Shown here: positions 1 to 64,000 of the stretch, piece by piece | Layout: each line of letters starts with the position of its first letter | Position numbering within the stretch: position 1 is the stretch's first letter | Origin: a virus | Lineage: Duplodnaviria > Caudoviricetes | Reading direction: 5' to 3' (one strand) | DNA: 64,000 bases | IMG/VR virus record: IMGVR_UViG_3300010270_000379 | Span: 11,649 to 75,648 of that record | The notes under the pieces: model-generated | The model's input: only the letters and a program-made list of their open reading frames with translations | What the model was told of the DNA's origin: nothing | Database searches by the model: none | Program-made: the position numbers and the translations under genes

Positions 1-1227
1 ATTTTTAGATGGTTCTACTATACTTATAATCTTTTCTTCTTTTGGTTCAACAGGATTAAATACATTTGCTTCTGCAGCTTTATTTTCCGGCTGAATAATT
101 GTTTTTTCTATAATCCTATTTTCCGGTGTTTCAACTTTTGGAGTTTCTACAATATTTTGTGGAATATTCTTTATTTCTTCTCTTTTCGTTTCATCTGGAT
201 TGTTAAATATTCCTTTACCTGTCGATTCTGTAACCGGCTGAACAATTGTTTGCTCAATAATATTCTTTTCCGGTGTTTCTGTTTTTTGAGCTTCATCTAT
301 TTTTATAATTCTTTCTTCTTCTGTTTTAGGAGTTACAGGATTAGAAGTAAATAATGATTCTTTAGATGGTTCTGTTACCTGTTGAATAATAGTTTTTTCT
401 ATAGTTCTATTCTCAGGTATTTCAGTTTTAGGAGTTTCAATTATATTTGGAGTAATATTTTTTGTATCATTCTCTTTTGGAGCTTCAACTATTCTAATAA
501 TCTTTTCTTCATTATCTGCAGCTTTATTATCTAACTGTTGAAAGTTCTTATTTTCCGGTTCTGAAATTGGCTGAACAACAGTTTTTTCAATGATATTATT
601 TTCAGTAATATCATTCTTTGGAGCCTCTATAATATTAGGTGTTATTTTGTTAGCACTTTCTTCTTTTGGAGATTCAATAATTTTTATTATTTGTTCATCA
701 TTCTTTTCTATCGGTTCATTTTGAACTTTCTGAAAATCACTTCTTTGAGGTTCCTCAATCTGCTGAATAATTGTTTTTTCAATTACTTTATTATCAGCAA
801 TATTTTCTTTTGGAGTTTCAACGATATTTGGAATAACATTATCGTTTTTTGGTGATTCAATAATATTAATGATATTAGATTCATCATCATTATCAAATTT
901 ATTTACCGGTACAAAAACAGTTTTTCCATTATTAGGATCTAACCCGGTTGAAATCTTTGGTATATTAATATTTTCTCTGATTTTATCATTGAAAAGCTGT
1001 AAATTTCTAACAGCATCAGATACTACAGTTCCAAATTCCTGTAAAATAGCGTTATTATTTTTTAAATATTCTGAGGTATAATCCTGGATATTCTGCTGCT
1101 GATTATTGCCATTGGTATTCAAAAGCCCCATATTTTCAGGAGCTTTTTGAACTAAAGGGGAATCATCAATTTTTGTTTTAACTTCGGCTGTTACTTTTAC
1201 ATTACCTAAAATATCAAACTGTTGCAT
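1..1227 (-). CDS. 5' part of a long ORF in the tape-measure position (partial, runs off window); Pro/Glu/Ile-rich repeats
   Basis: ATG at 1227 after AAGGGG RBS; I translated it open for 409 codons to base 1 (MQQFDILGNVKVTAEVK...); follows tail chaperones; missing from ORF track because it has no stop. Confidence 0.55.
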   Translation of the reverse strand, partial: MQQFDILGNVKVTAEVKTKIDDSPLVQKAPENMGLLNTNGNNQQQNIQDYTSEYLKNNNAILQEFGTVVSDAVRNLQLFNDKIRENINIPKISTGLDPNNGKTVFVPVNKFDNDDESNIINIIESPKNDNVIPNIVETPKENIADNKVIEKTIIQQIEEPQRSDFQKVQNEPIEKNDEQIIKIIESPKEESANKITPNIIEAPKNDITENNIIEKTVVQPISEPENKNFQQLDNKAADNEEKIIRIVEAPKENDTKNITPNIIETPKTEIPENRTIEKTIIQQVTEPSKESLFTSNPVTPKTEEERIIKIDEAQKTETPEKNIIEQTIVQPVTESTGKGIFNNPDETKREEIKNIPQNIVETPKVETPENRIIEKTIIQPENKAAEANVFNPVEPKEEKIISIVEPSKN

Positions 1228-1244
1228 GATAATTCCCCTTATTA

Positions 1245-1442
1245 TTAAAACTGAGCATTTGCAATATCTTCTTCTGAATATCCCAAAGCTCTTAATTCAT
1301 CCGCATCTACAGCAGATTTTTTGTTTTCTTTTTCTTTCTGGTATGCGTTTCTTATACCTATCTTGTCATAGTTCATAAGATACTCAAACCAAACATGGTA
1401 GTACAATTCATCTTGTAATTCTTTATTCTGAACTGACCCCAT
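1245..1442 (-). CDS. Tail assembly chaperone C-terminal (GT-like) segment
   Basis: Overlaps the end of 1423..1926 in the +1 frame; lies between chaperone and tape-measure-like gene. Confidence 0.6.
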   Translation of the reverse strand: MGSVQNKELQDELYYHVWFEYLMNYDKIGIRNAYQKEKENKKSAVDADELRALGYSEEDIANAQF

Positions 1443-1926
1443 CAAAAAGGCCTGGACCGTCATTATCTTTAGTGTCTGGAACGGAATCCAATCCTTTATT
1501 TCCTTCGTTGCCATTAGATTCAATGAGTTTCTGCACTTTGAGACGAAAAGTATACAATGCAGCATAAACTTCCATAATGAAAGCCTGAGAAGGAATATCA
1601 AGCCATGTAAAGTTTACATTTTCCTTCTTTGCATTTTCAAACCAACTAGGGCCGTTCATTACAAGTACATCAAGTGTAGCAACCTGTTGAATAAAATTAA
1701 GTACATTTTTATCAAAACTTTCAGCCGGAACACCGTTCAAGCGATAAGCCTGTAATCTTCCAATTGCCTGAATATCACGAGCTCTAGGATATTTCACCTC
1801 AAATTCTCCACGGCTAGTTTTGATTTTTTCAGTTACATCCTTACCCATTACAATAGCTGTAAACATATCAGTTTTCTGAGCTTCATCCAAAAACTCTTTT
1901 GTATCTTCACGTTCTTTCAATTCCAT
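1423..1926 (-). CDS. Tail assembly chaperone
   Basis: Position after tail tube; 167 aa; RG..EVKYP and QVATLDVLV...PSWF segments resemble myovirus chaperones. Confidence 0.7.
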   Translation of the reverse strand: MELKEREDTKEFLDEAQKTDMFTAIVMGKDVTEKIKTSRGEFEVKYPRARDIQAIGRLQAYRLNGVPAESFDKNVLNFIQQVATLDVLVMNGPSWFENAKKENVNFTWLDIPSQAFIMEVYAALYTFRLKVQKLIESNGNEGNKGLDSVPDTKDNDGPGLFDGVSSE

Positions 1927-1960
1927 AGTAGTTTTTCCTTTTCCTTTGTAGAGATTTTAA

Positions 1961-1999
1961 GAAGTTAGGGGAAATTTTCTCTTAATTTCCCCTAACTTC
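1961..1999. other. Perfect 16-bp inverted repeat after tail tube gene (mRNA stabiliser or processing hairpin)
   Basis: GAAGTTAGGGGAAATT (1961-1976) / AATTTCCCCTAACTTC (1984-1999); no U-tract on the coding strand. Confidence 0.6.
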
Positions 2000-2010
2000 C
2001 CTATTGCAGC

Positions 2011-2550
2011 TTATACTTCTGCATCTGACTGCTTTTCGTAATCTTCACCAGAGCTCATGTCAATAGCTTCAAAACTTACGTTAGCTTTAACATAAGTTCC
2101 ACCATTAACAGTGATTGTGAATCCTGTTGAAATCAGTGTGTCTACAGAACCAATAATCAGTTTCTTTTTTTCATCATAGAAATCAAGATATTTGAATTTA
2201 GATACAACTGTACCATTCTTGAAATCTGATGATTTTGGATTGAATGAAGAAAGAGAAATCTTTCCACCACCATTCAAAGCCTGTGTTCCTTTATAAACTT
2301 TTGGACTTGCCAAAAAGCCTGTCAAACGGCCGTTTACATTGATAGCCTGAGCATCAATTGAAGCCGGGAATACAGAGTCAAGAACCTGAGCTCTCTGTGT
2401 CTGAATCTGTTTTGTCATTTCGGCTGAATCAACAAATCCGATTACCTGAGCATCAGCAGCACTTGATCCTACACGAACCTGGCATCTGTAACCAATAGTA
2501 AAAATTGAACTTGCGACACCGTTTGTATACTGTGCTATTCCGTCTGCCAT
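2011..2550 (-). CDS. Tail tube protein
   Basis: 179 aa directly after sheath; beta-rich. Confidence 0.75.
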   Translation of the reverse strand: MADGIAQYTNGVASSIFTIGYRCQVRVGSSAADAQVIGFVDSAEMTKQIQTQRAQVLDSVFPASIDAQAINVNGRLTGFLASPKVYKGTQALNGGGKISLSSFNPKSSDFKNGTVVSKFKYLDFYDEKKKLIIGSVDTLISTGFTITVNGGTYVKANVSFEAIDMSSGEDYEKQSDAEV

Positions 2551-2562
2551 TTTTTACCTCCC

Positions 2563-4296
2563 TTACAGTTCAACTGTAGATGTGTAGATGTGATTAATTG
2601 CCGTAATAAATACGAAATTAACCGGAGCAGTAAGATAGCGGCTATAAGTAATATAAACTTTATCACCGTCAATTCTTACTTTAATATCCCATACATTTTC
2701 ATTTGAATCTGATGGAACAATATAACCATTCAAAGCCCATTCTTTAGCACGTTCTGTCAATGTGCTAATAGCTGCATTTGCTGAGATACCGGCAGTGCCA
2801 ATTACAGGCTTAAACTGAGCTCTCAAATCACGATTCATAAAGAGATCTTCACGAACCATTGAACGCTCATTGTTAATCAAGTCATTACCCTGGTAAGTTG
2901 TCAAAGCACGAATACAAATATATTCAGAAAGGTTTTCTGGATTTGCATTACATACCATAACACCGGCCTTGATAAGATTTGTCATGTTTGCAACATTACG
3001 GATTTTTGTAAATCCAAGTACATTAAGAGCCTTAAATGTAAGTGGAGTATTTGCAGACATTGCACTTTCCATAGAGGCAAGCATAACACCAAGCATAGCA
3101 CCTGAAAGAGTTTCAGTTTTTCCACTGATAAGATTTACTTTAAGTGGATTGTCACAACAGAATGAAACAAGTCTACTGTTCAAGCCCTGGGCTTCTGCAA
3201 TAGCATCTTCATCTGTCATTCCAATTGGACCACCGAGAATACAAGTTCTTTCCTTACGGTTGATAACATTGCTCATATTTGAGCAGTGTGTACTGATAAG
3301 AGCATGTACACCTGAATCTGTAGAAGGTGTAGCAATAATCTGAACATCTTCAAGTTCAAGAGCTGCAAGAGCATCAGTCCACTGCTGTACACCGTAAGAA
3401 CCAATTGATCCGCCTGTAAAGTAAACGTAACCATCAGTATTATCAGGCACCTGACGAGTGTTAGCATCGAGAATTACAACGTTTCCGATAAATTCCATAG
3501 CATTAATAGCATTTACAAAAGCATCGTAATTAGCGTAAAGTGTTGTTCCTGTTTCTGCTACACTCTGATTTGTTACTGTATCAAGTTTTACAGATTTCAA
3601 ATCAGCATTGTTACCAACAACAGCAGCTTGCCAAGCATCACTATCATTGATATAAGCAACAAGAGCATCAAGTGTGTCAAAATCGTCAAAAGATACAACA
3701 AGTTCATCTGCAGTTTCCGAAGGATCTGCGTCTGTCATAGCATAGAAGCTAATAGAACTTGTGCTGACTGATACCATAGGAGTGATATTTTCACCGATAT
3801 AGTTTACTTCAAGTGCAGCATTGACAATATCATCAGTTACTTCTGTATTGTCTTTGTATGCAAGAGTAACTTTCTTAGAGTTAGCAATTGTACCGTTTGC
3901 AATCATAATTTTGAGCTGATTTGTATGAACACCCCAATCCCATGATTTAAGTGTCATTAAATCGGTTGCACCGGTTTTAAGAGTAACACTTGACTGTGTA
4001 CCATCGTTTACACGCATTGCAAATACACGCTGTGGAACAAAAGTATTTGAACCACTAAAAGCATGAGCTACAGCATCAAGAAGTTCACCACCAACAAGAG
4101 CCTGTTGAGCATCGGCTACACTTCCGAATTCAAGCATCTTATAAGGTTCCCCACCGTTTGATTTTCCCAAAATACAGAGATTTCCGGCTGAAATTCCTGA
4201 TGGACTAGAGACATTGAAGCTACGGCCATATACACCAGGTACATAATGCTCTGAACGCTGACCGGCACTTTCAAAAATAGCTGGACTTACACCCAT
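2563..4296 (-). CDS. Contractile tail sheath protein
   Basis: 577 aa; N-terminal YVPGVY motif, GKSNGGEP and C-terminal sheath domain typical of Twort/SPO1-like sheaths. Confidence 0.9.
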   Translation of the reverse strand: MGVSPAIFESAGQRSEHYVPGVYGRSFNVSSPSGISAGNLCILGKSNGGEPYKMLEFGSVADAQQALVGGELLDAVAHAFSGSNTFVPQRVFAMRVNDGTQSSVTLKTGATDLMTLKSWDWGVHTNQLKIMIANGTIANSKKVTLAYKDNTEVTDDIVNAALEVNYIGENITPMVSVSTSSISFYAMTDADPSETADELVVSFDDFDTLDALVAYINDSDAWQAAVVGNNADLKSVKLDTVTNQSVAETGTTLYANYDAFVNAINAMEFIGNVVILDANTRQVPDNTDGYVYFTGGSIGSYGVQQWTDALAALELEDVQIIATPSTDSGVHALISTHCSNMSNVINRKERTCILGGPIGMTDEDAIAEAQGLNSRLVSFCCDNPLKVNLISGKTETLSGAMLGVMLASMESAMSANTPLTFKALNVLGFTKIRNVANMTNLIKAGVMVCNANPENLSEYICIRALTTYQGNDLINNERSMVREDLFMNRDLRAQFKPVIGTAGISANAAISTLTERAKEWALNGYIVPSDSNENVWDIKVRIDGDKVYITYSRYLTAPVNFVFITAINHIYTSTVEL

Positions 4297-4314
4297 TTTC
4301 TCTTTCCTCCCTTT

Positions 4315-4689
4315 TTAGTTGTTTATTGGCATATTGAGAATTTCCTCAATACGCAAAAACCATTCATCGACTGTGAAGAATGATCTTGGATAATAGTGTT
4401 TAAGCAGAGCTTCGATGTAATAATCCTGTGGATAATACGATAAAAACTTTGCTACACCCATTTTTTTATTTGCCTTCACTGCAGCCGTAGTTACTTTGTT
4501 AATCTTTGCAACCTTTACCGGCTTTTCGATTTCCGGTTTACTCGCAACAATTTCTTCTACCTTTGTTTCAACCGTTTCAGGTTCCTTCTCAGGTGTAGAA
4601 ATTCCTTCAAGCTCTGACTGCTCAATAAGATTTTCCGTAACTTCTGGCTTTTCTGTCTCAGACAAATCAACGTTTTTCTGTTTTGACAT
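4315..4689 (-). CDS. Hypothetical virion-region protein (acidic N-terminus)
   Basis: ORF with RBS between tail completion gene and sheath. Confidence 0.6.
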   Translation of the reverse strand: MSKQKNVDLSETEKPEVTENLIEQSELEGISTPEKEPETVETKVEEIVASKPEIEKPVKVAKINKVTTAAVKANKKMGVAKFLSYYPQDYYIEALLKHYYPRSFFTVDEWFLRIEEILNMPINN

Positions 4690-5503
4690 GGTTAATTACC
4701 TCCCAGAAAATTTCTGTAGTTATGTTTTCTATTTCCGTATCAAGAATTATCTGTGATACGTTATAATCAACGGAAAAAGTTATGTGAGAGCCGGTAAGAA
4801 CAATATCAAAATCGAAATTGTAATTACTTGAACGTTCACCACTAACTTGATTTCCGAAAATCGCACAATCAAAAAACTTAAACTTTTCTTTTAAAATCCG
4901 GTCCAATGAACATTGAAAAAATAGATATAAATGTTCATACAATTCATCTTTAAGCTGATCGTTTTCGCTCCATATTTCTACGGATACATTATCTCTACGT
5001 CTTGAATCGACTTTTATACCATATATTCCACCAGGTTCTTCTCCAACGGTCCTAGAATCTGCTATTTCCTTCAACTTATTTATTCTTTCTTCATCATAAA
5101 TAAGTACATAACCTGGAACATTTTCACGGACTATTGCTCCGCTTTTCTTTTTTACAACTTCTGTTTCACCTGTAATCTCATTAATACGAGTTTTAGGCCG
5201 TGTATCTGTTTCAAACAATTCATCAAAATCCTTGCTTGTCATTTTTACACCGGAAGTTACTTCCATTAAATTAGCTAAATCAGGTACATTTCCATCCCTC
5301 TGAGAAGTAATAACTACGGCCGGAAACGTATCATTTGCCGTTGCTGAATCTTCTAGCATCATGTGAGCGAACGGATGTTCATTTACTACAGATATGTGGA
5401 AATTGTTATAAACAGCTTCAAGATGCAGCCTATCTATATACGTTTTAGCTACATCTACTAGAGCCTGTTCTACTACAAATCCTAAATTAAGGTAGTAAAT
5501 CAT
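4667..5503 (-). CDS. Tail completion/terminator-like protein
   Basis: Position upstream of sheath; FPAVVIT and SVEIWSEN...DELY segments. Confidence 0.55.
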   Translation of the reverse strand: MIYYLNLGFVVEQALVDVAKTYIDRLHLEAVYNNFHISVVNEHPFAHMMLEDSATANDTFPAVVITSQRDGNVPDLANLMEVTSGVKMTSKDFDELFETDTRPKTRINEITGETEVVKKKSGAIVRENVPGYVLIYDEERINKLKEIADSRTVGEEPGGIYGIKVDSRRRDNVSVEIWSENDQLKDELYEHLYLFFQCSLDRILKEKFKFFDCAIFGNQVSGERSSNYNFDFDIVLTGSHITFSVDYNVSQIILDTEIENITTEIFWEVINHVKTEKR

Positions 5504-5523
5504 CCTTAAAACCTCACGAAAAC

Positions 5524-5640
5524 AAAAAAAAGGCAGCCTAAAATCTAATCTCAGTAAGATTAAATTCTAAGCTGCCCTTTTCAGAACATACTAATTATTA
5601 TGTCTATTTTGATTTTATTCTATTAATGCTCTGTTGTCAA
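5524..5640 (-). promoter_or_regulatory. Late leader L1: promoter + TGTT box + terminator hairpin (tail operon)
   Basis: TTGACA(5640-5635)-17-TAAAAT; ATGTTCTGAAAAGGGCAGC...GGCTGCC followed by T-run. Confidence 0.8.
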
Positions 5641-5820
5641 TGTTTTATAAATGCTACTCTTAAAATCACATTTACTAAAATCCGGCTTAAAGTTCAAATC
5701 AGCATTTTCCGGTATTTCAACCTTGCATTTATACCCCATTTTATTACATACTTCACAAGAATAATCAGCCCTTGTAAGACTTTCAACAATCAAATCAATT
5801 AATTTTTCTTTTTCATTCAT
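5623..5820 (-). CDS. Small hypothetical protein (CxxC)
   Basis: GGAGG RBS, 65 aa. Confidence 0.6.
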   Translation of the reverse strand: MNEKEKLIDLIVESLTRADYSCEVCNKMGYKCKVEIPENADLNFKPDFSKCDFKSSIYKTLTTEH

Positions 5821-5890
5821 AGTTTTATTCCTCCATAATTAAAGAATAATCTATGAATAAAATTATTTCATTCAACTTGTAGTTGAAAAA

Positions 5891-6733
5891 TTAATTACCG
5901 GAATACATCTTGTTATCAGCCTGAATTCCTTCATTAATAATACTATCAATCTTAGGTCTAACAGTTCTTTCCAATGCTCCCATCATATCAACCGGTGGTA
6001 TAGCATCTTTGTGATAAATCCAACTATTAGCCGGTGATTTTGCTGAAATAATACGGAAAGTAAAATAAGAACTTCCGGTAACATCTTTCATTCTTACCAT
6101 ACCAACACTTCTATCATCCCAAGCCTGATCCTCTGTTAATCTACCCTTTTTAGCCCAATCATAACCTTGTCTTTGAACGCTTTCACCCTTAAAGTTATCT
6201 TCAAAATATTTCTTAGCCGCATTTACGGCCGATAATTGCAGTCCCTTTACTGATGTTTGATAATTCTTTTGTGGAATAAAATTATTAAAATGAGCTCTTT
6301 TCGTTCCCTTTTGATTAGGTGTTCCCCATCTAAAAGGAATAATTAAATAAGGTATACCTTTTTTACTAACCCTGGATTTATTGCCATAAGGATGTGTTTG
6401 TTTCATATCATATTCAACTTCTTTCTGGCCTTTTGTTTTTGCTTCCAATTGTCTATTATCAGATGATATAGAATAATGAAAATCACCTAGTTTTTCAGAT
6501 CTAATAGATCTAACCATAGCGCTAGTTACACCATCGAGAAATTCAATACCATTTAATTGTTCTGAGCCTGTTAAATATCCGGTCCATGCATTATGAACTA
6601 ACTGAGCAGCCCTTCTAAATGCATTTGCTGTATTAGGCAAGGCCGCTTCTGGAGCATTTTCAACAGTCTTTGAAAAGTTATCTACGAGTTTCTTTAATTC
6701 TGATAAATCATATTCAATGGTATATGTAGTCAT
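5891..6733 (-). CDS. Neck/head-closure-like protein
   Basis: YDMK...YLIIPFRWGTP motif recalled from large-myovirus neck genes; synteny. Confidence 0.55.
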   Translation of the reverse strand: MTTYTIEYDLSELKKLVDNFSKTVENAPEAALPNTANAFRRAAQLVHNAWTGYLTGSEQLNGIEFLDGVTSAMVRSIRSEKLGDFHYSISSDNRQLEAKTKGQKEVEYDMKQTHPYGNKSRVSKKGIPYLIIPFRWGTPNQKGTKRAHFNNFIPQKNYQTSVKGLQLSAVNAAKKYFEDNFKGESVQRQGYDWAKKGRLTEDQAWDDRSVGMVRMKDVTGSSYFTFRIISAKSPANSWIYHKDAIPPVDMMGALERTVRPKIDSIINEGIQADNKMYSGN

Positions 6734-6735
6734 TT

Positions 6736-7971
6736 TTAATAACTCGAATTAATTCCCTTCTTTGTTATTTCATTATTCTTCTGAACATTTACGGCAGCTT
6801 TTTCAGCATAAGCAGAGAATAGTTTTACAACTACCTTCTTAGGCAATCGCTGATTTTCACTTGTACGCAATTGAGGAATCTGTTTTACAACACGATATGT
6901 AGGCATAATATGATATGTAATAGAATATGCTTCGCCAAATTCCGGCATATTTTCAGCATCTTCAAGCCATTTAATTTTATTAGTTCCGACAAGAATAAAG
7001 TCTACACCCTGTTTATATTCTACTTCTTCACCTTCAATAATTCCCTTTACTGATACAATATCATAGACAAAATCGGCCCCTATTGTATCTGTAACGAGCT
7101 TAGAACGGCAGATAACGTCTTTTTGTGTATAGCTTCCGGCCAAAACAGTAAGAATATCATCGTTAGATACATCACATTCATAAGGGAAAGAACATACCGC
7201 ATCACCATTACTTTCTTCTACAGCCTGAGCATCACCTTTATTTAAGTTCTGGCTAAGTAATACAAAAATAAACGGTGGAATATATTCTACATTTTCAACC
7301 GTTACCGGTTCTGTAATAGAAATTTCTTCTTTTGTATCTGGATCCGTTGTAGGTTCAATTCTAAACTGATTCAGCCTAAATTCTTTTGCTTTATACTCTA
7401 TTCCGGCAGCATCCGTGATTTTACCAATATTAATAATGTCACTAGGAGCCGTTTGATATAAACCTTCAACATTCTTTTTTGCATTAATCAACTCTGGAAT
7501 AGTATAATATCCCATATTATTCTTTTCTGCCTCTGCAGATGCTAATACCTGAGTTATCTTTTTTCTTAAAATGACTGTAAAATAAGTTCCCTTTTCGGGA
7601 ACATTTTGAGTATTTAAATAAATATAATTACAATTCTTTTTTGCATTTGGATAATTGTTTCCCTTCTGATCATAAATCTCAATCAATTCAGCCTGTTTAA
7701 TTTGCAGTGTATTATCAAGTTCAAGAATACCGTCATTATTAAACAGCATAACAACAGAATATGAGATCATGTTTTTAAGATATGTATATGTATAACCTCT
7801 ACCGGCACAAAAAGGACAATGTATATCCGGCTGCATAGTTCCAGGTTTTACACAAGAACATTTTTCAGCTATGCGCCATCTAAGCCACTGACCGTGACGT
7901 TCAATAAGAGCTTCATAATTATCTTTACCTAAACTAAATTGTATAGGTGTGTTACGGCCTAACCCAACCAT
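6736..7971 (-). CDS. Neck/stopper-like virion protein
   Basis: CSC...CPFCAGRG motif; synteny between adaptor and tail completion. Confidence 0.55.
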   Translation of the reverse strand: MVGLGRNTPIQFSLGKDNYEALIERHGQWLRWRIAEKCSCVKPGTMQPDIHCPFCAGRGYTYTYLKNMISYSVVMLFNNDGILELDNTLQIKQAELIEIYDQKGNNYPNAKKNCNYIYLNTQNVPEKGTYFTVILRKKITQVLASAEAEKNNMGYYTIPELINAKKNVEGLYQTAPSDIINIGKITDAAGIEYKAKEFRLNQFRIEPTTDPDTKEEISITEPVTVENVEYIPPFIFVLLSQNLNKGDAQAVEESNGDAVCSFPYECDVSNDDILTVLAGSYTQKDVICRSKLVTDTIGADFVYDIVSVKGIIEGEEVEYKQGVDFILVGTNKIKWLEDAENMPEFGEAYSITYHIMPTYRVVKQIPQLRTSENQRLPKKVVVKLFSAYAEKAAVNVQKNNEITKKGINSSY

Positions 7972-7975
7972 AGCG

Positions 7976-8605
7976 CTATTCTCCTATCTCTCTATATAAA
8001 GTTTCATCACCATAGCATTGATGGTATATATCTGGCCTAAATAAGTCCTTTAAGCTGAATTTTCCTATTCTGATTACTTTAAGATTCCAATATCCAGGAA
8101 GCGGCGGCATGTATGAAATAATATCGCTTTTATGAGCATATTGTTTTACTTCATTAAAAAATAAGCGACTGATTAATTTTGATATAAAAAATACTAAAGG
8201 TTTAGGACTCCCAAAAGTAATTAAATCCGGTTTAATTCCTGATTGAAAATAAATCTCTATTCCGGTTAATACAGAACCGGCACCGCCATAAGAATGACCG
8301 CAACAAACTACCTTATAATCTGGAAAAGTATTCATTGCTAGTAATACTTCATTCATTATCATACCTTTACAGGAATTAAAAGCGCTTTGCCATCCTAAAG
8401 CTGCAAAATAAACATACCAACGCCTTAACTGTGGAATGATAAAAAATAATAAATTGATTATCCAATCTTTTATAGAAGTTGAAAATTGTGTGAAAACATA
8501 TATTGTCTTTTCTTCATGGATTATTTTAGTACACCAATTATAATCAAATGTGTTACTTTTATATTCCATATTTTTCTGAAATTTATATAAGTTCCACGGT
8601 TTCAT
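7976..8605 (-). CDS. Class-3 lipase-like alpha/beta hydrolase
   Basis: VVCCGHSYGG nucleophile elbow, LITFGSP, DIISYMP Asp, C-terminal His. Confidence 0.8.
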   Translation of the reverse strand: MKPWNLYKFQKNMEYKSNTFDYNWCTKIIHEEKTIYVFTQFSTSIKDWIINLLFFIIPQLRRWYVYFAALGWQSAFNSCKGMIMNEVLLAMNTFPDYKVVCCGHSYGGAGSVLTGIEIYFQSGIKPDLITFGSPKPLVFFISKLISRLFFNEVKQYAHKSDIISYMPPLPGYWNLKVIRIGKFSLKDLFRPDIYHQCYGDETLYREIGE

Positions 8606-8618
8606 CTTTCAAAACTCC

Positions 8619-8687
8619 CTATTTACAACATAAATAAACAAGTCCAACTGCAATAATCCAGGCAATAGCTGATACAAGATAATACAT
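8619..8687 (-). CDS. 22-aa hydrophobic micropeptide (MYYLVSAIAWIIAVGLVYLCCK)
   Basis: GAGGGG RBS; single TM helix; not in ORF track. Confidence 0.5.
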   Translation of the reverse strand: MYYLVSAIAWIIAVGLVYLCCK

Positions 8688-8707
8688 TTTAACCCCTCAT
8701 TTTTTAT

Positions 8708-8735
8708 AAAAAAATCCGGTTTTGAAGTGACCGGA
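8708..8735 (-). terminator. Intrinsic terminator
   Basis: TCCGGT-loop-ACCGGA followed by T7 on the minus strand. Confidence 0.65.
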
Positions 8736-8791
8736 AACACTATCTCCAAAGGCAGAAAAAAACTACAAAAAAGTGCCTTCATCAATCAGTT

Positions 8792-9001
8792 TTACACTAC
8801 AGTAACAAGAGCAACTTTACCGGCTGAATCAATCTGCAAAGTTTTTCCGTCATCTGTGTCTTTTGCTGCCAATACAGCAGCCAATTTTGTTTCAAGAGCT
8901 GTAAGTCTGGTTTCTACATCTGTATTTCCACCATCTTCAATACCCTTTTTAATTGCGTTACCATAAGGGCAACCTTTTGTAAGATCATTCAAATCATTCA
9001 T
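8792..9001 (-). CDS. Small virion-region protein
   Basis: AAGGAG RBS; 69 aa. Confidence 0.6.
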   Translation of the reverse strand: MNDLNDLTKGCPYGNAIKKGIEDGGNTDVETRLTALETKLAAVLAAKDTDDGKTLQIDSAGKVALVTVV

Positions 9002-9071
9002 TTTCTTATCTCCTTGCTGCTTTACGATACAGCCCGATGATTTATAAAATCCGGTCTAGGCCGGTATTTTC

Positions 9072-10220
9072 CTATAAAGCTCCAATTCTAAAGAATCCAA
9101 ATTTAAACTTATTCTGTTGTATATAATCCTGGACTTCTTTCTGATAAACAGCAATACGGGCCCCAAAGTATGCGCTAGTAGCTGACTGAGTACTTGAAAA
9201 ACTCTCAGATACACCATCCATAGAAAGTGAAGAACTTGAAAAACCTGACATAAGGCCATCACCGATAACATTCAAAAGTGATATAGCGGCCATTTTACCG
9301 ATCATGTGTCTCAAATCTTCTGGCACTTCATCAGAAGTCTCAAAACCGGCTTCATAATCAATTGCATAGAATAAATGATGGTTCCAGGTTTCAGATCCAT
9401 AAGGACTAATAGCTGTACTAATACCGTTCCATGTATCAGAAGGCTTCCAAGGTCGTTTTAAGAACTTAATAACACCATTTTTCTTATCAAGTGTAGTAGA
9501 TGCTAGTAAATCATCGTATTCTGGTTCACCGTTAGCACCTCTATTAATCAGCGTACAACGTGTAGCCTTAATAATAGGCCGCTGTTTAGTCTGAATCATT
9601 CCATAGCGCTGAATTTTGCTATATCTAAAGTCATACAACGGTTCTTCATCATCATAATCAACTTTTCTTGTAAGATGCTGTCTTTCAACACTCTCAATAG
9701 ACTTAATACGTTTTTTAACAATAGTAATATTAAGCTGTCTAGCCATTTCTGCCGTAGCAGCATTGATAAACCATTGAATTTGTTCATCTGAAAACATCTG
9801 GCCGTTTGTAGCCTTAAAATCTGTTCCCCAAAGGAATGTATAACGACAATCATCAGGAGTTACAATTGTTCCCCATTCACCTTCCGGCACCTTATAGTTA
9901 TTAAAAGAATAACCAACGGCATCAGGAACACCGAATTTAGTCCAACAAGTAAAAGCAAAATCCTTGAAATCTGGATTTTCAATACTAGCTGGATGGATCC
10001 TATATTGATAAAGGCCGTTTTGTAAATCAAAAGAATCTACAAAATCACCAGAATTCACTTCTAGCGGCTCTGTAGATGCTTCTGGAATGACAAAACCGCT
10101 ATTAGTATAAACTTTCCAAGATTCATCTTTATAAAAAAGACGCTCCAAAATAAATGATGAGTTATTACCATTCAAGTTTAAGAGAATTCTTGTTTGTGTA
10201 CTTTCAGCAGTTATTGTCAT
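9072..10220 (-). CDS. Head-tail adaptor/connector
   Basis: C-terminal PEDLRHMIGKMAAI...SSSSLSMDGVSESFS motif; synteny. Confidence 0.65.
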   Translation of the reverse strand: MTITAESTQTRILLNLNGNNSSFILERLFYKDESWKVYTNSGFVIPEASTEPLEVNSGDFVDSFDLQNGLYQYRIHPASIENPDFKDFAFTCWTKFGVPDAVGYSFNNYKVPEGEWGTIVTPDDCRYTFLWGTDFKATNGQMFSDEQIQWFINAATAEMARQLNITIVKKRIKSIESVERQHLTRKVDYDDEEPLYDFRYSKIQRYGMIQTKQRPIIKATRCTLINRGANGEPEYDDLLASTTLDKKNGVIKFLKRPWKPSDTWNGISTAISPYGSETWNHHLFYAIDYEAGFETSDEVPEDLRHMIGKMAAISLLNVIGDGLMSGFSSSSLSMDGVSESFSSTQSATSAYFGARIAVYQKEVQDYIQQNKFKFGFFRIGAL

Positions 10221-10232
10221 TCTTTAGCTTCC

Positions 10233-10589
10233 TTATTTAGAAAGTTCATAACCTGGAATTGTGAGCAATCTCTTAGCTTCAACTCCGGTTACTTCGCAAC
10301 ATCCCTTTTCATCAAGTGTAATAGTTCTTGTAGGGAGCACGATATTCATACCGGCATAACCTTCACATTTAATGATAACTTTTGCATCATCTTTAATGTT
10401 TACAGGCTTTTCTTCGGCCGGTTTTTCGTTTTCTTCCGGTTTTGTTTCTGGTGTTTCTTCCGGTTTTTCATCTACGGCCGGTGTATTTTCAGCAGCGGCC
10501 GGTTTTTCGTTCTGTTCAACTTCTGTAGCTTTTTCGTTCTGTTCAACTACAGAAGTTGTGTTTGCCTGATCTCTTTTAGGTCTAGCCAT
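10233..10589 (-). CDS. Capsid-adjacent protein with E/K/P-rich repeats
   Basis: Start MARPKR at 10589 with RBS; VEQNEK repeated. Confidence 0.6.
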   Translation of the reverse strand: MARPKRDQANTTSVVEQNEKATEVEQNEKPAAAENTPAVDEKPEETPETKPEENEKPAEEKPVNIKDDAKVIIKCEGYAGMNIVLPTRTITLDEKGCCEVTGVEAKRLLTIPGYELSK

Positions 10590-10609
10590 ACACAACTCCT
10601 TTTGTTTAC

Positions 10610-12058
10610 TTAGTAAAGTCCACCAGAATAACCAACGTTCTTAATAAGAGCATTGTATTCAGGAGCACGAACTTCGAGCATACCGTAAAGTGCAACAACA
10701 CCACGGTGAGCGAGGCTTGAATCTGTTGGAAGGTCGAAGTTTGACATTGCCATCAACTGACCAAATGAAGTATTAGGCTTCATTTCATCTGTTGTAGGTG
10801 TAAGCAATACAATAGATGCTGTTCCTGGAAGGTCCTCATTCAAGTCTACTACTACAGTAGTTGTATCAGGAGACTTAGCAACACGTACCATTTCCATCAT
10901 TTCTGTACCACCGGCCTTAGAACGTGTGATAATAAATCCTGTAGCTGGTTCACCGTTTGTATCAGGTGTAATAGTAAGAGTTACTTTTTCACCACTTGCA
11001 ACGGCTACAGCAGATCCAAGAGGCTTAGCTGCTGAAATACCATAAGCATTTACGGCATGTACGGCATACATATAATTTCCGGCCCATGCTGTTGTGAATT
11101 TAGATGCTGATTCACTTGCAGCAACGGCTGTAAAGTTAGAAGGTGTATTAGGTCTCTTAGCCTGGTTTCCGGCAGCTACTACAGGGCCCTTTACCTTAAA
11201 CATCTTATCTGCACCGGCATCATCTGTAATACGAATAGTTGAACCTGTAGGAGTAAGAATATCAGGCAATTTCTGCAATGCAAAAGTATCATCACGTGGT
11301 GTAAGACGGAGACGTGAACTGTACATAGACTTAAACTGACGAGCAATAACAGGTGGGAAGTAAGCCTCTGACAAGTCACCACCTTTATCGAATACCTTCT
11401 GAGCAACTTCATCAAAGAGAGCTTCGCCGGCATCAATTGTATCACCATCAATATTTCCTGATTCACCAATTTCCAAACCACGAACATCCATAACTGTAGC
11501 GCGGAGTTTTTCAGCTACAGAAGTATTCTTTGCAGAATCTTCAATAATCTTCAAAAGTCCATCGTACTGTTTAGGAGATACGCTTGAATCACCGTGGAAA
11601 ATACAACGCTCTGTACCCTTAGATACACGCATTACAGCAGCTACTTTAGATGCATTGATAGCATTTTCTACATTGTCTGTAAGTGTAAGAGGATGTGAAG
11701 TCTGCCACTTACTTGACATGTATTTTGTTTCGTAAATCTTACGAGAGAACTGTGGATCACCCTCTGGAGCTCTTTCAGATTCACCAACAAACAAGAATTC
11801 ATCATCACCTACATCTGTTTCACGTTCAATCTGGTGAACAGTAGACTTAACAGGCAGTTTGTGAAGTTTATGGAACAACTTCAAATCTTTCTGTTTTACG
11901 TCAAGAACGGTTACAAGTGTAGCCTCCAAATCTTCACGCTGCAAAGATCTACCCTGAGTATAATCTGCAGCATTTGTACCATAACCGGCTTCAAGAGCCT
12001 TTTCGAGTTCTGTATTCTGAACTTCATTGTCAAATTCATTAAAAATGCTTTCTTCCAT
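10610..12058 (-). CDS. Major capsid protein (Herelleviridae-like)
   Basis: LEKALEAGYG N-terminus, SLQREDLE, FHGDS, QYDGL, YGMLEVRAP; 482 aa. Confidence 0.9.
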   Translation of the reverse strand: MEESIFNEFDNEVQNTELEKALEAGYGTNAADYTQGRSLQREDLEATLVTVLDVKQKDLKLFHKLHKLPVKSTVHQIERETDVGDDEFLFVGESERAPEGDPQFSRKIYETKYMSSKWQTSHPLTLTDNVENAINASKVAAVMRVSKGTERCIFHGDSSVSPKQYDGLLKIIEDSAKNTSVAEKLRATVMDVRGLEIGESGNIDGDTIDAGEALFDEVAQKVFDKGGDLSEAYFPPVIARQFKSMYSSRLRLTPRDDTFALQKLPDILTPTGSTIRITDDAGADKMFKVKGPVVAAGNQAKRPNTPSNFTAVAASESASKFTTAWAGNYMYAVHAVNAYGISAAKPLGSAVAVASGEKVTLTITPDTNGEPATGFIITRSKAGGTEMMEMVRVAKSPDTTTVVVDLNEDLPGTASIVLLTPTTDEMKPNTSFGQLMAMSNFDLPTDSSLAHRGVVALYGMLEVRAPEYNALIKNVGYSGGLY

Positions 12059-12073
12059 TTTTAAGTCCTCCCT

Positions 12074-13585
12074 TTACTGATTGTCGCGGACAATAGAACA
12101 AATCTTGTTCCAAACTGCCGGTTTAACCGACTTTACGCCGCCTTTCATTGCTTTCTGGAATTCTGAGTTATAGAACTGAACTTCTTCCGGTCCTATCTTG
12201 CCACCCTGAGCCGATTTACAAATTGCATCTTTGAAAGTATCAAAGTCTGCATTTGTAGGCTTCTTATTAGCTGTAGGAGCAGCCGCACCACTTCCAGGCA
12301 TTGACTTAGCTACTACACTCTGTCGCGCTACAGGTTCACCAAGAGCCTTTGCAATATCAATTACACTTCCCTTGATTTCATCTACTGACTTTTTGAGTTC
12401 TTCGTTTTCTTCACGGAGAGCATCAATTTCAGCGCCCATAGACTTTACGAGTTCTGTTGCATCGAGATAATCGTCATCTTCTTCAAGAGACTTCTCTACA
12501 CCACAACCCTTCTTTACGCTGCCTTTGGCACCGCATTTTTCAACGTCATCTTCAATGTCTTTTTTTTCATCGCCTTCTGAATCGTCATCGAATTCGAACA
12601 GTGTTTCTTTTTCGATTTCTTCATCTTCTGGCTTTTTCTTTTCATCAGCGCTTTTCTTAACACCGATAGACTTCAAGATTTCGTCTACTGTTTCAGAAAA
12701 ATTACCTTTGGCCATTTTTCTTCCTCCCTGTTCTATAATTTCAAGCATGGTTTCCCTTGCCTGACGTTTATCAAATCCCTTACCAATCAAATAAGCTGTT
12801 ATTTCATTAGCATTGGTTAGATTTCCTTTGTTGATTTCCTGGATGCAATCTTTAATATCATTGATTTCCATTTCTTCTATGGATTTCTCTAATTCTTCTT
12901 TTGATTTTTCCATTGAATCAGCCGGATCCATTTCACCGTCATTAATTTCCAGGAGTTTCTCTGTTTCATCCTCAATATCTTCTTTCTGTAATCCGCGGCC
13001 ACCTTCAAAATCAGCAGCATCAGCACCACTTCCGGCCTCTAAAGATTTACAAAAATCAACCATAGAGACTGACTTAGCAAACCTGGCACTTCCTACGGTC
13101 CAATTTACCGGTGATGTAGTAAGCGCTAAGTCATTCCACATAAACCCTGTTACAGTCTCACTACCGTCTTTTTCTTTACGAATAGTAGGCATAATTCCAC
13201 CAATAGAGGCTTTTACGCGGCTAGAATGATTTTTAAGAAGGTTGATGTAGTCTTTTGCAGCAGCTACACCCTTATAAAGAATTCCTTTTACAAAGGTAGA
13301 TTTTCCATCTGTCCTAACTGAAATAGGTTCACCAATAATCTTTTCTTTATGGCTTTCAACTGTTCCATCTGGATTTCTTACTTTATGTTGGTGATCGTCT
13401 GAAATAACTCCATTAGTCAAAAAGTATTCTTTCGACTTCATCAATGCTGACTGCAGAGTTCTCTGATTCTGTAAATCAAGATTTTCGTTAGAGGCTTCTA
13501 CTTCAAAAATGTAGTTTCCGTTTTCATCTTCCTGGCCTGAGATTGATTTACAAATATTGCCTTCAATTAAAATTTCATTATCCAT
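12074..13585 (-). CDS. Prohead protease fused to scaffold region
   Basis: ASNENLDLQN, DDHQH, ASIGG, LALTTSPVN protease motifs; acidic coiled-coil C-terminal half with many KS sites; start corrected to MDNE. Confidence 0.85.
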   Translation of the reverse strand: MDNEILIEGNICKSISGQEDENGNYIFEVEASNENLDLQNQRTLQSALMKSKEYFLTNGVISDDHQHKVRNPDGTVESHKEKIIGEPISVRTDGKSTFVKGILYKGVAAAKDYINLLKNHSSRVKASIGGIMPTIRKEKDGSETVTGFMWNDLALTTSPVNWTVGSARFAKSVSMVDFCKSLEAGSGADAADFEGGRGLQKEDIEDETEKLLEINDGEMDPADSMEKSKEELEKSIEEMEINDIKDCIQEINKGNLTNANEITAYLIGKGFDKRQARETMLEIIEQGGRKMAKGNFSETVDEILKSIGVKKSADEKKKPEDEEIEKETLFEFDDDSEGDEKKDIEDDVEKCGAKGSVKKGCGVEKSLEEDDDYLDATELVKSMGAEIDALREENEELKKSVDEIKGSVIDIAKALGEPVARQSVVAKSMPGSGAAAPTANKKPTNADFDTFKDAICKSAQGGKIGPEEVQFYNSEFQKAMKGGVKSVKPAVWNKICSIVRDNQ

Positions 13586-13605
13586 TTTCAAAAACTCCAA
13601 AAGAC

Positions 13606-13719
13606 AAAAAAAATAGGGCAGCCACAACGAATAACGTTATGACTGCCCTTTTCAGAACAAATCTTAATCTAAATATGGAATATATTATTATTATAAATCT
13701 ATAATTTTACATTTGTCAA
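13606..13719 (-). promoter_or_regulatory. Late leader L2 (head operon)
   Basis: TTGACA(13719-13714)-18-TATAAT; TTGTTCTGAAAAGGGCAGTC...GGCTGCCC followed by T-run. Confidence 0.85.
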
Positions 13720-13780
13720 GTTAGTGTATACTTTTAATATACACTTAAAACATAAAAAATAGAGAATAAATAATAGTATT

Positions 13781-13960
13781 TTATCTCTGAACCTTTATAG
13801 CCTTGCCGTTTTCAAACTTAATCTTAGGCTTTGGTAAACCTAATCTTTTGCAAAAATCTTCCATATCTTCACCGGCAATTTTATTATCCATTAAATCAGC
13901 TTTGGATAACGCTACATCTTTAGTCCATTTTTCTGGCTCTTTTGTTTTTGGTAAATCCAT
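13781..13960 (-). CDS. 59-aa protein downstream of zeta-like gene; candidate antitoxin/partner
   Basis: AGGAGG RBS, MDLPKTKEPEKW...; just below the ORF-track size cutoff. Confidence 0.65.
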   Translation of the reverse strand: MDLPKTKEPEKWTKDVALSKADLMDNKIAGEDMEDFCKRLGLPKPKIKFENGKAIKVQR

Positions 13961-13980
13961 AGACTACCTCCTGTGTAAAT

Positions 13981-14010
13981 ATTTTATATACATATTATCG
14001 GTTTTGTCAA
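13981..14010 (-). promoter_or_regulatory. Sigma70-type promoter for 13781..13960, with no leader terminator
   Basis: TTGACA(14010-14005)-18-TAAAAT. Confidence 0.6.
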
Positions 14011-14033
14011 GTAAAAAAGTTACATTTAATTAT

Positions 14034-15233
14034 TTATACTTCTTCACCCTTCTTAGCTATCTTTTCAGCCGTGTACTTATTTTTACCGGTATTTGGATCC
14101 TTTTCAAAAGGAATAAAGTTATCATAGAAGGACCAATCATCGGCAAAATCTTTTACTTTATCAAAATTAGCTTCATTGCCTGTCATATTAAGTAATACAT
14201 CTGGCGGCACAAATCTACCGGTAAAATCTTCTACATTCTTTTCGGTAGGGCTTTCAATATAACGTTTAATAGCACGTTTCAAACTTTCCTGTTTTGGAAC
14301 ATGCATATAATAAGCGCCTGTTTTATATCCGGCATCTTTAGCTAGTTTTAATTCTTCAATCTGTTTATCAGCATTTGACATTGTAATATCCATTACAATA
14401 TTAAGGCCCTGGGCCATAGCTGCCTTCATAAGCATTTTAGACAAATCTGAGCTTTCTTCATGGTAGGCCTTTGCTTTCCATCCTTCCCATTTTTCGCCGG
14501 ATTCATTTGCTAATTCTTCTTTCAATGCATCTGGATCCACTACAATAACGTTATCCTCATTGTATACACCGGCATCAGATTTCTTTTTATTGAAAGTAGA
14601 CTTTCCAGAACCACCACGGCCCCCTAAAATCTGGAAAGTAGGCAATTCACCGTCTTTTGGTGTAGCTGCTGCAACTTTCTCAGGTGATAACAATTTTTTG
14701 ATAATTGTTTCATGCAATTTCTGTCTTTCTGGAGTATAAATAGCGTTTACACCTTCACCAGATTTACGGAATTTTGTAACTGTTTCAGGCTCTTTATTTG
14801 CACGTTCTAAGTCATATCTGAATTTCATTTCAAATTCAGGATGCTTTTTTACAATAGGCAATTCAAGAATAGCCTTAATTGCGTTTTTCATTCCTTCTGG
14901 TGTAGCTGCATTAATTGATTCATCGTCATAAGTTCTTTTATAATCAGCGGCTTTAAATTTACTTGCTGCAACCTGTTTACGGCCGTATGTTGGAGCAAGC
15001 TGTTTAGTAGGTGTAGTTACCTCTTTTTTGCCTGTTCCAACACTTTCAGGCCCCTTCTTTTCTGAGTTTCCTTTAGGTGTATAAACTTCTCTCCATTTTC
15101 CAGGAGCAACCTTTTTATATTTTTTACCTCTCCACTCTCTTATTGTACCAATTCCATAACCTCTTGATTTCTGAAAATCAATGTCATCAAGAAAAGTATT
15201 ATAAACTGATTTCTTTACAAATAACTTTTTCAT
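14034..15233 (-). CDS. Tagged cargo A: zeta-toxin-like P-loop kinase
   Basis: GGRGGSGKST, VVDPD, YHEESS, IVMDIT, GRFVP, WSFYDN; N-terminal GYGIGTIREW tag; start MKKLF. Confidence 0.8.
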   Translation of the reverse strand: MKKLFVKKSVYNTFLDDIDFQKSRGYGIGTIREWRGKKYKKVAPGKWREVYTPKGNSEKKGPESVGTGKKEVTTPTKQLAPTYGRKQVAASKFKAADYKRTYDDESINAATPEGMKNAIKAILELPIVKKHPEFEMKFRYDLERANKEPETVTKFRKSGEGVNAIYTPERQKLHETIIKKLLSPEKVAAATPKDGELPTFQILGGRGGSGKSTFNKKKSDAGVYNEDNVIVVDPDALKEELANESGEKWEGWKAKAYHEESSDLSKMLMKAAMAQGLNIVMDITMSNADKQIEELKLAKDAGYKTGAYYMHVPKQESLKRAIKRYIESPTEKNVEDFTGRFVPPDVLLNMTGNEANFDKVKDFADDWSFYDNFIPFEKDPNTGKNKYTAEKIAKKGEEV

Positions 15234-15246
15234 TTTACACCTCCCA

Positions 15247-18060
15247 TTAAAGACAATTACAGCGATTAAAGGCTTCACTTACCATCATTTCAGTAGAATT
15301 GAACAATTCAGGCTGCTCTGCAGAATAATCATTGAACAATGATTCATTTTCTTCTTCCGGCTCTTCTTCTTCATCTTCTTCAACAAACATATCTACAATG
15401 AAGTCATCAAAAAGAGATTTCTTTACAGTAATTCCACGTTTCTCTAGTTCTTCCTCAAATCTCTCAATTACTTCTGGATGTTCTTTAGCTGTTGTTTGAT
15501 ACAAAATAGCATCTCTTAAACCTAATTTAAGTTTATTATCAACCTTTGTATCTTCTGTAATGTATTCTTTTTTATCCATTACTTTATCAAGGTTGAATTT
15601 CAATCTGTCATAATTGAGTTTCAATGTTTCATCACTCATATCCGCCATTCTTTCAGTAAGATTTGCTGCTGCAGAATCGGAAAGTCTCTTGAAACGATCA
15701 CCATAATGCTCTTTTATTGAGGCTACAAATTCCTCGTTTGTCTTTTTATATGCTTCTTTAAGAGCTGATTTTTTTTCATTAGCATCTTTTTTCGCCTGTC
15801 TACCCTTGCCATAATCCATTTTTTTATCTGAGCCGGACATAGGCATAAGGATAGATGAACTAGAGCCGGTGTTAATCTCAATTGCCTTATCAGCTCTTTC
15901 ACCTATCTGTAAAATGGATGTTTTACCAGATAAAGCATTTACCAGGTAATCAGCATTGATATTCATATAGTTAGTATCTTCTTTTGCCGGGCCCCAATCT
16001 TCGCTATATTTCATTTTTATATCTTTTGCTTCACCTACCGGAGTATCATCAATGAATACTTTACCATCACGGAATTCAAGCTGAACAAGATTTGTACCTT
16101 TTTTATCAATAGCACCATCTTTCTGCATTTCTTTAATCTTATCTTTTACAAGTTTTGTATCTAAAGTTGCTGTCTGTTTAAGATCTTCTGGAATAACCTT
16201 AGAATAATTAGGGAATCTTGCATCTACATCAATTTTTTTGATATTAATTCCTGATTTATCAGTATTAATATCAACATAAGAACCATTTGGTATACCTTCA
16301 AGTTCTCCAACTTCAATAAATTTCATTCTACGAGCATCAGTAGTTATAAGTTTTCCATTTTCATAATAGACATGCTTCATAAACTCTCTACTATCCCACT
16401 TTGGAGCTACACAATTTTTAAGAGATTCAATCTCATTTGCAAGATCTTTAGAATATGGCAATTGTACTTCATTTTCACCTACACTCTTATTACTTGCAAT
16501 CGGCTGTAATTCATCAAAAGAAACAACCTTACCAGAATTATCTACACTGTAGATTTTTTCAGTTTTTTCCTCTTTAGGAGTTTCCTTAGTTTCTTCTATA
16601 GTTTTTTCGGCTTCGGATTCTTCAAGAAGTTTTTTACATTCAGTATAAAAGGCAGCACTTAAATGATTAGAACAAAGTTCTACCTGATGATCTATATCAC
16701 TTAGCAATTCAATATCAGTTTCATCTTTACTTGTAAACAATGCGTTATCTTTTACATGCTTTTCAAGTTTATTAATCAGCTTATTTTTATATTTAGAAAT
16801 AACTTCATTAACGGTTGTACCTTCATCAGCATATTCTGAATAGCGTTTAAGCCTTTCATCAACAAGTTTTTTGTTTTCTTCAAGTTTTCCTTCTTTTATT
16901 ATCTCCGGTAATTTTTCCTTAATTTTATCAAGTTTTTCCTTTAATTCTGCTTCTAATTTAGGCTTTGCTGTTTTTTCAAACTCTGTATTGATTTTATCAA
17001 TACCTTCTTTACATCTAATTGCATTTGCAATTTCAGATCTTACAGCCCATTCTTTACCTTCTTTATCAACCTTAAATATAGCATCACCTACTTTTAATTC
17101 ACCCTTACGAGCTACTTCGTTAATTTTATCAGCCATTTCAAGATATTTTACACCCTCACCTTCATCATTTTTATCTACTCCACCAAAAGGCACTTCTTTA
17201 GTTTCAGTTTTCTTTTCATCTTCTGATTCTTCTTCATATCCAAATTCATTATTAATAGCATCCTTCATACGGCCTGAAAGTTTTTCAAGTTCTTCACGGT
17301 ATTTTTTTTCACCTTCTGAAATGTTTTTTTCTGAATAAATGAGACGTAACTTACCTAAAGCCTCTAACTCTGGATCATTAAGTTCATTAGGATTCATCCC
17401 CTTTGCCTTTGCTTCTGGTCTTAATTTTTTAGCAACTTTATCATAGGCTTCTACAATATTATCAAGAGTTTCAGCATCATTTTTCCCCTTTAATGATTGC
17501 TCATACTCTTTTTCATAATCTTCCTGTGTTTTTATTTTCTTTTCAGCCGGCTTAGAAGTTGTTTTACTTCCCATATCACCGTTATTCTTAGCATCTACAG
17601 CGGCACGGAGTTTATCAAGAACCGGCAAGTCAATTCCATTTTCATCAACAAAGCGCTGTTTATTCTGCATTACAAAGGCCATAAGGTCCTCAACGTTATC
17701 AATCTTCTGTACTCTTGCAATCAATTTACCAATTGCAATATTTGTACCACGGCCTTCTTTATCAAAAACTCTGGCCCATTTACCCGGAGCAATTTTCTTA
17801 TACTTCTTTCCCTTCCAAATTCTGACTGTTCCTACACCGTAGCCGGCTTTCTGGATCCATTTTCCACTAATAAGAGACTTTTCAAGATGTGTATAATGTC
17901 CTTCCTGAGAATTGAAATAATCAATTGCTTTTTTTACATCTTTTTCATCCTGTTTTTTCAAGATTTCAATAATCTCTTTTTTAAGTTCTGCTAACTTTCT
18001 ATCGTTTACAGCCTTACAAACATTCTTGAATTCACTAGCCTTTACCATGAATCTTGCCAT
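15247..18060 (-). CDS. Tagged cargo B: polyvalent protein with beta-clamp-like domain
   Basis: Shared N-terminal module; TTDARRM, FPNYSKVIP, INADYL and ILMPM align with DnaN at 56585..57703. Confidence 0.7.
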   Translation of the reverse strand: MARFMVKASEFKNVCKAVNDRKLAELKKEIIEILKKQDEKDVKKAIDYFNSQEGHYTHLEKSLISGKWIQKAGYGVGTVRIWKGKKYKKIAPGKWARVFDKEGRGTNIAIGKLIARVQKIDNVEDLMAFVMQNKQRFVDENGIDLPVLDKLRAAVDAKNNGDMGSKTTSKPAEKKIKTQEDYEKEYEQSLKGKNDAETLDNIVEAYDKVAKKLRPEAKAKGMNPNELNDPELEALGKLRLIYSEKNISEGEKKYREELEKLSGRMKDAINNEFGYEEESEDEKKTETKEVPFGGVDKNDEGEGVKYLEMADKINEVARKGELKVGDAIFKVDKEGKEWAVRSEIANAIRCKEGIDKINTEFEKTAKPKLEAELKEKLDKIKEKLPEIIKEGKLEENKKLVDERLKRYSEYADEGTTVNEVISKYKNKLINKLEKHVKDNALFTSKDETDIELLSDIDHQVELCSNHLSAAFYTECKKLLEESEAEKTIEETKETPKEEKTEKIYSVDNSGKVVSFDELQPIASNKSVGENEVQLPYSKDLANEIESLKNCVAPKWDSREFMKHVYYENGKLITTDARRMKFIEVGELEGIPNGSYVDINTDKSGINIKKIDVDARFPNYSKVIPEDLKQTATLDTKLVKDKIKEMQKDGAIDKKGTNLVQLEFRDGKVFIDDTPVGEAKDIKMKYSEDWGPAKEDTNYMNINADYLVNALSGKTSILQIGERADKAIEINTGSSSSILMPMSGSDKKMDYGKGRQAKKDANEKKSALKEAYKKTNEEFVASIKEHYGDRFKRLSDSAAANLTERMADMSDETLKLNYDRLKFNLDKVMDKKEYITEDTKVDNKLKLGLRDAILYQTTAKEHPEVIERFEEELEKRGITVKKSLFDDFIVDMFVEEDEEEEPEEENESLFNDYSAEQPELFNSTEMMVSEAFNRCNCL

Positions 18061-18087
18061 TTTCCAAATCCTCCCAGGAAATAAGTT

Positions 18088-18192
18088 AAAAAAAAATAAG
18101 GCAGCCGACTACTAAAAATAAGTAATCGACTGCCCTTTACAGACATATCTATGTATTTACTTTATTATGTTACATAATTATTAAATAATCAA
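18088..18192 (-). promoter_or_regulatory. Late leader L3 (cargo B/A operon)
   Basis: TTGATT-17-CATAAT; ATGTCTGTAAAGGGCAGTCG...CGGCTGCC followed by T-run. Confidence 0.75.
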
Positions 18193-18289
18193 TATTTTTA
18201 TTTTTTACGCTAAATATAACGTTTTTACTTGACTAATTTAATTATTCATACGATAATTTAATTAGTTCGGGATTTCTTAATCCCATCAG

Positions 18290-19084
18290 TTAAAGGGAAG
18301 TTCGTTTATGAGCTTCCCTTATTTCTTTTAAATCATAATTATGAAATTTTTGTTCTGTTTCTACCCACACAGATAATATTCCATTTTTTCCATCTTTTGT
18401 CATACTCTCTACAGCCTGGTCTAAAGGTAAATGAGTTTTATTTTTGTTCAATCTTACCTGTGTAGGTTTATTTTCAATCACATGTATAAATACACCCTCA
18501 CAATTATATTTTTTCATACCTTTTTGATAATTATTCATAATTGAATTATCTTCTTTTTTATCTGTTTGATTTTTTGACTTTTTAAAATCTACAGGAACAC
18601 CATTTACTATTGCATCAACTTTTTTACTTCCTATAGAAGGTTCCTCAATTAAATAAACCTTAAAACCTAAACTCGACAAAATAACAGCCTGTAACCTTTC
18701 TTTAAATTCATTATTGCCATGTACTCTGTTAGGATGTTCAAATATATAACCTTTATAAATATGTCCGGTTTCTGGTTCTGTTATTTTATAATATTTCTTT
18801 TTACATCCCTTATATCTATTACTAATCCAATCTTTTACTGATTGTGATAAATTAGTTCTATATTTTGTTAATAGGTTTTCAAGTTCTATACCTCCGGCAG
18901 CTCTTTTTCGTTTATCTTCTTCTAAAAGTTTTACCCATCTATAGCCTTCATGTGTACCATGTTTATCTTTTATTTGAACTAACTTCTTTACTAAATTTGC
19001 CTTAACTCTTTTATTATGATTTGATTTTTCAATATATTTTTCAGACAATTCATTATAAACATCAGATTGAACAAGTAATATCAT
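18290..19084 (-). CDS. Protein with CdiA-CT/restriction-fold nuclease-like C-terminal domain
   Basis: YLIEEP...KKVDAIVNGVPVDFKK...GVFIHV; start corrected to MILL. Confidence 0.5.
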   Translation of the reverse strand: MILLVQSDVYNELSEKYIEKSNHNKRVKANLVKKLVQIKDKHGTHEGYRWVKLLEEDKRKRAAGGIELENLLTKYRTNLSQSVKDWISNRYKGCKKKYYKITEPETGHIYKGYIFEHPNRVHGNNEFKERLQAVILSSLGFKVYLIEEPSIGSKKVDAIVNGVPVDFKKSKNQTDKKEDNSIMNNYQKGMKKYNCEGVFIHVIENKPTQVRLNKNKTHLPLDQAVESMTKDGKNGILSVWVETEQKFHNYDLKEIREAHKRTSL

Positions 19085-19095
19085 TTCATTTCTCC

Positions 19096-19132
19096 AAAAA
19101 CAGGTAACGCATCCTATAAAGGACACGTTACC
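19096..19132 (-). terminator. Terminator-like hairpin in front of the nuclease-like gene
   Basis: GGTAACGTGTCC/GGATGCGTTACC followed by TGTTTTT. Confidence 0.6.
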
Positions 19133-19163
19133 AGAAATCTTTTCTACTCTTGCAGATAGATTA

Positions 19164-22100
19164 CTATTTACGAATTAAGAAGCGGCCATCTTTAATAAGA
19201 TATTTTGGAAGTGATTTCTCTATTTTACCGGCACCGTCAATGTCAATTTTAATATCCTTACCGGTTTCTGCCATAATCTGATTTACAGCATAGCGGCCGT
19301 TTCTATTCAATTGTCGCTGCCATGCACCCTGAGAAGGAGACCATCTAAAGCCGTTATGTTTAAGTTTATCAATAACGTCTCTTTCTGGCTTTCCATCGTA
19401 GATAATCTGAATTCTATCAAGCTCTGGATTTTCATAGATATAACCACCATCAAAATCTACACGGCCGGTATTTGTGTTTGAACCTGATCCGCCTTCATTA
19501 TTGCTTTCAGATGCTTTTCTTTCATCAATAACGGCCTGTCTTTTCTGTAGTTCTTCAAGTCTCTGTTTATTTCTACGAATATCGGCTGTCTGATTTGAGC
19601 CAAACGGATGTTCTATCCCCTGTTTAATAACTTCATCAGAATATCCTTTTTCTTTTGCAGCATTTACAGTCTGAGTTAAAACTTCACGTCTTTTAGCTCT
19701 ATCTTCATCAGATCTATCAGCCCATTGCCAATTGGTAATACCGTTCTTTTTACACATTTTGTTGTAAAGAAGTGTAACGTCATGTGAATCTTCCATGAAC
19801 TTGATTTTTCCCTGGATTTTCTCAATAGCGTATGGATCTGTATTGTCAATCTTATCGCCATAACTCCATTTTCCCCTAGAGTAATCTTCAAAAACTTTCT
19901 TCTTTACATCTTCAACGCTATCATTACCGCCGGTATATTTCAGCTCTTTCAAACGTTTTTCAGTGTTCTTAATAAACTTTTCTTTCTTTTCTTCAAAAGT
20001 TTCGTAGGCACGTCTTTCTGCTTCCATCTTCTGATTAAAACGTTTTGTATTATATCTAGCCGGGCCGGCTACTGCCCATGAAGGGCCGGCAGCAAGTCTT
20101 TTACTTGCCATTTCATTATAGCTACTTCCAACTAATCCGGCATAAGCATTAATACGCTCCTGGAAATATGCTTTTTGCTGCTCATTCATCTTTGAAACAT
20201 TGAACTTATCACGGAAATTTGACATTTCAACATTTACATCATGCTGATAAACTGAGCCGGCATTACCTGACATTGAAATATCACTAACTCTACGGGCTGT
20301 TTCTGAATCAATTCTAGGAATAGGTGTAACTATACCATCCCTAGCGTCTTTTTCATCCATTTCAGCCCTTGCAACGTTATCTCTTGCAGCATTAAGTTTC
20401 TTATCAAGTTCAAATCCGTTGCCCTGGCCTATCTGACTTTCAAGATCTTTTAATTCTTTTTTTGCATCTTCAACGGCATCAGAATCGCTCATTTTTCCGT
20501 TATAAGCGGCATCGTGTAAAGTCAAAAGCTCTCTACGATCATCACCGGTGTAATTCTTTGTTGAATCTGTAAGTCTGGTAACTTCGGCCATAAGCTCTTT
20601 TATTTTTGAGCTACCGTTAAGCCATTTCTGATAATCAGAATCAGGCCCCATATCCTTTTCACTCAATCCACCACCAAAACCGTTATTCTTTTCATAAAGA
20701 GCAACGTTTTCTTTTTTCTGTTTAGTGATTTCTTTACCAAGTTTCTTATATTCTGCTACAGCTTCATCCTTAGTAAAATTAGAATAATCGACTACAGGCT
20801 CATTTTCTTCCGGCTCAACAAGTCTAAATCCGGCCGCATTATCATTGCCTAACATAGCATTAGAGCGATTTTCATGCTTCTCTGCTTCTGTTTCTTCCGG
20901 CTCTGTATCAGGCTCATTCTTTACTTCTTCAAGTTTCTGTTTAAGCTGCTCACGATAGTCTTTTTTACTCTGTATTGTTTCTTCATCATCAAGATTGTTG
21001 ATTTCAATACCGAGTTTAATAATTCTATCTTCCAAAGTCTGTATTTTTTCTTCTTTAGAAAGTCCACCAAGATATACAGGAGGTTCTTTTTCAAGGGCCT
21101 CAGCAAATTTATCAAGCAATTCACCAAATTTTTTAGCTTCTTCTTTTTCAGCCTTCTTTTTCTTTTCTTCCATTTCTTTCTGGTATTGTCTGGTTTTTGC
21201 TTCCTTCCAGATTTCTTTATTTTTTTCCTGTATATCTCGTCTTTCCCTATAGGCTTTCAGTTCTTCTTCTGTAGGCTCTGTAAGCTGTTTTTCAAGGTCC
21301 TTAATCTGGTTTTCAATTTCTGTCTGCTGCTCTTTTGTCAAACTAGCCCATTTTGTAGCACGGCCACGATAAAGTTCACGTTTCAAAGCCATAAGTTTAA
21401 GATGGTCGTAATATGGATGATCCGGGAATACACTACAACTATCTTTCTCAAAATAATCTGTCATCATATCAGTATTATTTTCAGGATAGAAAATAGAAGG
21501 AATACTAGCACCGTAACTATCAGCATACAAGCGAATATATTCACTTCCATCATCAGCTTCACGAATTGTAGCGTCAATCTTTTCAAGTTTACCGGATTTA
21601 TCTTTAATACCATCTTTTGTAAATCTGTATCGAGGAATATTTGAAGTATCTGAGCTTTCATTATAGGCATTACTTACACCCATAACAGTATTAAAGAACT
21701 TCTCAGCAATTGTTGAACCTGTTGCACCGTCAAGCTGCTCTTTAAGATCGTTTACTTTCTTCCAAACTTCTGTAAATGTTTCATCGTCATTAGGCATATA
21801 TCTAGGTCGATAATTCTCTTTTTCGGCCATTTCTTTCAAGTCTACAACGATATAACCAGGTCGCTTAAACTTATCTTCATAGTTGATTCTTACAGATGGA
21901 TTGTCGATTGTTTCAGTATCACCCAAAGAGAATGAATAGCCATCACCAAAGGCCAAAGCATCTGAGTAATAACCACCGAATTTCTTATAAAGCCAATCAC
22001 TAGAAATAGTCTGGCCCTTTACCTTACGTTTAATCCATTCATTGATTGTATCATGGTATACAGAAGGAATTTTGAATGAGCCTTTATTTTCTTCTTTAAG

Positions 22101-23105
22101 TCTATTTCTAAATTCAGCAATCTTCTTTTCAACTTCATCTTTTTCTTTTCTGGCAGCACGTCTTTTTATATCTTCTTCCTGTGTTGTATGTCTATTGCTC
22201 CATCCGCCATTCTGCTTAAATTCCTTTTCAAGAACATTATAACGGTCTATCAGGGCCTTAAATTCAGCCTTGTCTTTTTCAATCTTAGCTACTTCTTCGA
22301 CAGTTTTTTCCTGTTCTTTCTTGAAGTCTTTTTTAGCGTTCTGGTTGCCTTTCATAGCTTCACTTAAAGATGTAGTATCTTTAATTTCAGTCTGAACGGC
22401 CTCGTTAGTTCCGTTAATATCCTGTTTTTTAGCATTTTCTGTAGCTGTTTCAGTAACTTTTTCTTCTGCAGTAGGTGTAACTTTCTGTACATCTTTTGCT
22501 GCAAATCGGCCCATAGAACCATCATCAAAATTAATAAATACCATACCATTATTAAAGTCTTTTACAACTTTTCCGGTCTGGCCTTTATAAGTTACTTTAT
22601 CACCTACGGCAATTTTACCCTGTACAGGTTTTAATATCTCTTTTACTTTTTCTGTAAATGTTTTTTTGCCACCGTTCAATGCTGTCTTAGCTGTTCTTAC
22701 GGCTTCTTGTAATTCTGAAACAATATCAAGTGTTTTTCCGTTTGTATCCTGGAATCTGTTTACATTTTCCATAACAATCTGCAGTAATTCATCTGTAGAT
22801 TTTGCGTTCATTACGGCCTTTTTAAGATATGCTATAGACTGTTTTGCACCACGGCTATTAGATTCATAAATCAATCTCCATTTGCCCGGAGCAATCTTTT
22901 TATATTTACGGCCTCGCCATTCTCTTACAGTTCCAATACCATAACCACGGCTTTTCTCAATCTCACTAAATGTGGATGGATTCATAACATTGTAGATGTA
23001 TTCAAGCTGATTAAGAGATTTATTAATCTCTGCCGGAGCATCATCTGTCTGCTTATTCAAAATCGCAATAATCTTCTTCTTAAAGTAATTCAAGTCTTTA
23101 GCCAT
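19164..23105 (-). CDS. Tagged cargo C: 1313-aa polyvalent protein (SH3/KOW-like repeat, DUF3560-like C-terminus)
   Basis: Shared N-terminal module; VGDKVTYKGQTGKV; DRIQIIYDGKP...LKHNGFRWSPSQGAWQRQL; start MAKDL. Confidence 0.65.
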   Translation of the reverse strand: MAKDLNYFKKKIIAILNKQTDDAPAEINKSLNQLEYIYNVMNPSTFSEIEKSRGYGIGTVREWRGRKYKKIAPGKWRLIYESNSRGAKQSIAYLKKAVMNAKSTDELLQIVMENVNRFQDTNGKTLDIVSELQEAVRTAKTALNGGKKTFTEKVKEILKPVQGKIAVGDKVTYKGQTGKVVKDFNNGMVFINFDDGSMGRFAAKDVQKVTPTAEEKVTETATENAKKQDINGTNEAVQTEIKDTTSLSEAMKGNQNAKKDFKKEQEKTVEEVAKIEKDKAEFKALIDRYNVLEKEFKQNGGWSNRHTTQEEDIKRRAARKEKDEVEKKIAEFRNRLKEENKGSFKIPSVYHDTINEWIKRKVKGQTISSDWLYKKFGGYYSDALAFGDGYSFSLGDTETIDNPSVRINYEDKFKRPGYIVVDLKEMAEKENYRPRYMPNDDETFTEVWKKVNDLKEQLDGATGSTIAEKFFNTVMGVSNAYNESSDTSNIPRYRFTKDGIKDKSGKLEKIDATIREADDGSEYIRLYADSYGASIPSIFYPENNTDMMTDYFEKDSCSVFPDHPYYDHLKLMALKRELYRGRATKWASLTKEQQTEIENQIKDLEKQLTEPTEEELKAYRERRDIQEKNKEIWKEAKTRQYQKEMEEKKKKAEKEEAKKFGELLDKFAEALEKEPPVYLGGLSKEEKIQTLEDRIIKLGIEINNLDDEETIQSKKDYREQLKQKLEEVKNEPDTEPEETEAEKHENRSNAMLGNDNAAGFRLVEPEENEPVVDYSNFTKDEAVAEYKKLGKEITKQKKENVALYEKNNGFGGGLSEKDMGPDSDYQKWLNGSSKIKELMAEVTRLTDSTKNYTGDDRRELLTLHDAAYNGKMSDSDAVEDAKKELKDLESQIGQGNGFELDKKLNAARDNVARAEMDEKDARDGIVTPIPRIDSETARRVSDISMSGNAGSVYQHDVNVEMSNFRDKFNVSKMNEQQKAYFQERINAYAGLVGSSYNEMASKRLAAGPSWAVAGPARYNTKRFNQKMEAERRAYETFEEKKEKFIKNTEKRLKELKYTGGNDSVEDVKKKVFEDYSRGKWSYGDKIDNTDPYAIEKIQGKIKFMEDSHDVTLLYNKMCKKNGITNWQWADRSDEDRAKRREVLTQTVNAAKEKGYSDEVIKQGIEHPFGSNQTADIRRNKQRLEELQKRQAVIDERKASESNNEGGSGSNTNTGRVDFDGGYIYENPELDRIQIIYDGKPERDVIDKLKHNGFRWSPSQGAWQRQLNRNGRYAVNQIMAETGKDIKIDIDGAGKIEKSLPKYLIKDGRFLIRK

Positions 23106-23136
23106 CTTAATTTTCCTCCCAGGAACGAAAAAAAAT

Positions 23137-23254
23137 AAAAAAAGGCAGCTACCAAAAAACAGATCCAAAAATCTGTTAATTGATAACTGCCCTTTTCAGA
23201 ACATATTATTTGTAATGTTTAAGTTATTTTATAACAGTATTACCCAAAAATCAA
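23137..23254 (-). promoter_or_regulatory. Late leader L4 (cargo C operon)
   Basis: TTGATT-17-TAAAAT; ATGTTCTGAAAAGGGCAGTT...AGCTGCC followed by T-run. Confidence 0.8.
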
Positions 23255-23257
23255 TTA

Positions 23258-23464
23258 CTAATTGCCTGATAATAAATCGTCTATTTTTTCTGTAAATGAT
23301 TTTTTCACCGGTTTTTCAATTATAGATTCCTCACCGTGTAATTGTTTCATATACTGATTAAATTCCTCTACAATTCCGGCCGGAGCGCCTTCTTTAAGAT
23401 GCCAATTATCTTCTTCCATAACAAAATATGGAGAATCTAAAAATAGTGGTCTACTTCCTATCAT
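23258..23464 (-). CDS. Small protein coupled to cargo D; candidate immunity/partner
   Basis: ATGA overlap with cargo D stop; WHLKEGAP...EEFNQY. Confidence 0.6.
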   Translation of the reverse strand: MIGSRPLFLDSPYFVMEEDNWHLKEGAPAGIVEEFNQYMKQLHGEESIIEKPVKKSFTEKIDDLLSGN

Positions 23465-25551
23465 ACCATACCTCTCATATATTTCTTATATTTTAATGTT
23501 TCCTTAAAAACTTCAACTGCAAAAGCAGAAGGATTTTCACTTCCTAAAGCCTGTTGTAAACACTCAGCACCAAATTCGTCTGCATCTGTTGTAGCATATT
23601 CCGATATACCAAATTTTATAATATCATCCTGTTTAGGTCCACCTTTTTTACCTCGCATTTTCAATCGTTTAGTTACATTTTGTTTTATTCTTTTTGCAAG
23701 CCTTCCATGTGTCATAACATGATAATATTCATGGTATGTAATATCTTTTGCCGATGTTCCTTTAGGATGGAAAGATCCTTCTGTTCCCTCATAAGTATCT
23801 TGAAAATTTGAATAATCACTATAATTTTTTGAATTATAGGTAATCTCTCCACCCCTGGCAAAAGCCCACCAATTTTTATAACATGGTTCACACTTCATTG
23901 AAATATTTCTACCTTTTTGTTCTGGAAATATAGCAAATAACCGTTCCATGCACTTAAACACATCTTTAGCAGCATTTACATCCATTCTTTTTAAGTCTAA
24001 TCGTTTGTTTCCTTCATCAGAATACCAATCTTTAGACTTAATCAGGTTTTCAACATCTTCCGAAATTTTACACTCATTTATTTTTTCATCCTTGCCATAT
24101 TTATAACCTCGTAAATAATAATAAGCTATCGGCCCCATAAAAACATCAAGTTTCTTTTCAAAACTATCTCTTTCTTCTGCAAGTTCATTAGCTTGTTTTC
24201 TGTAGCTTAAAACTTCATCCCATATTTCATGTCTACTTTCATCGTGGTTTAGTAATAATTCATGGTATTTATTTCTTGCTTCATTTTCTTTTTTAATTAC
24301 ATCTTTTAATTTTTCCTTTAGTGTATCTCTTTCAGCCATAAGAGAATTTACACCTTCCAGGGCTTTAGTTACTTCTTCATCGGAATAAGTTTTTAGTCCA
24401 TTATCCTCATTAATCTTATTTATCTTTTCTTCCCTGGCAACCTTAGCAGCTCTATTTTTCTCTTTTATTTCTTCATTTACTTTATGCTTTACACGATTTT
24501 CAACATCTTTTAATAATTCATCAAAATTAGAAATACCATTAATAACACACCATCTTTGAGCAGCTTTCTTATCTGTTATATTTTTCATAAGAGTAATTAA
24601 ATTTGTATAAACAGCCCATGTAGAATTTTTGTGTTCATTTACAAATTCATTAATCTTATTATTAAAATCAACAATAGCACTGTTTTCTGAATCTGGAATA
24701 TCAGCCCTGTTAACATTTTTTTCGTTTTCAATTCCTACAAAAAAGTCTTTTTTAATATAATTCTTTTCAACTTCATTAAAGCGCCACTGTATTCTTGATA
24801 ATAAAGGATGCAATTCACCTTTTAATCTTTCATAAGCTGCTGATTTATTCCAATCCCCTTCATTTTCTGCTTCACGTAACTTTTTTGTAATATTACCGTA
24901 AAGTTCTGTTGCCTGATCGTGAATAGCTTTCATAGTTTTATAATCGCTATTATCATAATCAACATGAACGGTTTTATTATAAGCTGCATCTATTTCCTTT
25001 ATTTCATCTGAAATTCTTTCATCTTCACTCTTTCCATTTTCCTTCTTAAACTGTTCTATCTGTTCCTGGGTAGATGGTTTTCCTGTATTCAAGCGGCCTC
25101 TACTTTCTTTTACAGCGTTTTGAAGTTCTTCCACAATCGGCAGCAACTTACCATCAGCATCCATGAACCTGTTAGTATTTTCCATTACAAGTTGTAATAA
25201 TTCGTCTATGCTCTGAGCATTTGCAATTTTCTTTTTGATGATATTAATAGACTGTCTGGCCCCTCTTGTATTTGAATCGTAAATCCTTCGCCACTTTCCA
25301 GGAGCTATTTTTCGAAATTTCTGGCCCTTCCAAACTCTAACCGTACCTATTCCATAGCCGGCCTTTTCAATTCCTATTTCAGAATATGTCTTTTTAATTG
25401 AATTGTCATAATCCTCTATGGCTTTACTTACAATTTCTTCATCATTCTTTTCCAGGACCTTAATTAATTCCTTCTTAAAATAATTTAATTGCGCTGCATC
25501 CTTCTTTTTATTCAAGCTCTTAATTAATTCAGCACTTACTACAACCTTCAT
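23461..25551 (-). CDS. Tagged cargo D: polyvalent protein with zincin metallopeptidase domain
   Basis: Shared N-terminal module; HEYYH and SEYATTDADEFGAE. Confidence 0.7.
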   Translation of the reverse strand: MKVVVSAELIKSLNKKKDAAQLNYFKKELIKVLEKNDEEIVSKAIEDYDNSIKKTYSEIGIEKAGYGIGTVRVWKGQKFRKIAPGKWRRIYDSNTRGARQSINIIKKKIANAQSIDELLQLVMENTNRFMDADGKLLPIVEELQNAVKESRGRLNTGKPSTQEQIEQFKKENGKSEDERISDEIKEIDAAYNKTVHVDYDNSDYKTMKAIHDQATELYGNITKKLREAENEGDWNKSAAYERLKGELHPLLSRIQWRFNEVEKNYIKKDFFVGIENEKNVNRADIPDSENSAIVDFNNKINEFVNEHKNSTWAVYTNLITLMKNITDKKAAQRWCVINGISNFDELLKDVENRVKHKVNEEIKEKNRAAKVAREEKINKINEDNGLKTYSDEEVTKALEGVNSLMAERDTLKEKLKDVIKKENEARNKYHELLLNHDESRHEIWDEVLSYRKQANELAEERDSFEKKLDVFMGPIAYYYLRGYKYGKDEKINECKISEDVENLIKSKDWYSDEGNKRLDLKRMDVNAAKDVFKCMERLFAIFPEQKGRNISMKCEPCYKNWWAFARGGEITYNSKNYSDYSNFQDTYEGTEGSFHPKGTSAKDITYHEYYHVMTHGRLAKRIKQNVTKRLKMRGKKGGPKQDDIIKFGISEYATTDADEFGAECLQQALGSENPSAFAVEVFKETLKYKKYMRGMV

Positions 25552-25561
25552 TTATGGCCTC

Positions 25562-25728
25562 CCACGTAAAATATGACTTTTTTGCTATTTACGGATTTAC
25601 CGTATTTAACACTTGTTTTCTTGTCTAAAACTGTCTAAAATCTTGTCTATTTACGTCTAATATGTAATTAATAATGTCTAAAAATGTCTAACTATCCACG
25701 TAAAATATTACTTTTAGACTTTTTAGAC
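25562..25728. repeat. GTCTA/TAGAC array flanked by 20-bp direct repeats
   Basis: CCACGTAAAATATKACTTTT at 25562 and 25696; six GTCTA and two TAGAC copies. Confidence 0.75.
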
Positions 25729-28131
25729 TTCTGGATAATATCTAATCCAGGAACCTCTACACCACGGATGAACTATACCGACCGGACAATCACCCTCATT
25801 TTTACCATCCCATATAGCATATTTAGCATAAGGATCTTTAATTCTCTCATTAGGCAATGGAACATCACTCCATAAAACGATAGTTCCATTAAGTTTTTTA
25901 CACTGTTTACAAGTGTTATCATCCATCATTTCAAAACGCTTAAAATAAACTTTAGAATTCGGCTCTGAGTTATATACTTCTTCCTGGATATATGCACTAT
26001 TAGCGGCCATCTGGACCTCGCTATCAGCAATTCTCTGCATATCTCTATTAAGACTTGCACACTTATCAAAAAGATTCTGAGCTACAACGGATTTACTTTG
26101 TTTATCTCTAATACCATCAATAATTATTTGCTGTATGTTATTTCGTATGTCATCACTTACTCTAGTAACTCTCTGGGCCGCTGAATCTACTGCTATTTGA
26201 ATTCGGGCCTGTCTCTCTCTGGAAATAACATCCCCGAATTTATCTTTCATGTTTTTAATAGAATCACCAATCCAATCAACGTCATATCTTTTGGCTTTAA
26301 TATCAGATAATGACATTTTTCTTACGGCTTCCAGGCTATTTGTTTTTGAAAGTCTATCAAGAATAATTCCTAAACTTTCTGCAGACAATACAATTTTCTC
26401 ACCTATTCCGGCATAATTACGGTTAAGATATTTTTCAAGCTCTACAACAAACATTTTCCATTCTGATTCTTTAATAGGAAGTCCTGTAGATGGATTATAC
26501 AAAATCTTGCCTTTATGCTTTAATTCACCGGCCTTACTTACAATTCTAATATCCGGCAAGTCAAAATATGCAATAACAAAATTATAAATAGCTCTGGTCC
26601 TATTTGTGAACTCTTTGAAATACTTATCTACAAGTTCTTCCTGAGCTTTATATACAAAAGTCTCACCTTTACTAGCACCGGAAATATCAGCATCAAGAGA
26701 CAACGCAATTTTATGTACGGCCTTTTCAATTTTGCTTCTGTCAAAATCTGTTATTCTTACAAGTAAATTACCATAACTTGTAGATGCATCTGCCGGAATA
26801 TGTTTAATCATAAACGGCTGATTATTTGCAATAGCATTTAAGGCCTTATTTACCTGTTCAAGTTTCTGCTGTTTATTATTTTCTGTAATATCAGTAATGT
26901 TTATATCAAAAGATTTATGAACCATTTTCCCCTTATGACTGAAAATAAAGCTCTTAAACTGCTCCATTGTCATTGTTGTCATGCTGCCATAAAAACCTGG
27001 CCTATCGTATTGTTTCATATAGGCTTTTTTTGCATCCTCAGCACTTGCAAAACATAACATACATTTATCTTCATCGTATTTATGTGTTACCGGATCATTC
27101 TGGTGGATTACATAAACCTTTTCAGCCTTTTTATCTGGACCTACATAGCAATCTAAGTGATCTTTGTCTACTCCTACAGTTCCACGGATATAACCATAAT
27201 CATAATTCATATATGTCCGCCATTTATGACCGTCTTTATCTACTCCTGAACGATATGAGCCTTTTTTATTTTCGATAGAAATATCCATACCATAAAGTTT
27301 AGTTCTACCCTGTAATTTATGGCCGGAATAAGTTAGAGATTTATTCAAATCTTTATAGGCTTTATATGCAATTACATTCTCTGCATCCTGATGCAATTGT
27401 TCTTCTGCAACATACCTTGTTAGTTTATCATCGTATTTTTGAATAATAGAATCATAATCTAAACCTTTTTTATTACAAAGATGATGTAATTCTACTTTCC
27501 AATCAGTAAAAAGAGATTTATTTATAGTTTCAGGATTAATAATATAAGCAACTTTTTTATTTAATACACGTTTATCTTCTTTTTCACAATTTTTTACAAC
27601 TGATGCAGATAATTTATCATTGTTACCTATTTCAAACTTTACAAGTTTTTCATCTTGCCAATCTCCACCACAAGCAATTATGAAATATGTATCAGAAAGT
27701 TCCATAAGTTCACAATTCTCTAAATCTTGTCCTTTTGGATAACCTTCAATCTCATAAACTTTTTTAGGAATTAAATGAAAATAATCTCTTTCATCATCCA
27801 TCAGTTTTAACATTTCGTTTTGCAATTCTGGTGATAATCTTCTAGTCCACAAATTAAACAGTTTATCAGTAATAGTTAGAGATTTCTCATATCTTTTTCT
27901 ATCAATTTCTCTATCTAATAAAATTATTTTTCGTAAATCTTCATCAACTCTATCTAATAAATCCACATTTTTATTTGACTGTAATTTGCTTGTTATTTGC
28001 TTATTTTGAGAATTTAAGGCTGATTTTTGTAGTTTTTCTGCAAATTCCGGCTTAATATCCTCGATTTTTGGAGATTTTAATTTGACTGTCATTTGCTCAA
28101 CTACATCTTTTTTTACCCTTACATTAGCCAT
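25723..28131 (-). CDS. MuF/gp7-like head morphogenesis protein with inorganic-pyrophosphatase-like domain
   Basis: ISIEN.KGS.RSG.D..G..W...M..DYGYI...G.D.D..D...DEDK.ML (InPase-like); C-terminal CKQCKKLNG...HPWCRG. Confidence 0.75.
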   Translation of the reverse strand: MANVRVKKDVVEQMTVKLKSPKIEDIKPEFAEKLQKSALNSQNKQITSKLQSNKNVDLLDRVDEDLRKIILLDREIDRKRYEKSLTITDKLFNLWTRRLSPELQNEMLKLMDDERDYFHLIPKKVYEIEGYPKGQDLENCELMELSDTYFIIACGGDWQDEKLVKFEIGNNDKLSASVVKNCEKEDKRVLNKKVAYIINPETINKSLFTDWKVELHHLCNKKGLDYDSIIQKYDDKLTRYVAEEQLHQDAENVIAYKAYKDLNKSLTYSGHKLQGRTKLYGMDISIENKKGSYRSGVDKDGHKWRTYMNYDYGYIRGTVGVDKDHLDCYVGPDKKAEKVYVIHQNDPVTHKYDEDKCMLCFASAEDAKKAYMKQYDRPGFYGSMTTMTMEQFKSFIFSHKGKMVHKSFDINITDITENNKQQKLEQVNKALNAIANNQPFMIKHIPADASTSYGNLLVRITDFDRSKIEKAVHKIALSLDADISGASKGETFVYKAQEELVDKYFKEFTNRTRAIYNFVIAYFDLPDIRIVSKAGELKHKGKILYNPSTGLPIKESEWKMFVVELEKYLNRNYAGIGEKIVLSAESLGIILDRLSKTNSLEAVRKMSLSDIKAKRYDVDWIGDSIKNMKDKFGDVISRERQARIQIAVDSAAQRVTRVSDDIRNNIQQIIIDGIRDKQSKSVVAQNLFDKCASLNRDMQRIADSEVQMAANSAYIQEEVYNSEPNSKVYFKRFEMMDDNTCKQCKKLNGTIVLWSDVPLPNERIKDPYAKYAIWDGKNEGDCPVGIVHPWCRGSWIRYYPEV

Positions 28132-28535
28132 TATTCACCATCCTTAGATAAATACATATCAATGTACCCTTCATCTTTTCCCCAGGTAGTAACTCGCATC
28201 CAGGAATAACAATCATCATTAATCTTAAAGCGGCATAAATAATATGTTTCGGTCCTGGCCTTCTTCTTTTTATTCCACTGTCCTACCACCTCAGAATAAA
28301 GGAAATAATCTTTTACATTCTCAGCGGCCTTAAAATGTTCTTCCGGTGTAAATCCTCTTACCACTGAATTATTAATTGATTTGATACATCCGATTTTATT
28401 CATAGATTGACGGTTGAATATAAATCGAATTCCGTTTTCCCTTTTTTCAAACAACTTTTTACGTTCATGTCCTACAGCATTACGAAAATTGTTTCTCAAT
28501 CCATCCAGACTTTTCAAATCAATTGTGTTTACCAT
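28131..28535 (-). CDS. LPD3/BECR-like domain protein
   Basis: FNRQSMNKI...S...EHFKAAENVKDYF; start corrected to MVNT. Confidence 0.45.
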   Translation of the reverse strand: MVNTIDLKSLDGLRNNFRNAVGHERKKLFEKRENGIRFIFNRQSMNKIGCIKSINNSVVRGFTPEEHFKAAENVKDYFLYSEVVGQWNKKKKARTETYYLCRFKINDDCYSWMRVTTWGKDEGYIDMYLSKDGE

Positions 28536-28563
28536 ACTTCCCCCTAACTTTTTATGGTTAAAC

Positions 28564-28660
28564 AAAAAAGCAGCCGGCAACAATCCTTAAAAGATATTGC
28601 CGACTGCTCATTACAAACAAATCGTATTTATATTATAAATCACTTTTTGTATAAAATCTA
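28564..28660 (-). promoter_or_regulatory. Late leader L5 (LPD3/MuF/cargo D operon)
   Basis: TAGATT-17-TATAAT; TTGTTTGTAATGAGCAGTCGG...CCGGCTGC followed by T-run. Confidence 0.75.
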
Positions 28661-28668
28661 TTATTAAT

Positions 28669-30384
28669 TTACCAATTTGAACCTGGTTTCTCATATCCAA
28701 ACATCGCATTTACTTGCCGCAAGCTCTTACCCTTTTTAATAACATTAGTCTCACCGTAATTGTTTACGGCATTTTGATTTTTAAGCTCTACCTGGACTAC
28801 TTCTCTTTCTGCATCCGTTTTATTTACGTTTTCGGCAATCTTTTGGACTTCTGGATTATTTACAGTTTTCAAAAGTTCCTGTTTTTTCTTTCTTCTCTGA
28901 GCATAGAAATTATCATTTTTAGCATCTGTTGATACTACGGCTGAATTTGCCAAAGCCCAAGCCCAAAAACTATCCGCATGGCCTTTATCATCTCTACTTG
29001 CATCATAACTAAAATGTTTTCCACCACCTCTATCAATTCTTTTTATACTATGAATCTGCATGTGAAATTCTTTATCATTACTCAGTAAGAATTCTTTCTG
29101 TTCAAGGCCACGTTTTACATCAATTGCTAAAATCTCTTTTGATTCCTGAGTAAACTGAACACCTTCTACACGATCACCTACAACTGCATGTACATCCTCA
29201 TAAATATTATCACCTATTCCGGTTCTATCAATTTTGCCACGGAATACAGGTAATTCTTTATAGGCTTTTATTATCATTTCTTTCTGTTTTTTATAAGTTT
29301 CATTTTTTAATTCAATTCTGGCAAAATCTCTTTTCTTGCCCTCTGCTGTTCTTCCCATTAAAAACAAAACACTTAAATCTTTATGGCGGCCAACATCATA
29401 ACCAAGGAATAAAGTCTTTCCGTGATATTCTGGCCGGTAATTAAGAATAGCTGTATCTAAATCTTTATAAGCCTGAAAATCTATTCCACGGTTATATTCC
29501 CAATATTCTTCATCACTCATTTTTTCGCATAAAGACAAATCAATATCAGATTCCCTCTTTCCAGGTGTGTTTTCATAAATCAAATCAAGTGAAATATAGC
29601 TTTCTGATGAATCAATAAACATACATTCAAACTCTTGTTGAAATGTATCCATATCACTGTTTTGAAAAATCATTTTTAAGATTTTTGTTCCAAAAGTCTC
29701 TACACGTTCTTCTGTAGATAACTCTGGAGCAACTTTTACAGCCGTAGGAACATCTACACAAAGATCACGGCAAAACCACCAAGGAATATTGTATCTTTCA
29801 TAATCGTATGTCTCTTTGTCAGTTAAAATATCATAGAATTGGCCGATTTTACCTAGAGGCGAACTTCCCATTTCAATAGTTCCACCACGAGAAATTACAG
29901 GCAAAGCAGCATCATAGACTAATTTTTGCATCTTAGGATTATAAATAGCAAATTCATCAAGAGAAATATCACCACCTTTACCACGAGGCGGCCTACAAGG
30001 AATAGATATAAGTCTTGATTGAGTAATACCGTTTTTATCCTGGAAACATAACATAGATTTATTATCAGTTATGAGCTTTTTCTTTGCATCACAATCTGGA
30101 ATAGATTCATAGAACTGTTTAGCGTAGGATATTTTCTCTAGTGCATCTTCTTCATTGTAAGAGACAAACTGTTTTGTATATCCTATCCTGGCCGGATCCA
30201 TAGCCTTTATCAGGCCCTTCAAGCTGCAGATAAACGACCAACCTACACGTCTTGACTTTACAATAGCGATAAATCTGGCCATAGATTTTATATATTCATC
30301 TTGCCAAAAGTCTAAGAGTAAGTCTTTCTGTTGAAATTGTATGTAAGTATAGGCATAAAGCAGCCGTTCATCTTTTGAAAACAT
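28669..30384 (-). CDS. terL: Terminase large subunit
   Basis: KSRRVGWS Walker A, LDEFA Walker B, GYDVGR RNase H-like nuclease, HADSFWA. Confidence 0.92.
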   Translation of the reverse strand: MFSKDERLLYAYTYIQFQQKDLLLDFWQDEYIKSMARFIAIVKSRRVGWSFICSLKGLIKAMDPARIGYTKQFVSYNEEDALEKISYAKQFYESIPDCDAKKKLITDNKSMLCFQDKNGITQSRLISIPCRPPRGKGGDISLDEFAIYNPKMQKLVYDAALPVISRGGTIEMGSSPLGKIGQFYDILTDKETYDYERYNIPWWFCRDLCVDVPTAVKVAPELSTEERVETFGTKILKMIFQNSDMDTFQQEFECMFIDSSESYISLDLIYENTPGKRESDIDLSLCEKMSDEEYWEYNRGIDFQAYKDLDTAILNYRPEYHGKTLFLGYDVGRHKDLSVLFLMGRTAEGKKRDFARIELKNETYKKQKEMIIKAYKELPVFRGKIDRTGIGDNIYEDVHAVVGDRVEGVQFTQESKEILAIDVKRGLEQKEFLLSNDKEFHMQIHSIKRIDRGGGKHFSYDASRDDKGHADSFWAWALANSAVVSTDAKNDNFYAQRRKKKQELLKTVNNPEVQKIAENVNKTDAEREVVQVELKNQNAVNNYGETNVIKKGKSLRQVNAMFGYEKPGSNW

Positions 30385-30815
30385 TAATTCTGGCCTCCAA
30401 AAATTTGAACATTCTTTTTAGAATTAAGACAATTTACATATTTTTCAGTATATTCCTTTTGTGTAAGCCATCTTATGTTTTCTACACAATTATCACCTTT
30501 ATTGCCATTTATATGTTCAATTACTGTTTGATATTCAGGTGTATCTAACCAACAAGCTGCAACAAGTCTATGTAATAACCAACTTTCCCCTTTTCTGCCC
30601 CCTAAAAATATTTCAAAATAACCTGTATTAGAAAGTGTTGGTATACATTTTTTTTCTTCATAACATCTTTTTCTTCCGACTTTATCAGTTAATTCAAAAT
30701 AACAAGATGCAACTTCACCATTTTTAAAAACTTTATATTTTCTACCGTTTTTACAAGTATAGATACGATATTCATTTGTGAGATAACGATATTGTAAAAA
30801 AGTTTCCTGTTTCAT
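30384..30815 (-). CDS. NUMOD4/HNH-type homing-endonuclease-like protein
   Basis: LHRLVA...EHINGNKGDNCVENIRW. Confidence 0.75.
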   Translation of the reverse strand: MKQETFLQYRYLTNEYRIYTCKNGRKYKVFKNGEVASCYFELTDKVGRKRCYEEKKCIPTLSNTGYFEIFLGGRKGESWLLHRLVAACWLDTPEYQTVIEHINGNKGDNCVENIRWLTQKEYTEKYVNCLNSKKNVQIFGGQN

Positions 30816-30819
30816 TTTC

Positions 30820-31362
30820 TCAGTCCTTAAATTTCGCTATATCTTCCGGTGTAACACCCATACTAATCATTAATAATGTGCAATAGCCTATAATATCTGC
30901 TACATCATTAATACGCGGCTTTTCATCTGGATTCGACATAACGCGGCCTAATTTATCATCTAGCCGGATAAGAATTGAATTAGTTGAATCACCTTTATAA
31001 AAAATCTTTTTAGGATTAATAGCTGAATCACCGTATTTTTGATTTTTATACAGGAGTAAATCTTTCATACTATCGAGTAAGGCGGCAATTTTTTCTTGTG
31101 TATCAGTATTTGGAGTATGTTTCTCTGCGGCCATAAAAGAATTGTAATCCTGTTCAACTTGCGTAATAACATTTTTATATGGCAATTCTAACTCCCAATG
31201 ATCAAGATAATTTACAAAAAAGATATTAGGTTCCTGACATTCTTTTATAATAATCTTACAGCCTACAATGTTTGGAATATAAATAGTCCTATCTTTTTTA
31301 CAAACTTCATGCTTCATTCCTTTTAATTCTAGCTCTACAGCAACGTCAAAAATAGTTTTCAT
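30820..31362 (-). CDS. DUF1599/Nmad1-like all-alpha NTP pyrophosphatase-like protein
   Basis: KNQKYGDS...IRLDDKLGR...DIIGY. Confidence 0.65.
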   Translation of the reverse strand: MKTIFDVAVELELKGMKHEVCKKDRTIYIPNIVGCKIIIKECQEPNIFFVNYLDHWELELPYKNVITQVEQDYNSFMAAEKHTPNTDTQEKIAALLDSMKDLLLYKNQKYGDSAINPKKIFYKGDSTNSILIRLDDKLGRVMSNPDEKPRINDVADIIGYCTLLMISMGVTPEDIAKFKD

Positions 31363-31544
31363 TTAATAAAATCCTCCGCTTCAATTACAAAAAATACTTT
31401 TCCTTCCGGTGTTTCATAAGGTTTTATTTTACCTACGTCATAAACACCGTCTAAACGTTTTATATAAACCTCACTTTCTGCATATCCATTATGGCCTATC
31501 GTCTGTAGCTCTGTTGTCAAATCTCTTATAGTTTTCTTTCCCAT
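31359..31544 (-). CDS. Hypothetical protein
   Basis: In-operon ORF with overlapping start/stop. Confidence 0.55.
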   Translation of the reverse strand: MGKKTIRDLTTELQTIGHNGYAESEVYIKRLDGVYDVGKIKPYETPEGKVFFVIEAEDFIK

Positions 31545-31548
31545 TTTT

Positions 31549-31797
31549 TTAATCCTCTAGGCCGATTTCTTTTTTGATATATTCAAGCAGCTCTTTTTTA
31601 TCTCTGGCCGCAAAACTTTTTACACTAAACCCTGATTTAATTACAATGTGATTAATATGCTTTTCATCTAAATACTCAGATAAAAGACACATTGTTTCAC
31701 AATCAGTATCAACATCTACTCTGAAAACGTGAAAATCATTTTTGTTTAGAGACTTAATCTCTTTAATCAATTTTAATGTTTGTAGTAGTTTTTTCAT
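31549..31797 (-). CDS. Hypothetical protein
   Basis: In-operon ORF. Confidence 0.55.
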   Translation of the reverse strand: MKKLLQTLKLIKEIKSLNKNDFHVFRVDVDTDCETMCLLSEYLDEKHINHIVIKSGFSVKSFAARDKKELLEYIKKEIGLED

Positions 31798-31960
31798 CTT
31801 TCTTTTCCTCTATGAACCATAAGCGGCCGTAATGATCTGTTTCATCACAATCTCTATCAGGCTCAACTGTTGTATATAAGTCCTTATGTAAACAATAAGG
31901 ACTTCCATCATCTTTCACACACCATGTACACCGGCCACATTTTTCTTTATTGCTGCACAT
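31763..31960 (-). CDS. Cys-rich hypothetical protein
   Basis: CGRCTWC...C. Confidence 0.5.
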   Translation of the reverse strand: MCSNKEKCGRCTWCVKDDGSPYCLHKDLYTTVEPDRDCDETDHYGRLWFIEEKKDEKTTTNIKID

Positions 31961-32183
31961 TTTTCTTTACTTTCCTGTTCAAAAACATTTCCTTCCAAAT
32001 TGGATCTTCCGGTAAATAAATTATTCTTTTGCGCTCATTGGTTATAATGTCACCAAAAAGAAGGAAATATTTAAGTTTTTCAAGTTCAAACTCTGTTTTA
32101 CTTTTACACTTAATCATAAATCCACTCCATTTTTCATAACCAAGGCAATAGATTCTTCTATATCGATAAAAACCTGTTTCCAT
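31947..32183 (-). CDS. Hypothetical protein
   Basis: In-operon ORF. Confidence 0.5.
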   Translation of the reverse strand: METGFYRYRRIYCLGYEKWSGFMIKCKSKTEFELEKLKYFLLFGDIITNERKRIIYLPEDPIWKEMFLNRKVKKNVQQ

Positions 32184-32219
32184 TCTGCAAGACTTTCTTC
32201 TGTCATAGGAATACCGGCA

Positions 32220-32843
32220 TTATTTTTCATTTTTACCCCAATTTCCATTTTTTTTATCTTTCAAATATTCTGTATATGCTGAATAACGTTCTTGTATATC
32301 ATCAGTTAAATAAGCATGAAATTCACAATAGGCCTCAAAATCTTGGAATAAACCGCATGACTTAAATTCAGGGCATCCAAATCTATAAATACAGTTAGGA
32401 ACAAGAACATTTGCTATTTCTGGATATAATTTTTCTAACTCAGTCTTAAAATCTTCTGCAAGTGTACGAGCTTCTTTTGTTGCACAAAAACATAGTCTTT
32501 TCCTCCATGCATCTATAAGATTTTGTACATTTGCAAAACCGTCATAATTAACCGGTGAATCTTGCGGCGCTTTATTTCTGTCATAATTATTCTGGCGATC
32601 ATTTCTTTGTGAAGTAATAAACTTTTCAAATTTATGTCTGCTCCATTCTGTAGCTACCCAAGATTTTATATTTTTCCAAGTCCAATCAATTTCTATAAGT
32701 CTTATAGGAGTATGTTCTGAGATTAAAAGTTTCTTCTTAAAATCTTCTGATGGTTCGTTTTCCGTAAACTCTTTTCCTACGGTTGTCCTACAGTGATTTT
32801 TTACACGTTTCCAATCTGCAGCAATAAAATTAAAAATTGTCAT
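32220..32843 (-). CDS. thyX: Divergent flavin-dependent thymidylate synthase (ThyX-like)
   Basis: SEHTPI, EWSRHK...SQR, VPNCIYR..CPE. Confidence 0.65.
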   Translation of the reverse strand: MTIFNFIAADWKRVKNHCRTTVGKEFTENEPSEDFKKKLLISEHTPIRLIEIDWTWKNIKSWVATEWSRHKFEKFITSQRNDRQNNYDRNKAPQDSPVNYDGFANVQNLIDAWRKRLCFCATKEARTLAEDFKTELEKLYPEIANVLVPNCIYRFGCPEFKSCGLFQDFEAYCEFHAYLTDDIQERYSAYTEYLKDKKNGNWGKNEK

Positions 32844-32853
32844 ATTTCACACC

Positions 32854-33315
32854 TTAATAAACTTTCGTAATAAAAGTTGCAGTATTTTCTAAAATACATT
32901 TCAAATCATCAGAATAACCAAACCGTTTTTGATTAATTTCAATTGATCTAAAAATATCTCCATCTGTATGTCTTTCTGATGCTGCTTTCCAATCACAAAT
33001 CATTTCAATTAAATCAATAAGATTCATACCACTTATGCCATTCTCAAAATGTTCTGGATGGTGTCTATTATTTGCATAATGAATATCCAAACCTTCTTTT
33101 AGTCCGGCAAGAAATTTTTTATATTCTTCACTTCCATAAGTACATTCTTTTAATTTTGGTGTGTATTCATCAAACAATGCTTTTTCCGTTGGATTATCAA
33201 TTTTATCGTGATCATGTTTCAAAGCTCTTATTGATAATTCATCCATAACCTTAGCAATGTAATTTTGTACTTTTACAATATGTTCAAATGTATCTTTCTG
33301 ACTATCGTATTTCAT
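32854..33315 (-). CDS. DUF5662-like HD phosphohydrolase
   Basis: H...V, KHDHDK, HYANNRHHPEH, EMICDW. Confidence 0.7.
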   Translation of the reverse strand: MKYDSQKDTFEHIVKVQNYIAKVMDELSIRALKHDHDKIDNPTEKALFDEYTPKLKECTYGSEEYKKFLAGLKEGLDIHYANNRHHPEHFENGISGMNLIDLIEMICDWKAASERHTDGDIFRSIEINQKRFGYSDDLKCILENTATFITKVY

Positions 33316-33317
33316 AA

Positions 33318-34097
33318 TTATGCTTCCTCGTCTTGATCTTTCATAGTTTCGATAAATTCCCCGGCTGCCTCAGCTTCAACCTGGTTATGTTGAATAATTG
33401 ATATTTTAGCCGTTACTTTATCTTTAATAGCTTCAAGAGTTACAACGGTATCAGTTTTCTTTTCATCGGCCCCTGTAATTTTTGAAGTCAAAAGTTTATG
33501 ATAATTCATAAGGGCCTGACGTGCTGATGCTCTTGTTTCGATTGAATAATGAGCATAGCCATTTTTATCGTAGTCAAATCCGGCTACCATTTTTTTCTGA
33601 CTAGGTGTTAAATCTCTAAGTTGTTTATCATCAATAATGTCAAAACTACCTTTTTCCCCCAGATCAATTAATTTATCCTCTTTGAAGGCTGTTCTATCAC
33701 AATTCAAAACTTCGCGGCAAAATTGAATATCTTCGCGGAAAATATCTTCAATTTCCTGTAAAGACGTTGTATTAAATAAATCATCAACACGTTTTCTAAT
33801 ATGAGGCTGCTGCAAGGCCCATGATCCATATGCTTTCCAATAAGCGCCGGCAAGTTCACCGGATTTATTTACCTTACCGCAAGAAATTGATGTAGGACTT
33901 GTATAAAAAAGAATGAATAATTTTTCTTTTGCTGTAAATTCTTCACCAAAAGAAGCAAGCATTTTATCAAGTCTTTCATCACCATCTGGACCTTCTGGAA
34001 GTCTTAAAATATTTTTAATTTCTTCTCTGGAAGGCTCTGTATTTTTCTGCTTTTTCTTTGTTTTAGTAGGTTGATTTTCAATCTTCTTTCTTGCCAT
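33318..34097 (-). CDS. Terminase small subunit-like protein
   Basis: FTAKEKLFILFY HTH, PHIRKRVDDL, SARQAL...HKLL. Confidence 0.55.
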   Translation of the reverse strand: MARKKIENQPTKTKKKQKNTEPSREEIKNILRLPEGPDGDERLDKMLASFGEEFTAKEKLFILFYTSPTSISCGKVNKSGELAGAYWKAYGSWALQQPHIRKRVDDLFNTTSLQEIEDIFREDIQFCREVLNCDRTAFKEDKLIDLGEKGSFDIIDDKQLRDLTPSQKKMVAGFDYDKNGYAHYSIETRASARQALMNYHKLLTSKITGADEKKTDTVVTLEAIKDKVTAKISIIQHNQVEAEAAGEFIETMKDQDEEA

Positions 34098-34260
34098 TTT
34101 CAACCTCTGCATTTTTAGCACAATTGTGAATTAAATAGCCAAAAGTCACGCGGCCATTTTCCGTAACAAATCTTAATTTTTCAGCATCACAAGCTATAGA
34201 TTCCTGAGAAGTTGTAGCGATGTATTTTATTTCAGCTCCGCAATTTTTACACTTCTGCAT
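34078..34260 (-). CDS. Small Zn-ribbon protein
   Basis: CKNCG...C...H.C. Confidence 0.55.
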   Translation of the reverse strand: MQKCKNCGAEIKYIATTSQESIACDAEKLRFVTENGRVTFGYLIHNCAKNAEVENGKKED

Positions 34261-34553
34261 TATCTGGCCCCCAATTTTTCCTTTAGATTCTGGCCGTTGA
34301 ATGACATACAGTAATTAAGACGTTTTATATTTCCCAGGATTAAATCAAATTCGATGCTGCCGTAAAAATTTGGACTTGTACAAAGCTCCATCAACTTTTT
34401 ATCAAAATCATCATTGTCATTGTTAGATTCTTCTAACCGTGAATTTACTGTTATTGAAACAATATTTGATTTTTCAATTCCGAATTTTAAGTGACCTGTA
34501 AAAGCCTTAGCTTTATACTTTTCAACCTCTGCGTTTATTTCAGCAAACAGCAT
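34260..34553 (-). CDS. Hypothetical protein with internal duplication
   Basis: FTGHLKFGIE / FYGSIEFDLI repeat. Confidence 0.55.
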   Translation of the reverse strand: MLFAEINAEVEKYKAKAFTGHLKFGIEKSNIVSITVNSRLEESNNDNDDFDKKLMELCTSPNFYGSIEFDLILGNIKRLNYCMSFNGQNLKEKLGAR

Positions 34554-34606
34554 CTTTTCCCCTCTTAATTTTTTATTTTAACATACAATTTACTTTTTGT
34601 AAAACT

Positions 34607-34626
34607 TGTATATATATTGTTTACAC
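34607..34626. promoter_or_regulatory. Operator type 3 copy upstream of the terS operon
   Basis: TGTATATATATTGTTTACAC matches 43505, 60418 and 60482. Confidence 0.65.
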
Positions 34627-34629
34627 TGT

Positions 34630-34670
34630 AAATCAAAATAAAACCTAGAATTCGCTCTAGGATTGATTTT
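34630..34670 (-). terminator. Terminator-like hairpin
   Basis: CCTAGA/TCTAGG with TTTT, extended by AAATCAA/TTGATTT. Confidence 0.5.
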
Positions 34671-34739
34671 GAGAGGCCTTTTAACGGTTGGTAATGAAAT
34701 ATCATTCCCAGGACTGTTTCAGGCCGTTTTTAACGAATT

Positions 34740-35102
34740 TCATACTTCTCGAAATTCGTAATCTTTATATAAATACTTAAATAATTTTCGTTTTATTATA
34801 TATGCTTTATTTTGTTTTGTAGCCGGGCTTTTTACATCCTCACAAATCAACCGGCCATTTTCTTTATAAGTAAAATCTGCTATGTAGTACACAGCTCTTT
34901 CTCCAGGTGTTTTAGGAACAAGTACAAATCTCTTTTGTCTTTCCAGATCTGTTATAACTCCGGCCTTTAATAACATGTTTAATTCTAAAAAACGCTCTGA
35001 TTCTTTTTTTGAATCAAATACGATATTTCCAACAACAGTTTTGTTATTACCGTATTTTGGCCTTTTTGTTAAACTTGCATAAGGATTATTAAAGTTATAC
35101 AT
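34740..35102 (-). CDS. DUF1064-like PD-(D/E)XK nuclease
   Basis: KYGNNKT...FDSKKE..R...YIADFTY...EDVK. Confidence 0.8.
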   Translation of the reverse strand: MYNFNNPYASLTKRPKYGNNKTVVGNIVFDSKKESERFLELNMLLKAGVITDLERQKRFVLVPKTPGERAVYYIADFTYKENGRLICEDVKSPATKQNKAYIIKRKLFKYLYKDYEFREV

Positions 35103-35116
35103 TCCTAACACTCCAT

Positions 35117-35179
35117 AAAAGCCGGAAAGTATATTTACCGTAAAAAATTTACGGCATCCAAATTAATACACTTTCCGGC
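35117..35179 (-). terminator. Long branched terminator-like hairpin
   Basis: GCCGGAAAGTGTATT...AATATACTTTCCGGC followed by TTTT, with inner CCGTAAA/TTTACGG stem. Confidence 0.55.
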
Positions 35180-35194
35180 GGCTTAAAGTCATTT

Positions 35195-35542
35195 TCACTC
35201 TGTCTTTTTTTTAGACAAAGCATTTGAAATTACAGGTACAAGAATACCGGCAATCAATGTAACTACCGCAACAATAGCGGCGATCAATTTTGAATAAGAA
35301 TCCTGAGCCATTTCAGCAAAAACAGCAGCCAAACCACTGATAACCATAAGAATTATAGCGGCAAGCAGAAAACCGTTTTTCTTTTCAGATTTATTCCAGG
35401 TTGCAATAATAAGACCACCAAAACCAAAAGCACCAAGACCAATAGCCGGCAAGTCATTAGCTACATCGGTAAAATAACCAAGTGCCAAACTTGCAATCAA
35501 GGCAACAATTGATACGATAGTCAAAATAGTTTTCTTGTTCAT
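35195..35542 (-). CDS. Four-TM membrane protein (holin-like topology)
   Basis: Four hydrophobic segments, basic C-terminal tail, strong RBS. Confidence 0.6.
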   Translation of the reverse strand: MNKKTILTIVSIVALIASLALGYFTDVANDLPAIGLGAFGFGGLIIATWNKSEKKNGFLLAAIILMVISGLAAVFAEMAQDSYSKLIAAIVAVVTLIAGILVPVISNALSKKKTE

Positions 35543-35856
35543 ATTTCCCCTCCTTCCTATGAAGTTTATATTTCAACCGGTTTTATTATGGGTAAGGTAA
35601 TTTTAATTACACGCTATATGAAATAGTCATTTCCCCACTAAAAGCCGGTAAAATTCTAAAAAGTGTCATTACCTGGCATTTAGTACCTTACTCAGCTTTA
35701 ACTCTGGTATCTGTTTCAGCTTTTCATATCATCCAGGCCGCCTGACAAGGCTACCGGTTTTAATTTTAAGAACTTTCAACGAACCTTTTCAAAAAATCTC
35801 GACCGGCCAAGAAGTTTATCTAAATCTATTTTCACTCATACGAGCTACTTACTAGG

Positions 35857-36294
35857 TTAAAATGGAATATCTTCCGGGAATCCCTCACCATCTGCAGCCG
35901 GTGTAGATGCTGTATTATCAGCCGGCTTAAATGTTGGAGCCGTATTACCTGAGCCAACATCTTTTTTTGATAATAATTCTACAGAATCAGCAATTAAAGA
36001 AAGTTTACTGTAATTTTTATCGTCTTTAGTCCAACGATCCTGTTTGATATATCCGGTAACACATACTTTTATTCCTTTTTTCAACAGATTCTTCATGTTA
36101 TCAGCAAGTTTTCCAAAACAAGTAAAATCCAAGTATGAGACTTCATCTATCCATTCATCACCGCTTTTTTTTGAACGGTTCACAGCAATCGAAAAATTCA
36201 ATCTACCGTTATTGTTTGATAAAACAGCATAATCATTATCAGAAATATCTCTTACAACATTTCCAATTTCAACAAAAAAGTTAGTATTAGTCAT
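35857..36294 (-). CDS. ssb: Single-stranded DNA-binding protein
   Basis: OB-fold motifs, VTGYIKQDRW, acidic tail EDIPF. Confidence 0.9.
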   Translation of the reverse strand: MTNTNFFVEIGNVVRDISDNDYAVLSNNNGRLNFSIAVNRSKKSGDEWIDEVSYLDFTCFGKLADNMKNLLKKGIKVCVTGYIKQDRWTKDDKNYSKLSLIADSVELLSKKDVGSGNTAPTFKPADNTASTPAADGEGFPEDIPF

Positions 36295-37061
36295 TTTTTT
36301 CCTCCTGACATTTTACGGTTCAAAGTTGTAAGCGGAATATTTAAAATCCTACTCAACTCTGTAATACATATTTTTTTCCCCTTAAAATATACATAAGTAT
36401 TGGAACTTCTGTTTTGTGCCTGTTCCTTCGGTGTAGCCCATCTACAATTTTCTGGATAGTAACCTTTGTTATTATCAATTCTGTCAATACTTAATCTATC
36501 ATTATATCCACTATTCAAAGCCCATTTTTGAAATTTTTCAAAATCTAGCCAATCATTACAAATTTTAATTCCTCTTGCACCATATCTTTTATATCGTGCC
36601 GACTTAGGATTTAAGCATCTAGCTTTCATTCCTTCCCAAATAATAAATATACGTGTTTTTGTTTTTCCATGTTTAGTGTTTGCTTTTTTACACATTTCTT
36701 TTTGATAGCAACCACATGATTTTGTACCATTTTTTCTTGTTAAATTATTTCCTAAAACAATTGTTGAATTTCCACAATCACATTTACAATTCCAATAAAT
36801 TCTATTTCCTTCTTTTCTGTTCAATGAAATTACAGTTAACAAACCGTATTTTTGACCTGATAAATCAGTAAATCGAATTTTGTTTTTCTCACATCCGCAA
36901 GATTTTTGAATGTTACTTAAAACATGATCACATCTAATAGTTTTTTCTATACCACAATCACAGCGGCATAGAAAATAACTATTTTTTTTGCCTTTCTGAA
37001 ATCCAATGATTAAGAGTTTATTATATTTTTCTCCTACATGAGATTCATAAGGTATTCTCAT
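36291..37061 (-). CDS. HNH homing endonuclease with CxC repeats
   Basis: CKCDCG, KSCGC, RYGARGI, SIDRIDNNKGY.PENCRWAT. Confidence 0.85.
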   Translation of the reverse strand: MRIPYESHVGEKYNKLLIIGFQKGKKNSYFLCRCDCGIEKTIRCDHVLSNIQKSCGCEKNKIRFTDLSGQKYGLLTVISLNRKEGNRIYWNCKCDCGNSTIVLGNNLTRKNGTKSCGCYQKEMCKKANTKHGKTKTRIFIIWEGMKARCLNPKSARYKRYGARGIKICNDWLDFEKFQKWALNSGYNDRLSIDRIDNNKGYYPENCRWATPKEQAQNRSSNTYVYFKGKKICITELSRILNIPLTTLNRKMSGGKK

Positions 37062-37070
37062 AACTTCCCC

Positions 37071-37196
37071 TTACAAATACAGTCTGTTTTTACGATTCAT
37101 TTTTGAATCAATTTTTTTGCCGTTCATGTGCGACCCCATTGTACGGTTAGTATGCTTTCTAACCTTGCCATTTCTGGTATGTGTTGTTTTTGCCAT
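37071..37196 (-). CDS. 41-aa basic peptide
   Basis: GGGAGG RBS; MAKTTHTRNGKVRKHTNRT... Confidence 0.5.
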   Translation of the reverse strand: MAKTTHTRNGKVRKHTNRTMGSHMNGKKIDSKMNRKNRLYL

Positions 37197-37217
37197 AATT
37201 TACGTTACCTCCCTAAA

Positions 37218-37928
37218 TTATTTATTTCGCATATTAATCCTGTATGAATCAAAATTAAATTCGATGCTCATACAGTTTTCTGTAAATCTATCAAAAATAG
37301 GTTTTCCTAAATATTCAACCAATTCTTTTTTTGATTTATTTGAAATCAGAACAGTACACTTTTTATTTTCATATCTCTCATTGATAATCATAAAAAGATA
37401 TTTTACTTCATCCTTGCTTTCAAACTTTCCAATTTCGTCAATAATCAAAACCGGATAATCTTTATATCTTTTCAAAAGTTCTTTTTTGGATTCATTTGCC
37501 TTAAAACTCTTGCAATCGTCTAGTTCAAGTTCTATTTCATAAGATTTTACAAAATGAGCATGTAAACATTCACGGCAAAGAATTGCAGCAAACATTGTTT
37601 TTCCGGTTCCAGAATTTCCAACCATCCATAATGTTTTTTCCTGGTAATCCTGGATAAACAACTTTAATTTATCCAAAACTTCCTTACGTTCTGGAATATT
37701 GCAGTTATAATTTTCAAAACTAGCATTATAATATCTTTCACCTATTCCACTAGCTTCAAGATTTTTCTGTTTTTCCTTTTCTTCATGTTTACGATTTTCT
37801 TTTTCCTGAGCTTCTATTTCTTCCGGTGTAGGCTGATGATTTTCATTCTGCTCCATTTCCTGACAAAGAGAATCAAGTTTATCAAGTCCAAAATTAAGAC
37901 CTTTTGTTACTTTAATTTCATCACTCAT
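37218..37928 (-). CDS. DnaC/IstB-like helicase-loader ATPase
   Basis: GNSGTGKT, LIIDEIG, IINERY, LISN. Confidence 0.85.
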   Translation of the reverse strand: MSDEIKVTKGLNFGLDKLDSLCQEMEQNENHQPTPEEIEAQEKENRKHEEKEKQKNLEASGIGERYYNASFENYNCNIPERKEVLDKLKLFIQDYQEKTLWMVGNSGTGKTMFAAILCRECLHAHFVKSYEIELELDDCKSFKANESKKELLKRYKDYPVLIIDEIGKFESKDEVKYLFMIINERYENKKCTVLISNKSKKELVEYLGKPIFDRFTENCMSIEFNFDSYRINMRNK

Positions 37929-37941
37929 AACTTTCCCCTGA

Positions 37942-38868
37942 TTAGAATGGTATATCTGATTCATTTACATTTTCAGTAAATCTATCACTTTCAGCTTTAC
38001 CAATATTTTTTGAATCGTACCAATTAGATTTATTTGACTGCTGCTGATTATTTTGAACTGAGCCATTGATTAAACGGTTGATTACATTACCTGAAAGAAT
38101 CAAATCAAAAGCATAACCATTATTAATTACAAAATTATCGTATGCAGCTTTTTTAACAGCATTTTTGATAACTTCAACCGGAATATTATTATCAAATAAA
38201 CCTTTTTCAAGCCTTCGAATTTTTTTCCAGGTTTCACTTGTTATTAAAGGATCTGGTGTATTAACTTTTTTCTGAGAATATAAAGAATCCCATAATTCTA
38301 TATATGCTTTTTCAACACATTCAAAATTGTTTTCAGGTTCTCTATTTCTTAAAGATTCTTTTTTATTTTTTGTAGTTTTTTTCTTTTCAGGTTTATTTAA
38401 ATCTGAATTTAAATCTGAATTTGAATTTAAATTTGAATTTAAATAGTGGGAAGGGTATGTATAGGGTATACATAGGGTATCAAAAGTTCCCTTAATATCA
38501 AATTGATAGCCTATTTCTTCAAGATAACATAATAAATCATCTGGTAACTTGCATAAAATAGCTGCAATTCCTTTAATTACGTTATCACTTTTTAATTGCT
38601 GATGCTTAGGAAAATTACGGATAATAATAAAATTATTGTATCTGTAAACCTTTTTAGCATCTTCAAATTTTCTTAAAATATGAGTTACAGTATCAGAATT
38701 AAAGCCTGTATCAAAGCATATTCTTTTTACAGTAAGCTCCATAACTCCGGCAATATTTGTAAGCGGATTTGTTAGCAAATAGATATATAACAGTTTTTCT
38801 GATGGATCCAATTCCTGAACCCATGAATCATCCCAAAATGATGTATCAATATAACGTTGTGTACTCAT
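37942..38868 (-). CDS. Phage replication initiator
   Basis: wHTH N-terminus (DPSEKLLYIYLLTNP), linker with DNA repeats, directly upstream of loader. Confidence 0.75.
   Translation of the reverse strand: MSTQRYIDTSFWDDSWVQELDPSEKLLYIYLLTNPLTNIAGVMELTVKRICFDTGFNSDTVTHILRKFEDAKKVYRYNNFIIIRNFPKHQQLKSDNVIKGIAAILCKLPDDLLCYLEEIGYQFDIKGTFDTLCIPYTYPSHYLNSNLNSNSDLNSDLNKPEKKKTTKNKKESLRNREPENNFECVEKAYIELWDSLYSQKKVNTPDPLITSETWKKIRRLEKGLFDNNIPVEVIKNAVKKAAYDNFVINNGYAFDLILSGNVINRLINGSVQNNQQQSNKSNWYDSKNIGKAESDRFTENVNESDIPF
38396..38480. repeat. Probable origin iterons plus AT-rich repeats inside the initiator gene
   Basis: AGGGTAT at 38452, 38463 and 38474 (11-bp phase); TGAATTT(AAAT) repeats at 38403-38444. 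Confidence 0.6.
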
Positions 38869-38871
38869 AAA

Positions 38872-39042
38872 TTATTTTTCCTCTCCGTTTTTGTCTAATT
38901 CATTTTTTAACTTGTTTAATTCTGCCGTTACGAGGCTTATCATTTCCGGTGTAAGTGATATAAAATTGTCTACACCGTTACTTTCCTGATGCATAGCAAT
39001 TTCATTGCCATTGATAACAATATCAATCTGCTTAAAATGCAT
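38872..39042 (-). CDS. 56-aa hypothetical protein
   Basis: AGGAG RBS; MHFKQIDIVING... Confidence 0.55.
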   Translation of the reverse strand: MHFKQIDIVINGNEIAMHQESNGVDNFISLTPEMISLVTAELNKLKNELDKNGEEK

Positions 39043-39055
39043 AGTTTTTTCTCCT

Positions 39056-39152
39056 AAAAAAAGAAAGCCCTCTAAGCCTGATAGTTCTTAGAGGGCCACA
39101 AAGTTCTTGTTGCCAAAAACCTTTAAGTAATCTATCAGGACCTTACTTAAAG
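39056..39152 (-). ncRNA. Structured leader RNA K1: hairpin + terminator with complementary loops
   Basis: 10-bp stems 39121-30/39143-52 and 39067-76/39087-96; loops CCTGATAG and CTATCAGG. Confidence 0.65.
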
Positions 39153-39161
39153 ATTCTTTTA

Positions 39162-39211
39162 AACGTTTTAATGCACGTTCGCAATTTCTTTTAAACGTGC
39201 TTTTAAACGGT
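39162..39211. promoter_or_regulatory. Two type-2 operators upstream of the replication module
   Basis: AACGTT-N6-CACGTT (39162) and AACGTG-CTTTTA-AACGGT (39194) match the 56073-56152 sites. Confidence 0.65.
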
Positions 39212-39234
39212 GTTATATAAAAAAAATACACCCA

Positions 39235-39633
39235 TTACGCTTGTTTGTCAAGAATTTCTTCCCATTTTTGAAAAGTATTATTCCATCTGGCCGGCACTAA
39301 GCAGCCTTTTTCTTTACTCCAGACTTTACCAGGCTCTTTAGGTGGTTCTGTATATCTTGTTCCATCAGATCTAGCACAATAATACATTCTAAATGTTTCA
39401 GCCGTAATATTTGCAGCACCACATTTAATACATTCATAATGTGAATCAAAATATTCAACATAGGATCCATCATTTTGTTTTACAGCCTCAGCAGTTTTTA
39501 CAAATTTTAAGGGCCTTAATTTCTCTTTCCAATTAATCCCTTCCTGTTCCATTTGTTTTACACAATACGGACAAAACTCATATTTTGTTTTACCTTCCAG
39601 GTATTTATGTGAAATTTCACGTTTATTTGACAT
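39235..39633 (-). CDS. Zn-finger hypothetical protein
   Basis: CPYC...CIKC. Confidence 0.6.
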   Translation of the reverse strand: MSNKREISHKYLEGKTKYEFCPYCVKQMEQEGINWKEKLRPLKFVKTAEAVKQNDGSYVEYFDSHYECIKCGAANITAETFRMYYCARSDGTRYTEPPKEPGKVWSKEKGCLVPARWNNTFQKWEEILDKQA

Positions 39634-39943
39634 TTGAATCTCTCCTATATACTATTTTTGTTATTTTTTTGTTATCATTTTGTTTTTGTTTGTTATTCCA
39701 CCTATTCCGCATACCCTTTTTACCGGCCTTACTTCTGAGTTCTGAGAGTATTTCTTCTTCTTTTTCAAGTTCTATAACACGTTGAAATTGCGTAAAGATA
39801 GTCATAGCTTTATTTGATAACTTTTCTGGTAATTTACCGGTGTCAGCATAAGCGGCTAAAGCATTTACTAATTTCTTAAACTGAAAAGGATTTAATTTAT
39901 TCATCTTTTCCAGATAACCTACATAAAAATTAAACTTATCCAT
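39623..39943 (-). CDS. DUF6291-like protein
   Basis: F.FY..YLE...L...L..YA..G..P...RSKAGKKG..NRW. Confidence 0.55.
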   Translation of the reverse strand: MDKFNFYVGYLEKMNKLNPFQFKKLVNALAAYADTGKLPEKLSNKAMTIFTQFQRVIELEKEEEILSELRSKAGKKGMRNRWNNKQKQNDNKKITKIVYRRDSNVK

Positions 39944-40211
39944 TTTTCTTTTTCCTCCTGGTTTCTGCATGGTGTTTAGCATCATATTTTAAATGACACG
40001 GCGCACAATAAGCCTGTAAATTATCCTCAGCACAATTCATTGGATCATGGTCCTTATGTGATACGGTTAAAGTTCTTTTATGTGTATCAAAAGGTTCCCC
40101 AGGTTTACGGCATTGTTTACCGCATTTTTCACACTTCCAACCTACACTTTCCTTTTTATTAAAAGCTATTTGCTTCCAATCTGGCGGATAATTTTTCCAA
40201 TTTACCGGCAT
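39936..40211 (-). CDS. HNH endonuclease-like protein
   Basis: CEKCG...LTVSHKDHDP.N...NL...C..CH. Confidence 0.75.
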   Translation of the reverse strand: MPVNWKNYPPDWKQIAFNKKESVGWKCEKCGKQCRKPGEPFDTHKRTLTVSHKDHDPMNCAEDNLQAYCAPCHLKYDAKHHAETRRKKKNG

Positions 40212-40215
40212 ATTT

Positions 40216-40596
40216 TTATACCTCCTTTACATCTGATAAATGTAAAGCAAATACAAGTTTACCCTCGATATGTAAATCAGTATTTTCACCTGAAACAGCT
40301 TCAATTCTTTTTATTTTCGCTGTCATTTTTGTATTTGTATATCCAAGTCTTAAAATACAAGGAATACAGCAATTTATACCTTCACAGGCAGATTCAATAA
40401 AACCACTCCAAGCATAAAGAGCATCATCCGAATTATCATTAATCCATTGCGCTAATTCATCATCAGATGAAACACTATTACAATAAGCATTTACAAGCCT
40501 ACTTTTCCAATAATCTGTAGTACGTCTGTATTCAATAGTCTTTTCACCAGACTTAATTTTTTCATACCATTGTTTCTTTAATGGAAATATCAGCAT
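40216..40596 (-). CDS. ASCH/PUA-like domain protein
   Basis: LKKQWYEKIKSGEKTIEYR. Confidence 0.75.
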   Translation of the reverse strand: MLIFPLKKQWYEKIKSGEKTIEYRRTTDYWKSRLVNAYCNSVSSDDELAQWINDNSDDALYAWSGFIESACEGINCCIPCILRLGYTNTKMTAKIKRIEAVSGENTDLHIEGKLVFALHLSDVKEV

Positions 40597-40748
40597 TATT
40601 TACACTCCTTTTCTATGAATCTTCGTATAATCTGCCCTAAAATACAGATAGCAAATATAACTAACATTCTTTCAGAACCTTTATCAATTATTGGAGCAAT
40701 AGCACCGCAAATTAAACCAATTATAAATCCTAAGTTATATATCATCAT
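40596..40748 (-). CDS. 50-aa two-TM membrane protein
   Basis: Translated by hand; TAATG overlap with next gene. Confidence 0.5.
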   Translation of the reverse strand: MMIYNLGFIIGLICGAIAPIIDKGSERMLVIFAICILGQIIRRFIEKECK

Positions 40749-41011
40749 TCAACTCCTATAAATGGACTTTCAATTGTTCCAAGAGGTTTTAATTTAGATT
40801 TTGGTGAATCAAATTCTTTTTTCTCTAAAAAATAAATCCGATGCTGTTCTAAATTAACAAACCTTTCAAGTTTATCTTGAATCTTTAATATTCTTTCTCT
40901 TTCTGCAGCGTTCTGAGCTTGTACTTCTATATCCTGTACGTCAAAATCACATAGTAAATAACAATTAATTGCAGATAGTAAATCTCTGGCCTCTTGTTCT
41001 GTAATTTTCAT
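40745..41011 (-). CDS. Hypothetical protein
   Basis: In-operon ORF. Confidence 0.55.
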   Translation of the reverse strand: MKITEQEARDLLSAINCYLLCDFDVQDIEVQAQNAAERERILKIQDKLERFVNLEQHRIYFLEKKEFDSPKSKLKPLGTIESPFIGVE

Positions 41012-41284
41012 TTATTCCACATCCCTTAGAAACTTTTCAGTCATTGCAATATTCTCATTAAGTTTTGGAACATCTTCATGTACTAACGCTTTCAATGCTC
41101 TACAGTGTTTTAATAATTCTTTTATTATAAATAATGCTTCTTCCTGTTGTTCTTCTGTAATAAGTTCTTTCCAATTTCTACGTTGAAAAGGTAATCCACA
41201 AGTTTTACACATCTTCAAACTTTTTGGATCTGTTTTATTACCGAATTTACAGTTATAACAACGTTGTTTTTTGAAAATAGCCAT
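41012..41284 (-). CDS. Hypothetical protein (Cys cluster)
   Basis: CYNCK...CKTC. Confidence 0.55.
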   Translation of the reverse strand: MAIFKKQRCYNCKFGNKTDPKSLKMCKTCGLPFQRRNWKELITEEQQEEALFIIKELLKHCRALKALVHEDVPKLNENIAMTEKFLRDVE

Positions 41285-41586
41285 TATTCCTCCTGATCTT
41301 CATTGTAATACTGTATTTTTACATCTGGATAACATGGCATTTTTTTTCCACAACCAATATAAGTACCAAAAATATTTATAAAAACATGTATTTGAAATTC
41401 CACATATCCGTTTTCATCATAATTAATTTTTGGCAATGGTAAGCCGTATTTTGTAAAACTTGCCTGATATATTTTGATTCCATAATCAGTTAATCTGACT
41501 TTTATGTAATGATTAAGATTAGTTTTTATCCAACATCTTTTTTTTGAAAAAGGTAAAGTATATTCTTTATCTGCCTTTTCAGCCAT
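41284..41586 (-). CDS. Hypothetical protein
   Basis: In-operon ORF. Confidence 0.55.
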   Translation of the reverse strand: MAEKADKEYTLPFSKKRCWIKTNLNHYIKVRLTDYGIKIYQASFTKYGLPLPKINYDENGYVEFQIHVFINIFGTYIGCGKKMPCYPDVKIQYYNEDQEE

Positions 41587-41588
41587 AA

Positions 41589-42476
41589 TTATTCCCCCTG
41601 AGCTGCTAAAGCCATTGCAGCAAGGCTATCAGTTGAATCTATATCTTCAATGGCATTATCCATATCAGCCATTGAGATAATTCCAATTTCATTATTCCTT
41701 TGTACAAGCTCATTACACTTTCTATAGGCCATTTCTACCCTTCCCCTTAAATGCGGATAAACTTCAAAGAATTCTTCCCAGGTTTTACACTGTTGATGAA
41801 AAAAGTTATGTTCATCTGGTGTAAGAGCTAAGATATTCCAGGCCTTTTCAATTGCAGCCGGACAAGCACCGCGACTAACAATATGATGAAAATGTACAGG
41901 TGTACGGCCTGATGCTTCTGAATAAACTAGATATTCTCTTATTTCTGAAATAGTTCTATCATCGTTTACGTCATGTTCCTGTTTACCGCGCCAAATTTCC
42001 CATTCATATAACACACTTCTTACATCGGCCTGTAAGTCATTAGGAAGGTTACACATTGTTGTAACGTGAAAAAGTAAACCATCTATTAAATGCGAACCGG
42101 CCATTGTATTAGCTTCTGAAATATGAATTGATCTTAGTTCACCGGTATATCTGTTAGGAATTTTATCAGCATAAAGGCCTAATAAGTCTAAATAAAGGCT
42201 ATATTTTTCTTCTTCCGTAGGTTTTCGGTGATTCTCAGAATCAGACTGAAAAATCACCGTTACCAACTTAAATACAGCCCTTAATTGCTTAAAGGTTCTT
42301 TTTTGAAAAGCTGCATCTATCTCACATTCAAGTAAAATCTCTTTTTCAGTTCTCTTTTCACGTTCTGATTTTGACTTGAATAACTTTCTTAGAGTTATTA
42401 AATCTTGTTCATCCGTAACTTTGAGAACTACTTTATCTTGAATAAGGCATCCATGAAAGAAAGAACAGATTTTCAC
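41589..42476 (-). CDS. HNHc-like nuclease of the recombination module
   Basis: HFHHIVSRG...NILALTPDEHNFFH; follows recT. Confidence 0.6.
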   Translation of the reverse strand: MKICSFFHGCLIQDKVVLKVTDEQDLITLRKLFKSKSEREKRTEKEILLECEIDAAFQKRTFKQLRAVFKLVTVIFQSDSENHRKPTEEEKYSLYLDLLGLYADKIPNRYTGELRSIHISEANTMAGSHLIDGLLFHVTTMCNLPNDLQADVRSVLYEWEIWRGKQEHDVNDDRTISEIREYLVYSEASGRTPVHFHHIVSRGACPAAIEKAWNILALTPDEHNFFHQQCKTWEEFFEVYPHLRGRVEMAYRKCNELVQRNNEIGIISMADMDNAIEDIDSTDSLAAMALAAQGE

Positions 42477-42486
42477 GTTTTACCCC

Positions 42487-43467
42487 TTAGAAAATATCCT
42501 GAACACTTCCAGGAGCATTTTCAAAGGCAGCATCAGCGGCAGCCATTTCTTCATCTGTCATACCGTTCATTTCATCAAAAGATGGCTGAATAGGTTCTTT
42601 TGTTTCAGGTTTTCCAACATTTACTTTTTCAGCCATTTTTTTTGGAGCTTCGGCCCAATTTGTTTTATCTTCAATAGCCGGAGTTTCTACAGTTTCAGCC
42701 GAATCATCTGATACAGTGTATTCAAAATCTTCTGTAACATCTTTCAAATCTGCTCTTTCGTCTCTAATTACGGCATCCATAGCCTCAATAGAGATAGGAC
42801 AAAGTTTAAGCGCCTGGATAACAACAGTTTTCAAAGCCATTGCATCAAAATTCTTGTTCCAGATGTTACTTGAATCTTTTGGATCATAGGCCTTAGAAAA
42901 TTTATTACGGTGATTTTCAACATCTTTTTTAGACATTACCTTGAACTGTGAACCACCGTTACAAAGTTCTACAAGGCAGTAATAGCCGATCACTTCACCA
43001 CGTTCTTTCATAATGTCAATTTTATGACTAAGTTTACGGCCCATACCAAGTTCAACTTCAAAAATATCATTTTCGTGTATAGGTTCTGCAGCAATTGTCT
43101 TAATTGTATTAGAACGTCTTGCCAATGCTATGAGGCCTTTATATCCAAGCTGTAAATGCGCTGTCATAACACCTTTTTCGTTGTACGGAATAAGATAGGC
43201 CTGGCCTAACATACCGTTTAATTCAAGGCCATAGGCAGCAGCTTCCTTCAATGCACGAAAAATAGATTCTTTAGAACATTTCACAAGATTAGGCATCTTA
43301 GGATTAGTAATAGCCAAAATTGCAGACTGCATAAAACGATCTACGTTTACGGTATTAGCCGGTAAAGCCTGTAAGAATGAACCTTTTTTATCATTCAACC
43401 ATTCTCCCAAAGTTCCCTTCTTTTCGGTTGTAGGAACCTGATTAGCATTTGAGCCATTTGTTTTCAT
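42487..43467 (-). CDS. recT: RecT family single-strand annealing protein
   Basis: LGQAYLIPY, QLGYKGLIALARRS, W..NFDAMALKTV. Confidence 0.92.
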   Translation of the reverse strand: MKTNGSNANQVPTTEKKGTLGEWLNDKKGSFLQALPANTVNVDRFMQSAILAITNPKMPNLVKCSKESIFRALKEAAAYGLELNGMLGQAYLIPYNEKGVMTAHLQLGYKGLIALARRSNTIKTIAAEPIHENDIFEVELGMGRKLSHKIDIMKERGEVIGYYCLVELCNGGSQFKVMSKKDVENHRNKFSKAYDPKDSSNIWNKNFDAMALKTVVIQALKLCPISIEAMDAVIRDERADLKDVTEDFEYTVSDDSAETVETPAIEDKTNWAEAPKKMAEKVNVGKPETKEPIQPSFDEMNGMTDEEMAAADAAFENAPGSVQDIF

Positions 43468-43504
43468 AGTGTTTTTCTCCTTATATTTACTTTTATACCC
43501 TAAG

Positions 43505-43524
43505 TGTATATATTTTGTTTACAC
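43505..43524. promoter_or_regulatory. Operator type 3 copy upstream of recT
   Basis: TGTATATATTTTGTTTACAC within a CCCTAAGTGTA/TACACCTAGGG repeat; overlaps TAAACA-18-TATAAA. Confidence 0.65.
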
Positions 43525-43538
43525 CTAGGGCAAAAAAA

Positions 43539-44549
43539 TTAATCTATTTTTTTTTCAGAAATTCTAAGAATTCTATATGCTGATTCTTTTTTATAATCAT
43601 CAAACAAGCCTGATTTTTTCAAAGCATCTGTATCTACAGAGTATTTTTTCTGCAGATTATATGACAATTTGAAACGTTCACCGGCACCGTTTACCTTTTC
43701 AGCCGTTGCACTATCGCTATGACTTAAAGCTGAAAGTTTAATCAAGATAGAATCATTCAAGGCACTTTCTTTTTGTTTCAAGTCCTTTATCTGCTGCTGA
43801 ACTTCCATTCTCTGAGCAATTAAATCTTCTGTTTCTGTATCAAGTTCAACAGTATCAGCAATGTTAAGGTTAGCTGTATATTCACTTTCGGAATCAATTC
43901 CTAAAGGCTCCGGTGGATTATTAGTCAAAACAAAGTTTTCCCAAAAATCTTTTTCAGCCGGCAAGAGTCTGGAATAGATAAAATCGTCATTACGTCTAAT
44001 AACATAATGTCTCGCCTTTTTTGTATTCATAAAGAAAGCTGTAAGAATAAACCAAGGTAAATTAGTTACGGCCATATAGTGTTGAACCTGGCAATAGTAA
44101 CTATCTGGAATTTCATCCTCACTAAAGCCTTCACCACGGCTAGAAGTCTTAATTTCAAAACCTCCAAGACCTTCTACTGTTTCCCCTCCGATTGTTACCT
44201 GATTTTCAGCATGGCAGAGACCGTCAATATTTGCGTTCATATATGGAATGTCATTAGATGTATACATACCAGGAACACTAATAATCTCTATTCCAAGTTC
44301 TTCTGCAGCTTTTTTTCTGATAGGATCTTCAAGAATATGGCCCCATTCTGTAGCCGCATTTCCCTTAAATCCTTCTACATTCTTTTTAGAAAGATAAATT
44401 GTTAAAGGTGATGCATATTTATTAAGGCCCATAATTGCACCGGCATCACTACCACCAATTCCGGTAGTTCTCATTTCAAGCCATTTTTCCGGTTCTTTAT
44501 CCTGTTCAACAGGTGTAAACTTCGCATTAATAGACAAGTAATCTATCAT
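43539..44549 (-). CDS. YqaJ-like exonuclease
   Basis: W..MR..GIGGSD, WGHILE, ANIDG, EIKT, YYCQVQHYM. Confidence 0.92.
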   Translation of the reverse strand: MIDYLSINAKFTPVEQDKEPEKWLEMRTTGIGGSDAGAIMGLNKYASPLTIYLSKKNVEGFKGNAATEWGHILEDPIRKKAAEELGIEIISVPGMYTSNDIPYMNANIDGLCHAENQVTIGGETVEGLGGFEIKTSSRGEGFSEDEIPDSYYCQVQHYMAVTNLPWFILTAFFMNTKKARHYVIRRNDDFIYSRLLPAEKDFWENFVLTNNPPEPLGIDSESEYTANLNIADTVELDTETEDLIAQRMEVQQQIKDLKQKESALNDSILIKLSALSHSDSATAEKVNGAGERFKLSYNLQKKYSVDTDALKKSGLFDDYKKESAYRILRISEKKID

Positions 44550-44713
44550 TATTCAGCCTCCTTCATTGCTTCTGCAACTGTCATGTTGTCAATTTCATCC
44601 TGGATTTTTTCAGCTTTTTTTACCAAGGAAGCAATTTTATTATTGTCTTTTGTACTGTTTACTTCTTTGATAACATCATCTTTTTCTGCCTTTAATTTTG
44701 CATACTTAGTCAT
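44549..44713 (-). CDS. 54-aa hypothetical protein
   Basis: AGGAG RBS; TAATG overlap with yqaJ. Confidence 0.55.
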   Translation of the reverse strand: MTKYAKLKAEKDDVIKEVNSTKDNNKIASLVKKAEKIQDEIDNMTVAEAMKEAE

Positions 44714-44734
44714 TTTTATATCTCCTATTTATTT

Positions 44735-45490
44735 TTATTCAGCCTTTCCAATTAAAGAAGGCTTCATATTCTTTTCAGCGGCAGCACATAAAGCATTAAT
44801 CTTTTTCTGCTGTTCTGGTGTAAAACCTTTATTACAAAATGCTTTTTCAATTTTCTGCATACCTTTAGGAGTAATGTGAAATTGAACACAAGAAAAATTA
44901 TCTTTTGTATACAGATAATTTTTTACATATCCTAAATCAATTCCTAAAGCTGTAGCCTGATATTTTCCTTTTTTATCTGGATTATCATGTCTTTCGCGCA
45001 TAATATATTTTTTAATTTCAAGGAATTGCAAAATATCATCGCGCTTTATTTTTAAGAGTTTAGCTACATTAGTTGCACTGAATGTACCATCTGATTCTGC
45101 AAAAGCTCTCCACGATTCTGCATCCGGTGTAAGTTCTTCAATCTGTTTATTTTTATTTTCAAGTTGCTGCTGTAATTCAATGGACCGTCTCTGTAAAATA
45201 GCCATTGCATTAGCTATTGTCTGATTTTCTTCTAATTCTGTAGAAACATTATCAATCTGACGATTTGCAAGATTATGATGCTTTTGTATTTCTTGTTTAA
45301 TAAGTGTAGATTGTTTTTCTGTAAAAAGATAACCACCTTGATTATTCTTTTTAACTGAGCCGAGTACACGACCGAGTTTTTTTACTGTAGTTTTTACAGT
45401 AGTTAAACTCACATGTAATACATTTGAAAGTTCCAATGTAGTCATTAACTTTTCAGGAACTTCAACCGATAAAGATAATGAGTTATCCAT
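44735..45490 (-). CDS. Phage antirepressor (ANT/KilAC-like C-terminal domain)
   Basis: PDAESW..F...G.FS...VAKLL...QFHITPKG. Confidence 0.8.
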   Translation of the reverse strand: MDNSLSLSVEVPEKLMTTLELSNVLHVSLTTVKTTVKKLGRVLGSVKKNNQGGYLFTEKQSTLIKQEIQKHHNLANRQIDNVSTELEENQTIANAMAILQRRSIELQQQLENKNKQIEELTPDAESWRAFAESDGTFSATNVAKLLKIKRDDILQFLEIKKYIMRERHDNPDKKGKYQATALGIDLGYVKNYLYTKDNFSCVQFHITPKGMQKIEKAFCNKGFTPEQQKKINALCAAAEKNMKPSLIGKAE

Positions 45491-45549
45491 ACAGATTACT
45501 CCTTGCGATGTAGGTTTAAGTTTCTCAGGCTGTGGCCTACTTCGCTTGT

Positions 45550-45672
45550 AAAAAGAAAGCCCTTAGAAGTTTTCCACCTTGTAGGAGAGATACAAGGTTC
45601 TGCACGGAAAAACCTCTAAGGGCTGTAAAGTTGGCAAGCAACTTAGAAAAGTGCAGATTTTTTCTAAATTGC
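45550..45672 (-). ncRNA. Structured leader RNA K2 upstream of antirepressor
   Basis: Hairpin 45638-50/45660-72 with loop TCTGCAC; terminator 45558-73/45609-24 with internal GTGCAGA. Confidence 0.7.
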
Positions 45673-45700
45673 CTAAACAGATTGACAATCTGTATTAATC

Positions 45701-45796
45701 ACACGTTTTTATGTGATTACTCTTTAATTAATAACACGTTTTCGTGTATTTGTCAATAAAAAATCTCAACATTTTATGTGATTTTTCCGATATAAT
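45701..45796. promoter_or_regulatory. Switch 1: divergent promoters with type-1 operators
   Basis: Minus-strand TTGACA(45756-51)-17-TATTAA; ACACG-TTTT-CGTGT at 45734, related sites at 45701 and 45766; plus-strand TATAAT at 45791. Confidence 0.7.
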
Positions 45797-45802
45797 AGCG
45801 TT

Positions 45803-46081
45803 ATGGATTATACGGAATTCTGGAAACGAACAAATTCTCTTATAAAACTTCTGAATAAAACACAAAGAGGCCTTGCGCTTGAATGTGGTTTTACTGAAAG
45901 AAGGATAGAGACATTATCATCTAATAACAGATCCCCAGATGTAATTGAAGCCGTAAAAATTGCACAAACATTAAATACTACTGTAGAATATCTGGTTACA
46001 GGACAGGATGAAAATGCCGCAGCAAAAGAACTAACAGAATTAAAAGCTAAATTAGCCGATTTAATTATGTTCAAGAAATAG
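45803..46081 (+). CDS. XRE-family HTH repressor 1 (apparently leaderless)
   Basis: TQRGLALECG...IETL...PDVIEAVKIAQTLNTTVEYLVTG. Confidence 0.85.
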   Translation: MDYTEFWKRTNSLIKLLNKTQRGLALECGFTERRIETLSSNNRSPDVIEAVKIAQTLNTTVEYLVTGQDENAAAKELTELKAKLADLIMFKK

Positions 46082-46206
46082 CCTCCTATAAGATTTTTGT
46101 CGTTCGTCATTTATGTCGCGCGACTTTTCCAGAATCTTATAGGAAATATATTGTTTTAATGTAGTTGAATTCGCTTGAATCGTCACTTTAATTGCTTAAA
46201 GCAAAA

Positions 46207-46860
46207 TTAAAGGCCATTTTCTTGTTTAAATTTCTCTACCAATTCACCGGTAGAATTGCACATATTTCTTTCCCTGGCTGATTTTATTTTATGTGTTATT
46301 GTCTGCTCTGAAAACAGGCCTATTTCTTTTTGTAACTTACCTTTTGCAAGCTCTTTTAAAATATCTATTTCATCCTTAGTTAGATTTAGTTTCTCTGGTT
46401 TATTAATTGCAAATACATAATTCATTTTAATCTGAAACATAAACACATAAACTATATGAATCAGAAAGGCAACTATATCTAATCTTTTAATACTAAATGA
46501 AATAACAACGTTTATAAGATATATCCAGGGAGCTACCTTTTTTAATTTTGGATTAGCACCTATGGCAATCAGCATAAAAAAGATTGTAGCATAGTTATAA
46601 AACATGTTTACATAAACTAATGAGCATGAATATATTAAAAGTCTATAAGATAAACCTTTACGACCAAACAGGAATATAAAAAGTGATATAATACCGCATC
46701 CACCGGCACGTAAATACCAATGATATTCTATGCTGCTAGTTTTATATTCATAAAAATGCAATGCAATTAAAAGTAAGTGTAAAAGAAAAATGTGTAATAA
46801 ATCTTTGTCATTTATAAGTAATAAATATTTTTGTTTCAGCTTTGTAAATAGTTTTCTCAT
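46207..46860 (-). CDS. Multi-TM protein with C-terminal LuxR-like HTH
   Basis: About five hydrophobic segments, then LTKDEIDILKELAKG...KEI...SEQTITHKIKSAR. Confidence 0.65.
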   Translation of the reverse strand: MRKLFTKLKQKYLLLINDKDLLHIFLLHLLLIALHFYEYKTSSIEYHWYLRAGGCGIISLFIFLFGRKGLSYRLLIYSCSLVYVNMFYNYATIFFMLIAIGANPKLKKVAPWIYLINVVISFSIKRLDIVAFLIHIVYVFMFQIKMNYVFAINKPEKLNLTKDEIDILKELAKGKLQKEIGLFSEQTITHKIKSARERNMCNSTGELVEKFKQENGL

Positions 46861-46894
46861 TTATGCTTTTATTTTCGGCATAAATGAGATTAAA

Positions 46895-48496
46895 CTAAAT
46901 TATGAGCATCGACTTTCTGATTGATTTATTCATATCGGCTGTATCCGGTGGAATTTCTTCTTCTGTCTCAGTTTCTTCAAATCCGGCTTCTTCACCGCCG
47001 CCAAAATCACCCATATCTCCGCCCATACTGTCATCATTCATGGTCTGTTGGCTCTGGAATAACTGTACAAGTTGTACATTCATAGGCAAGTCTGCAGCAT
47101 TTTCAACTTTTCCCAAGTCTATAGGATCCAGGCCCTTCTCAGCTCTCTTTTCGTTTACAGTTTTCCAGGTTCTTACTTCTTTTTCATCCAGATCCGCGAT
47201 AGTGTTAGGATTATCTTTTTCATATCCTACAAACTCTAATACATAATTTTCATCAATTTTTTCAATGATTCTGTTAAGATATGATTCAAAGAATACAAGT
47301 AAATCACCAAGTAAAGAACTTTTTGCAGCAGCAATTCTATCAGATCCGGCACTATCAATAACAGGCTGTGACTTTTGAATTTGTAATCCAATTTCATCAG
47401 CAGAACAACCAAATAAAGCTAATACACCACTTACAAGATAATCTATCCAAGCCTGGAATTCCATTTCACGGTTAGTATTTATCGGCTTCCACTCGATTTT
47501 AGCATCTTTATCGCCACTAGGAATAATTGGAATTCGCCACTGATTTAACGGACTTCCTGACATAATCTCACTTATGTATTCTTCCATTTCATCAAGATTA
47601 TCAGAATTCATATCACCGCTTAAAAGTAACATACCTTTAGGCAATCTGTTTTCAGTAAAGTTTCCGGCATTGTAAATGAATGTGTTAATAACCGATGTAA
47701 TAAGATCTACGGCCTGTTCTACAAGAGAATAACCATATTTTGAATGGTAAATGTCGGTTCTAGGATTTTCAAAGGCAAAAATCATATTTTCATAGGTGTA
47801 ACCGGCTGCCGGCATACCGTCTACAATCTGCAAATACTTGAATGTAGTTTCATTTTCCTTCTCAGGTATTACACATTCAATAGTTGCAGCATCCACGGCA
47901 AAAAACGCTACCGGCTCACCCTTTTTATTATACTGAATTTCTGTTGCTATCTGGTCCAATGTCAATTCATCACGCAAAAGTTTAGTACAATAAGTAACAA
48001 AATTGTCACGGCCTGGATCCTTATAATTTCCGGTTGAAACAATAAAATCCCTGATTAAATCACATTTTTTATCTTCATTTTTGTTGTTGGATATAATTTC
48101 TTCATACTTTTTATGTATAATAAATCCTCGTTCATTACGACTTGTAACCGGCTTCAAAAATGGTTTAATTCTTCTTGAAACATAGTTGATACAGGTATTA
48201 ATAATCCAGGCCTTAGATGCTACAGCCCTTAAAGTTCTACAATGAATTCCGCCATACTGAATTCTTGATAGAGTTCTAATATTCTCAAAACTATTAGATG
48301 ATACAAAATAAGGATCATAGAAAACAGAATCGGCACCATGTTCACGGCCTTTTTCCTGGAAGAAGTAAGTATTAAAGATATTTTTACTATCCTTTTTAGC
48401 TTCTACAAGTTCATTATAAGCGACTCTCTTAGAATTTGTTTTATCAAAAGCTGCTCTTTGTTTTAAAAGTTTATCAACATCAATCTTTTCTGCCAT
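46895..48496 (-). CDS. Portal protein
   Basis: RDELTLDQIATE, AVDAATI, YGYSLVE, YNAGNF, PKGML, FGCSADEIG; start MAEK. Confidence 0.9.
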   Translation of the reverse strand: MAEKIDVDKLLKQRAAFDKTNSKRVAYNELVEAKKDSKNIFNTYFFQEKGREHGADSVFYDPYFVSSNSFENIRTLSRIQYGGIHCRTLRAVASKAWIINTCINYVSRRIKPFLKPVTSRNERGFIIHKKYEEIISNNKNEDKKCDLIRDFIVSTGNYKDPGRDNFVTYCTKLLRDELTLDQIATEIQYNKKGEPVAFFAVDAATIECVIPEKENETTFKYLQIVDGMPAAGYTYENMIFAFENPRTDIYHSKYGYSLVEQAVDLITSVINTFIYNAGNFTENRLPKGMLLLSGDMNSDNLDEMEEYISEIMSGSPLNQWRIPIIPSGDKDAKIEWKPINTNREMEFQAWIDYLVSGVLALFGCSADEIGLQIQKSQPVIDSAGSDRIAAAKSSLLGDLLVFFESYLNRIIEKIDENYVLEFVGYEKDNPNTIADLDEKEVRTWKTVNEKRAEKGLDPIDLGKVENAADLPMNVQLVQLFQSQQTMNDDSMGGDMGDFGGGEEAGFEETETEEEIPPDTADMNKSIRKSMLII

Positions 48497-48533
48497 TTTT
48501 AAGGTTCCTCCCAAAAATTAGAAAATTTAAAAT

Positions 48534-48641
48534 AAAAAAGCCGGCTATTGTCTTTTTCAACAATAACCGGCTGCAGATTTCTCAACATACCTGATATATA
48601 ATTTATAAAGATATTTTACACTATAATGTTTTAATTGTCAT
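48534..48641 (-). promoter_or_regulatory. Late leader L6 (portal)
   Basis: ATGACA-17-TAAAAT; ATGTTGAGAAATCTGCAGCCGG...CCGGC followed by T-run. Confidence 0.7.
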
Positions 48642-48891
48642 TAGTTATATTTTTTATACAATCAGAATAATCTTGATCTTCTTTATATATCCAATTTTTA
48701 TGAATTTCCCTCCCTGTTATTATTACAATACCAGGTTCTTTCATCATAAATTTTTCACCACGTTGTATTGTTAATAAATCTCTATATTGTTTTTCAGAAT
48801 ATGATTCTTTTGCTTCTTCCCATTGTTCCGCTGTTACAACAAATACTTCATTTTTATCTACATCAAAAAAAAGAGCTTGTGAATATTTCAT
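48631..48891 (-). CDS. Hypothetical protein
   Basis: RBS plus ORF. Confidence 0.55.
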   Translation of the reverse strand: MKYSQALFFDVDKNEVFVVTAEQWEEAKESYSEKQYRDLLTIQRGEKFMMKEPGIVIITGREIHKNWIYKEDQDYSDCIKNITNDN

Positions 48892-48908
48892 TATTTTCCT
48901 ACCCTCCT

Positions 48909-49139
48909 TTAGTTTTTGTACTCTTTCATTTTCAAGTCATTACCTGTCTTTGAAATTACATCGGGATCTTTTATATATTTGTTGATATATTTAGTAAGCA
49001 TTTTTCTTGAACCGTATAACGTGAAGGATTCTAATATTGTTTCACGTTTTGTTTTACCAAGACTGATACCCCACATAGGCAATTCCATATCAAGATATTT
49101 TTTTAATATCCTCTGGCTTTTGGTTTTATACATTCCCAT
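48909..49139 (-). CDS. Hypothetical protein
   Basis: RBS plus ORF. Confidence 0.55.
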   Translation of the reverse strand: MGMYKTKSQRILKKYLDMELPMWGISLGKTKRETILESFTLYGSRKMLTKYINKYIKDPDVISKTGNDLKMKEYKN

Positions 49140-49162
49140 GTTTTACCACCTATTAAAAAGAT

Positions 49163-49408
49163 TTAAATATCATTAGTTTTATTAGCGCCTAGAACAAAAC
49201 CACCCGCAAAACCTGTTGAATATATATCTTTGATAAACCTTAGTTGCCCTGGACTAAACATATTTATATCTTCAATTTGCTTCTTAAAATTTTTATCAAA
49301 CAAAACTTCACCCATACTTTTATATTTTTCATAATCTTTAGATACAATTTCTTTATCAATAACAATATCAGCCATTAATTTTATACTCCCCAATAATTTC
49401 ATCAGCAA
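49163..49408 (-). CDS. Hypothetical protein
   Basis: In-operon ORF (start may be MADI). Confidence 0.5.
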   Translation of the reverse strand: MLMKLLGSIKLMADIVIDKEIVSKDYEKYKSMGEVLFDKNFKKQIEDINMFSPGQLRFIKDIYSTGFAGGFVLGANKTNDI

Positions 49409-49604
49409 AAAACTTTAATTTTGAATCTGTATGAGTTTTATTATAAGTCTCTACGAACAACTTTTGAATACCTTTATTTGCGGCCCTGATTCTTTGCATC
49501 CTGATTTTTTCAAGTCTCATTATGGCCTTTACTGTTTTATCTGGATAATTTTCTTTGAGTAAATCTGAAAAACTAATAGGCTTAAAATCTGTTAGACTAT
49601 TCAT
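49368..49604 (-). CDS. Hypothetical protein
   Basis: In-operon ORF. Confidence 0.5.
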   Translation of the reverse strand: MNSLTDFKPISFSDLLKENYPDKTVKAIMRLEKIRMQRIRAANKGIQKLFVETYNKTHTDSKLKFFADEIIGEYKING

Positions 49605-49673
49605 AATTATCTTTCCTGTTTTAATATATTATAACTGAACTTAATTTCATTAAATACAGTTCTAAACCTAGTT

Positions 49674-49919
49674 TTATATACAAACTGATAAATAAACATA
49701 TCTATATGCTCTACATCTCTTATTATTGCACCATGTTTTTTTCCAGGCTCTTGCTGAGATATGATTTTTATATCTGAAATAGACTAATTCATCTAATACA
49801 TAGTTCTCTATTGTATCAGATAAATTTGTATTAAGATGACTGTCTGGTTGTATAGACTGAATAACACCGTCATCATCTATATACACTCTTGCATGATCTG
49901 ATAAATATTCTTTATTCAT
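49674..49919 (-). CDS. Hypothetical protein
   Basis: In-operon ORF. Confidence 0.5.
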   Translation of the reverse strand: MNKEYLSDHARVYIDDDGVIQSIQPDSHLNTNLSDTIENYVLDELVYFRYKNHISARAWKKTWCNNKRCRAYRYVYLSVCI

Positions 49920-50368
49920 ATTTTTACCACCGTATTTGTAGTTTCATCTATAATTTTTTCAATTTCCCTATTAAATGGCATTATAAATAACTGAGCAGCT
50001 TTTAATATTGGATCTATTTGTGTCTGTAAAGAGTTATTATATTTTCTTACTAACTCAATTTTATCTTCACCAACAATTACGGTAGAACCAGGATTATATA
50101 AGGATTTAATATATTGTTCACGTTGCTCCAAAATTTTATTATATTCAATTTTTAATTTCTGAAAATTATACAATTCCAATGCTGATACATGGCCGTATGT
50201 ATAACCATTATCAAAACAAACAAGATAAGTTGATTTACTTTGAGATAATTGTGCTAGAAATAATCTTTCTTCCAGAGCTTCTGCAGACTGTTTACAAACA
50301 ATTTTCACTTCTTCTGGAAGATTATTCCAATCTATTTTTTCAAGCTGATTTATTTCAATCTCACTCAT
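49916..50368 (-). CDS. Hypothetical protein
   Basis: In-operon ORF. Confidence 0.55.
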   Translation of the reverse strand: MSEIEINQLEKIDWNNLPEEVKIVCKQSAEALEERLFLAQLSQSKSTYLVCFDNGYTYGHVSALELYNFQKLKIEYNKILEQREQYIKSLYNPGSTVIVGEDKIELVRKYNNSLQTQIDPILKAAQLFIMPFNREIEKIIDETTNTVVKI

Positions 50369-50559
50369 TATTTATTAATCCTTCCGCACTTCGGACATTT
50401 TGGCTGCTTGTTTAATGGAGTTCCACAATAACCGCAATAATTGAACTGATTGGTTAGTTCTACGTTGATATATCCATATCCGTTACATCTTTTGCAAGGT
50501 TTACCCAAAATCTTTCCTGTTCCCTCGCAATCTCTACATGTTTCTTGCTCAAATTTCAT
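50368..50559 (-). CDS. DnaJ-type Zn-finger small protein
   Basis: CRDCEGTG...CKRCNGYG...CGYCG...CPKCG. Confidence 0.65.
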   Translation of the reverse strand: MKFEQETCRDCEGTGKILGKPCKRCNGYGYINVELTNQFNYCGYCGTPLNKQPKCPKCGRINK

Positions 50560-50573
50560 AGTTTTATTATATC

Positions 50574-50753
50574 CTAATAAGTACACATATAACAACTAAA
50601 ATGATTTTCTATATCCTTTTTAGTAGGCTTCTTATTCAATATCTTACAACCACATTCGCATGTTGTTTCCCAAGGTAAAGCCTTGTGTATACGATTATCA
50701 ACACCAATTACAGAAATATAGTATTTCTGATCTACTGTTTCGTTTTCATTCAT
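50574..50753 (-). CDS. 59-aa Cys-containing hypothetical protein
   Basis: Translated by hand (MNENETVDQKYY...CECGC...CYMC). Confidence 0.5.
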   Translation of the reverse strand: MNENETVDQKYYISVIGVDNRIHKALPWETTCECGCKILNKKPTKKDIENHFSCYMCTY

Positions 50754-50977
50754 TCTTTTACCTCTACAACATTGTTTGAACTGATTAATTCAAATCCTTT
50801 TGTATACGTCATTGTGATAGTAGGACACTGTGGATTTACGTCAAAATCAGTTATGTTTATATATTCAATAGGTTCACCCTTGTTATTAAAAATATAAGGT
50901 ATCTTGTAACGTTTACCCTCTGAAAATCCTTTAAGGATCTCCGCCCATTTTTTAGCTTCTTCCTGAGTTAATAACAT
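50750..50977 (-). CDS. Hypothetical protein
   Basis: In-operon ORF. Confidence 0.55.
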   Translation of the reverse strand: MLLTQEEAKKWAEILKGFSEGKRYKIPYIFNNKGEPIEYINITDFDVNPQCPTITMTYTKGFELISSNNVVEVKE

Positions 50978-50981
50978 CTAT

Positions 50982-51416
50982 TCACTCCCCCCAACAATTA
51001 AGACAATACCATTTTCCGTCTGAAAAAATCATATCTTTTACGTTGTGGTATTTTCCACATTCAGAACATTCTAAAATTAGCAGATTACTGTTTATTTTTT
51101 CAAAATAAAACTTATTATCCCATTCGTGAAAAGTTATCATTCCATATCGTTCTGCAACTTTTACGATGTATATTTTCTTGATACGTTTTATTAATTCACC
51201 AAGAAAAACAGATCTCCAAGTTTCAAGTCTTGTTGCTCGTTTGTAATGGTTACAGATACGGCAAGAAGGATTGTAATTCTCAATACTGTCAGCACCACCT
51301 AACCTTTGCGGAATAATATGGTCTACTTGCATTTCTTTTAATGTAATTTCGTGTCCGCAATAAGCACATCTGCCATTGTATTTCTGATAGACCTGTTCTC
51401 TAATTTGTTTAGTCAT
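50982..51416 (-). CDS. HNH endonuclease
   Basis: CAYCG...QVDHIIP...N.NPSCRICN. Confidence 0.85.
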   Translation of the reverse strand: MTKQIREQVYQKYNGRCAYCGHEITLKEMQVDHIIPQRLGGADSIENYNPSCRICNHYKRATRLETWRSVFLGELIKRIKKIYIVKVAERYGMITFHEWDNKFYFEKINSNLLILECSECGKYHNVKDMIFSDGKWYCLNCWGE

Positions 51417-51418
51417 TT

Positions 51419-51769
51419 CTATTCACTCTCCTTTAGTTCTGGAAGTACAATTTCTTTCCAAGCGTAAGGTTGCATTACTTCTGAATATTCTTGATTAGTC
51501 CAACACCCAAACATTTCTTCATATTTTGCAACGTAGTAATATCCACGATAAGAAACACACAATTTCCAATCTTCATCTTTCGGTAAATCTCCGTCTTTCA
51601 CATAATGCCATTCATTCGCCTTGTTATAACCGAACTCCGCACCTTTTTGATATGCTTCTTTTACATCGCTATATCGATAATTTATTATTCCATCTTCTCC
51701 ATAATCTGAAACATTTATTTTATAATGATAAATACCATCTGCGTGTTTTTCTGCTTCTTTCTCAAACAT
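51419..51769 (-). CDS. DUF551-like protein
   Basis: WHYVKDGDLPK...YAWKEI. Confidence 0.55.
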   Translation of the reverse strand: MFEKEAEKHADGIYHYKINVSDYGEDGIINYRYSDVKEAYQKGAEFGYNKANEWHYVKDGDLPKDEDWKLCVSYRGYYYVAKYEEMFGCWTNQEYSEVMQPYAWKEIVLPELKESE

Positions 51770-52010
51770 TCTCTAACTCCTTTGCCACAAACTCATAACA
51801 TTCTTTTTCTGTTCCTTCAAACAGAACTTTCTCATAGACAGGCTTTGTATCTATAGTGTAATAATGTCCACTCATTTTATATACATAATATTTTTTATCT
51901 TCTGTCATAGTTATTCCTCTACCACCGTAACAATGATAACGAATGTTCTTCGGATTGTAGCATCTATCTTTCATTCTTGAATAGATTGTATTTAATCTGC
52001 AATAAGACAT
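51762..52010 (-). CDS. Chimeric small ORF with an HNH N-terminal remnant
   Basis: YSRMKDRCYNPKNIRY.CYGGRGI followed by an unrelated C-terminus. Confidence 0.5.
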   Translation of the reverse strand: MSYCRLNTIYSRMKDRCYNPKNIRYHCYGGRGITMTEDKKYYVYKMSGHYYTIDTKPVYEKVLFEGTEKECYEFVAKELENV

Positions 52011-52011
52011 A

Positions 52012-52632
52012 TTACCCCTCCTTTATGTCGTTATTTAAGAATTGCTCTGCTTCTTCCCACATCTTGTCATATAATTCGCTTTTACGTTGATATTCTTCGT
52101 CATCTTTATAACTACTATCAAACTCAACAAGATTTTTAATAATTTCTTTTGCTTTAGTGAGTTGTTCTTCAAGTTCACAATAAGGTCGTTTATTTCTGAA
52201 AGCATCGTTTATCTGCTGTCTTACGTGCTCACCTACCTTGTCAATCGCGTCTAGTTCTGCTTTCAGTTCTGCGTTTTCTTCTTTCCAAGATTTATACTTT
52301 TCACAAGGGCAACCAATTTCATTTCTAAAACATCTTTCAGTTGCATTTGCACAAGAGTAGCAAAACTTATTTCTATTTTTTTGGCAATCAAGTTCTGCAT
52401 TTTCTTTTTCAAGGTCTACAACCTCTTTCTGTTTCTTTTCAAGGCTATCAACAAGTTTATGGCACTTATCTGAAATCTTTTTGTTTGTGGCTTCAAGTTC
52501 CGCTATTCGCTTTTCTCTTGGCTCGGCACCTTTAATGTATGCTCTTGCTAAAGCCTTCATCATTGAAGGTGACGCTCCCCAAAACCAATCTGCGTATTCT
52601 TTTGCTTCTTTTTCAAGTTTTTCTTTAATCAT
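52012..52632 (-). CDS. Coiled-coil hypothetical protein
   Basis: EKENAELK repeats. Confidence 0.6.
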   Translation of the reverse strand: MIKEKLEKEAKEYADWFWGASPSMMKALARAYIKGAEPREKRIAELEATNKKISDKCHKLVDSLEKKQKEVVDLEKENAELDCQKNRNKFCYSCANATERCFRNEIGCPCEKYKSWKEENAELKAELDAIDKVGEHVRQQINDAFRNKRPYCELEEQLTKAKEIIKNLVEFDSSYKDDEEYQRKSELYDKMWEEAEQFLNNDIKEG

Positions 52633-53012
52633 TTTTCTTTTATCTCCTGTAAAACTTCACAACTAATATCATAAATTATAACAAGTCTGTCTCCATAACC
52701 AGAGATATTGTCGTTCTGAACTGTTTTTATAATTTTCTTTAAGGCACATTTTGTTTTCTCAATCTGTGCTTTCAGTCCCTTAATCTCATTATCTCTGCCT
52801 TCTAACTGATAATCAGCATTAGCCTTGACTTCTTCATATTGTTTATATAATTCTGTATATGCTCTGTCTAAGGCTAAGTTTTCACTTTTTAAATCCATTA
52901 CCTTTTTGAAATAAACACAGTTGTCTGGATTAAACAGGCAACATACATTTTCTTCGTTTCTATGTCTGCATCCTTCAAAATCACAGATATATTTATTAAA
53001 CTTCTCTTTCAT
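52629..53012 (-). CDS. Hypothetical protein
   Basis: In-operon ORF. Confidence 0.55.
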   Translation of the reverse strand: MKEKFNKYICDFEGCRHRNEENVCCLFNPDNCVYFKKVMDLKSENLALDRAYTELYKQYEEVKANADYQLEGRDNEIKGLKAQIEKTKCALKKIIKTVQNDNISGYGDRLVIIYDISCEVLQEIKEK

Positions 53013-53137
53013 TTTCTTACCACCTTGTTTTTAAGTTTTGCTACTTCATTACAGAGTTTTTGAAGTAACTCTATAAACCTGTCAAAGTTATCTGAAAGAG
53101 TTTTTGTTGCTTCGGATAGTTCGTTATTCTCTTTCAT
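53009..53137 (-). CDS. 42-aa hypothetical protein
   Basis: GAGG RBS; MKENNELSEA... Confidence 0.45.
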   Translation of the reverse strand: MKENNELSEATKTLSDNFDRFIELLQKLCNEVAKLKNKVVRK

Positions 53138-53385
53138 TCTTAACCTCTGATGAATTAAGTTTTTCTCTAAGTTTTATATTTTCTGAATATGCGTTATACC
53201 ACTTAGCTTTCATATCACTAAGTTCATTTTCCAGAGCTTCAATTAACCAATCTTGCAAAAAAATAAATTCCTGTATCTTTCAGATCTGCATAATCACTGT
53301 CATCATAAACATTAAGCTCAATAAGCCTTTTGGCAATTTTTTCATTTTCTGATTTTGGTGGTTCATAAGTTTTCCAATCTGTCAT
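53124..53385 (-). pseudogene. ORF split by a homopolymer run
   Basis: T7 on the coding strand (A7 at 53257-53263); removing one base gives a continuous 86-aa ORF. Confidence 0.4.
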
Positions 53386-53984
53386 TCCTTCTCTCCCTTT
53401 AATAAAATCAAATTATTCTGAACTTTTCTTAAATAGTTATATGTAGAAGGTTTTACAGTCCCATTCATTACAGCACCTTTTCCACCGTTATAGGCAAGAA
53501 TTACATCATCCTGGATCTTGAATTTATCCTGTAAATATTTTAGATGATGTAATGCAATGTATGTGTTATGCTTCCAATTGAAAGGATTAAGCTCTATATT
53601 TTCAAACCAATAATCATTTTTAAATTCAGTCCACAAATATCTATCATTTAATTGAAACATTCCTAAATCAAGTGTTCCGTTTTCATTAGGCCGGCTAATT
53701 GCATCAGGATTAAACTCAGGATTTTCAACCATAAGTATAGCTACAATTAAATCTGGATCCATTTTAAGTTCATCAGCCATATCACAAATATAGTTAGATA
53801 AATTGGCCGGCATCATTTTATACTTAGGTTCTCTTTCTACTTTTTCAAATTCTTTTACCGAAAAATCAACGGCTATTTTTTTTGTTTTCTTATATCCCAT
53901 TGAATAAGACAAAGCTGCAACAAAAACAAATAAAACTACAGTTACAACGGTGATAATTATTAATTTTACTCTCTTATATTCCAT
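53382..53984 (-). CDS. Membrane-anchored lytic transglycosylase (SLT)
   Basis: N-terminal TM; ILMVEN catalytic Glu, DLGMFQLN, AYNGG. Confidence 0.85.
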   Translation of the reverse strand: MEYKRVKLIIITVVTVVLFVFVAALSYSMGYKKTKKIAVDFSVKEFEKVEREPKYKMMPANLSNYICDMADELKMDPDLIVAILMVENPEFNPDAISRPNENGTLDLGMFQLNDRYLWTEFKNDYWFENIELNPFNWKHNTYIALHHLKYLQDKFKIQDDVILAYNGGKGAVMNGTVKPSTYNYLRKVQNNLILLKGEKE

Positions 53985-53997
53985 ATTTTTTACCAGA

Positions 53998-54294
53998 TTA
54001 ATCTTGTTCTTCAAAAAACATTTTGACTTGATTTACATATTGCCTGGAAACATTTAGTTTTTTTGCAATTTCTATTTGTTTAGTTCCGGCCTGTAATTCT
54101 TCCTCAATTTTTTTTGCCATTCCAGATTTTAGTCTATGAGATTCTTTACAGGCTTTTACTCCATAGAACCGTAAAATAGATTGTACCCTTGTACGTTTCA
54201 TAGAATAAAAATCTGCAATTTCATCAACTGTTTTACCTTCCAGGGCCATTTTTTTTATATTATGATTTCTAGCAGCTCGTTCTGTCTGATTCAT
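53998..54294 (-). CDS. Double-HTH DNA-binding protein
   Basis: KTVDEIADFYSMKRTRVQSIL and KQIEIAKKLNVSRQYVNQV. Confidence 0.7.
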   Translation of the reverse strand: MNQTERAARNHNIKKMALEGKTVDEIADFYSMKRTRVQSILRFYGVKACKESHRLKSGMAKKIEEELQAGTKQIEIAKKLNVSRQYVNQVKMFFEEQD

Positions 54295-54617
54295 CGCTTT
54301 TTTGCTCCTGTTTTATACTTCTGGTGATAACCTGGTAAATCATCATCCGGCAGCTTCAACCACTCAATAACGCTTTCTCTGCTCCAAACTTTACGGCCAC
54401 CAACATAAGCATCAGGAACACCACCTTTACACTGATAAAAACGGTTACTTCGATATGTACTAAGTGACATACCACCTTTTAATTCCCAACATTGCTGATC
54501 GTTGTACCACTGAGAATTTAAACGGTCCTGAAATTCCTGTTTTGACTTCTCAGCAGCAACCATATTTTTTATTTTGGAGATTTCATCAAGAATTATTGTA
54601 AATTCTGGTATTTCCAT
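54291..54617 (-). CDS. Excisionase-like wHTH protein
   Basis: P...VGGRKVWSRESVIEWL. Confidence 0.5.
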   Translation of the reverse strand: MEIPEFTIILDEISKIKNMVAAEKSKQEFQDRLNSQWYNDQQCWELKGGMSLSTYRSNRFYQCKGGVPDAYVGGRKVWSRESVIEWLKLPDDDLPGYHQKYKTGAKKR

Positions 54618-54619
54618 AA

Positions 54620-54805
54620 TTACAACCTTCCATTAAGATAATTATTCATTTCAATTTCAGAATCAAAATATAAGTCTTGATTACCTAATCTTATTCTAAA
54701 CTTAGGTTTTTCAAGTCTTTTCTTGGCTTCACTATTTTCTGGATGGTCCTTTAACACTTCTTCCGCAAGTTTATGAGTAAATCCTTTATCAATTAATAAA
54801 CTCAT
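54620..54805 (-). CDS. Hypothetical protein
   Basis: In-operon ORF. Confidence 0.5.
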   Translation of the reverse strand: MSLLIDKGFTHKLAEEVLKDHPENSEAKKRLEKPKFRIRLGNQDLYFDSEIEMNNYLNGRL

Positions 54806-55038
54806 TTATCAACTCCTAAAAAAGCACGATCCAACTTTTCTTTTTCCTGTTCAAGATTTTTTCTTTTTTCTTCCACACGGATATTCTCACCACGGATAAT
54901 TTTCCAGGCAAGTTTAATACGATATTTCAATCTCATTTCTGAAATAGTCTGAAAAAAACAATCCCACGACTGATTGACAAGTGAAGTCTGATTACGTCTT
55001 ACAAGCTGTCTGAGCTTTTTTTCCTGTTTTCCACTCAT
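54802..55038 (-). CDS. Basic hypothetical protein
   Basis: Start MSGKQ. Confidence 0.55.
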   Translation of the reverse strand: MSGKQEKKLRQLVRRNQTSLVNQSWDCFFQTISEMRLKYRIKLAWKIIRGENIRVEEKRKNLEQEKEKLDRAFLGVDK

Positions 55039-55054
55039 TTTTTTACACCACCCT

Positions 55055-55966
55055 TTATATTTTTTTATAAGTAAGTCCATTTGTATCAATGAATTTACGC
55101 AAGGCCATTAATTTTGAGGCCGGACCGGTTATTTCAAGTCTAAATGTTGCAACAGGATCTTTTGGCTGTACTGTTTCATGCACGATTACAGGATTATCAA
55201 CAAATTTCTTTTCTTGTTCACTGAGCATTTCATTTCTTGTAGCACGTGCCATAGCAAGTCTTTCTTGTTCTGCCTTAATTCTGGCCCGATTTTCTTTAAG
55301 CTGATTACCCTTCTGCAATGTTGCATTAAGATCTAACGTATCAAGATAGAATGACTGCAGAACTTCTGAATCTTCATCTTGCATACTTTTAAGAGTATTC
55401 ATTTCTGTAGTGATTTTTTCAGTTATGGCTTTACATTCTTCCATGATGGAAGTCATTTTTTCACCTTTATTAAGCCATTTAGAATTAAATACACGTTCAA
55501 TTGGAACAATAGTAAAATTAAGAGTATTCCAAAACTCTATAATTTTGGCTTTCTTTTCGTCTTTTACCTGTTTATCAGCCTTATCAACAATTGTTTTAAG
55601 ATTGTTAGATGCTGTTTGAATTTCAGATTCAAGCTCTTTCATAACTGAAATAAATTCGTCTAAAGGTTTATTCCAGGTATTTGTTGCAAGAATTCTTTTT
55701 TGTGTAACATCTTTAAGAAGGTTATTAAGATAGACTTTATCGCTCTTTGCGGCTTCTGGATCGTCAATATATCTTTCAATGGTATAATTGGCAATTTCAT
55801 TTTTTAAGGCTGCAGAATATTCCTTTGCATTAGATGTAAGTTTTCCGGCCACAATGTTTGTTACTAATTCTAAATCAGATACTTTTACATCTGTTTTAGC
55901 CACTTCTAAGGTGTTTTCATCTTCCTGGATAACACCTTCAATTTGTAGTTTCTTTGTTCTTGGCAT
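55055..55966 (-). CDS. DUF1351-like coiled-coil protein
   Basis: Typical pattern ending KLMALRKFIDTNGLTYKKI; start corrected because the ORF-track start lies inside the tRNA. Confidence 0.7.
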   Translation of the reverse strand: MPRTKKLQIEGVIQEDENTLEVAKTDVKVSDLELVTNIVAGKLTSNAKEYSAALKNEIANYTIERYIDDPEAAKSDKVYLNNLLKDVTQKRILATNTWNKPLDEFISVMKELESEIQTASNNLKTIVDKADKQVKDEKKAKIIEFWNTLNFTIVPIERVFNSKWLNKGEKMTSIMEECKAITEKITTEMNTLKSMQDEDSEVLQSFYLDTLDLNATLQKGNQLKENRARIKAEQERLAMARATRNEMLSEQEKKFVDNPVIVHETVQPKDPVATFRLEITGPASKLMALRKFIDTNGLTYKKI

Positions 55967-55996
55967 AACATTTCCTTTATCACCAATAATGTGATA

Positions 55997-56068
55997 TGGC
56001 GGATGGTGGAATCGAACCACCGACCACCGGATTATGATTCCGGTGAGCTACCTCTGCTCTAATCCGCT
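55997..56068 (-). tRNA. tRNA with CAT anticodon, initiator-like variant; CCA not encoded
   Basis: AGCGGAT-TA-GAGC-AGAGGTA-GCTC-A-CCGGA-ATCATAA-TCCGG-TGGTC-GGTGG-TTCGATT-CCACC-ATCCGCC-A folds as a complete 72-nt cloverleaf. Confidence 0.9.
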
Positions 56069-56072
56069 AAAT

Positions 56073-56197
56073 ATCGTTTTATTACACGTTTATACAATGT
56101 TATAACGTGTTTTATTACGTTCTAATTCTTTTATAACGTGCTTTTACACGTTTGTCAAGAAAAATATGTAGATTTTTGCACGAATTTATACGATAAT
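56073..56197. promoter_or_regulatory. Switch 2: three type-2 operators with divergent promoters
   Basis: AACGTG-N6-CACGTT sites at 56073, 56104 and 56135 (31-bp period); minus-strand TTGACA-17-TATAAA; plus-strand TAGATT-17-GATAAT. Confidence 0.8.
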
Positions 56198-56203
56198 ATA
56201 AAT

Positions 56204-56527
56204 ATGAAGAACACATATTTTATTGAGAAATTAGAAGCCTGTTGCGCTGCCAAAGGAATGAAAAGAACTACATTTTGTAAGGATTTTGGTATTAGTGAAG
56301 CTACTGTTAGAACATGGATTAGAAAAGGTAATTATCCCCAGGCTGATACTCTTTACCAAATATCTAAGTATTTTGGTGTACCTATGGAATATTTCATGGA
56401 TGGATCTGAAATACCATTAACAGATAAGGAAGTTGTATTTTTAATGAAATTTAGAAAATTAAATGATGAACAAATAAATATGATTTCTTATCTTTTAGAC
56501 AAATTTGAACAGGAAAACAAAAAATAA
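56204..56527 (+). CDS. XRE-family HTH repressor 2 (apparently leaderless)
   Basis: MKRTTFCKDFGISEATVRTW...PQADTLYQISKYFGVPMEYFMDG; start corrected to MKNT. Confidence 0.85.
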   Translation: MKNTYFIEKLEACCAAKGMKRTTFCKDFGISEATVRTWIRKGNYPQADTLYQISKYFGVPMEYFMDGSEIPLTDKEVVFLMKFRKLNDEQINMISYLLDKFEQENKK

Positions 56528-56528
56528 T

Positions 56529-56570
56529 TTACTAATTAATCCATAAAAAAAATATGAATTAATTAGTAAA
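56529..56570. terminator. AT-rich inverted repeat between convergent genes
   Basis: TTTACTAATTAAT/ATTAATTAGTAAA. Confidence 0.45.
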
Positions 56571-56584
56571 TAATTAGTATTTAA

Positions 56585-57703
56585 TTAGAATGTCATCGGC
56601 ATAATAACATGTGTATAAGGTGTATTGATATTATCTGCAGCTCTTACAATTAAGGCCGATGTTACTCTTTTATCCTGATTAAACTTAAAGTCAATTGATA
56701 TATCATCACTATCAATTACTTTAAGGACCTCAGAAAGATACATAGCATTAAGAGCTATATCTGCCGGTTCCCCTGAATACTTAGCATCAAGCTCTTCTTT
56801 AGAGCTTCCGTTTTCTGTTTCCGGTGTAGATATTTCCATTTTATCAGCATCAAGATGCATCTGAATTCGGCCGTTTCTGGCAGCCATAATAACTGTACGT
56901 TTCATAGCTTCATCAAGTTCTTTTTTAGATACTGTAAACGTATGATCCAGGCTCACAGGTACAACCTTCTTCCAGGAAGGATATTGACCACTTATTAACG
57001 ATGATGACAATTCATATCCATAGGCCCTGAAAAAGAACATTTTATCAGTTGTATTAATTTCAATCTGGCCTTCATCCTGACAAAGTTTTTCAATGATAGC
57101 AAAAATCTTTACCGGAATTATGGCAGAAGTGAAATCCGGGCTAAAATCTACGCAATTACATACCGACATTCTACGGCCATCTGTAGCAACCATATACAAC
57201 AGGTTATCCTCTTTAATAAGATAACAACCTGTCATTATGTATCTGTTAGAATCTGTAGACACGGCAAAAGCTGTATGTTTAATAAGATTCTTAAAATCCT
57301 TAGCAGCGATCTTGATAGAGTTTTCTGGATTAAACCCATTGAATACCGGGAATTTATCTGCAGCAAGCGACTTGATTTTGAACTTTACTTTTTTACCTAG
57401 AGGCTTAACAAGTATTTCAATTTCACTTGATTCAATTTCAATATCACCCATAGGCAATGATGAAATAACACTTACAAACTTATCGCAAAATACTGTTGTT
57501 TCCCCTTCTTCCACAATATCGGCATTGAAGCTGCTAATTGCATTGATTGTAGAATTGGTGCATTTTACAATTACTTTTTGATTTTCTTTATCAGTCTGCA
57601 GCAGCACGTTAGACATAATGGAAATTGCACTTTTATTAGTGATAACTTCCTGAGCTACACTTAATACTCTAAGAATAGCATCTTTACTAGTTACAAATTT
57701 CAT
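56585..57703 (-). CDS. dnaN: DNA polymerase III beta sliding clamp
   Basis: 372 aa; SIMSNVLL, VATDGRRM, GQYPSWKKVVP, LNAMYL, VIMPM. Confidence 0.93.
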   Translation of the reverse strand: MKFVTSKDAILRVLSVAQEVITNKSAISIMSNVLLQTDKENQKVIVKCTNSTINAISSFNADIVEEGETTVFCDKFVSVISSLPMGDIEIESSEIEILVKPLGKKVKFKIKSLAADKFPVFNGFNPENSIKIAAKDFKNLIKHTAFAVSTDSNRYIMTGCYLIKEDNLLYMVATDGRRMSVCNCVDFSPDFTSAIIPVKIFAIIEKLCQDEGQIEINTTDKMFFFRAYGYELSSSLISGQYPSWKKVVPVSLDHTFTVSKKELDEAMKRTVIMAARNGRIQMHLDADKMEISTPETENGSSKEELDAKYSGEPADIALNAMYLSEVLKVIDSDDISIDFKFNQDKRVTSALIVRAADNINTPYTHVIMPMTF

Positions 57704-57712
57704 AGTTTTTAT

Positions 57713-58024
57713 TTACTCCTTATCAATGATTTTCACGTTATATTGCTTGTATGTTTCCCTCGTTTTTACAAACTCAATAACATCATCCAGAAGAAAAGCA
57801 AAATATTTCTTTTTTCCGTTTTCGGACCTGGTAAATTCAGCAAAAGAAATTTGTTTATTTTTCTTTCCCTCGTATAAGATGCGGCTAACCTGTTCAATGT
57901 ATACAGCATTTTTACAATGCGGCATCTTTTTAAACCACAATTTATGAAGCTCTGTTGTTTCATCGTTTATCATGTCTTTAAGTTCATAAGTTGTGTAATA
58001 TTTCCTACCCTTATTTTCTATCAT
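57713..58024 (-). CDS. Hypothetical protein
   Basis: RBS plus ORF. Confidence 0.55.
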   Translation of the reverse strand: MIENKGRKYYTTYELKDMINDETTELHKLWFKKMPHCKNAVYIEQVSRILYEGKKNKQISFAEFTRSENGKKKYFAFLLDDVIEFVKTRETYKQYNVKIIDKE

Positions 58025-58036
58025 TTATTACCTCAC

Positions 58037-58462
58037 TTAAATACCTGTAGAGCCAAAACCAGAATCACCACGATTTGTTTGTGAAAGTTTATCAACTACT
58101 TCAAAATAAACCGTTGGAGCCTGTCTAATTGCTAACTGACATATTCTATCGCCATTAGAAATAACAAAATCTTCACCAGAATTGTTTATGACATTAGCCA
58201 TAAGTTCACCACGATAATTTTCATCACATGTACCAATTGCAACGTCAATATATTTACTTGTTAGTCCACTTCTAGGCCTTACAACAGCTTCATAATTAGC
58301 CGGTAATTCAAGCATAAAACCTAATGGTATTAATGCTCTTGTTCCTTTAGGAATCCAAACGGATTTACAAGTAATTCTTGCATAGCAATCTAAGCATGCA
58401 TCACCCATTCTTTTATACTCTGGCTTTTTACCACCTTTCAAAACTTTAATTTTTACAATCAT
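58037..58462 (-). CDS. dut: Trimeric dUTPase
   Basis: DACLD, PRSG, GTCDENYRGE, GDRICQ, RGDSGFGSTG. Confidence 0.93.
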   Translation of the reverse strand: MIVKIKVLKGGKKPEYKRMGDACLDCYARITCKSVWIPKGTRALIPLGFMLELPANYEAVVRPRSGLTSKYIDVAIGTCDENYRGELMANVINNSGEDFVISNGDRICQLAIRQAPTVYFEVVDKLSQTNRGDSGFGSTGI

Positions 58463-58476
58463 ATTTCCCCCTATAA

Positions 58477-58677
58477 TTACAAAATGCAAATTCCAATTAT
58501 TGATAAGGCCAATAAAATAAAATCAAAAAATAAAGTTATAGTATCTTTCTTCGTCTTTTCAAGGTGATAAATAGTAAACAGCACTACAATACTTGATAAA
58601 ACAATTGCAGCTATTACAAGACCTTTAATTTTGTAAATCCATCCAAAAATCAAAAATAATAATGCTAAAATATCCAT
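58477..58677 (-). CDS. Small membrane protein
   Basis: Hydrophobic, 2-3 TM. Confidence 0.55.
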   Translation of the reverse strand: MDILALLFLIFGWIYKIKGLVIAAIVLSSIVVLFTIYHLEKTKKDTITLFFDFILLALSIIGICIL

Positions 58678-58689
58678 ATTTCCCCCTTT

Positions 58690-59253
58690 TTATTTACTAA
58701 AATTGTTTTTTGTGTTGTTATGAGGCAAATGGCAGAAAATTGTATGATCTATAAAGTCATAACAAACATATCCGCTGCAAAAACTTGATGTATTTCCATC
58801 AAAAGACACTTTTTTATCTGGAATAATAAATTGAATCTTTGGATTTACGAATTGAAACAAGTTACCGATTTCCTGATAGTTTATTGCCATCATATTCATC
58901 AGCAGCACAAACGGTTTTTTCAAGTCAAAAATAATACGTTCAAATATGTCTAATTTTGTACTAAACGGTGGATTAGACACGATAATATCAAACTGTTCCG
59001 GCTGATAATGAAAAAAGTCCTTATCATCATTTAGATGGCTTCTAACAACTTTGAATCCTCTTGATTTTAGAATTGTGTAGTATTTGCTTTCTTCTGTATC
59101 AAATGGCAACCAGATAATAGGCCTACGGCCATTTTTATTGATAAAATCTACTTCCCACTTTCCTAAATATGGAGCAATCATAGTAACCAAGATACTAGGT
59201 GTATAATATTCATCCTGAGCCTTAAATGCTTTCTTAAAACTTCTCTTTCCCAT
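58690..59253 (-). CDS. Amino-methyltransferase-like protein (NPPF)
   Basis: DEYYTP, IWLPFD, DFF, DIIVSNPPFS. Confidence 0.75.
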   Translation of the reverse strand: MGKRSFKKAFKAQDEYYTPSILVTMIAPYLGKWEVDFINKNGRRPIIWLPFDTEESKYYTILKSRGFKVVRSHLNDDKDFFHYQPEQFDIIVSNPPFSTKLDIFERIIFDLKKPFVLLMNMMAINYQEIGNLFQFVNPKIQFIIPDKKVSFDGNTSSFCSGYVCYDFIDHTIFCHLPHNNTKNNFSK

Positions 59254-59255
59254 TT

Positions 59256-59558
59256 TTACACTCCGGCTTTTGTACAGAATTCTTCAAGCTGCTCTTTTGT
59301 AATTGTCTCTAATGGTTTCCAGGCAATAACTTTTTTTTGCTTCCATGAACAAGTAAAATCTTTTTCTTTGTCATACATTCCACCATCCACAAAGAAAAAA
59401 CCATTTTGATAAGTTCCCCTGTAATAGTTATAGCCACCTTCAATACTAGTTCCGTAAAGAATAACCATAACATCATAGAACTTACCGTCATCAGCCGGTA
59501 AACTGTCTTTTACACTCTTGTATTCAAATTTGATTTCTGCCATTTCTTTAATCTCCAA
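59256..59558 (-). CDS. DUF551-like protein
   Basis: SVKDSLPADD...VIAWKP. Confidence 0.55.
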   Translation of the reverse strand: MEIKEMAEIKFEYKSVKDSLPADDGKFYDVMVILYGTSIEGGYNYYRGTYQNGFFFVDGGMYDKEKDFTCSWKQKKVIAWKPLETITKEQLEEFCTKAGV

Positions 59559-60231
59559 AATTCAATAATCCTTGCTCTGTAAACTTTTTGAATCTTTCTT
59601 CCTGTTTATCAAAGTATGTTTTACTAAGTTCACAGGCCCAAAAATCAAAACCATATTCATAGGCCGCAATTCTGCTTGAACCACTTCCTAAATGACTGTC
59701 GAATATCTTGTCACCTTTTACAGCGAATCGACTTAACAAATACTTGTATAATTCAACCGGCTTTTGTGTAGGATGGATTTTCTTTTCACAATTAAAACCG
59801 CCGTTCATCTGCTTATAAAGTTTTGCCGGCTTATCGTAACTAGTCCATGCTATTTCAACCTGACTAAAGTTTTCCCAGGGCTGACACTTATCCCAAGCTA
59901 CTACACATCTTGTAGGAGGCAGCTTGAAATAATTTCCACCCCATATAATTTGATTTTTACTAACACGGAATAATTCATTGAAATAGTTTTTATCCGGTGG
60001 AGTTTCATCCCATGTACAATCTGATTGATTCAATACTCTATTTTTCAATTTGCCGGATCCACCGTTTAACCTTTTCTTAGAGTTATATTTGCCATTAGAA
60101 TAGCCCCCCCCCATACTCATTTTAGGAGCATTAATACCATAAGGCGGATCCACAATAGCAATATCGAAAAACTTATCTGGAATAGTTTTCATGTATTCCA
60201 TACAATCCATGTTATAAACTTCACTAATCAT
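59548..60231 (-). CDS. N6-A/N4-C DNA methyltransferase (beta class)
   Basis: DCMEYM, IVDPPYG, HPTQKPVELY, FDSHLGSGSS. Confidence 0.9.
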   Translation of the reverse strand: MISEVYNMDCMEYMKTIPDKFFDIAIVDPPYGINAPKMSMGGGYSNGKYNSKKRLNGGSGKLKNRVLNQSDCTWDETPPDKNYFNELFRVSKNQIIWGGNYFKLPPTRCVVAWDKCQPWENFSQVEIAWTSYDKPAKLYKQMNGGFNCEKKIHPTQKPVELYKYLLSRFAVKGDKIFDSHLGSGSSRIAAYEYGFDFWACELSKTYFDKQEERFKKFTEQGLLNFGD

Positions 60232-60400
60232 TTTTCAGGACCTTAAAATCAACGTTTGTAAAGTTTTCAGCATCAAGAACATAATCGTCTTTTGCAGCCC
60301 TATAGTTACAATCAGCCATAATTAGAGCTTCATGCTCATTGTTTGCTTCAATTTCTACAGTTTTTTCAAGTGTTTCAGTTATCTGGACCTTATAAATCAT
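60224..60400 (-). CDS. DpnD/PcfM-like small protein
   Basis: YKVQITETLEKTVEIEA...EAL...Y...VLDAENF..VDF. Confidence 0.75.
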   Translation of the reverse strand: MIYKVQITETLEKTVEIEANNEHEALIMADCNYRAAKDDYVLDAENFTNVDFKVLKND

Positions 60401-60417
60401 ATAATTAATTCCTTTAG

Positions 60418-60523
60418 TGTATACTATTTGTTTACACCTGATTAAGATATTAATATCTGTAATATACATTGTCAAGAAAAATGTATATAAATTGTTTACT
60501 TTTTTAGTATTTTTTACGATAAT
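60418..60523. promoter_or_regulatory. Switch 3: two type-3 operators with divergent promoters
   Basis: TGTATA-N4-TTGTTTAC at 60418 and 60482; minus-strand TTGACA-17-TAATAT; plus-strand TTTACT-17-GATAAT. Confidence 0.75.
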
Positions 60524-60529
60524 AGAAGT

Positions 60530-60880
60530 ATGGAAAGCATAGATTACAAAGGAATTTATCAAAGAATACGATTAATGCTTGATAGTAGTAATTGCTCTGT
60601 TGTTGATTTAGCGAATTTTTTAGGGAAAACCAGACAAGTTGTGTATAAATGGCAATATGGATTAATGCATCCAACATTACCAGACTTACTAAAAATGGCT
60701 AATTTTTTCGGTGTACCACTTGAATATTTAATCTCAGGCAAAGAAGGCCCTATTGATGATGCTACAGCGGCCTTTCTTGTATCTACCAAAGACCTTACAG
60801 AAGAACAAAAAAAGATTATTTTTGCATCTATAAAGGCCCAAGTTGATATGTTTAAGAAAATGAATAAAGAAAATAAATAG
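60530..60880 (+). CDS. XRE-family HTH repressor 3 (apparently leaderless)
   Basis: SVVDLANFLGKTRQVVYKW...PTLPDLLKMANFFGVPLEYLISG. Confidence 0.85.
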   Translation: MESIDYKGIYQRIRLMLDSSNCSVVDLANFLGKTRQVVYKWQYGLMHPTLPDLLKMANFFGVPLEYLISGKEGPIDDATAAFLVSTKDLTEEQKKIIFASIKAQVDMFKKMNKENK

Positions 60881-60973
60881 ACAATTCTATACTTATATAT
60901 TATAATAATTTTATTAGGTGTTAGAGCCAATCTAAGCCGGCAATTTCTATTTTGAAGTTGCCGGCTTTTTTTT
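60878..60973 (+). promoter_or_regulatory. Late leader L7 (lysis operon)
   Basis: TAGACA(60878)-17-TATAAT(60901); GTGTTAGAGCCAATCTAAGCCGG...CCGGCTT followed by T-run. Confidence 0.75.
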
Positions 60974-60999
60974 ATTCTTTTTAATTCTGGGTGGAAAAA

Positions 61000-61509
61000 A
61001 TGGGTGACGAAAAAAAGGATATGGAAATTTTATTAAACATTCAAAATATTTTAGGAACAGTAGTAGAAGCTACATCCTCAATTAAAAATGATATTGTAGA
61101 ATTAAAACAAAGAGATTTACGTCAAAGTGAAGAACTTGAAAAGGCCTATGATAAAGCGAAGGCAAGACAGGATAGTATCAGGGATGACTTGCAGCATCAG
61201 ATTGATAACGACCATCAACTTATAACAGATATAAAAAGTAGTATAGATTCACTCACACTAACCATATCCGGTGTAGTAGAACAATCAAAAAAAAATGCTG
61301 AACTAATGATTAAAGAACATTTAGAAAAGTATGATATAAAATTGAATGAATTAACAATTGCATTTAACAATCTTAAAGATGAAAAGAAAAACAAAGTTTT
61401 TTCATGGTGGGAAAAAATACTAGATAAATTATTCTGGGTAGTTATTGCTATTATTTTTGCTGCCGTTTTCAAATATCTTAATTTTACACCGCCAAAATTG
61501 CCTGTATAA
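61000..61509 (+). CDS. Coiled-coil protein with C-terminal TM (lysis cassette)
   Basis: Heptad-rich, FWVVIAIIFAAVF TM. Confidence 0.65.
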   Translation: MGDEKKDMEILLNIQNILGTVVEATSSIKNDIVELKQRDLRQSEELEKAYDKAKARQDSIRDDLQHQIDNDHQLITDIKSSIDSLTLTISGVVEQSKKNAELMIKEHLEKYDIKLNELTIAFNNLKDEKKNKVFSWWEKILDKLFWVVIAIIFAAVFKYLNFTPPKLPV

Positions 61510-61537
61510 AATCTAAATATAAAAGGAGATAAAAACT

Positions 61538-61828
61538 ATGGGAGAATTTGCAAGTTACATTATCAAGGCTATTATTTCAGCCCTTGCCGGTGTTGGTTTA
61601 ATGGAATGGTTGAAGAATTTCATTAAAACAGAAAAGACCTGGATTTATTCAATCATTATGCCTGTTATTGCTGTTGGTTGTTTCTGCAGCATTGAATATC
61701 TTCCTATCGGTGTTTTTGGTTCCATTATGACAATTGGAATTATGCAGATTAATTATCAGCTTTTAATCCAGGGAATCCAGAAAATTGTTAAATCGAAAAT
61801 AAATAAAATCTCAGAATCGGAGGACTAA
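61538..61828 (+). CDS. Holin-like membrane protein
   Basis: Three hydrophobic segments, charged tail, directly before endolysin. Confidence 0.65.
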   Translation: MGEFASYIIKAIISALAGVGLMEWLKNFIKTEKTWIYSIIMPVIAVGCFCSIEYLPIGVFGSIMTIGIMQINYQLLIQGIQKIVKSKINKISESED

Positions 61829-61829
61829 A

Positions 61830-62276
61830 ATGAGTAATCTGATTAAAGATTTAAATAAAGATATTCAGCCTATGGCAAATAAAGCATACAAGGCCATGAA
61901 TAATTCTGCAGCCTTAAAAAAACTAGGTGTAGAAAAAATTGTAATTGTTGAAACAAAAAGAGACTTAGCCGTTCAAATGGCTTATTATTCACGTTCCAGG
62001 ATGAAGGATCCAAATGACGTAAAAGCTATGTATAAGGCAGCCGGACTATACGAACCTTCAATAAAAGAATGTAACACGGAAAACACTAAAACATTAAATT
62101 CTAATCATATTAAAGGAATTGCGATAGATTTTGCACCTTATAAGGATGGTAAAATCTGGTGGGATGCTCCTGTAACTGTCTGGAATGAAATGGGAAAAAT
62201 CGGTAAAAAATACGGTTTTTCATGGGGAGGCGATTGGACCGATTGGAAAGATTATCCTCATTTTGAGAAGGTGTAA
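61830..62276 (+). CDS. Endolysin, M15 (L-Ala-D-Glu/CwlK-like) peptidase
   Basis: ETKR...Q, SNHIKGIAIDF, WGGDW...DYPHFE. Confidence 0.9.
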   Translation: MSNLIKDLNKDIQPMANKAYKAMNNSAALKKLGVEKIVIVETKRDLAVQMAYYSRSRMKDPNDVKAMYKAAGLYEPSIKECNTENTKTLNSNHIKGIAIDFAPYKDGKIWWDAPVTVWNEMGKIGKKYGFSWGGDWTDWKDYPHFEKV

Positions 62277-62279
62277 TTT

Positions 62280-62597
62280 ATGGAAATACTAAAAAAGATC
62301 TTAAAGGCTATCTGGACCGGAATTAAATATATTGCTGTTACTGTTTGTTTTGGAATAGCAGCAATTTTCTTGTTTAAGAAAAAAGATACAAAAAATGAAC
62401 TTGATGAAGCTGAAAAAGCAAGAGAGGATAAAAAAAATGAGCTTGAAGAAAAAACTCCTGATGATATTGCTGCCGATAGTCCTAATCCTGACACTATCAG
62501 CGCAAACATCGAACGAGAACAAGAAGAACTTAGAAAACGAGTTAGGGATAGACTTAACAAAAACATACCAGGGAACGGAAGTTCAAGCAATAATTGA
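62280..62597 (+). CDS. Inner-spanin-like protein
   Basis: N-terminal TM followed by coiled coil; after endolysin. Confidence 0.5.
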   Translation: MEILKKILKAIWTGIKYIAVTVCFGIAAIFLFKKKDTKNELDEAEKAREDKKNELEEKTPDDIAADSPNPDTISANIEREQEELRKRVRDRLNKNIPGNGSSSNN

Positions 62598-62829
62598 TAT
62601 TATCCTAGAAGAAGCTGATAAATCAATTGATACGGCCTATAAAGAAGGTTACAAACAGGCTACTGTTGAATTACAACCGGAAGTTGAATATTGGAAAGCA
62701 ATGTATAATACAAGACGTAAAAACAGCTTTTCCGATAACCTAAAATGTTCTCTTTTAGGTTTTAGTGCCGGCCTTCTCCTTGGTGGATATGCCGGTATAA
62801 CAATAGGTATTAGAGTTCCAATTAATTAA
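62437..62829 (+). CDS. Outer-spanin-like protein overlapping the previous gene
   Basis: AGAGGA RBS, signal peptide MSLKKKLLMILL...SA, hydrophobic C-terminus; no lipobox Cys. Confidence 0.45.
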   Translation: MSLKKKLLMILLPIVLILTLSAQTSNENKKNLENELGIDLTKTYQGTEVQAIIDIILEEADKSIDTAYKEGYKQATVELQPEVEYWKAMYNTRRKNSFSDNLKCSLLGFSAGLLLGGYAGITIGIRVPIN

Positions 62830-64000
62830 AGACTGAATTCAGAGTATTCTTATTCAAAAGCAAGTCATCAAGATGCTCTATAGCTTTTGATTTATCATAA
62901 TACTCTGTCATTCTTTCATCCGTATGACCTACCATAAGTCTTAAATCATCACCGGAAATTTCACCACGCAAAAGTGAATTGTAAGTAAATCGTAATGAAT
63001 GAATTGTAATATTTCTATCTTCACAATCAATTCCGGCCTTAGTCAAAACACATTTAAAATGTTCAAGTAAAAACCAGGTTGTTAAAGGTTTATCAGCATA
63101 CATAAAAACATAATCGTTATCAGATTTATCTAGCCTGAGTAAATCAATCATTTTAACCGTTCTATCTGGTAAAACACTAACGCGCCATTTTTTATTATCA
63201 TCAGTCCATTTTTTCAGCCGGTTCACTCTTTCATCATTAGAATCAATCATAGCATTAATTAAAATTGCATCCGGCCTTATAAACTGATTCCACTGTAAAG
63301 CCCTGATTTCACTACTTCTCATACCGGTAGATAATATTGTGTAAATAGCCGTAGCAAAAGAATAAATATCCTGTTCCCTTTCTGTAGACCTTACGCGCCA
63401 TACATTTATTAAATTGTCGTAATCAGCCGGAAATAAGTGATTAATTTCTGTTATAGTAAGAATCCCTTTATCTTTAGTATTTCTCTTAAAATGTTTTACA
63501 TGGATTTCATATTCAATTAATCCATCAGAATAAAGCTCACTTTCAATTTCATCTATAACAGCAAGAATATTATTTTTTACAGAGTTAGAGCAATCCATAT
63601 CAATCAGCCAATTCTCGATTTGACCGGCCCTTATGTCATTTACTTTTATATCACCAAAAACAAAAAGGAATTTACTTAAATACAATCGTTTTTGATATAA
63701 TGAGTTTTCCTGATACTTAAATCCTCTTGCAGCTTGTTTCCTTAAAAACCTTGAATCAAGATCATAAAATCCATTGCAATAATCATTAAATGTAACTGAT
63801 TTTGTGGAAGTAGTAATTAAATCTTCATCTTTGAGATTTTCAATAAAGGCCTCAGCATCCCTTTTTAATAAACAAGGCTTTCCATTTTGGCCGCAAGACT
63901 TTCTAACCTGTTTTCCATCTTCATCATAATACCAGAAATACCAGGCTTTAATTTTCTTACCATTTCTGGTAATAGTACGTTGAAATAAGTGTTTTATCAT
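62822..64000 (-). CDS. int: Tyrosine integrase
   Basis: TGMRSSE, TIHSLRFT, VGHTDERMTEYY. Confidence 0.93.
   Translation of the reverse strand: MIKHLFQRTITRNGKKIKAWYFWYYDEDGKQVRKSCGQNGKPCLLKRDAEAFIENLKDEDLITTSTKSVTFNDYCNGFYDLDSRFLRKQAARGFKYQENSLYQKRLYLSKFLFVFGDIKVNDIRAGQIENWLIDMDCSNSVKNNILAVIDEIESELYSDGLIEYEIHVKHFKRNTKDKGILTITEINHLFPADYDNLINVWRVRSTEREQDIYSFATAIYTILSTGMRSSEIRALQWNQFIRPDAILINAMIDSNDERVNRLKKWTDDNKKWRVSVLPDRTVKMIDLLRLDKSDNDYVFMYADKPLTTWFLLEHFKCVLTKAGIDCEDRNITIHSLRFTYNSLLRGEISGDDLRLMVGHTDERMTEYYDKSKAIEHLDDLLLNKNTLNSVFN

Follow-up and report, generated by a model that had tools for sequence, protein, structure and literature searches.

Nine late operons of a 75.6 kb provirus, a rumen Treponema prophage, start with a common cassette: a promoter, a small RNA hairpin (P1), a terminator and the ribosome-binding site (RBS) follow one another in this order at 9/9 sites, with a promoter-P1 spacer of varying length. 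We judge it somewhat probable that these cassettes are factor-dependent attenuators, at which antitermination is exercised through the P1 RNA at each terminator. A preliminary description had placed seven such leaders in the window (the whole stretch of 64,000 nucleotides that was analysed). All seven are present where they were reported and read as described; as a total for the provirus the number falls short, since two more leaders, both on the minus strand, lie to the left of the window (G000:C1, about 8540-8630 and about 1783-1880). The nine units so headed are the portal unit, three cargo units, the head unit, tail units and the lysis unit. That no such leader precedes the early genes is true of the P1 type only: the antirepressor and replication operons have a different leader, which also consists of promoter, hairpin and terminator.

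Five of the leaders, L1-L5, are classed as type A, all on the minus strand. L1 (5524..5640; promoter TTGACA-17-TAAAAT at 5640..5612, P1 at 5588..5573, terminator stem at 5577..5531 plus U tract) precedes an operon for a 278-aa protein, a 124-aa protein and the tail sheath (2563-4296). L2 (13606..13719; promoter TTGACA-18-TATAAT at 13719..13690, P1 at 13659..13644, terminator at 13649..13615 plus U tract) precedes the head operon, which specifies a 503-aa protein, an MCP-like protein (10610-12058) and a lipase. The operon behind L3 (18088..18192; promoter TTGATT-17-CATAAT at 18192..18164, P1 at 18145..18131, terminator at 18136..18098 plus U tract) encodes a 937-aa protein and a zeta-toxin-domain protein (14034-15278), and that behind L4 (23131..23254; promoter TTGATT-17-TAAAAT at 23254..23226, P1 at 23203..23188, terminator at 23191..23144 plus U tract) a 1313-aa protein (19164-23105). 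LPD3-like, InPase+MuF (25723-28131) and 696-aa proteins are encoded downstream of L5 (28564..28660; promoter TAGATT-17-TATAAT at 28660..28632, P1 at 28619..28605, terminator at 28607..28570 plus U tract). Type B comprises the four copies L6-L9. The minus-strand L6 (48534..48641; promoter ATGACA-17-TAAAAT at 48641..48613, P1 at 48587..48572, terminator at 48572..48539 plus U tract) precedes the portal gene (46895-48496); L7, which has the most diverged P1 (60878..60975, plus strand; promoter TAGACA-17-TATAAT at 60878..60906, P1 at 60921..60935, terminator at 60934..60967 plus U tract), precedes a plus-strand operon that includes the endolysin gene (61830-62276). Portal and terminase genes are separated by 17 kb, and the cargo units sit between the portal and head genes.

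A near-consensus σ70 promoter had been claimed for each leader, and is found at each: the nine promoters score 9-12/12 in a count of consensus matches only, with L2 at 12/12, L1 and L7 at 11/12, L6 at 10/12 and L3, L4 and L5 at 9/12. Inspection of the nine promoter regions and their surroundings shows no shared DNA element, and P1 lies at a variable distance from the -10 hexamer (12-30 nt in the nine leaders; ~5-26 nt in relatives, by reading). The nine hairpins have the makeup of intrinsic (Rho-independent) terminators, a stem-loop followed directly by a U tract: stems of 12-20 bp (MFE -22 to -34 kcal/mol, z -5.1 to -10.2, 0/200 shuffles) give way to 6-9 U and then to the RBS and start codon. 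Apart from those of the leaders, the provirus has essentially no strong terminators on its coding strand; just two other hairpins reach -18 kcal/mol or lower, and these are situated within an ORF or built solely from A-T pairs. The leader terminator also sits at the 3' end of the preceding operon. A strong terminator just downstream of a promoter would be pointless unless termination were partial or conditional.

The element between promoter and terminator had been described as a conserved "TGTT box", nearly identical in L1, L2 and L4. The near-identity is confirmed by a 17-mer, TGTTCTGAAAAGGGCAG, that occurs exactly three times, in just these leaders (chance expectation 0.17; 0/100 shuffles reach 3). 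Conservation of the box thus holds up; its reading as a linear motif does not, for it is the small stem-loop P1. P1 is made up of closing U-A and G-C pairs, variable inner pairs and sometimes a bulged A, which in one class is conserved and follows 2-3 bp. The loops vary (GNRA-like, UAA and A-rich forms, among them GAAA, GAGA, UAA and AAAA, and also loops of 5-7 nt), the flanks are G-R-U-N on the 5' side and an invariant G on the 3' side, and the hairpin by itself is weak (-0.6 to -4.1 kcal/mol). In alignment A2, 84.8% of cells are paired, against 68.2% on shuffling, with covariation of 0.36 vs 0.14. Two independent alignments agree: A7, from other phages and of the bulged-A class (paired 87.5% vs 59.6%; covariation 0.64 vs 0.21; both-side changes in 6/6 pairs), and A8, of the plain class (84.4% vs 70.4%; 0.44 vs 0.21). 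None of 500 shuffles reaches the observed values in any of the three, and slid-alignment controls stay at or below 0.15, except for the +1 slide in A2 (0.285). On the evidence of compensatory changes across phages, P1 is a genuine RNA helix. Readings of the box as a LexA/Cheo-box or as a CsrA site were dropped on inspection of the sequences, the former matching by a half-site only and the latter having no GGA loop.

The preliminary description had put forward a covariance model of the leaders, and conservation of the box in homologues, as the check on its reading. With that check run, P1 is conserved and covarying in related phages: it is found in about 45 further leaders, mostly from Treponema prophages. 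The model, R1, has 31 positions and 5 pairs and picks up leaders in relatives whose portals are at least about 60% identical; it misses the bulged-A class, whose leaders came to light in a separate terminator scan. Within the host genus it matches 2/101 genomes, prophage-bearing ones only, which marks the element as phage-specific and not a host motif. Between phages with portals 45-65% identical, the nucleotides that are kept are those of the U-A and G-C closing pairs, the G that follows P1 and the G-R-U flank; conservation of nucleotides across so distant phages argues for a sequence-specific partner. An exact-pattern scan of IMG/VR (GAT(A/T)TGT-N4-11-CAGTCATT) returned about 240 loci, a single one of which has a terminator, the rest being chance matches, and searches for near-identical sequence among annotated phages and plasmids gave nothing useful. 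Rfam finds only a tRNA in the whole window, with no LOOT, EAR or other family match; permissive Rfam scans of L1 and L6 give generic hairpin matches far below gathering. No Rfam family matches the P1 leader, no paper describing the P1 element was found, and literature searches on antitermination in Treponema prophages returned none.

The 3' end of P1 touches or overlaps the terminator stem at every leader (0 nt). In L1-L5, formation of P1 takes 4-6 bp from the terminator base, at a cost of 10.4-11.7 kcal/mol: only one of P1 and the terminator base can form at a time, which is the classic antiterminator/terminator overlap. In L6-L9 the two are compatible (ddG 0.3-2.3 kcal/mol), so that simple strand competition is insufficient to account for all copies. 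An element that is fixed to the terminator, variable in its distance from the promoter and covarying as RNA points to an RNA-level mechanism at the terminator. The following sequence of events would fit. The strong σ70-type promoter would fire and the nascent RNA fold the terminator, so that in vivo termination would leave only a leader RNA of about 60-110 nt and the cargo genes would stay silent in the lysogen. After induction a factor, most likely phage-encoded, would recognize P1; with the factor on P1 the base of the terminator stem could not form or act, and RNA polymerase would read through into the operon. Because each operon start has its own P1 and terminator, one factor would switch on the nine units together, and a module bearing the cassette could be moved or added without rewiring.

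The strongest competitor of this factor-dependent reading, unlikely in our judgment, dispenses with the factor: the leaders would be fixed attenuators or insulators, leaky terminators that tune strong promoters and end the upstream operon, with P1 modulating efficiency, pausing or RNA stability. The closing of the preceding operon by each leader terminator, the failure to find a factor and the type B copies, in which P1 and terminator do not compete, are all in its favor. Stems of 12-20 bp with 6-9 U should, however, terminate very efficiently, and consensus promoters would then be wasted; the conserved closing pairs and flanks of P1 and its covarying inner pairs also go beyond what generic stability needs. 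That the short RNAs ending at the leader terminators are the actual products, a family of sRNAs (5' hairpin, terminator, U tail) acting in trans in the lysogen like the short pR' RNAs of some lambdoid prophages, is very unlikely. A promoter followed by about 60-110 nt and a terminator is the architecture of an sRNA gene, and a by-product RNA of this type is described for a Shiga-toxin phage (PMC7547250). The conserved part of the leader is a helix rather than a single-stranded seed, all nine copies stand directly before an RBS, and an sRNA role would in any case be a function added to gating, not an alternative to it.

A DNA-binding antiterminator of the λ Q kind, loading on RNA polymerase paused near each promoter and rendering it terminator-resistant, is highly improbable as the agent of the switch. 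The preliminary description had appealed to the logic of pR'/tR', and in anatomy the likeness is sound: constitutive-looking, strong promoters are closely followed by strong terminators ahead of late, cargo and lysis operons. Small zinc-binding proteins are also present (gp60 and the product of a Cys-rich ORF at 50368-50595). The mechanism itself does not carry over, since the promoters have no conserved DNA element, their spacing to the box varies (12-30 nt), and what is conserved shows RNA covariation and keeps its place relative to the terminator. Nor does the provirus yield a Q family match: PF06530 has none, and PF03589 gets no further than 8.2 bits (E 0.2), in a 75-aa frame rich in Cys. 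With PF02357 giving no match for a NusG paralogue either, the earlier statement that Q and NusG homologues are lacking is upheld. Exceedingly unlikely, finally, is a role of P1 as a signal for processing or decay, such as a site for an endoribonuclease of the host or the phage, that shapes polycistronic late transcripts, with hairpins protecting the new ends. A small stem-loop that is conserved, along with its single-stranded 5' flank, at every operon junction would suit such a role, but the role leaves unexplained both why a consensus promoter stands upstream of each terminator and why, in type A, P1 overlaps the terminator base.

For the factor demanded by P1-dependent antitermination, a conserved pair of genes on the minus strand is a candidate and nothing firmer. 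gp97 (34263..34553; 97 aa, of unknown family) opens a transcription unit whose promoter is plain and which lacks a P1 leader; gp60 (34081..34260) encodes a 60-aa zinc ribbon with invariant C4, C7, H45 and C47, and always adjoins gp97, upstream of terS (33318-34121). Nearly all members of the portal family have the pair. It occurs in a termite-gut clade in which no leader stands within 10 kb of the portal, and is missing from two leader-bearing MAGs, which are incomplete or hold degraded prophages (one a rearranged remnant). Neither protein is basic. Pfam, PHROGs and the protein atlas supply no name for either, and a fold search with predicted structures (pLDDT 89.5 for gp97 and 83.3 for gp60) gives no convincing match, the best Foldseek E-value being 0.14 and the best VIA Z 5.8 for gp97 (to a de novo design) and 2.1 for gp60. 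Among about 80 ORFs scanned there is no CAT or PRD Pfam match. Further candidates are the Cys-rich ORF at 50368-50595 and a tandem-HTH ORF at 53998-54294. We advance only tentatively the fuller proposal that the Treponema prophages hold a new class of phage antitermination, in which an RNA-binding factor, possibly gp97 with gp60, binds a short terminator-abutting hairpin (with a bulged A or GNRA-type loop) and the cassette acts as a portable "late-gene plug".

Gene regulation in spirochaete phages is, to our knowledge, almost unknown, and a switch of this many-copy kind looks to be undescribed. What is at hand is a conserved RNA element with clear limits, of which nature supplies about 50 variants, and a definite prediction, one factor for nine switches. 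Its confirmation would add a new RNA-protein antitermination pair, and would explain both the presumed silence in the lysogen and the presumed co-induction of large cargo genes, toxin-domain proteins included. If the notion of a late-gene plug is true, modules, among them those for injected cargo enzymes and toxin-domain proteins, join the late regulon simply by carrying the cassette, which would explain the shuffling of portal, cargo, head, tail and lysis modules; the modular layout bears on how phage genomes are rearranged without loss of temporal control. A cassette so compact could also act as a portable genetic switch.

Several known systems resemble this arrangement in part. At λ pR'/tR' a constitutive late promoter gives a short terminated RNA until Q antiterminates, and the likeness lies in that order of events; Q depends on a DNA site and on a promoter-proximal pause at a single promoter, whereas here the conserved element is an RNA that goes with the terminator and recurs at nine promoters. 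Ogr/Delta of P2/P4 offer a small zinc-binding phage protein, several late operons and a repeated cis element. Ogr activates initiation at promoters that have no -35 element; the promoters here look self-sufficient, and the control point is the terminator. The coat-protein operators of MS2 and PP7, translational operators of RNA phages, serve as an analogy only, with no relationship to P1 implied: they establish that a short hairpin with a bulged A (found in one P1 class) and a small loop can be a specific protein site. The hairpin of λ N/boxB is closer. P1 is likewise a nascent-RNA hairpin of 5-6 bp, often with a GNRA-like loop, that would tag the transcript for an antiterminator, and P1 of L1, L2 and L4 reads GUUCU-GAAA-AGGGC where boxB is GCCCU-GAAAA-AGGGC. 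N protein reads the boxB loop, whereas the loops of P1 vary in sequence and length and its closing pairs are the conserved part; N acts at a distance and P1 abuts the terminator; the host here is a spirochaete; and upstream of P1 the eye finds no boxA-like motif, only G-R-U-N. With BglG, SacY and LicT the shared feature is a small RNA hairpin directly 5' of, and overlapping, the 5' arm of the terminator, as in L1-L5. There the bound protein keeps the terminator base from forming, and the same is proposed here. P1 is half the size of RAT, four type B copies have no terminator overlap, a leader scores 21.5 bits against bglG-cis-reg of Rfam (gathering 80), and a nine-operon phage regulon takes the place of one sugar operon. 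The best reading is of a mechanism closer to RAT/LicT or N-boxB than to λ Q, and we lean toward local action at the terminator, by occlusion as with RAT/LicT, rather than toward a tethered N-like complex that acts processively.

All seven leaders of the preliminary description, L1-L6 on the minus strand (5524-5640, 13606-13719, 18088-18192, 23131-23254, 28564-28660 and 48534-48641) and L7 on the plus strand (60878-60975), read as they were described there. Their promoter-like sites score 9-12 of 12, in keeping with the near-consensus σ70 promoters that had been claimed, and three of the six best predicted σ70-type matches in the window are leader promoters. The long hairpins, predicted to be terminators, fold at -22 to -34 kcal/mol (z -5.1 to -10.2), and the box shared by L1, L2 and L4 is an exact 17-mer, TGTTCTGAAAAGGGCAG, found three times against 0.17 expected. 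The sites stand, but their total does not: scanning the entire provirus for terminators yields nine copies, the additional two (L8 and L9) lying to the left of the window on the minus strand (~8540-8630 and ~1783-1880 of G000:C1, locus L018). These have promoters TTGACA-17-TAAAAT and TTGCCA-18-TATAAT, a ribosome-binding site (RBS) and a hairpin of the type designated B below, and stand at the head of operons in the tail region, which brings the regulon to nine members. The nine leaders are essentially the sole strong predicted terminators on the coding strand of the element.

What had been taken for a linear TGTT box aligns, by pair counts in three alignments, as a covarying stem-loop, P1, with the form 5'-U-G-U-N-N(-N), loop, (N-)N-N-R-C-A-3'; G-(A/G)-U-N flanks it on the 5' side and an invariant G on the 3' side. 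The inner pairs vary in a compensatory manner between leaders: UGUUCU/AGGGCA in L1, L2 and L4, UGUUAG/UUAGCA in L8, UGUUAA/UUAGCA in L9, UUAGA/UCUAA in L7 and, doubly compensated, UAUUAA/UUAAUA in a Treponema MAG (L337:9859-9975). The last is a rearranged prophage remnant that retains one leader, with a weakened U tract. The loops are GAAA, GAGA, GCAA, UAA, AAAA or longer. In relatives gathered through the portal protein and then scanned for terminators, the same arrangement is present at RBS-followed terminators of phages with portals just 45-65% identical, and is absent from the in-gene false positives of that scan. In one large class, an A is bulged beyond the second or third pair (e.g., GUU-A-CGC/GCG-AAC), with exchanges of U-A to C-G and of G-C to U-A. 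Expressed as counts on related sequences, which are not probabilities, pairing is 84.8% vs 68.2% shuffled in alignment A2, 87.5% vs 59.6% in A7 and 84.4% vs 70.4% in A8, with covariation of 0.36 vs 0.14, 0.64 vs 0.21 and 0.44 vs 0.21; A7 and A8 contain none of the window's own leaders, and both sides change in 6/6 pairs of A7. The observed values are reached in 0/500 shuffles, and slid controls remain at or below 0.15 with the exception of the +1 slide in A2 (0.285). The helix signal is consistent across these alignments and specific to the register. The leader element has no match among Rfam families, and a literature search found no paper describing P1.

The window (bases 11649-75648 of a 75.6-kb IMG/VR provirus, ~33% G+C) carries almost all of its genes on the minus strand. 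Family searches place the integrase at 62822-64000; a plus-strand unit with an endolysin (61830-62276); methyltransferases, a dUTPase and a clamp-like protein at 56-60 kb; the portal at 46895-48496; a CI-like repressor on the plus strand at 45803-46081; antirepressor, YqaJ, RecT, IstB-like loader, SSB and DUF1064 at 45.5-34.7 kb; terS-like, HNH and TerL genes at 34.1-28.7 kb; large cargo proteins (LPD3-like, InPase+MuF, 696 aa, 1313 aa, 937 aa and zeta-toxin-domain) at 28.5-14.0 kb; an MCP-like head gene at 10610-12058; and the tail sheath at 2563-4296. The portal is separated from terS/TerL by 17 kb, with the lysogeny and replication modules in between (28669-48496), and three cargo units separate TerL from the head genes. 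Relatives keep terS, terL and portal side by side; each displaced module of the window has its own leader. Directly after the zeta-toxin-domain gene lies a 59-aa ORF (13960..13781, minus) with a near-consensus promoter, TTGACA-18-TAAAAT (14010..13981), and no leader terminator; it may be a lysogen-expressed gene for an antitoxin or for immunity. The interval from the end of the head operon to the L1 promoter holds a small, unannotated Cys-containing ORF with its own RBS (5660-5819, minus).

Most of the portal relatives come from rumen and gut MAGs of Treponema (two of them lie within 158-kb contigs), which makes a rumen Treponema the most likely host. Among 101 genomes of the host genus, a covariance model of P1 leaders (31 positions, 5 pairs), a weak model searched with stricter filters, matches only two, both prophage-bearing; the element is thus a phage feature rather than one of host leaders. 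The regulon is confirmed as an observation, and extended, with nine leaders, a hairpin that covaries and a family of Treponema phages.

Other kinds of leader also occur. The replication and antirepressor operons (39056-39260 and 45530-45790, minus) open with a promoter, an upstream hairpin and a terminator ending AGGGC-UUUCUUUUU, with three CGTTTAAAAG repeats between promoter and hairpin at ~39150-39215 (minus); these may constitute a second, early attenuation system. A third type, GGGUUUUU(A/G)GG... followed by a terminator and then an RBS, is seen in close relatives (L259:2680, L260:4278, L264:4997, L338:4619) and was not found in the window.

The P1 leaders are of two types, which occur together in one phage. 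In type A (L1-L5), the terminator base is GCAG.../...CUGC and the 3' arm of P1 lies within the terminator 5' arm, so that forcing P1 shortens the stem, places ~4 nt between it and the U tract and costs 10.4-11.7 kcal/mol. In type B (L6-L9), the base is GCCGG, the terminator stem starts exactly where P1 ends, and the two can coexist (ddG 0.3-2.3 kcal/mol). The 3' end of P1 touches the terminator in every case. The distance from the end of the -10 hexamer to P1 is 12-30 nt among the nine copies and, by reading, ~5-26 nt in relatives (whose promoters were judged by reading and one locus scan); being variable, it implies that P1 is not positioned relative to the promoter.

The order of strong promoter, terminator and RBS at every operon start suggests that termination is conditional, and the tight coupling of a recognition hairpin, conserved in its closing pairs and flanks, to every terminator suggests that a factor would read the nascent RNA at P1. 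Factor-dependent antitermination through P1 is the reading that we favor with modest confidence, and we lean toward an action local to the terminator. The main rival, fixed attenuation or insulation that needs no factor, we consider doubtful. The antitermination logic of the preliminary description appears right and its kind probably wrong, RNA-level and terminator-linked rather than Q-like: a Q-like mechanism acting on DNA is unlikely, since the spacing is variable, no promoter-linked conserved DNA element accompanies the leaders and, as had already been noted, no Q or NusG homologue is found.

The candidates for such a factor include a conserved pair of small genes that directly precedes terS in almost every relative, gp97 (34263-34553, minus) and the zinc-ribbon gp60 (34081-34260, minus; invariant C4, C7, H45 and C47). 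A transcription unit that starts with this pair follows a small terminator in three phages; its promoter is plain and it has no P1 leader. Late regulators are often located at such a place, and a regulator should not be controlled by its own target. The structural models are confident, with pLDDT of 89.5 (gp97) and 83.3 (gp60); gp97 is modeled with a helix-strand-strand unit that occurs twice and looks like an internal duplication, and neither protein has a match in PDB, Pfam, PHROGs or the atlas. Counting against the pair, the proteins are not basic, the pair is present in a termite-gut clade in which no leader lies closer than 10 kb to the portal, and it is missing from two leader-bearing MAGs (MAGs are incomplete, and one of these is the rearranged remnant). 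Other candidates are a 98-aa protein (53998-54294, minus) with two helix-turn-helix motifs (Sigma70_r4, 25.9 bits; HTH_23, 25.8 bits) and a weak PHROG match to "late transcriptional activator", and an unannotated Cys-rich ORF in a 614-bp "gap" (50368-50595, minus) with two CxxCxGxG motifs ahead of a CxxC...CxxC ribbon, the only match, at an insignificant 8 bits, to the Antiterm family PF03589.

Type A leaders show the same textbook overlap of antiterminator and terminator as RAT-type systems, whereas type B leaders differ and something more would be needed. This might be a footprint that takes in the invariant G together with the initial bases of the terminator, or a contact with RNA polymerase of the kind made in N-boxB.

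Follow-up and report, generated by a model that had tools for sequence, protein, structure and literature searches.

Why do four proteins with different cargo, encoded close together in the head region of one phage, carry the same peptide near their start? The window analyzed here, a 64,000-nucleotide stretch of the virus record IMGVR_UViG_3300010270_000379 (positions 11,649 to 75,648), belongs to a temperate prophage with an integrase, and it contains the motif GYG[IV]GT[IV]RxWxGxK[YF]xK[IV]APGKW in four minus-strand genes, which we refer to as A, B, C, and D. Because of this orientation, translating the given coordinates on the plus strand yields meaningless sequences. A six-frame fuzzy search found exactly four copies, all on the minus strand (15093-15179, 17776-17862, 22878-22964, and 25291-25377), and a profile search of the whole 75,648-bp provirus record returned these same four and no others, so that the shared motif described from the open reading frames was borne out. 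Within the 23-residue core, 6-11 of 16-20 identical residues are encoded by different codons, i.e., about half, in line with the many synonymous differences that had been claimed, and the nucleotide identity over the whole shared module is 51-57%. These data support A to D as old paralogues under selection at the peptide level. That the similarity lacks functional meaning and stems from recent tandem duplication or from chance, for which gene adjacency and nothing else speaks, is refuted by the nucleotide identity, the codon differences, and the 467 clusters of the wider family described below, and we give it a practically negligible probability.

The genes of the block follow one another in the order listed here, from TerL to MCP, with the portal gene given last:

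28669..30384, minus strand: TerL, the large terminase subunit
28131..28583, minus strand: LPD3-like protein, 150 aa (weak match, E 0.0029)
25723..28131, minus strand: MuF-like minor head protein, 802 aa, a polyvalent-type protein with an InPase domain, untagged
23461..25551, minus strand: gene D, 696 aa, with the full module at 25072-25551 and a coiled-coil middle
23258..23464, minus strand: p68, a 68-aa ORF with one VKKSF site
19164..23105, minus strand: gene C, 1313 aa from the ATG at 23105, with the full module at 22659-23105
18290..19126, minus strand: p278, an ORF of 278 aa that separates C from B and probably starts at the ATG at 19084, untagged
15247..18060, minus strand: gene B, 937 aa, with the full module at 17560-18060
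14034..15233, minus strand: gene A, 399 aa from the ATG at 15233 (ORF of 414 aa)
15093..15179, minus strand: motif of the minimal tag of gene A, which consists of a leader (MKKLFVKKSVY...), FQKS, and then the beta-meander motif
12074..13627, minus strand: prohead protease-scaffold, a fusion of the protease (aa ~17-230) with an acidic, scaffold-like tail of net charge -21
10610..12058, minus strand: MCP, the major capsid protein
46895..48514, minus strand: portal protein, which in the provirus lies displaced from the head block by about 17 kb

This gene order agrees with the placement of the block between terminase and prohead protease, beside a MuF-like protein, that the preliminary description had proposed; in relatives, the portal gene lies between TerL and MuF. 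For gene C, a TTG start listed at 23168 is probably too far upstream. p68 is kept after D-type genes in three relatives (L006, L008, and L009), and p278 matched no family. With regard to the late-type leaders claimed for these genes, two twin hairpins were noted.

What the genes share extends beyond the motif. Over ~150 aligned residues, B, C, and D are 34-55% identical; this stretch takes in both the helix ahead of the motif and the helical domain behind it that had been read from the sequence earlier, whereas A has a short leader and the motif only. The originally described 26-27-aa motif stands, but the unit is a three-part folded module of ~150 aa and not a 27-aa peptide. It consists of (i) a helical N-terminal arm in which conserved hydrophobic-x-K-[S/A/G] sites abound, (ii) a three-strand beta-meander, strongly basic and highly conserved, that corresponds to the 27-aa motif, and (iii) a small three-helix bundle, behind which follow a charged linker and then the variable payload. 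Structure prediction yielded a confident fold for the core domain (pLDDT 87.5, pTM 0.72) and disorder for the linker with the invariant Lys. The meander carries a charge of +6.6 (sd 0.8) across 30 residues, with invariant R, K, and W. Searches of Pfam, NCBIfam, PHROG, and PDB returned no relatives of the module; it lacks a Pfam LPD match and may equal one of the LPDs of Iyer et al. that are absent from Pfam, e.g., LPD4.

Downstream of the module, the payload parts of A to D show no detectable mutual similarity (best BLASTP E 0.25), as had been claimed. In A, residues ~206-376 of the 414-aa ORF make up a Zeta-toxin/AAA_33 kinase domain, which confirms its reading as a zeta-like kinase (Zeta toxin PF06414, E 2.2e-24, 86.5 bits vs a cutoff of 22.3; P-loop GGRGGSGKST present). 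In B, a long charged linker behind the module precedes a weak DnaN domain-III-like stretch at aa 595-741. Its beta-clamp-like assignment is weakly supported by a TIGR00663 match that lies under the cutoff of 137.65 and covers model positions 222-365 only (E 1.6e-5, 24.1 bits) and by three B homologues that match DNA_pol3_beta_3 (PF02768) at about 7e-5; against the phage's own DnaN, BLASTP gave E 0.02 across 25 residues. B ends in a conserved acidic tail after VKKS-LFDDF (aa ~884-937, about 15247-15411, charge -18). The DUF3560-like label for C is unsupported, as its isolated C-terminal 261 aa gave no DUF3560 match in Pfam even at E<=1; the C-terminal ~200 aa match only phrog_19458 and phrog_6744, and a KIEKS-L site lies 16 aa before the end. 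The C-terminal domain of D shows a zincin-like signature, HEYYH at aa 607-611 (about 23719-23733) with EFGAE at aa 659-663. HExxH and EFxAE are invariant among 10 D-family members; searches gave no match in Pfam, MPTase-PolyVal included, and none to a PDB sequence.

The module profile recovered at least 467 clusters at 50% identity, 132 of them at E<=1e-30, from Treponema, Spirochaetia, and Bacilli MAGs and from uncultured phages. The module stands at the protein start in 148 of the 150 best-scoring representatives, and in sixteen proteins a further copy lies internally, where two cassettes meet. The motif likewise occurs internally at the cassette boundaries of fused giant proteins and, in a distant lineage, as a stand-alone repeat, with repetition within single proteins in locus L043. 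A Pfam tally of 122 homologues gave ddrB-ParB (11), LPD3 (8), PBECR2 (5), PBECR3 (3), InPase (3), and LPD1 (3), besides Zeta, ART-PolyVal, SNF2/Helicase_C, Eco57I methylase, and MuF_C. Fused architectures include [tag]-PBECR2-LPD1-[tag]-ddrB-ParB, DUF5661-Zeta-InPase-[tag]-ddrB-ParB, and tag-Eco57I-SNF2, and one protein (P0143) unites Zeta, PBECR3, ddrB-ParB, and InPase. Among B-type pairs with >=70% identical tags, the middles were <30% alignable in 207/412. The idea of swappable C-terminal payloads thus holds, both from the family tally and from near-identical tags on unrelated payloads. Genes A to D encode polyvalent-type effectors and form separate cassettes in the head block of a temperate myovirus whose hosts are Treponema-like spirochaetes of the gut.

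The surroundings of the tagged genes bear on whether their products enter the virion. In 43/44 loci, homologues of portal, MuF, protease, MCP, or sheath lie <=10 kb from the tagged genes, which sit between portal/MuF and protease/MCP or between the capsid genes and the sheath; since all loci come from a single broad lineage of phages whose MCP, protease, and portal are homologous, the conservation of context may reflect inherited synteny, and relatedness inflates the Poisson p-values. The tags do not occur mostly outside head modules, and the check for such outside occurrences therefore does not refute the head-loading reading. The INPHARED collection of cultured phages contained no tag, and no virion proteome with a tag was found. 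One could suppose that the proteins are expressed late and remain unpackaged, acting in the producer cell (host takeover or superinfection exclusion) or as inter-bacterial toxins released upon lysis, with the module serving oligomerization or a secretion-related role. Packaging of A to D is after all an inference, and the element, a temperate prophage that encodes an integrase, is comparable in this to the MuF polymorphic-toxin prophages, for which the route of delivery is likewise under debate (PMC5576092). We consider this very unlikely given that nearly all relatives have these genes embedded between portal/MuF on one side and protease/MCP on the other, that their payloads match known or predicted virion-borne proteins (DarB-like methylase-helicase and DdrB-ParB), and that they share a scaffold-type Lys motif with prohead-internal proteins and not with tail proteins.

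This Lys motif was quantified across the modules and their neighbors. Hydrophobic-x-K-[SAG] occurs at K63 in 165/165 modules, at K43 in 94%, and within residues 1-20 in 79%, vs just 15% in the folded bundle, and the motif is about 15-fold over-represented in the protease-scaffold protein. For a stricter motif, hydrophobic-x-K-[S/A] followed by a hydrophobic residue, the protease-scaffold protein showed 11 sites vs 0.6 expected (z 12.9), and the 802-aa MuF-like protein showed 6 vs 1.0 expected (z 5.3). Across related loci, the frequency per 1000 aa was 15.7 for protease-scaffold, 5.1 for MuF, 3.7 for tagged proteins, 3.4 for MCP, and 3.1 for portal, but only 0.9 for sheath and 0.3 for p382. The control motif hydrophobic-x-E-[SA]-hydrophobic was only weakly enriched (1.36x vs 4.6x for the Lys motif). 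The MCP N-terminus reads ELEK-ALEAGYGTNAADY, with hydrophobic-x-K-A-L-x-A-G-Y-G-T kept in all orthologues, and the protease-scaffold holds an internal copy of this motif (FCK-SLEAGSGADAADF). We consider the MCP site a putative maturation cleavage site; the HK97 MCP is matured at K103/S104 (PMC10275583). The earlier impression that the tag echoes the capsid N-arm is correct for the hydrophobic-x-K-[A/S] site, to which the echo reduces since the tag family as a whole does not conserve GYG. The occurrence of the Lys motif in tag arm, protease-scaffold, and MCP N-terminus suggests, by its enrichment and by analogy, processing by the prohead protease. Pfam did not place this protease in a family, and its assignment comes from a PHROG match and from homology to annotated prohead proteases.

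Sites of this kind flanking the N-arm could also be expected if the module were mainly a pro-domain, an intramolecular inhibitor under which toxic payloads (Zeta kinase, nucleases, peptidase) stay silent in the producing cell and which the prohead protease later takes off. This would explain the lack of obvious immunity genes, and indeed no cognate antitoxin was identified in the block for the toxic payloads (Zeta, PBECR, ART). It would, however, require a single identical module to inhibit dozens of unrelated folds across a long charged linker, and the folded core has no cleavage sites, so that it would stay attached after processing; we judge a pro-domain to be highly improbable.

The reading that we favor, and hold to be somewhat probable, is that these genes are effector cassettes with a carrier module of ~150 residues, which are loaded into the prohead, processed by its protease, and ejected with the DNA. 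Through the module, the protein would dock into the prohead during assembly, with the acidic protease-scaffold core as the most likely site; the charges contrast in sign (meander +6.6, scaffold tail -21, B tail -18). The protease would then cut after the lysine of hydrophobic-x-K-[S/A/G], removing the arm of the module, and would also remove the acidic C-terminal tail of B-type proteins and separate fused cassettes. Mature payloads, headed by the basic meander, would stay with the DNA and then be ejected into the next host, while payloads may be exchanged through recombination between the conserved ends. Head loading and injection through the module are plausible readings of the sequence. Untagged genes occur in the same cargo blocks (MuF, methylase, and helicase in L045), and the tag is therefore not a universal loading requirement.

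These untagged proteins would also fit a module that is a working domain in the infected cell, e.g., a small one that binds nucleic acids or escorts DNA and so guides each enzyme to injected or host DNA, with packaging brought about by something else such as MuF, the linkers, or the C-tail. The constant charge of the meander with its invariant R, K, and W, the internal and repeated motif in single proteins of L043, and the many payloads that target nucleic acids (ddrB-ParB, PBECR, methylase, and helicase) are in line with such a role. The start position in 148 of 150 best representatives is nevertheless unusual for a plain domain in shuffled polyvalent architectures, the protease-type sites cluster in and just before the module, and known DNA-binding domains gave neither a fold match nor a sequence match. 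We regard a working domain as unlikely, although it does not exclude the carrier reading, as one and the same basic surface might contact scaffold at first and DNA afterwards. At 150 aa, a folded domain whose basic surface is invariant far exceeds the needs of the known CTS peptides and could have a host function of its own. More tentatively, the module may be a dedicated, lineage-wide adaptor for encapsidation and ejection, whose arm would target the acidic protease-scaffold core and be destroyed by the prohead protease at hydrophobic-x-K-[S/A/G], and whose meander, as the new N-terminus, would switch to the packaged DNA and leave the head with it.

The design of injected effectors is known in principle from T4 internal proteins, P1 DarB, and MuF toxins, and the module itself is unnamed. 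The T4 capsid-targeting sequence (CTS) is a peptide of about 10 residues that is cut at L/I-x-E sites. It occurs on diverse internal proteins (PMC3012670), which likewise form a hypervariable anti-host set behind a conserved N-terminal element, are loaded onto the scaffolding core, and are protease-cut after the element. In contrast, the present tag folds as a module of 150 aa, bears putative hydrophobic-x-K-[S/A/G] sites, and is unrelated in sequence to the CTS; its packaging is predicted. P1 DarB is loaded via its N-terminal 30 residues, and P1 Dar proteins have no common N-terminal consensus (PMC9024508), whereas here one strongly conserved module is common to all cargo cassettes, with DarB-type methylase-helicase and DdrB-ParB payloads behind it (L031, L025, and L034). 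For polyvalent proteins, Iyer, Burroughs, Anand, de Souza, and Aravind (2017) predicted that the repertoire is packaged and injected (PMC5512222). The same payloads recur here (ddrB-ParB, LPD1/3, PBECR2/3, InPase, Zeta, ART-PolyVal, SNF2 with adenine methylase, and MuF_C), the set includes a putative zincin-like peptidase, the genes lie among late/virion genes (43/44 loci), and disparate domains share one polypeptide in MuF-InPase and in homologues, with one recognizable payload each in A to D. Different from polyvalent proteins, the repertoire is for the most part distributed over individual genes that each begin with the ~150-aa module, which keeps a strict N-terminal or cassette-start rule. 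MuF polymorphic toxins (Jamet et al. 2017, PMC5576092) also place variable C-terminal toxins behind a conserved, virion-associated N-terminal domain in temperate prophage head modules. The carrier here is not MuF, which is the separate neighboring 802-aa protein with InPase; A to D contain no MuF domain (Phage_Mu_F / SPP1 gp7), and several tagged cassettes occur per phage with no adjacent immunity genes recognized. In ejection (E) proteins of the SPN3US/phiKZ type, the protease motif differs from the Lys motif described here. The prohead protease of these giant phages removes propeptides (PMC10052503, PMC7411985) from many head-internal proteins, and the propeptide consensus is common to scaffold and capsid proteins; E proteins have no shared folded tag and are proven by mass spectrometry, whereas our assignment is read from sequence.

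Through anti-restriction, host shut-off, and toxin delivery, phage-injected effectors decide how an infection proceeds in its first minutes, and capsid addressing of diverse cargo is known in very few phages (T4, P1, and some giant phages). With a clearly recognizable, strongly conserved carrier domain, hundreds of candidates for injected effectors can be picked out among uncultured spirochaete phages of gut and rumen, and the family offers both a natural case of cassette swapping between fixed ends and a predicted protease motif that is directly testable. If the tag is sufficient for loading, it could serve as a handle for cargo delivery; if not, it is still an uncharacterized domain that accompanies most polyvalent payloads in the lineage. 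Should the adaptor reading be true, the module would be a programmable protein-delivery tag for gut spirochaete phages and would define a family of carrier domains for polymorphic phage effectors that has not been described before.

The motif GYG[IV]GT[IV]RxWxGxK[YF]xK[IV]APGKW was found in exactly four copies by a six-frame fuzzy search, in the places where the preliminary description had put them, and a profile search found no fifth copy in the whole provirus record (75.6 kb, ~94% complete; the window comprises its bases 11649-75648). The four tagged genes and the neighbors concerned all lie on the minus strand:

14034-15233, minus strand: gene A, with a motif match
15247-18060, minus strand: gene B, with a motif match
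19164-23105, minus strand: gene C, with a motif match
23461-25551, minus strand: gene D, with a motif match

B, C, and D have ~150 aligned residues in common (34 to 55% identity to D); A has a short leader and the motif only. The codon divergence claimed earlier was borne out: within the 23-residue core, 6 to 11 of the 16 to 20 identical residues are differently encoded, and nucleotide identity over the module is only 51 to 57%. The modules are therefore old paralogues that were kept alike at the protein level. The parts that follow them are dissimilar among A to D (best BLASTP E of 0.25), in agreement with the unrelated payloads described before. Of the proposed payload identities, the Zeta toxin of A is solid, while DUF3560 in C was not supported. 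No recognized epsilon/PezA-type antitoxin adjoins A (14034-15233, minus strand). The clamp-like stretch of B gave a match below threshold. In D, HExxH and EFxAE are invariant among ten relatives; its C-terminal domain has no profile match and, by phmmer, retrieved nothing from the PDB, and the D-family profile returned coiled-coil noise only among PDB sequences.

An AlphaFold2 model of the module, built on a 48-sequence alignment, displays four elements (D numbering): a long N-terminal helix (residues 7 to 57), a disordered stretch (56 to 64) containing an invariant lysine, a three-stranded β-meander (71 to 90) that corresponds to the motif, and a helical bundle (96 to 155). R72, W74, K78, K81, and W87 are invariant in the module. 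Modeled alone, the meander and bundle form a confident compact domain (pLDDT 87.5, pTM 0.72). The module has no model in Pfam (E ≤ 10), PHROGs, or NCBIfam and no usable match in the ESM Atlas, and Foldseek searches of the PDB with the whole-module model and with the core model were both empty at E ≤ 0.001. An exhaustive VIA-align wide search likewise yielded no convincing solved relative, as its best matches (Z of 6.7 with the whole module, 8.7 with the core) align generic helical segments only in both cases. BFVD holds a single homologue, the unnamed A0A8S5RV08. These absent matches do not show that the modeled fold is new. By tblastn, the D module had no match in 50,697 phage records; full-text literature searches retrieved no relevant paper for the motif strings and no paper joining Treponema prophages with polyvalent proteins.

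In minus-strand order, the genes are an HNH endonuclease, TerL (large terminase subunit), an LPD3-like protein (150 aa), MuF+InPase (802 aa), D, p68 (an ORF of 68 aa), C, p278, B, A, the protease-scaffold protein, and the major capsid protein (MCP), with the tail sheath further downstream. The protease-scaffold protein (517 aa, minus strand, between A and MCP) joins a prohead protease to an acidic, scaffold-like tail, and the protease domain has homologues among annotated prohead proteases from ~90-kb myoviruses. An integrase lies at the end of the window. The head-module setting that had been proposed recurs in related loci: among 44 loci from genomes and IMG/VR, with one to four tagged genes each, 43 have a homologue of portal, MuF, protease, MCP, or sheath no more than 10 kb away, where the head genes are homologous in all these phages, so that the loci represent one lineage and are not independent observations. 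Most often, TerL, portal, and MuF come first, then ~5 kb of other genes, the tagged gene(s), the protease, and MCP; a second order is MCP, p382, tagged gene, and sheath. Two additional checks gave the same neighborhood pattern.

The portal gene of the window (46895-48514, minus strand) lies ~17 kb from TerL and MuF, amid recombination/replication genes; a portal homologue sits directly between TerL and MuF in 22 related loci, for example, L006, where the D-type tag shows 98% identity. Either a rearrangement or a fault of assembly in this provirus could account for the displacement. Several genes of the cargo blocks carry no tag. The untagged p278 (278 aa; 18290-19126, minus strand), wedged between C and B, has no Pfam, PHROG, or NCBIfam family match and is flanked on both sides by terminator-like hairpins (19132-19103 on the minus strand and 18293-18320 on the plus strand). 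Twin near-identical GC-rich hairpins, AGGGCAG...CTGCC[C/T]T followed by a T-run, immediately precede the protease gene and gene B (13615-13649 and 18098-18136, minus strand), and a perfect TTGACA-18-TATAAT promoter is present at 13719-13690. These elements may be what was previously called late-type leaders and are possibly antitermination targets. A related prophage head block also occurs in an apparent cultured-isolate genome, Treponema sp. R6D11 (L045; GCA_054786075.1), where the MuF-like protein (without a tag), the Eco57I methylase, and the helicase are encoded separately and a double-tag LPD1 protein comes after them. R6D11 encodes the double-tag protein P0046 beside portal and MCP, and the strain is a possible experimental system.

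Searching 1.84 billion representative proteins with the module profile, we obtained 467 clusters at E ≤ 0.001, 132 of them at E ≤ 1e-30. Among the best 150 of the 467, the module stands at the protein start in 148 representatives and a second, internal copy occurs in 16. A second search gave 688 longer proteins at E ≤ 1e-5, from MAGs of Treponema, Spirochaetia, and Bacilli; every one of them is annotated as hypothetical or by a payload domain. The Pfam tally over 122 homologues comprised ddrB-ParB (11), LPD3 (8), PBECR2 (5), PBECR3 (3), InPase (3), and LPD1 (3), with Zeta, ART-PolyVal, SNF2/Helicase_C, Eco57I methylase, MuF_C, DUF3990, and DNA_pol3_beta_3 as further domains. [quoted passage not shown] In giant fused proteins, the module marks the starts of cassettes:

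tag-PBECR2-LPD1-tag-ddrB-ParB
DUF5661-Zeta-InPase-tag-ddrB-ParB
tag-Eco57I methylase-SNF2, DarB-like

A distant GC-rich lineage (L043) has the β-meander alone, in one to three copies per protein, each preceded by hydrophobic-x-K-[G/A]; payloads at L043:3899-12361 (plus strand) include a PolyA_pol-head nucleotidyltransferase, DUF5661, and LPD1.

Because single-linkage clustering of payloads was confounded by charged linkers and a shared C-terminal tail, the payload comparison rests on the Pfam tallies and a mutual-coverage test. Among B-type proteins, 207 of the 412 pairs with tags ≥70% identical have middles that are <30% alignable. Among 154 family members, 44 B-type proteins combine the N-terminal module with a common ~65-aa C-terminal tail, which never occurs without the module. 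Its consensus is vkKSLFDdf, an acidic run, NDYSAEQPELFNST, and NRC..C, with a net charge of -18:

15247-15411, minus strand: C-terminal tail of B, with VKKS-LFDDF; also in L001, L002, L010, L011, and L022

From these alignments, payloads have evidently been exchanged between fixed ends.

We counted the motif hydrophobic-x-K-[S/A]-hydrophobic against expectations from shuffled sequences. The protease-scaffold protein has 11 copies (0.6 expected; z of 12.9), the MuF protein 6 (1.0 expected; z of 5.3), and B, C, and D 3 to 4 each (~1 expected); the tail and replication proteins of the window have essentially none. Over 150 homologues, the motif is 4.6-fold enriched, compared to 0.5- to 1.85-fold for control motifs, and 2.3-fold in the payload parts alone. 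Its density per 1000 residues in related loci is 15.7 in protease-scaffold proteins, 5.1 in MuF, 3.7 in tagged proteins, 3.4 in MCP, 3.1 in portal, 0.9 in sheath, and 0.3 in p382. At the lysine just before the meander, hydrophobic-x-K-[S/A/G] is present in all 165 of 165 module copies; elsewhere in the module, it occurs at K43 in 94%, in the first 20 residues in 79%, and within the folded bundle in just 15%. The MCP N terminus keeps hydrophobic-x-K-A-L-x-A-G-Y-G-T in every orthologue. The capsid protein of HK97 is matured by a cut at K103/S104 (PMC10275583). The simplest reading is that the lysine motif is the recognition motif of the prohead protease and that the tagged proteins are putative substrates, which would place them inside the prohead.

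The MCP N-terminal segment recurs inside the protease-scaffold protein, as K-SLEAGSGADAADFEGGRGLQKEDIE there versus K-ALEAGYGTNAADYTQGRSLQREDLE in MCP:

13000-13060, minus strand: MCP-like segment (protease aa ~190-222), with a hydrophobic-x-K site before it
11960-12010, minus strand: MCP segment (MCP aa ~17-50), with a hydrophobic-x-K site before it

GYG as a link between the tag and the N-arm of the capsid protein was ruled out, as it is not conserved across the tag family.

The 30 residues of the meander carry a charge of +6.6 (SD 0.8), compared with -21 for the scaffold-like tail and -18 for the C-terminal tail of B. This pattern fits docking on an acidic core with a later hand-over to DNA, and it is equally compatible with DNA binding in the host.

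The idea that injected proteins of diverse kinds carry a conserved N-terminal address is established. In phage P1, the N-terminal 30 residues of DarB suffice for reporter loading, and the Dar proteins have no common N-terminal consensus (PMC9024508). The carrier of MuF polymorphic toxins is MuF itself (PMC5576092), whereas the carrier described here is distinct from MuF; it is also unrelated to the T4 CTS. What sets it apart is that it is a large folded module with very strong conservation and no name to date, although it may be one of the LPD1-40 of Iyer et al. that are absent from Pfam, and that it heads nearly all members of the 467-cluster family and marks cassette boundaries in fused polyproteins. 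Of the head-module effector system with swappable payloads that had been proposed, the architecture holds: the head module houses a polymorphic effector repertoire, and we infer that the tag would drive its loading into the head.

Follow-up and report, generated by a model that had tools for sequence, protein, structure and literature searches.

Phage P4 CI RNA immunity (seqA/seqB/seqC) and its relatives P1/P7 c4 and N15 CA RNA (Rfam C4 and IsrK families) rest on same-strand RNA-RNA pairing within the untranslated leader of a phage operon, placed before antirepressor genes, as with P1 c4, or replication genes, as with P4 CI, and the pairing words differ between related phages. In P4, the outcome is premature termination (PMC4825925, PMC3632133). 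The original prediction had assigned control of termination to both the P1 C4 and the P4 CI RNAs, which is loose, since c4 blocks translation at the ribosome-binding region of the ant mRNA (PMC12197685) and only P4 CI is described as causing premature termination (PMC4825925). Two early operons of the uncultured prophage analysed here begin with a short folded RNA of comparable genetic position, in which the tip of a first hairpin base-pairs with the loop of the transcription-stop hairpin. However, no sequence or structure match to C4, c4-a1b1 or IsrK was obtained, and no Rfam family matched. Both partners are hairpin loops of one compact unit of about 100-130 nt, one of them lying inside the terminator itself, and, in the absence of expression data, there is no sign of a processed RNA or of separate downstream target boxes. 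The promoters carry operators, so they are probably silent in the lysogen.

The window, i.e. the whole stretch of 64,000 nucleotides that was analysed, was read on the minus strand, which confirmed every element listed in the original prediction of two leader RNAs with complementary loops. K1 (39158-39056, minus strand) and K2 (45692-45549, minus strand) each consist of a sigma-70-like promoter with operators or operator-like repeats, a long A/U-rich hairpin, a 12-18 nt linker and a strong intrinsic terminator, with the hairpin loop (L1) being perfectly complementary to 7-8 nt inside the terminator loop (L2). AACTTT before the terminator and AGGGCTTTCTTTTT at its end are present in both elements. 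The features are as follows.

39223..39251, minus strand: K1 promoter, TTGACA (39251-39246), 17-nt spacer, TATTTT (39228-39223)
39162..39209, minus strand: operator-like repeats (CGTTTAAAAG three times; GCACGTT..AACGTGC) in the transcribed K1 leader
39115..39158, minus strand: K1 hairpin 1, 16-bp stem with a 10-bp core CTTTAAGTAA/TTACTTAAAG (39152-39143 with 39130-39121), extended through AAAGAAT/GGTTTTT, and a 12-nt loop
39132..39139, minus strand: K1 L1, CCTGATAG, almost flush with the 3' arm, with a 3-nt spacer on its 5' side and 1 nt on its 3' side
39097..39114, minus strand: K1 linker (GGCAACAAGAACTTTGTG), A-rich
39056..39096, minus strand: K1 intrinsic terminator, 10-11 bp G+C-rich stem GCCCTCTAAG/CTTAGAGGGC (39096-39067), 10-nt loop, T-tract 39066-39056
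39077..39084, minus strand: K1 L2, CTATCAGG, in the terminator loop and flush with the 3' arm, 8-bp complement of L1
45728..45756, minus strand: K2 promoter, TTGACA (45756-45751), 17-nt spacer, TATTAA (45733-45728), with palindromic operators ACACGAAAACGTGT (45747-45734) and TCACATAAAAACGTGTGA (45716-45699), divergent from the XRE repressor gene 45803-46081 (plus strand)
45678..45692, minus strand: K2 5' hairpin (CAGATT GTC AATCTG)
45638..45672, minus strand: K2 hairpin 1, 13-14 bp stem and a 9-nt loop
45651..45657, minus strand: K2 L1, TCTGCAC, flush with the 3' arm
45549..45624, minus strand: K2 terminator, 18-bp outer stem (45624-45607 with 45575-45558), 8-nt 5' bulge, inner hairpin 45598-45576, T-tract 45557-45549
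45599..45605, minus strand: K2 L2, GTGCAGA, in the 5' bulge directly before the inner hairpin, 7-bp complement of L1
45499..45545, minus strand: third hairpin (closing GCGA/TCGC, 45545-45505) abutting the antirepressor Shine-Dalgarno AAGGAG (45504-45499), ATG at 45490

The hairpins were recovered by folding, with z = -3.05 for K1 and -6.01 for K2 against dinucleotide shuffles; the terminators folded at -17.6 kcal/mol (K1) and -34.0 kcal/mol (K2). As a chance control, a structural scan was performed for a terminator plus an upstream hairpin whose loop is complementary by at least 7 nt to the terminator interior. In the 64-kb window, K1 and K2 were found plus two weak matches with 6-bp hairpin stems, one of them with an A/T-only loop word, while only 1 of 20 shuffled windows gave any hit.

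The K1 promoter scored 10 of 12 in a consensus scan, and TTGACA-17-TAT(A/T)TT is visible at the same place in the relatives L018, L020 and L021 (handles of the form L018 denote related phages). The operator-like stretch contains a 45 nt match at 80% identity to the switch-2 promoter region at 56109-56150 and differs between relatives, each phage having its own inverted repeats. At K2, the 92-aa ORF gave an HTH_3 hit, and the same layout occurs in L076, L078 and L084. K2 precedes a KilAC-domain antirepressor (PF03374, E 1e-12), and K1 precedes a 56-aa ORF, a DnaD/DnaA-like replisome organizer and a DnaC-like loader, in line with the gene context originally given.

Syntenic phages from metagenomes keep the pairing while the letters change, so loop complementarity was not lost in homologues. 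K1 has four loop alleles in 15 sequences and K2-type elements have nine allele pairs; every cell is paired and none has a one-sided change. In the 15 K1 homologues, the loop-loop helix is 100% paired, with 3 of 8 pairs changed on both sides. The 16 pairs of hairpin 1 are also 100% paired with 3 changed on both sides, 5 of 10 terminator stem pairs changed on both sides, and the linker is nearly invariant. The whole K1 structure beats 500 of 500 shuffles and all slid controls. In 6 close K2 homologues, the loop-loop helix is 100% paired, with 4 of 7 pairs changed on both sides. The 5' hairpin (6 pairs, 5 changed on both sides) and hairpin 1 (13 pairs, 9 of them invariant) are 100% paired, and 7 of 18 outer terminator pairs changed on both sides. 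The closing helix of the third hairpin, read by eye and not counted formally, also changes on both sides in relatives (GTGA/TCAC in L077, GCAGA/TCTGC in L076). More distant K2-type elements use entirely different 7-9 nt words that are still perfect complements. Further K2-type alleles are CTTTCCACA, TTCCTACA, TCTGCTC, TTAAGGCC, TGATACC, TTAACCCC and GTTGCGT, each with its exact complement.

That K1 and K2 belong to a family, as originally proposed, is supported by their shared architecture and linker motifs and by further paralogues in relatives. A third paralogue, K3, lies after terL in L018-L021 and L297, and in L020 its kiss has a G.U wobble, which fits RNA pairing rather than a DNA repeat. 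L321 carries GCATGACT/AGTCATGC before a lipoprotein-like gene, and one IMG/VR phage (G001) has four elements, each with its own pair. The proposed orthogonality of the loops is likewise supported. The predicted duplex energies of all 18 loop pairs fall between -7.8 and -11.4 kcal/mol (-10.3 for K1, -9.7 for K2), although length varies from 7 to 9 nt; the cognate duplexes are about -11 kcal/mol, whereas non-cognate loops of the window reach only -0.1 to -2.9. The pairing segment abuts the 3' arm of each loop, with 2-3 spare nt on the 5' side, probably the usual geometry of kissing loops.

Taken together, K1 and K2 are best read as two paralogous members of an uncatalogued family of phage leader RNAs, each transcribed from a repressor-controlled sigma-70-type promoter, in which L1 forms a 7-9 bp Watson-Crick kissing helix with L2 of the same transcript. 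In K1, L2 lies in the apical loop, and in K2, in a 5' bulge followed by an inserted hairpin. L2 is always made before the 3' arm of the terminator, so the kiss can form before RNA polymerase reaches the T-tract, and it is therefore placed to set termination efficiency. In this reading, the default product is a short RNA of about 160-170 nt, and the downstream genes, i.e. antirepressor, exonuclease and RecT after K2 and the replication initiator and loader after K1, are transcribed only by read-through. We favour the kissed fold as the terminating, closed state, which pre-organises the large terminator loop until an unidentified phage or host input that binds or opens it lets polymerase pass. 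Distinct loop words in each copy would keep the several leaders of one phage from mispairing with each other. A probability of roughly 0.55 is assigned to this reading, since regulation of termination, the direction of the effect and the existence of an input are inferred from anatomy (promoter, then terminator, then gene) without expression, 3'-end or termination data, the phage group being uncultured (RecT is below 40% identical to any GenBank phage), and since the steric possibility of the intramolecular kiss was judged only from linker lengths. A promoter followed at once by such a terminator hairpin plus a T-tract makes sense, by inference, only if read-through is controlled or metered, and in relative L039 a Cro-like HTH gene occupies the K2 position. 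On the other hand, both terminators look strong without any help, so a termination-promoting role for the kiss is not needed on energetic grounds, and no antiterminator protein was recognised among about 50 ORFs scanned. Structures close upstream of a terminator can suppress termination (bioRxiv 10.64898/2026.06.17.733018), and the kiss could therefore equally be the read-through state.

A less likely, though possible, alternative is an RNA immunity or timer acting in trans, of the P4 CI / P1 c4 / N15 type, in which the terminated leader or a processed piece of it accumulates and, through L2 (or L1), pairs with the complementary loop of nascent leaders of the same allele and so changes their termination, the loop words then being specificity (heteroimmunity) determinants. 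Apart from the genetic position, which matches the known systems (PMC4825925, PMC3632133), K2 kiss alleles are discrete and uncoupled from their background. The window and L078 differ at 8 of 14 kiss positions but at 0 of 26 hairpin-1 stem positions, and their repressors are 88% identical, whereas L078 and L020 share a kiss allele but differ at 15 of 36 terminator-stem positions. The antirepressor leader, with nine alleles, is also far more diverse than K1 (four alleles at three positions) or K3 (one allele plus a wobble variant). However, both partners sit in the same molecule 50 nt apart, so cis pairing should outcompete trans pairing and leave few free loops, and, given the operators, the RNA is probably not made in a lysogen, unlike c4 and CI. 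No further copy of L1 or L2 at a plausible target was found, the extra 9-mer copies in L019 lying inside coding sequence. Across all six close K2 sequences, the kiss columns are no more variable than the terminator stem (0.57 against 0.72 of columns vary).

It is doubtful that termination is constitutive and that the downstream genes live on a fixed leak. Strong terminators, a 5' hairpin and a U-tail are typical of stable small RNAs, the K1 linker and the hairpin-1 stems are conserved in sequence beyond what pairing alone requires, and two complementary loops in one RNA could also join molecules head to tail, as pRNA probably does. Nevertheless, no complementary target for the conserved linker was found in the phage, and the element always sits between a promoter and the first gene of an operon, whatever that gene is, which points to control of what follows rather than a free-standing RNA gene.

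A classic three-structure attenuator, in which the loop complementarity is only the nucleus of a longer antiterminator helix between the 3' half of hairpin 1 and the 5' half of the terminator, was tested and not supported. In the window itself, the pairing can be extended (K1 duplex -17.0 against -10.3 kcal/mol for the kiss alone, K2 duplex -14.9 against -9.7), but the extension is no better than shuffled arms in most homologues: in K1, 11 of 15 have at least 15 of 200 shuffles as good, and in K2, 4 of 6 are worse than the shuffle mean. In L019, L020 and L087, nothing beyond the loop words is complementary. A DNA-level explanation, with the two words as covarying inverted half-sites for a dimeric DNA-binding protein, is very unlikely, for although inverted repeats in DNA covary in exactly the way RNA pairs do and all but one of the allele pairs are pure Watson-Crick, each half-site sits exactly in the loop of a covarying hairpin, flush with its 3' arm, one allele has a G.U wobble (L020 K3), the allele does not follow the adjacent repressor (repressors 88% and 86% identical go with a different and with the same allele, respectively), and word length varies while the predicted RNA duplex energy stays within a narrow band.

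Further known systems were compared one by one. The lambda PR' - 6S RNA - tR' unit is likewise, in all likelihood, a promoter followed at once by an efficient intrinsic terminator, so that a short RNA is the default product and the operon needs read-through; Q, however, appears to be engaged through DNA and a sigma-dependent pause rather than through a folded RNA, no Q-like protein was found here among the ORFs scanned, and the lambda unit seems to have no loop-loop pairing. In kissing-loop antisense control of transcription attenuation and replication (pT181, pIP501, ColE1 RNA I/II with Rop), loop-loop helices of 6-8 bp probably also decide the fate of a leader before rep genes, with loop words defining specificity groups. 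There, the partner would be a countertranscript from the opposite strand, so complementarity is automatic, while here both loops are on the same strand and must co-evolve; the only antisense promoter-like site (39011-39038, plus strand) lies in non-conserved sequence. The guanidine-II (mini-ykkC) riboswitch probably also has two tandem hairpins whose loops kiss, with the second hairpin tied to the expression platform, but its loops are presumably conserved ACGR tetraloops joined by two ligand-dependent C-G pairs, whereas the loops described here form 7-9 ordinary pairs of free sequence, which need no ligand. Finally, in 'tug-of-war' antitermination (Bushhouse, Fu and Lucks, bioRxiv 10.64898/2026.06.17.733018), tertiary or secondary structure that does not overlap the terminator in sequence can still change termination efficiency. 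That effect needs a very short spacer upstream of the terminator and a ligand-bound aptamer or pseudoknot, while in K1 and K2 the contact is made through the terminator loop, with a 12-18 nt linker.

The window is part of a 75.6-kb IMG/VR provirus record, an integrase gene lies at its right end and nearly all genes are on the minus strand. On that strand both stretches, K1 and K2, were found to read exactly as the original prediction had described them, i.e. as two leaders in which the loop of an upstream hairpin is complementary to the loop of the terminator. The K1 unit and its surroundings comprise the following:

39251-39223 (minus strand): promoter TTGACA-17-TATTTT, followed by about 50 nt of operator-like repeats, which recur at a second repressor switch at 56109-56150
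39158-39115 (minus strand): hairpin with a 10-bp core that extends to 16 bp, its 12-nt loop carrying CCTGATAG, followed by an 18-nt A-rich linker
39096-39067 (minus strand): G+C-rich terminator with a 10-11 bp stem (-17.6 kcal/mol, TTTCTTTTTTT), its 10-nt loop carrying CTATCAGG, then a T-tract
39011-39038 (plus strand): promoter-like site (TTGATA-16-TAAAAT) pointing antisense into K1

Downstream of K1, a Shine-Dalgarno sequence and a 56-aa ORF are followed by a DnaD/DnaA-like replisome organizer and a DnaC-like loader. The plus-strand promoter-like site lies in the 56-aa ORF, i.e. in sequence that relatives do not share, and is probably fortuitous; promoter-like sites were no more frequent than in shuffles (69 found, 76.9 expected).

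K2 starts at a TTGACA-17-TATTAA promoter, which is overlapped by two palindromic operators and is divergent from a 92-aa XRE repressor gene. The transcript has a small 5′ hairpin, then a 13-14 bp hairpin with TCTGCAC in its loop, a 13-nt linker, and a terminator with an 18-bp outer stem (-34.0 kcal/mol, TTTCTTTTT) that encloses an 8-nt bulge with GTGCAGA and an inner hairpin. A third hairpin abuts the ribosome-binding site of a KilAC antirepressor gene, which is followed by YqaJ-type exonuclease and RecT genes. Further features of the early region are:

45499-45545 (minus strand): third hairpin, conserved between the K2 terminator and the antirepressor start, whose closing helix (GCGA/TCGC) changes on both sides in relatives and whose 3′ arm ends directly at the Shine-Dalgarno AAGGAG
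55997-56068 (minus strand), with promoter and operators at 56100-56160: tRNA(CAU), the start of the operon of the second repressor switch, about 60 nt after an operator-covered TTGACA promoter
36291-37061, 39936-40211, 50982-51416 and 51762-52010 (minus strand): four scattered HNH-endonuclease-like ORFs, of which the last looks like a fragment

The third hairpin may control translation or stabilise the read-through mRNA. The tRNA(CAU) holds the position that K2 holds at the first switch, and the same tRNA-first layout occurs in the relatives L076 and L077.

Both folds were well below shuffled controls (z = -3.05 for K1 and -6.01 for K2). To assess chance occurrence, a purpose-written scan was performed for a terminator plus an upstream hairpin whose loop is complementary by at least 7 nt to the terminator interior. 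In the window it returned K1 and K2, each with a 16-bp hairpin stem, as well as two weak matches with 6-bp hairpin stems, one of them with an A/T-only loop word. One of 20 shuffled windows gave any hit.

GenBank phages gave no DNA match in near or distant mode, and the closest cultured RecT is below 40% identical. The host is unknown, with only a weak hint of Bacillota from RecT look-alikes. Protein searches found many relatives of the replisome organizer and the antirepressor in metagenome assemblies, the encoding contigs being syntenic with the window, and one metagenome motif scan added more K1 copies. In exact-motif scans, the K1 linker gave 16 chance hits and no element in genome contigs, and a terminator-frame pattern and an RBS-frame pattern gave only chance hits in viral contigs. 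Looser frame patterns gave 229 matches, of which only three are real elements, namely L297, L321 and L139, the last being again G001, a more distant IMG/VR phage of 73.6 kb.

In the K1 alignment of 15 distinct sequences, the loop-loop helix is paired in every sequence and exists as four alleles, CCTGATAG, CCTGTTAG, CCTGTTAC and CCTGAAAG, each with its exact complement. Three of the eight pairs are changed on both sides and none on one side only; hairpin 1 and the terminator stem covary as well, and the structure exceeded all 500 column shuffles and all slid controls. In the K2 alignment of six close relatives, four of seven loop-loop pairs are changed on both sides, all cells are paired, and the terminator stem covaries. 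More distant K2-type leaders use unrelated words that are again perfect complements (CTTTCCACA, TTCCTACA, TTAAGGCC, TGATACC, TTAACCCC and GTTGCGT). Since several alignments rest on closely related sequences, cell counts overstate the number of independent events, and the number of distinct alleles, 18 different complementary pairs in all, is the more honest measure. Complementarity between the two loops is thus kept through changes on both sides in homologues.

Application of the same scan to the loci of relatives revealed a third paralogue, K3, after the large terminase gene (terL), at the following positions:

L018:15115-15197
L019:17256-17347
L020, about 18140-18240
L021:13525-13618
L297:807-899

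K3 has its own TTGACA promoter and operators, the K1-like stem frame, an extra GNRA hairpin in the linker and the pair GTACGAC/GTCGTAC; in L020 the K3 loop-loop helix contains a G.U wobble. The window itself has only K1 and K2, and a plain terminator is present at the place that might correspond to K3 (about 18136-18098). In L321 (1180-1340), a promoter, operators and a K1/K3-type leader with GCATGACT/AGTCATGC precede a gene whose product starts with a lipoprotein-type signal (MKKITFVLSTVFVLALTGC), and the cassette therefore also heads moron-like accessory genes. G001 carries four elements with four different pairs. In the relative L039 (4690-5225), a canonical divergent repressor/Cro-like pair is present: a 103-aa Cro-like HTH ORF lies where K2 sits in the window, and only a plain hairpin precedes the antirepressor gene.

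The complementary segment abuts the 3′ arm of its loop in each case (0-1 nt), with 2-3 spare nucleotides on the 5′ side, which would correspond to the arrangement of kissing complexes. In K2-type elements the terminator-side segment (L2) runs straight into the inner hairpin, and K2 is therefore K1 with a hairpin inserted at the 3′ end of the terminator loop. The predicted duplex energies of the 18 alleles lie between -7.8 and -11.4 kcal/mol, the A/U-rich words being the longer ones, as if strength were held constant, whereas the non-cognate loop pairs of the window reach only -0.1 to -2.9 kcal/mol. K2 alleles are discrete and uncoupled from their background. The window and L078, a relative, differ at 8 of 14 loop-loop positions but at 0 of 26 hairpin-1 stem positions, their repressors are 88% identical and their operators are of the same type, while L078 and L020 share an allele although their terminator stems differ at 15 of 36 positions. 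Taken over all six sequences, however, the loop-loop columns are not more variable than the terminator stem (0.57 against 0.72), and diversifying selection is therefore suggested, not shown.

A repressor-controlled promoter followed within about 160-170 nt by a very stable predicted terminator, before the first gene of an operon, suggests that read-through is metered or regulated. L2 is always transcribed before the 3′ arm of the terminator, with a lead of about 10 nt in K1 and about 40 nt in K2, and an intramolecular kiss can therefore form before the termination decision. On this comparative evidence, without transcript data, we favour a cis kissing-loop pseudoknot that belongs to the terminating fold, with an unidentified input allowing passage. 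The direction of the effect is uncertain, as the hairpins look strong enough without help and structures adjacent to terminators have been shown to suppress termination as well (10.64898/2026.06.17.733018). Among about 50 ORFs scanned, no antiterminator or RNA-binding protein was recognisable. The presence of different words in the several leaders of one phage is most simply explained as avoidance of mispairing between them.

The main rival is trans action in the manner of the P4 CI, P1/P7 c4 and N15 CA RNAs (PMC4825925, PMC3632133, PMC12197685). The genetic positions and the allele diversity of the antirepressor leader speak for it, whereas the cis partner is only 50 nt away, the promoters carry operators and no other targets were found. 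Only one partner exists for each loop, inside the same unit, and counts of further copies were near expectation; one 8-mer in L038 and two extra exact copies of the 9-mer TGTGGAAAG, the K2 L2 word of L019 (L019:14050 and L019:20491, about 0.1 per strand expected), lie inside coding sequence without hairpin context, the latter two probably by chance or through a codon effect. Nor was a site complementary to the conserved linker found that would make it a seed for a phage target. A further reading, unlikely but of considerable interest if true, is an addressable RNA code, in which every operon head carries its own orthogonal kissing pair locked into its promoter-proximal terminator and the terminated leaders act in trans, allele-specifically, on nascent leaders of the same address. 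This would give operon-by-operon RNA feedback and, for the antirepressor leader, heteroimmunity between related phages, as an independently evolved, generalised counterpart of P4/P1 RNA immunity, and it might also be read by a structure-specific, Rop-like protein that recognises all the kisses regardless of sequence.

A classic attenuator with a mutually exclusive antiterminator was not supported, as extension of the loop pairing into the stems was no better than shuffled arms in most homologues, and there is no conserved helix that sequesters the 5′ arm of the terminator. The reading of the two words as DNA half-sites was rejected on the G.U wobble, the loop placement and the lack of linkage to the adjacent repressor.

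If the kiss gates termination, the element would be a compact and modular way for a phage to control each transcription unit, using a promoter-proximal terminator whose state is set by a programmable 7-9 bp RNA address. It would add a new class to phage leader RNAs, beside nut, put, qut and the c4/CI immunity RNAs, would explain how phages without a recognisable Cro or antiterminator order their early genes, and would offer natural sets of orthogonal terminator switches for engineering.

For comparison with known families, the window was searched against Rfam 15 using cmscan at gathering thresholds, which returned only a tRNA. Region 38800-46200, searched at E values up to 10, listed no C4, c4-a1b1 or IsrK, the best K1 hit being PyrR at E 4.1, and four homologous loci gave no match either. 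In full-text literature searches, no description of a hairpin loop pairing with a terminator loop in a phage leader was found. The element, which would work like a phage leader RNA switch, resembles the c4/CI systems in position and logic, lying on the same strand in the leader of an antirepressor operon (K2) or a replication operon (K1), but differs from them in having no match to the family models and no separate target boxes upstream and downstream (a1b1/a2b2; seqA/seqC). It also resembles the PR′-6S-tR′ unit of lambda in being a promoter-proximal terminator, and plasmid countertranscript attenuators in using kissing loops, and it differs from the plasmid systems in that both loops are on one strand.
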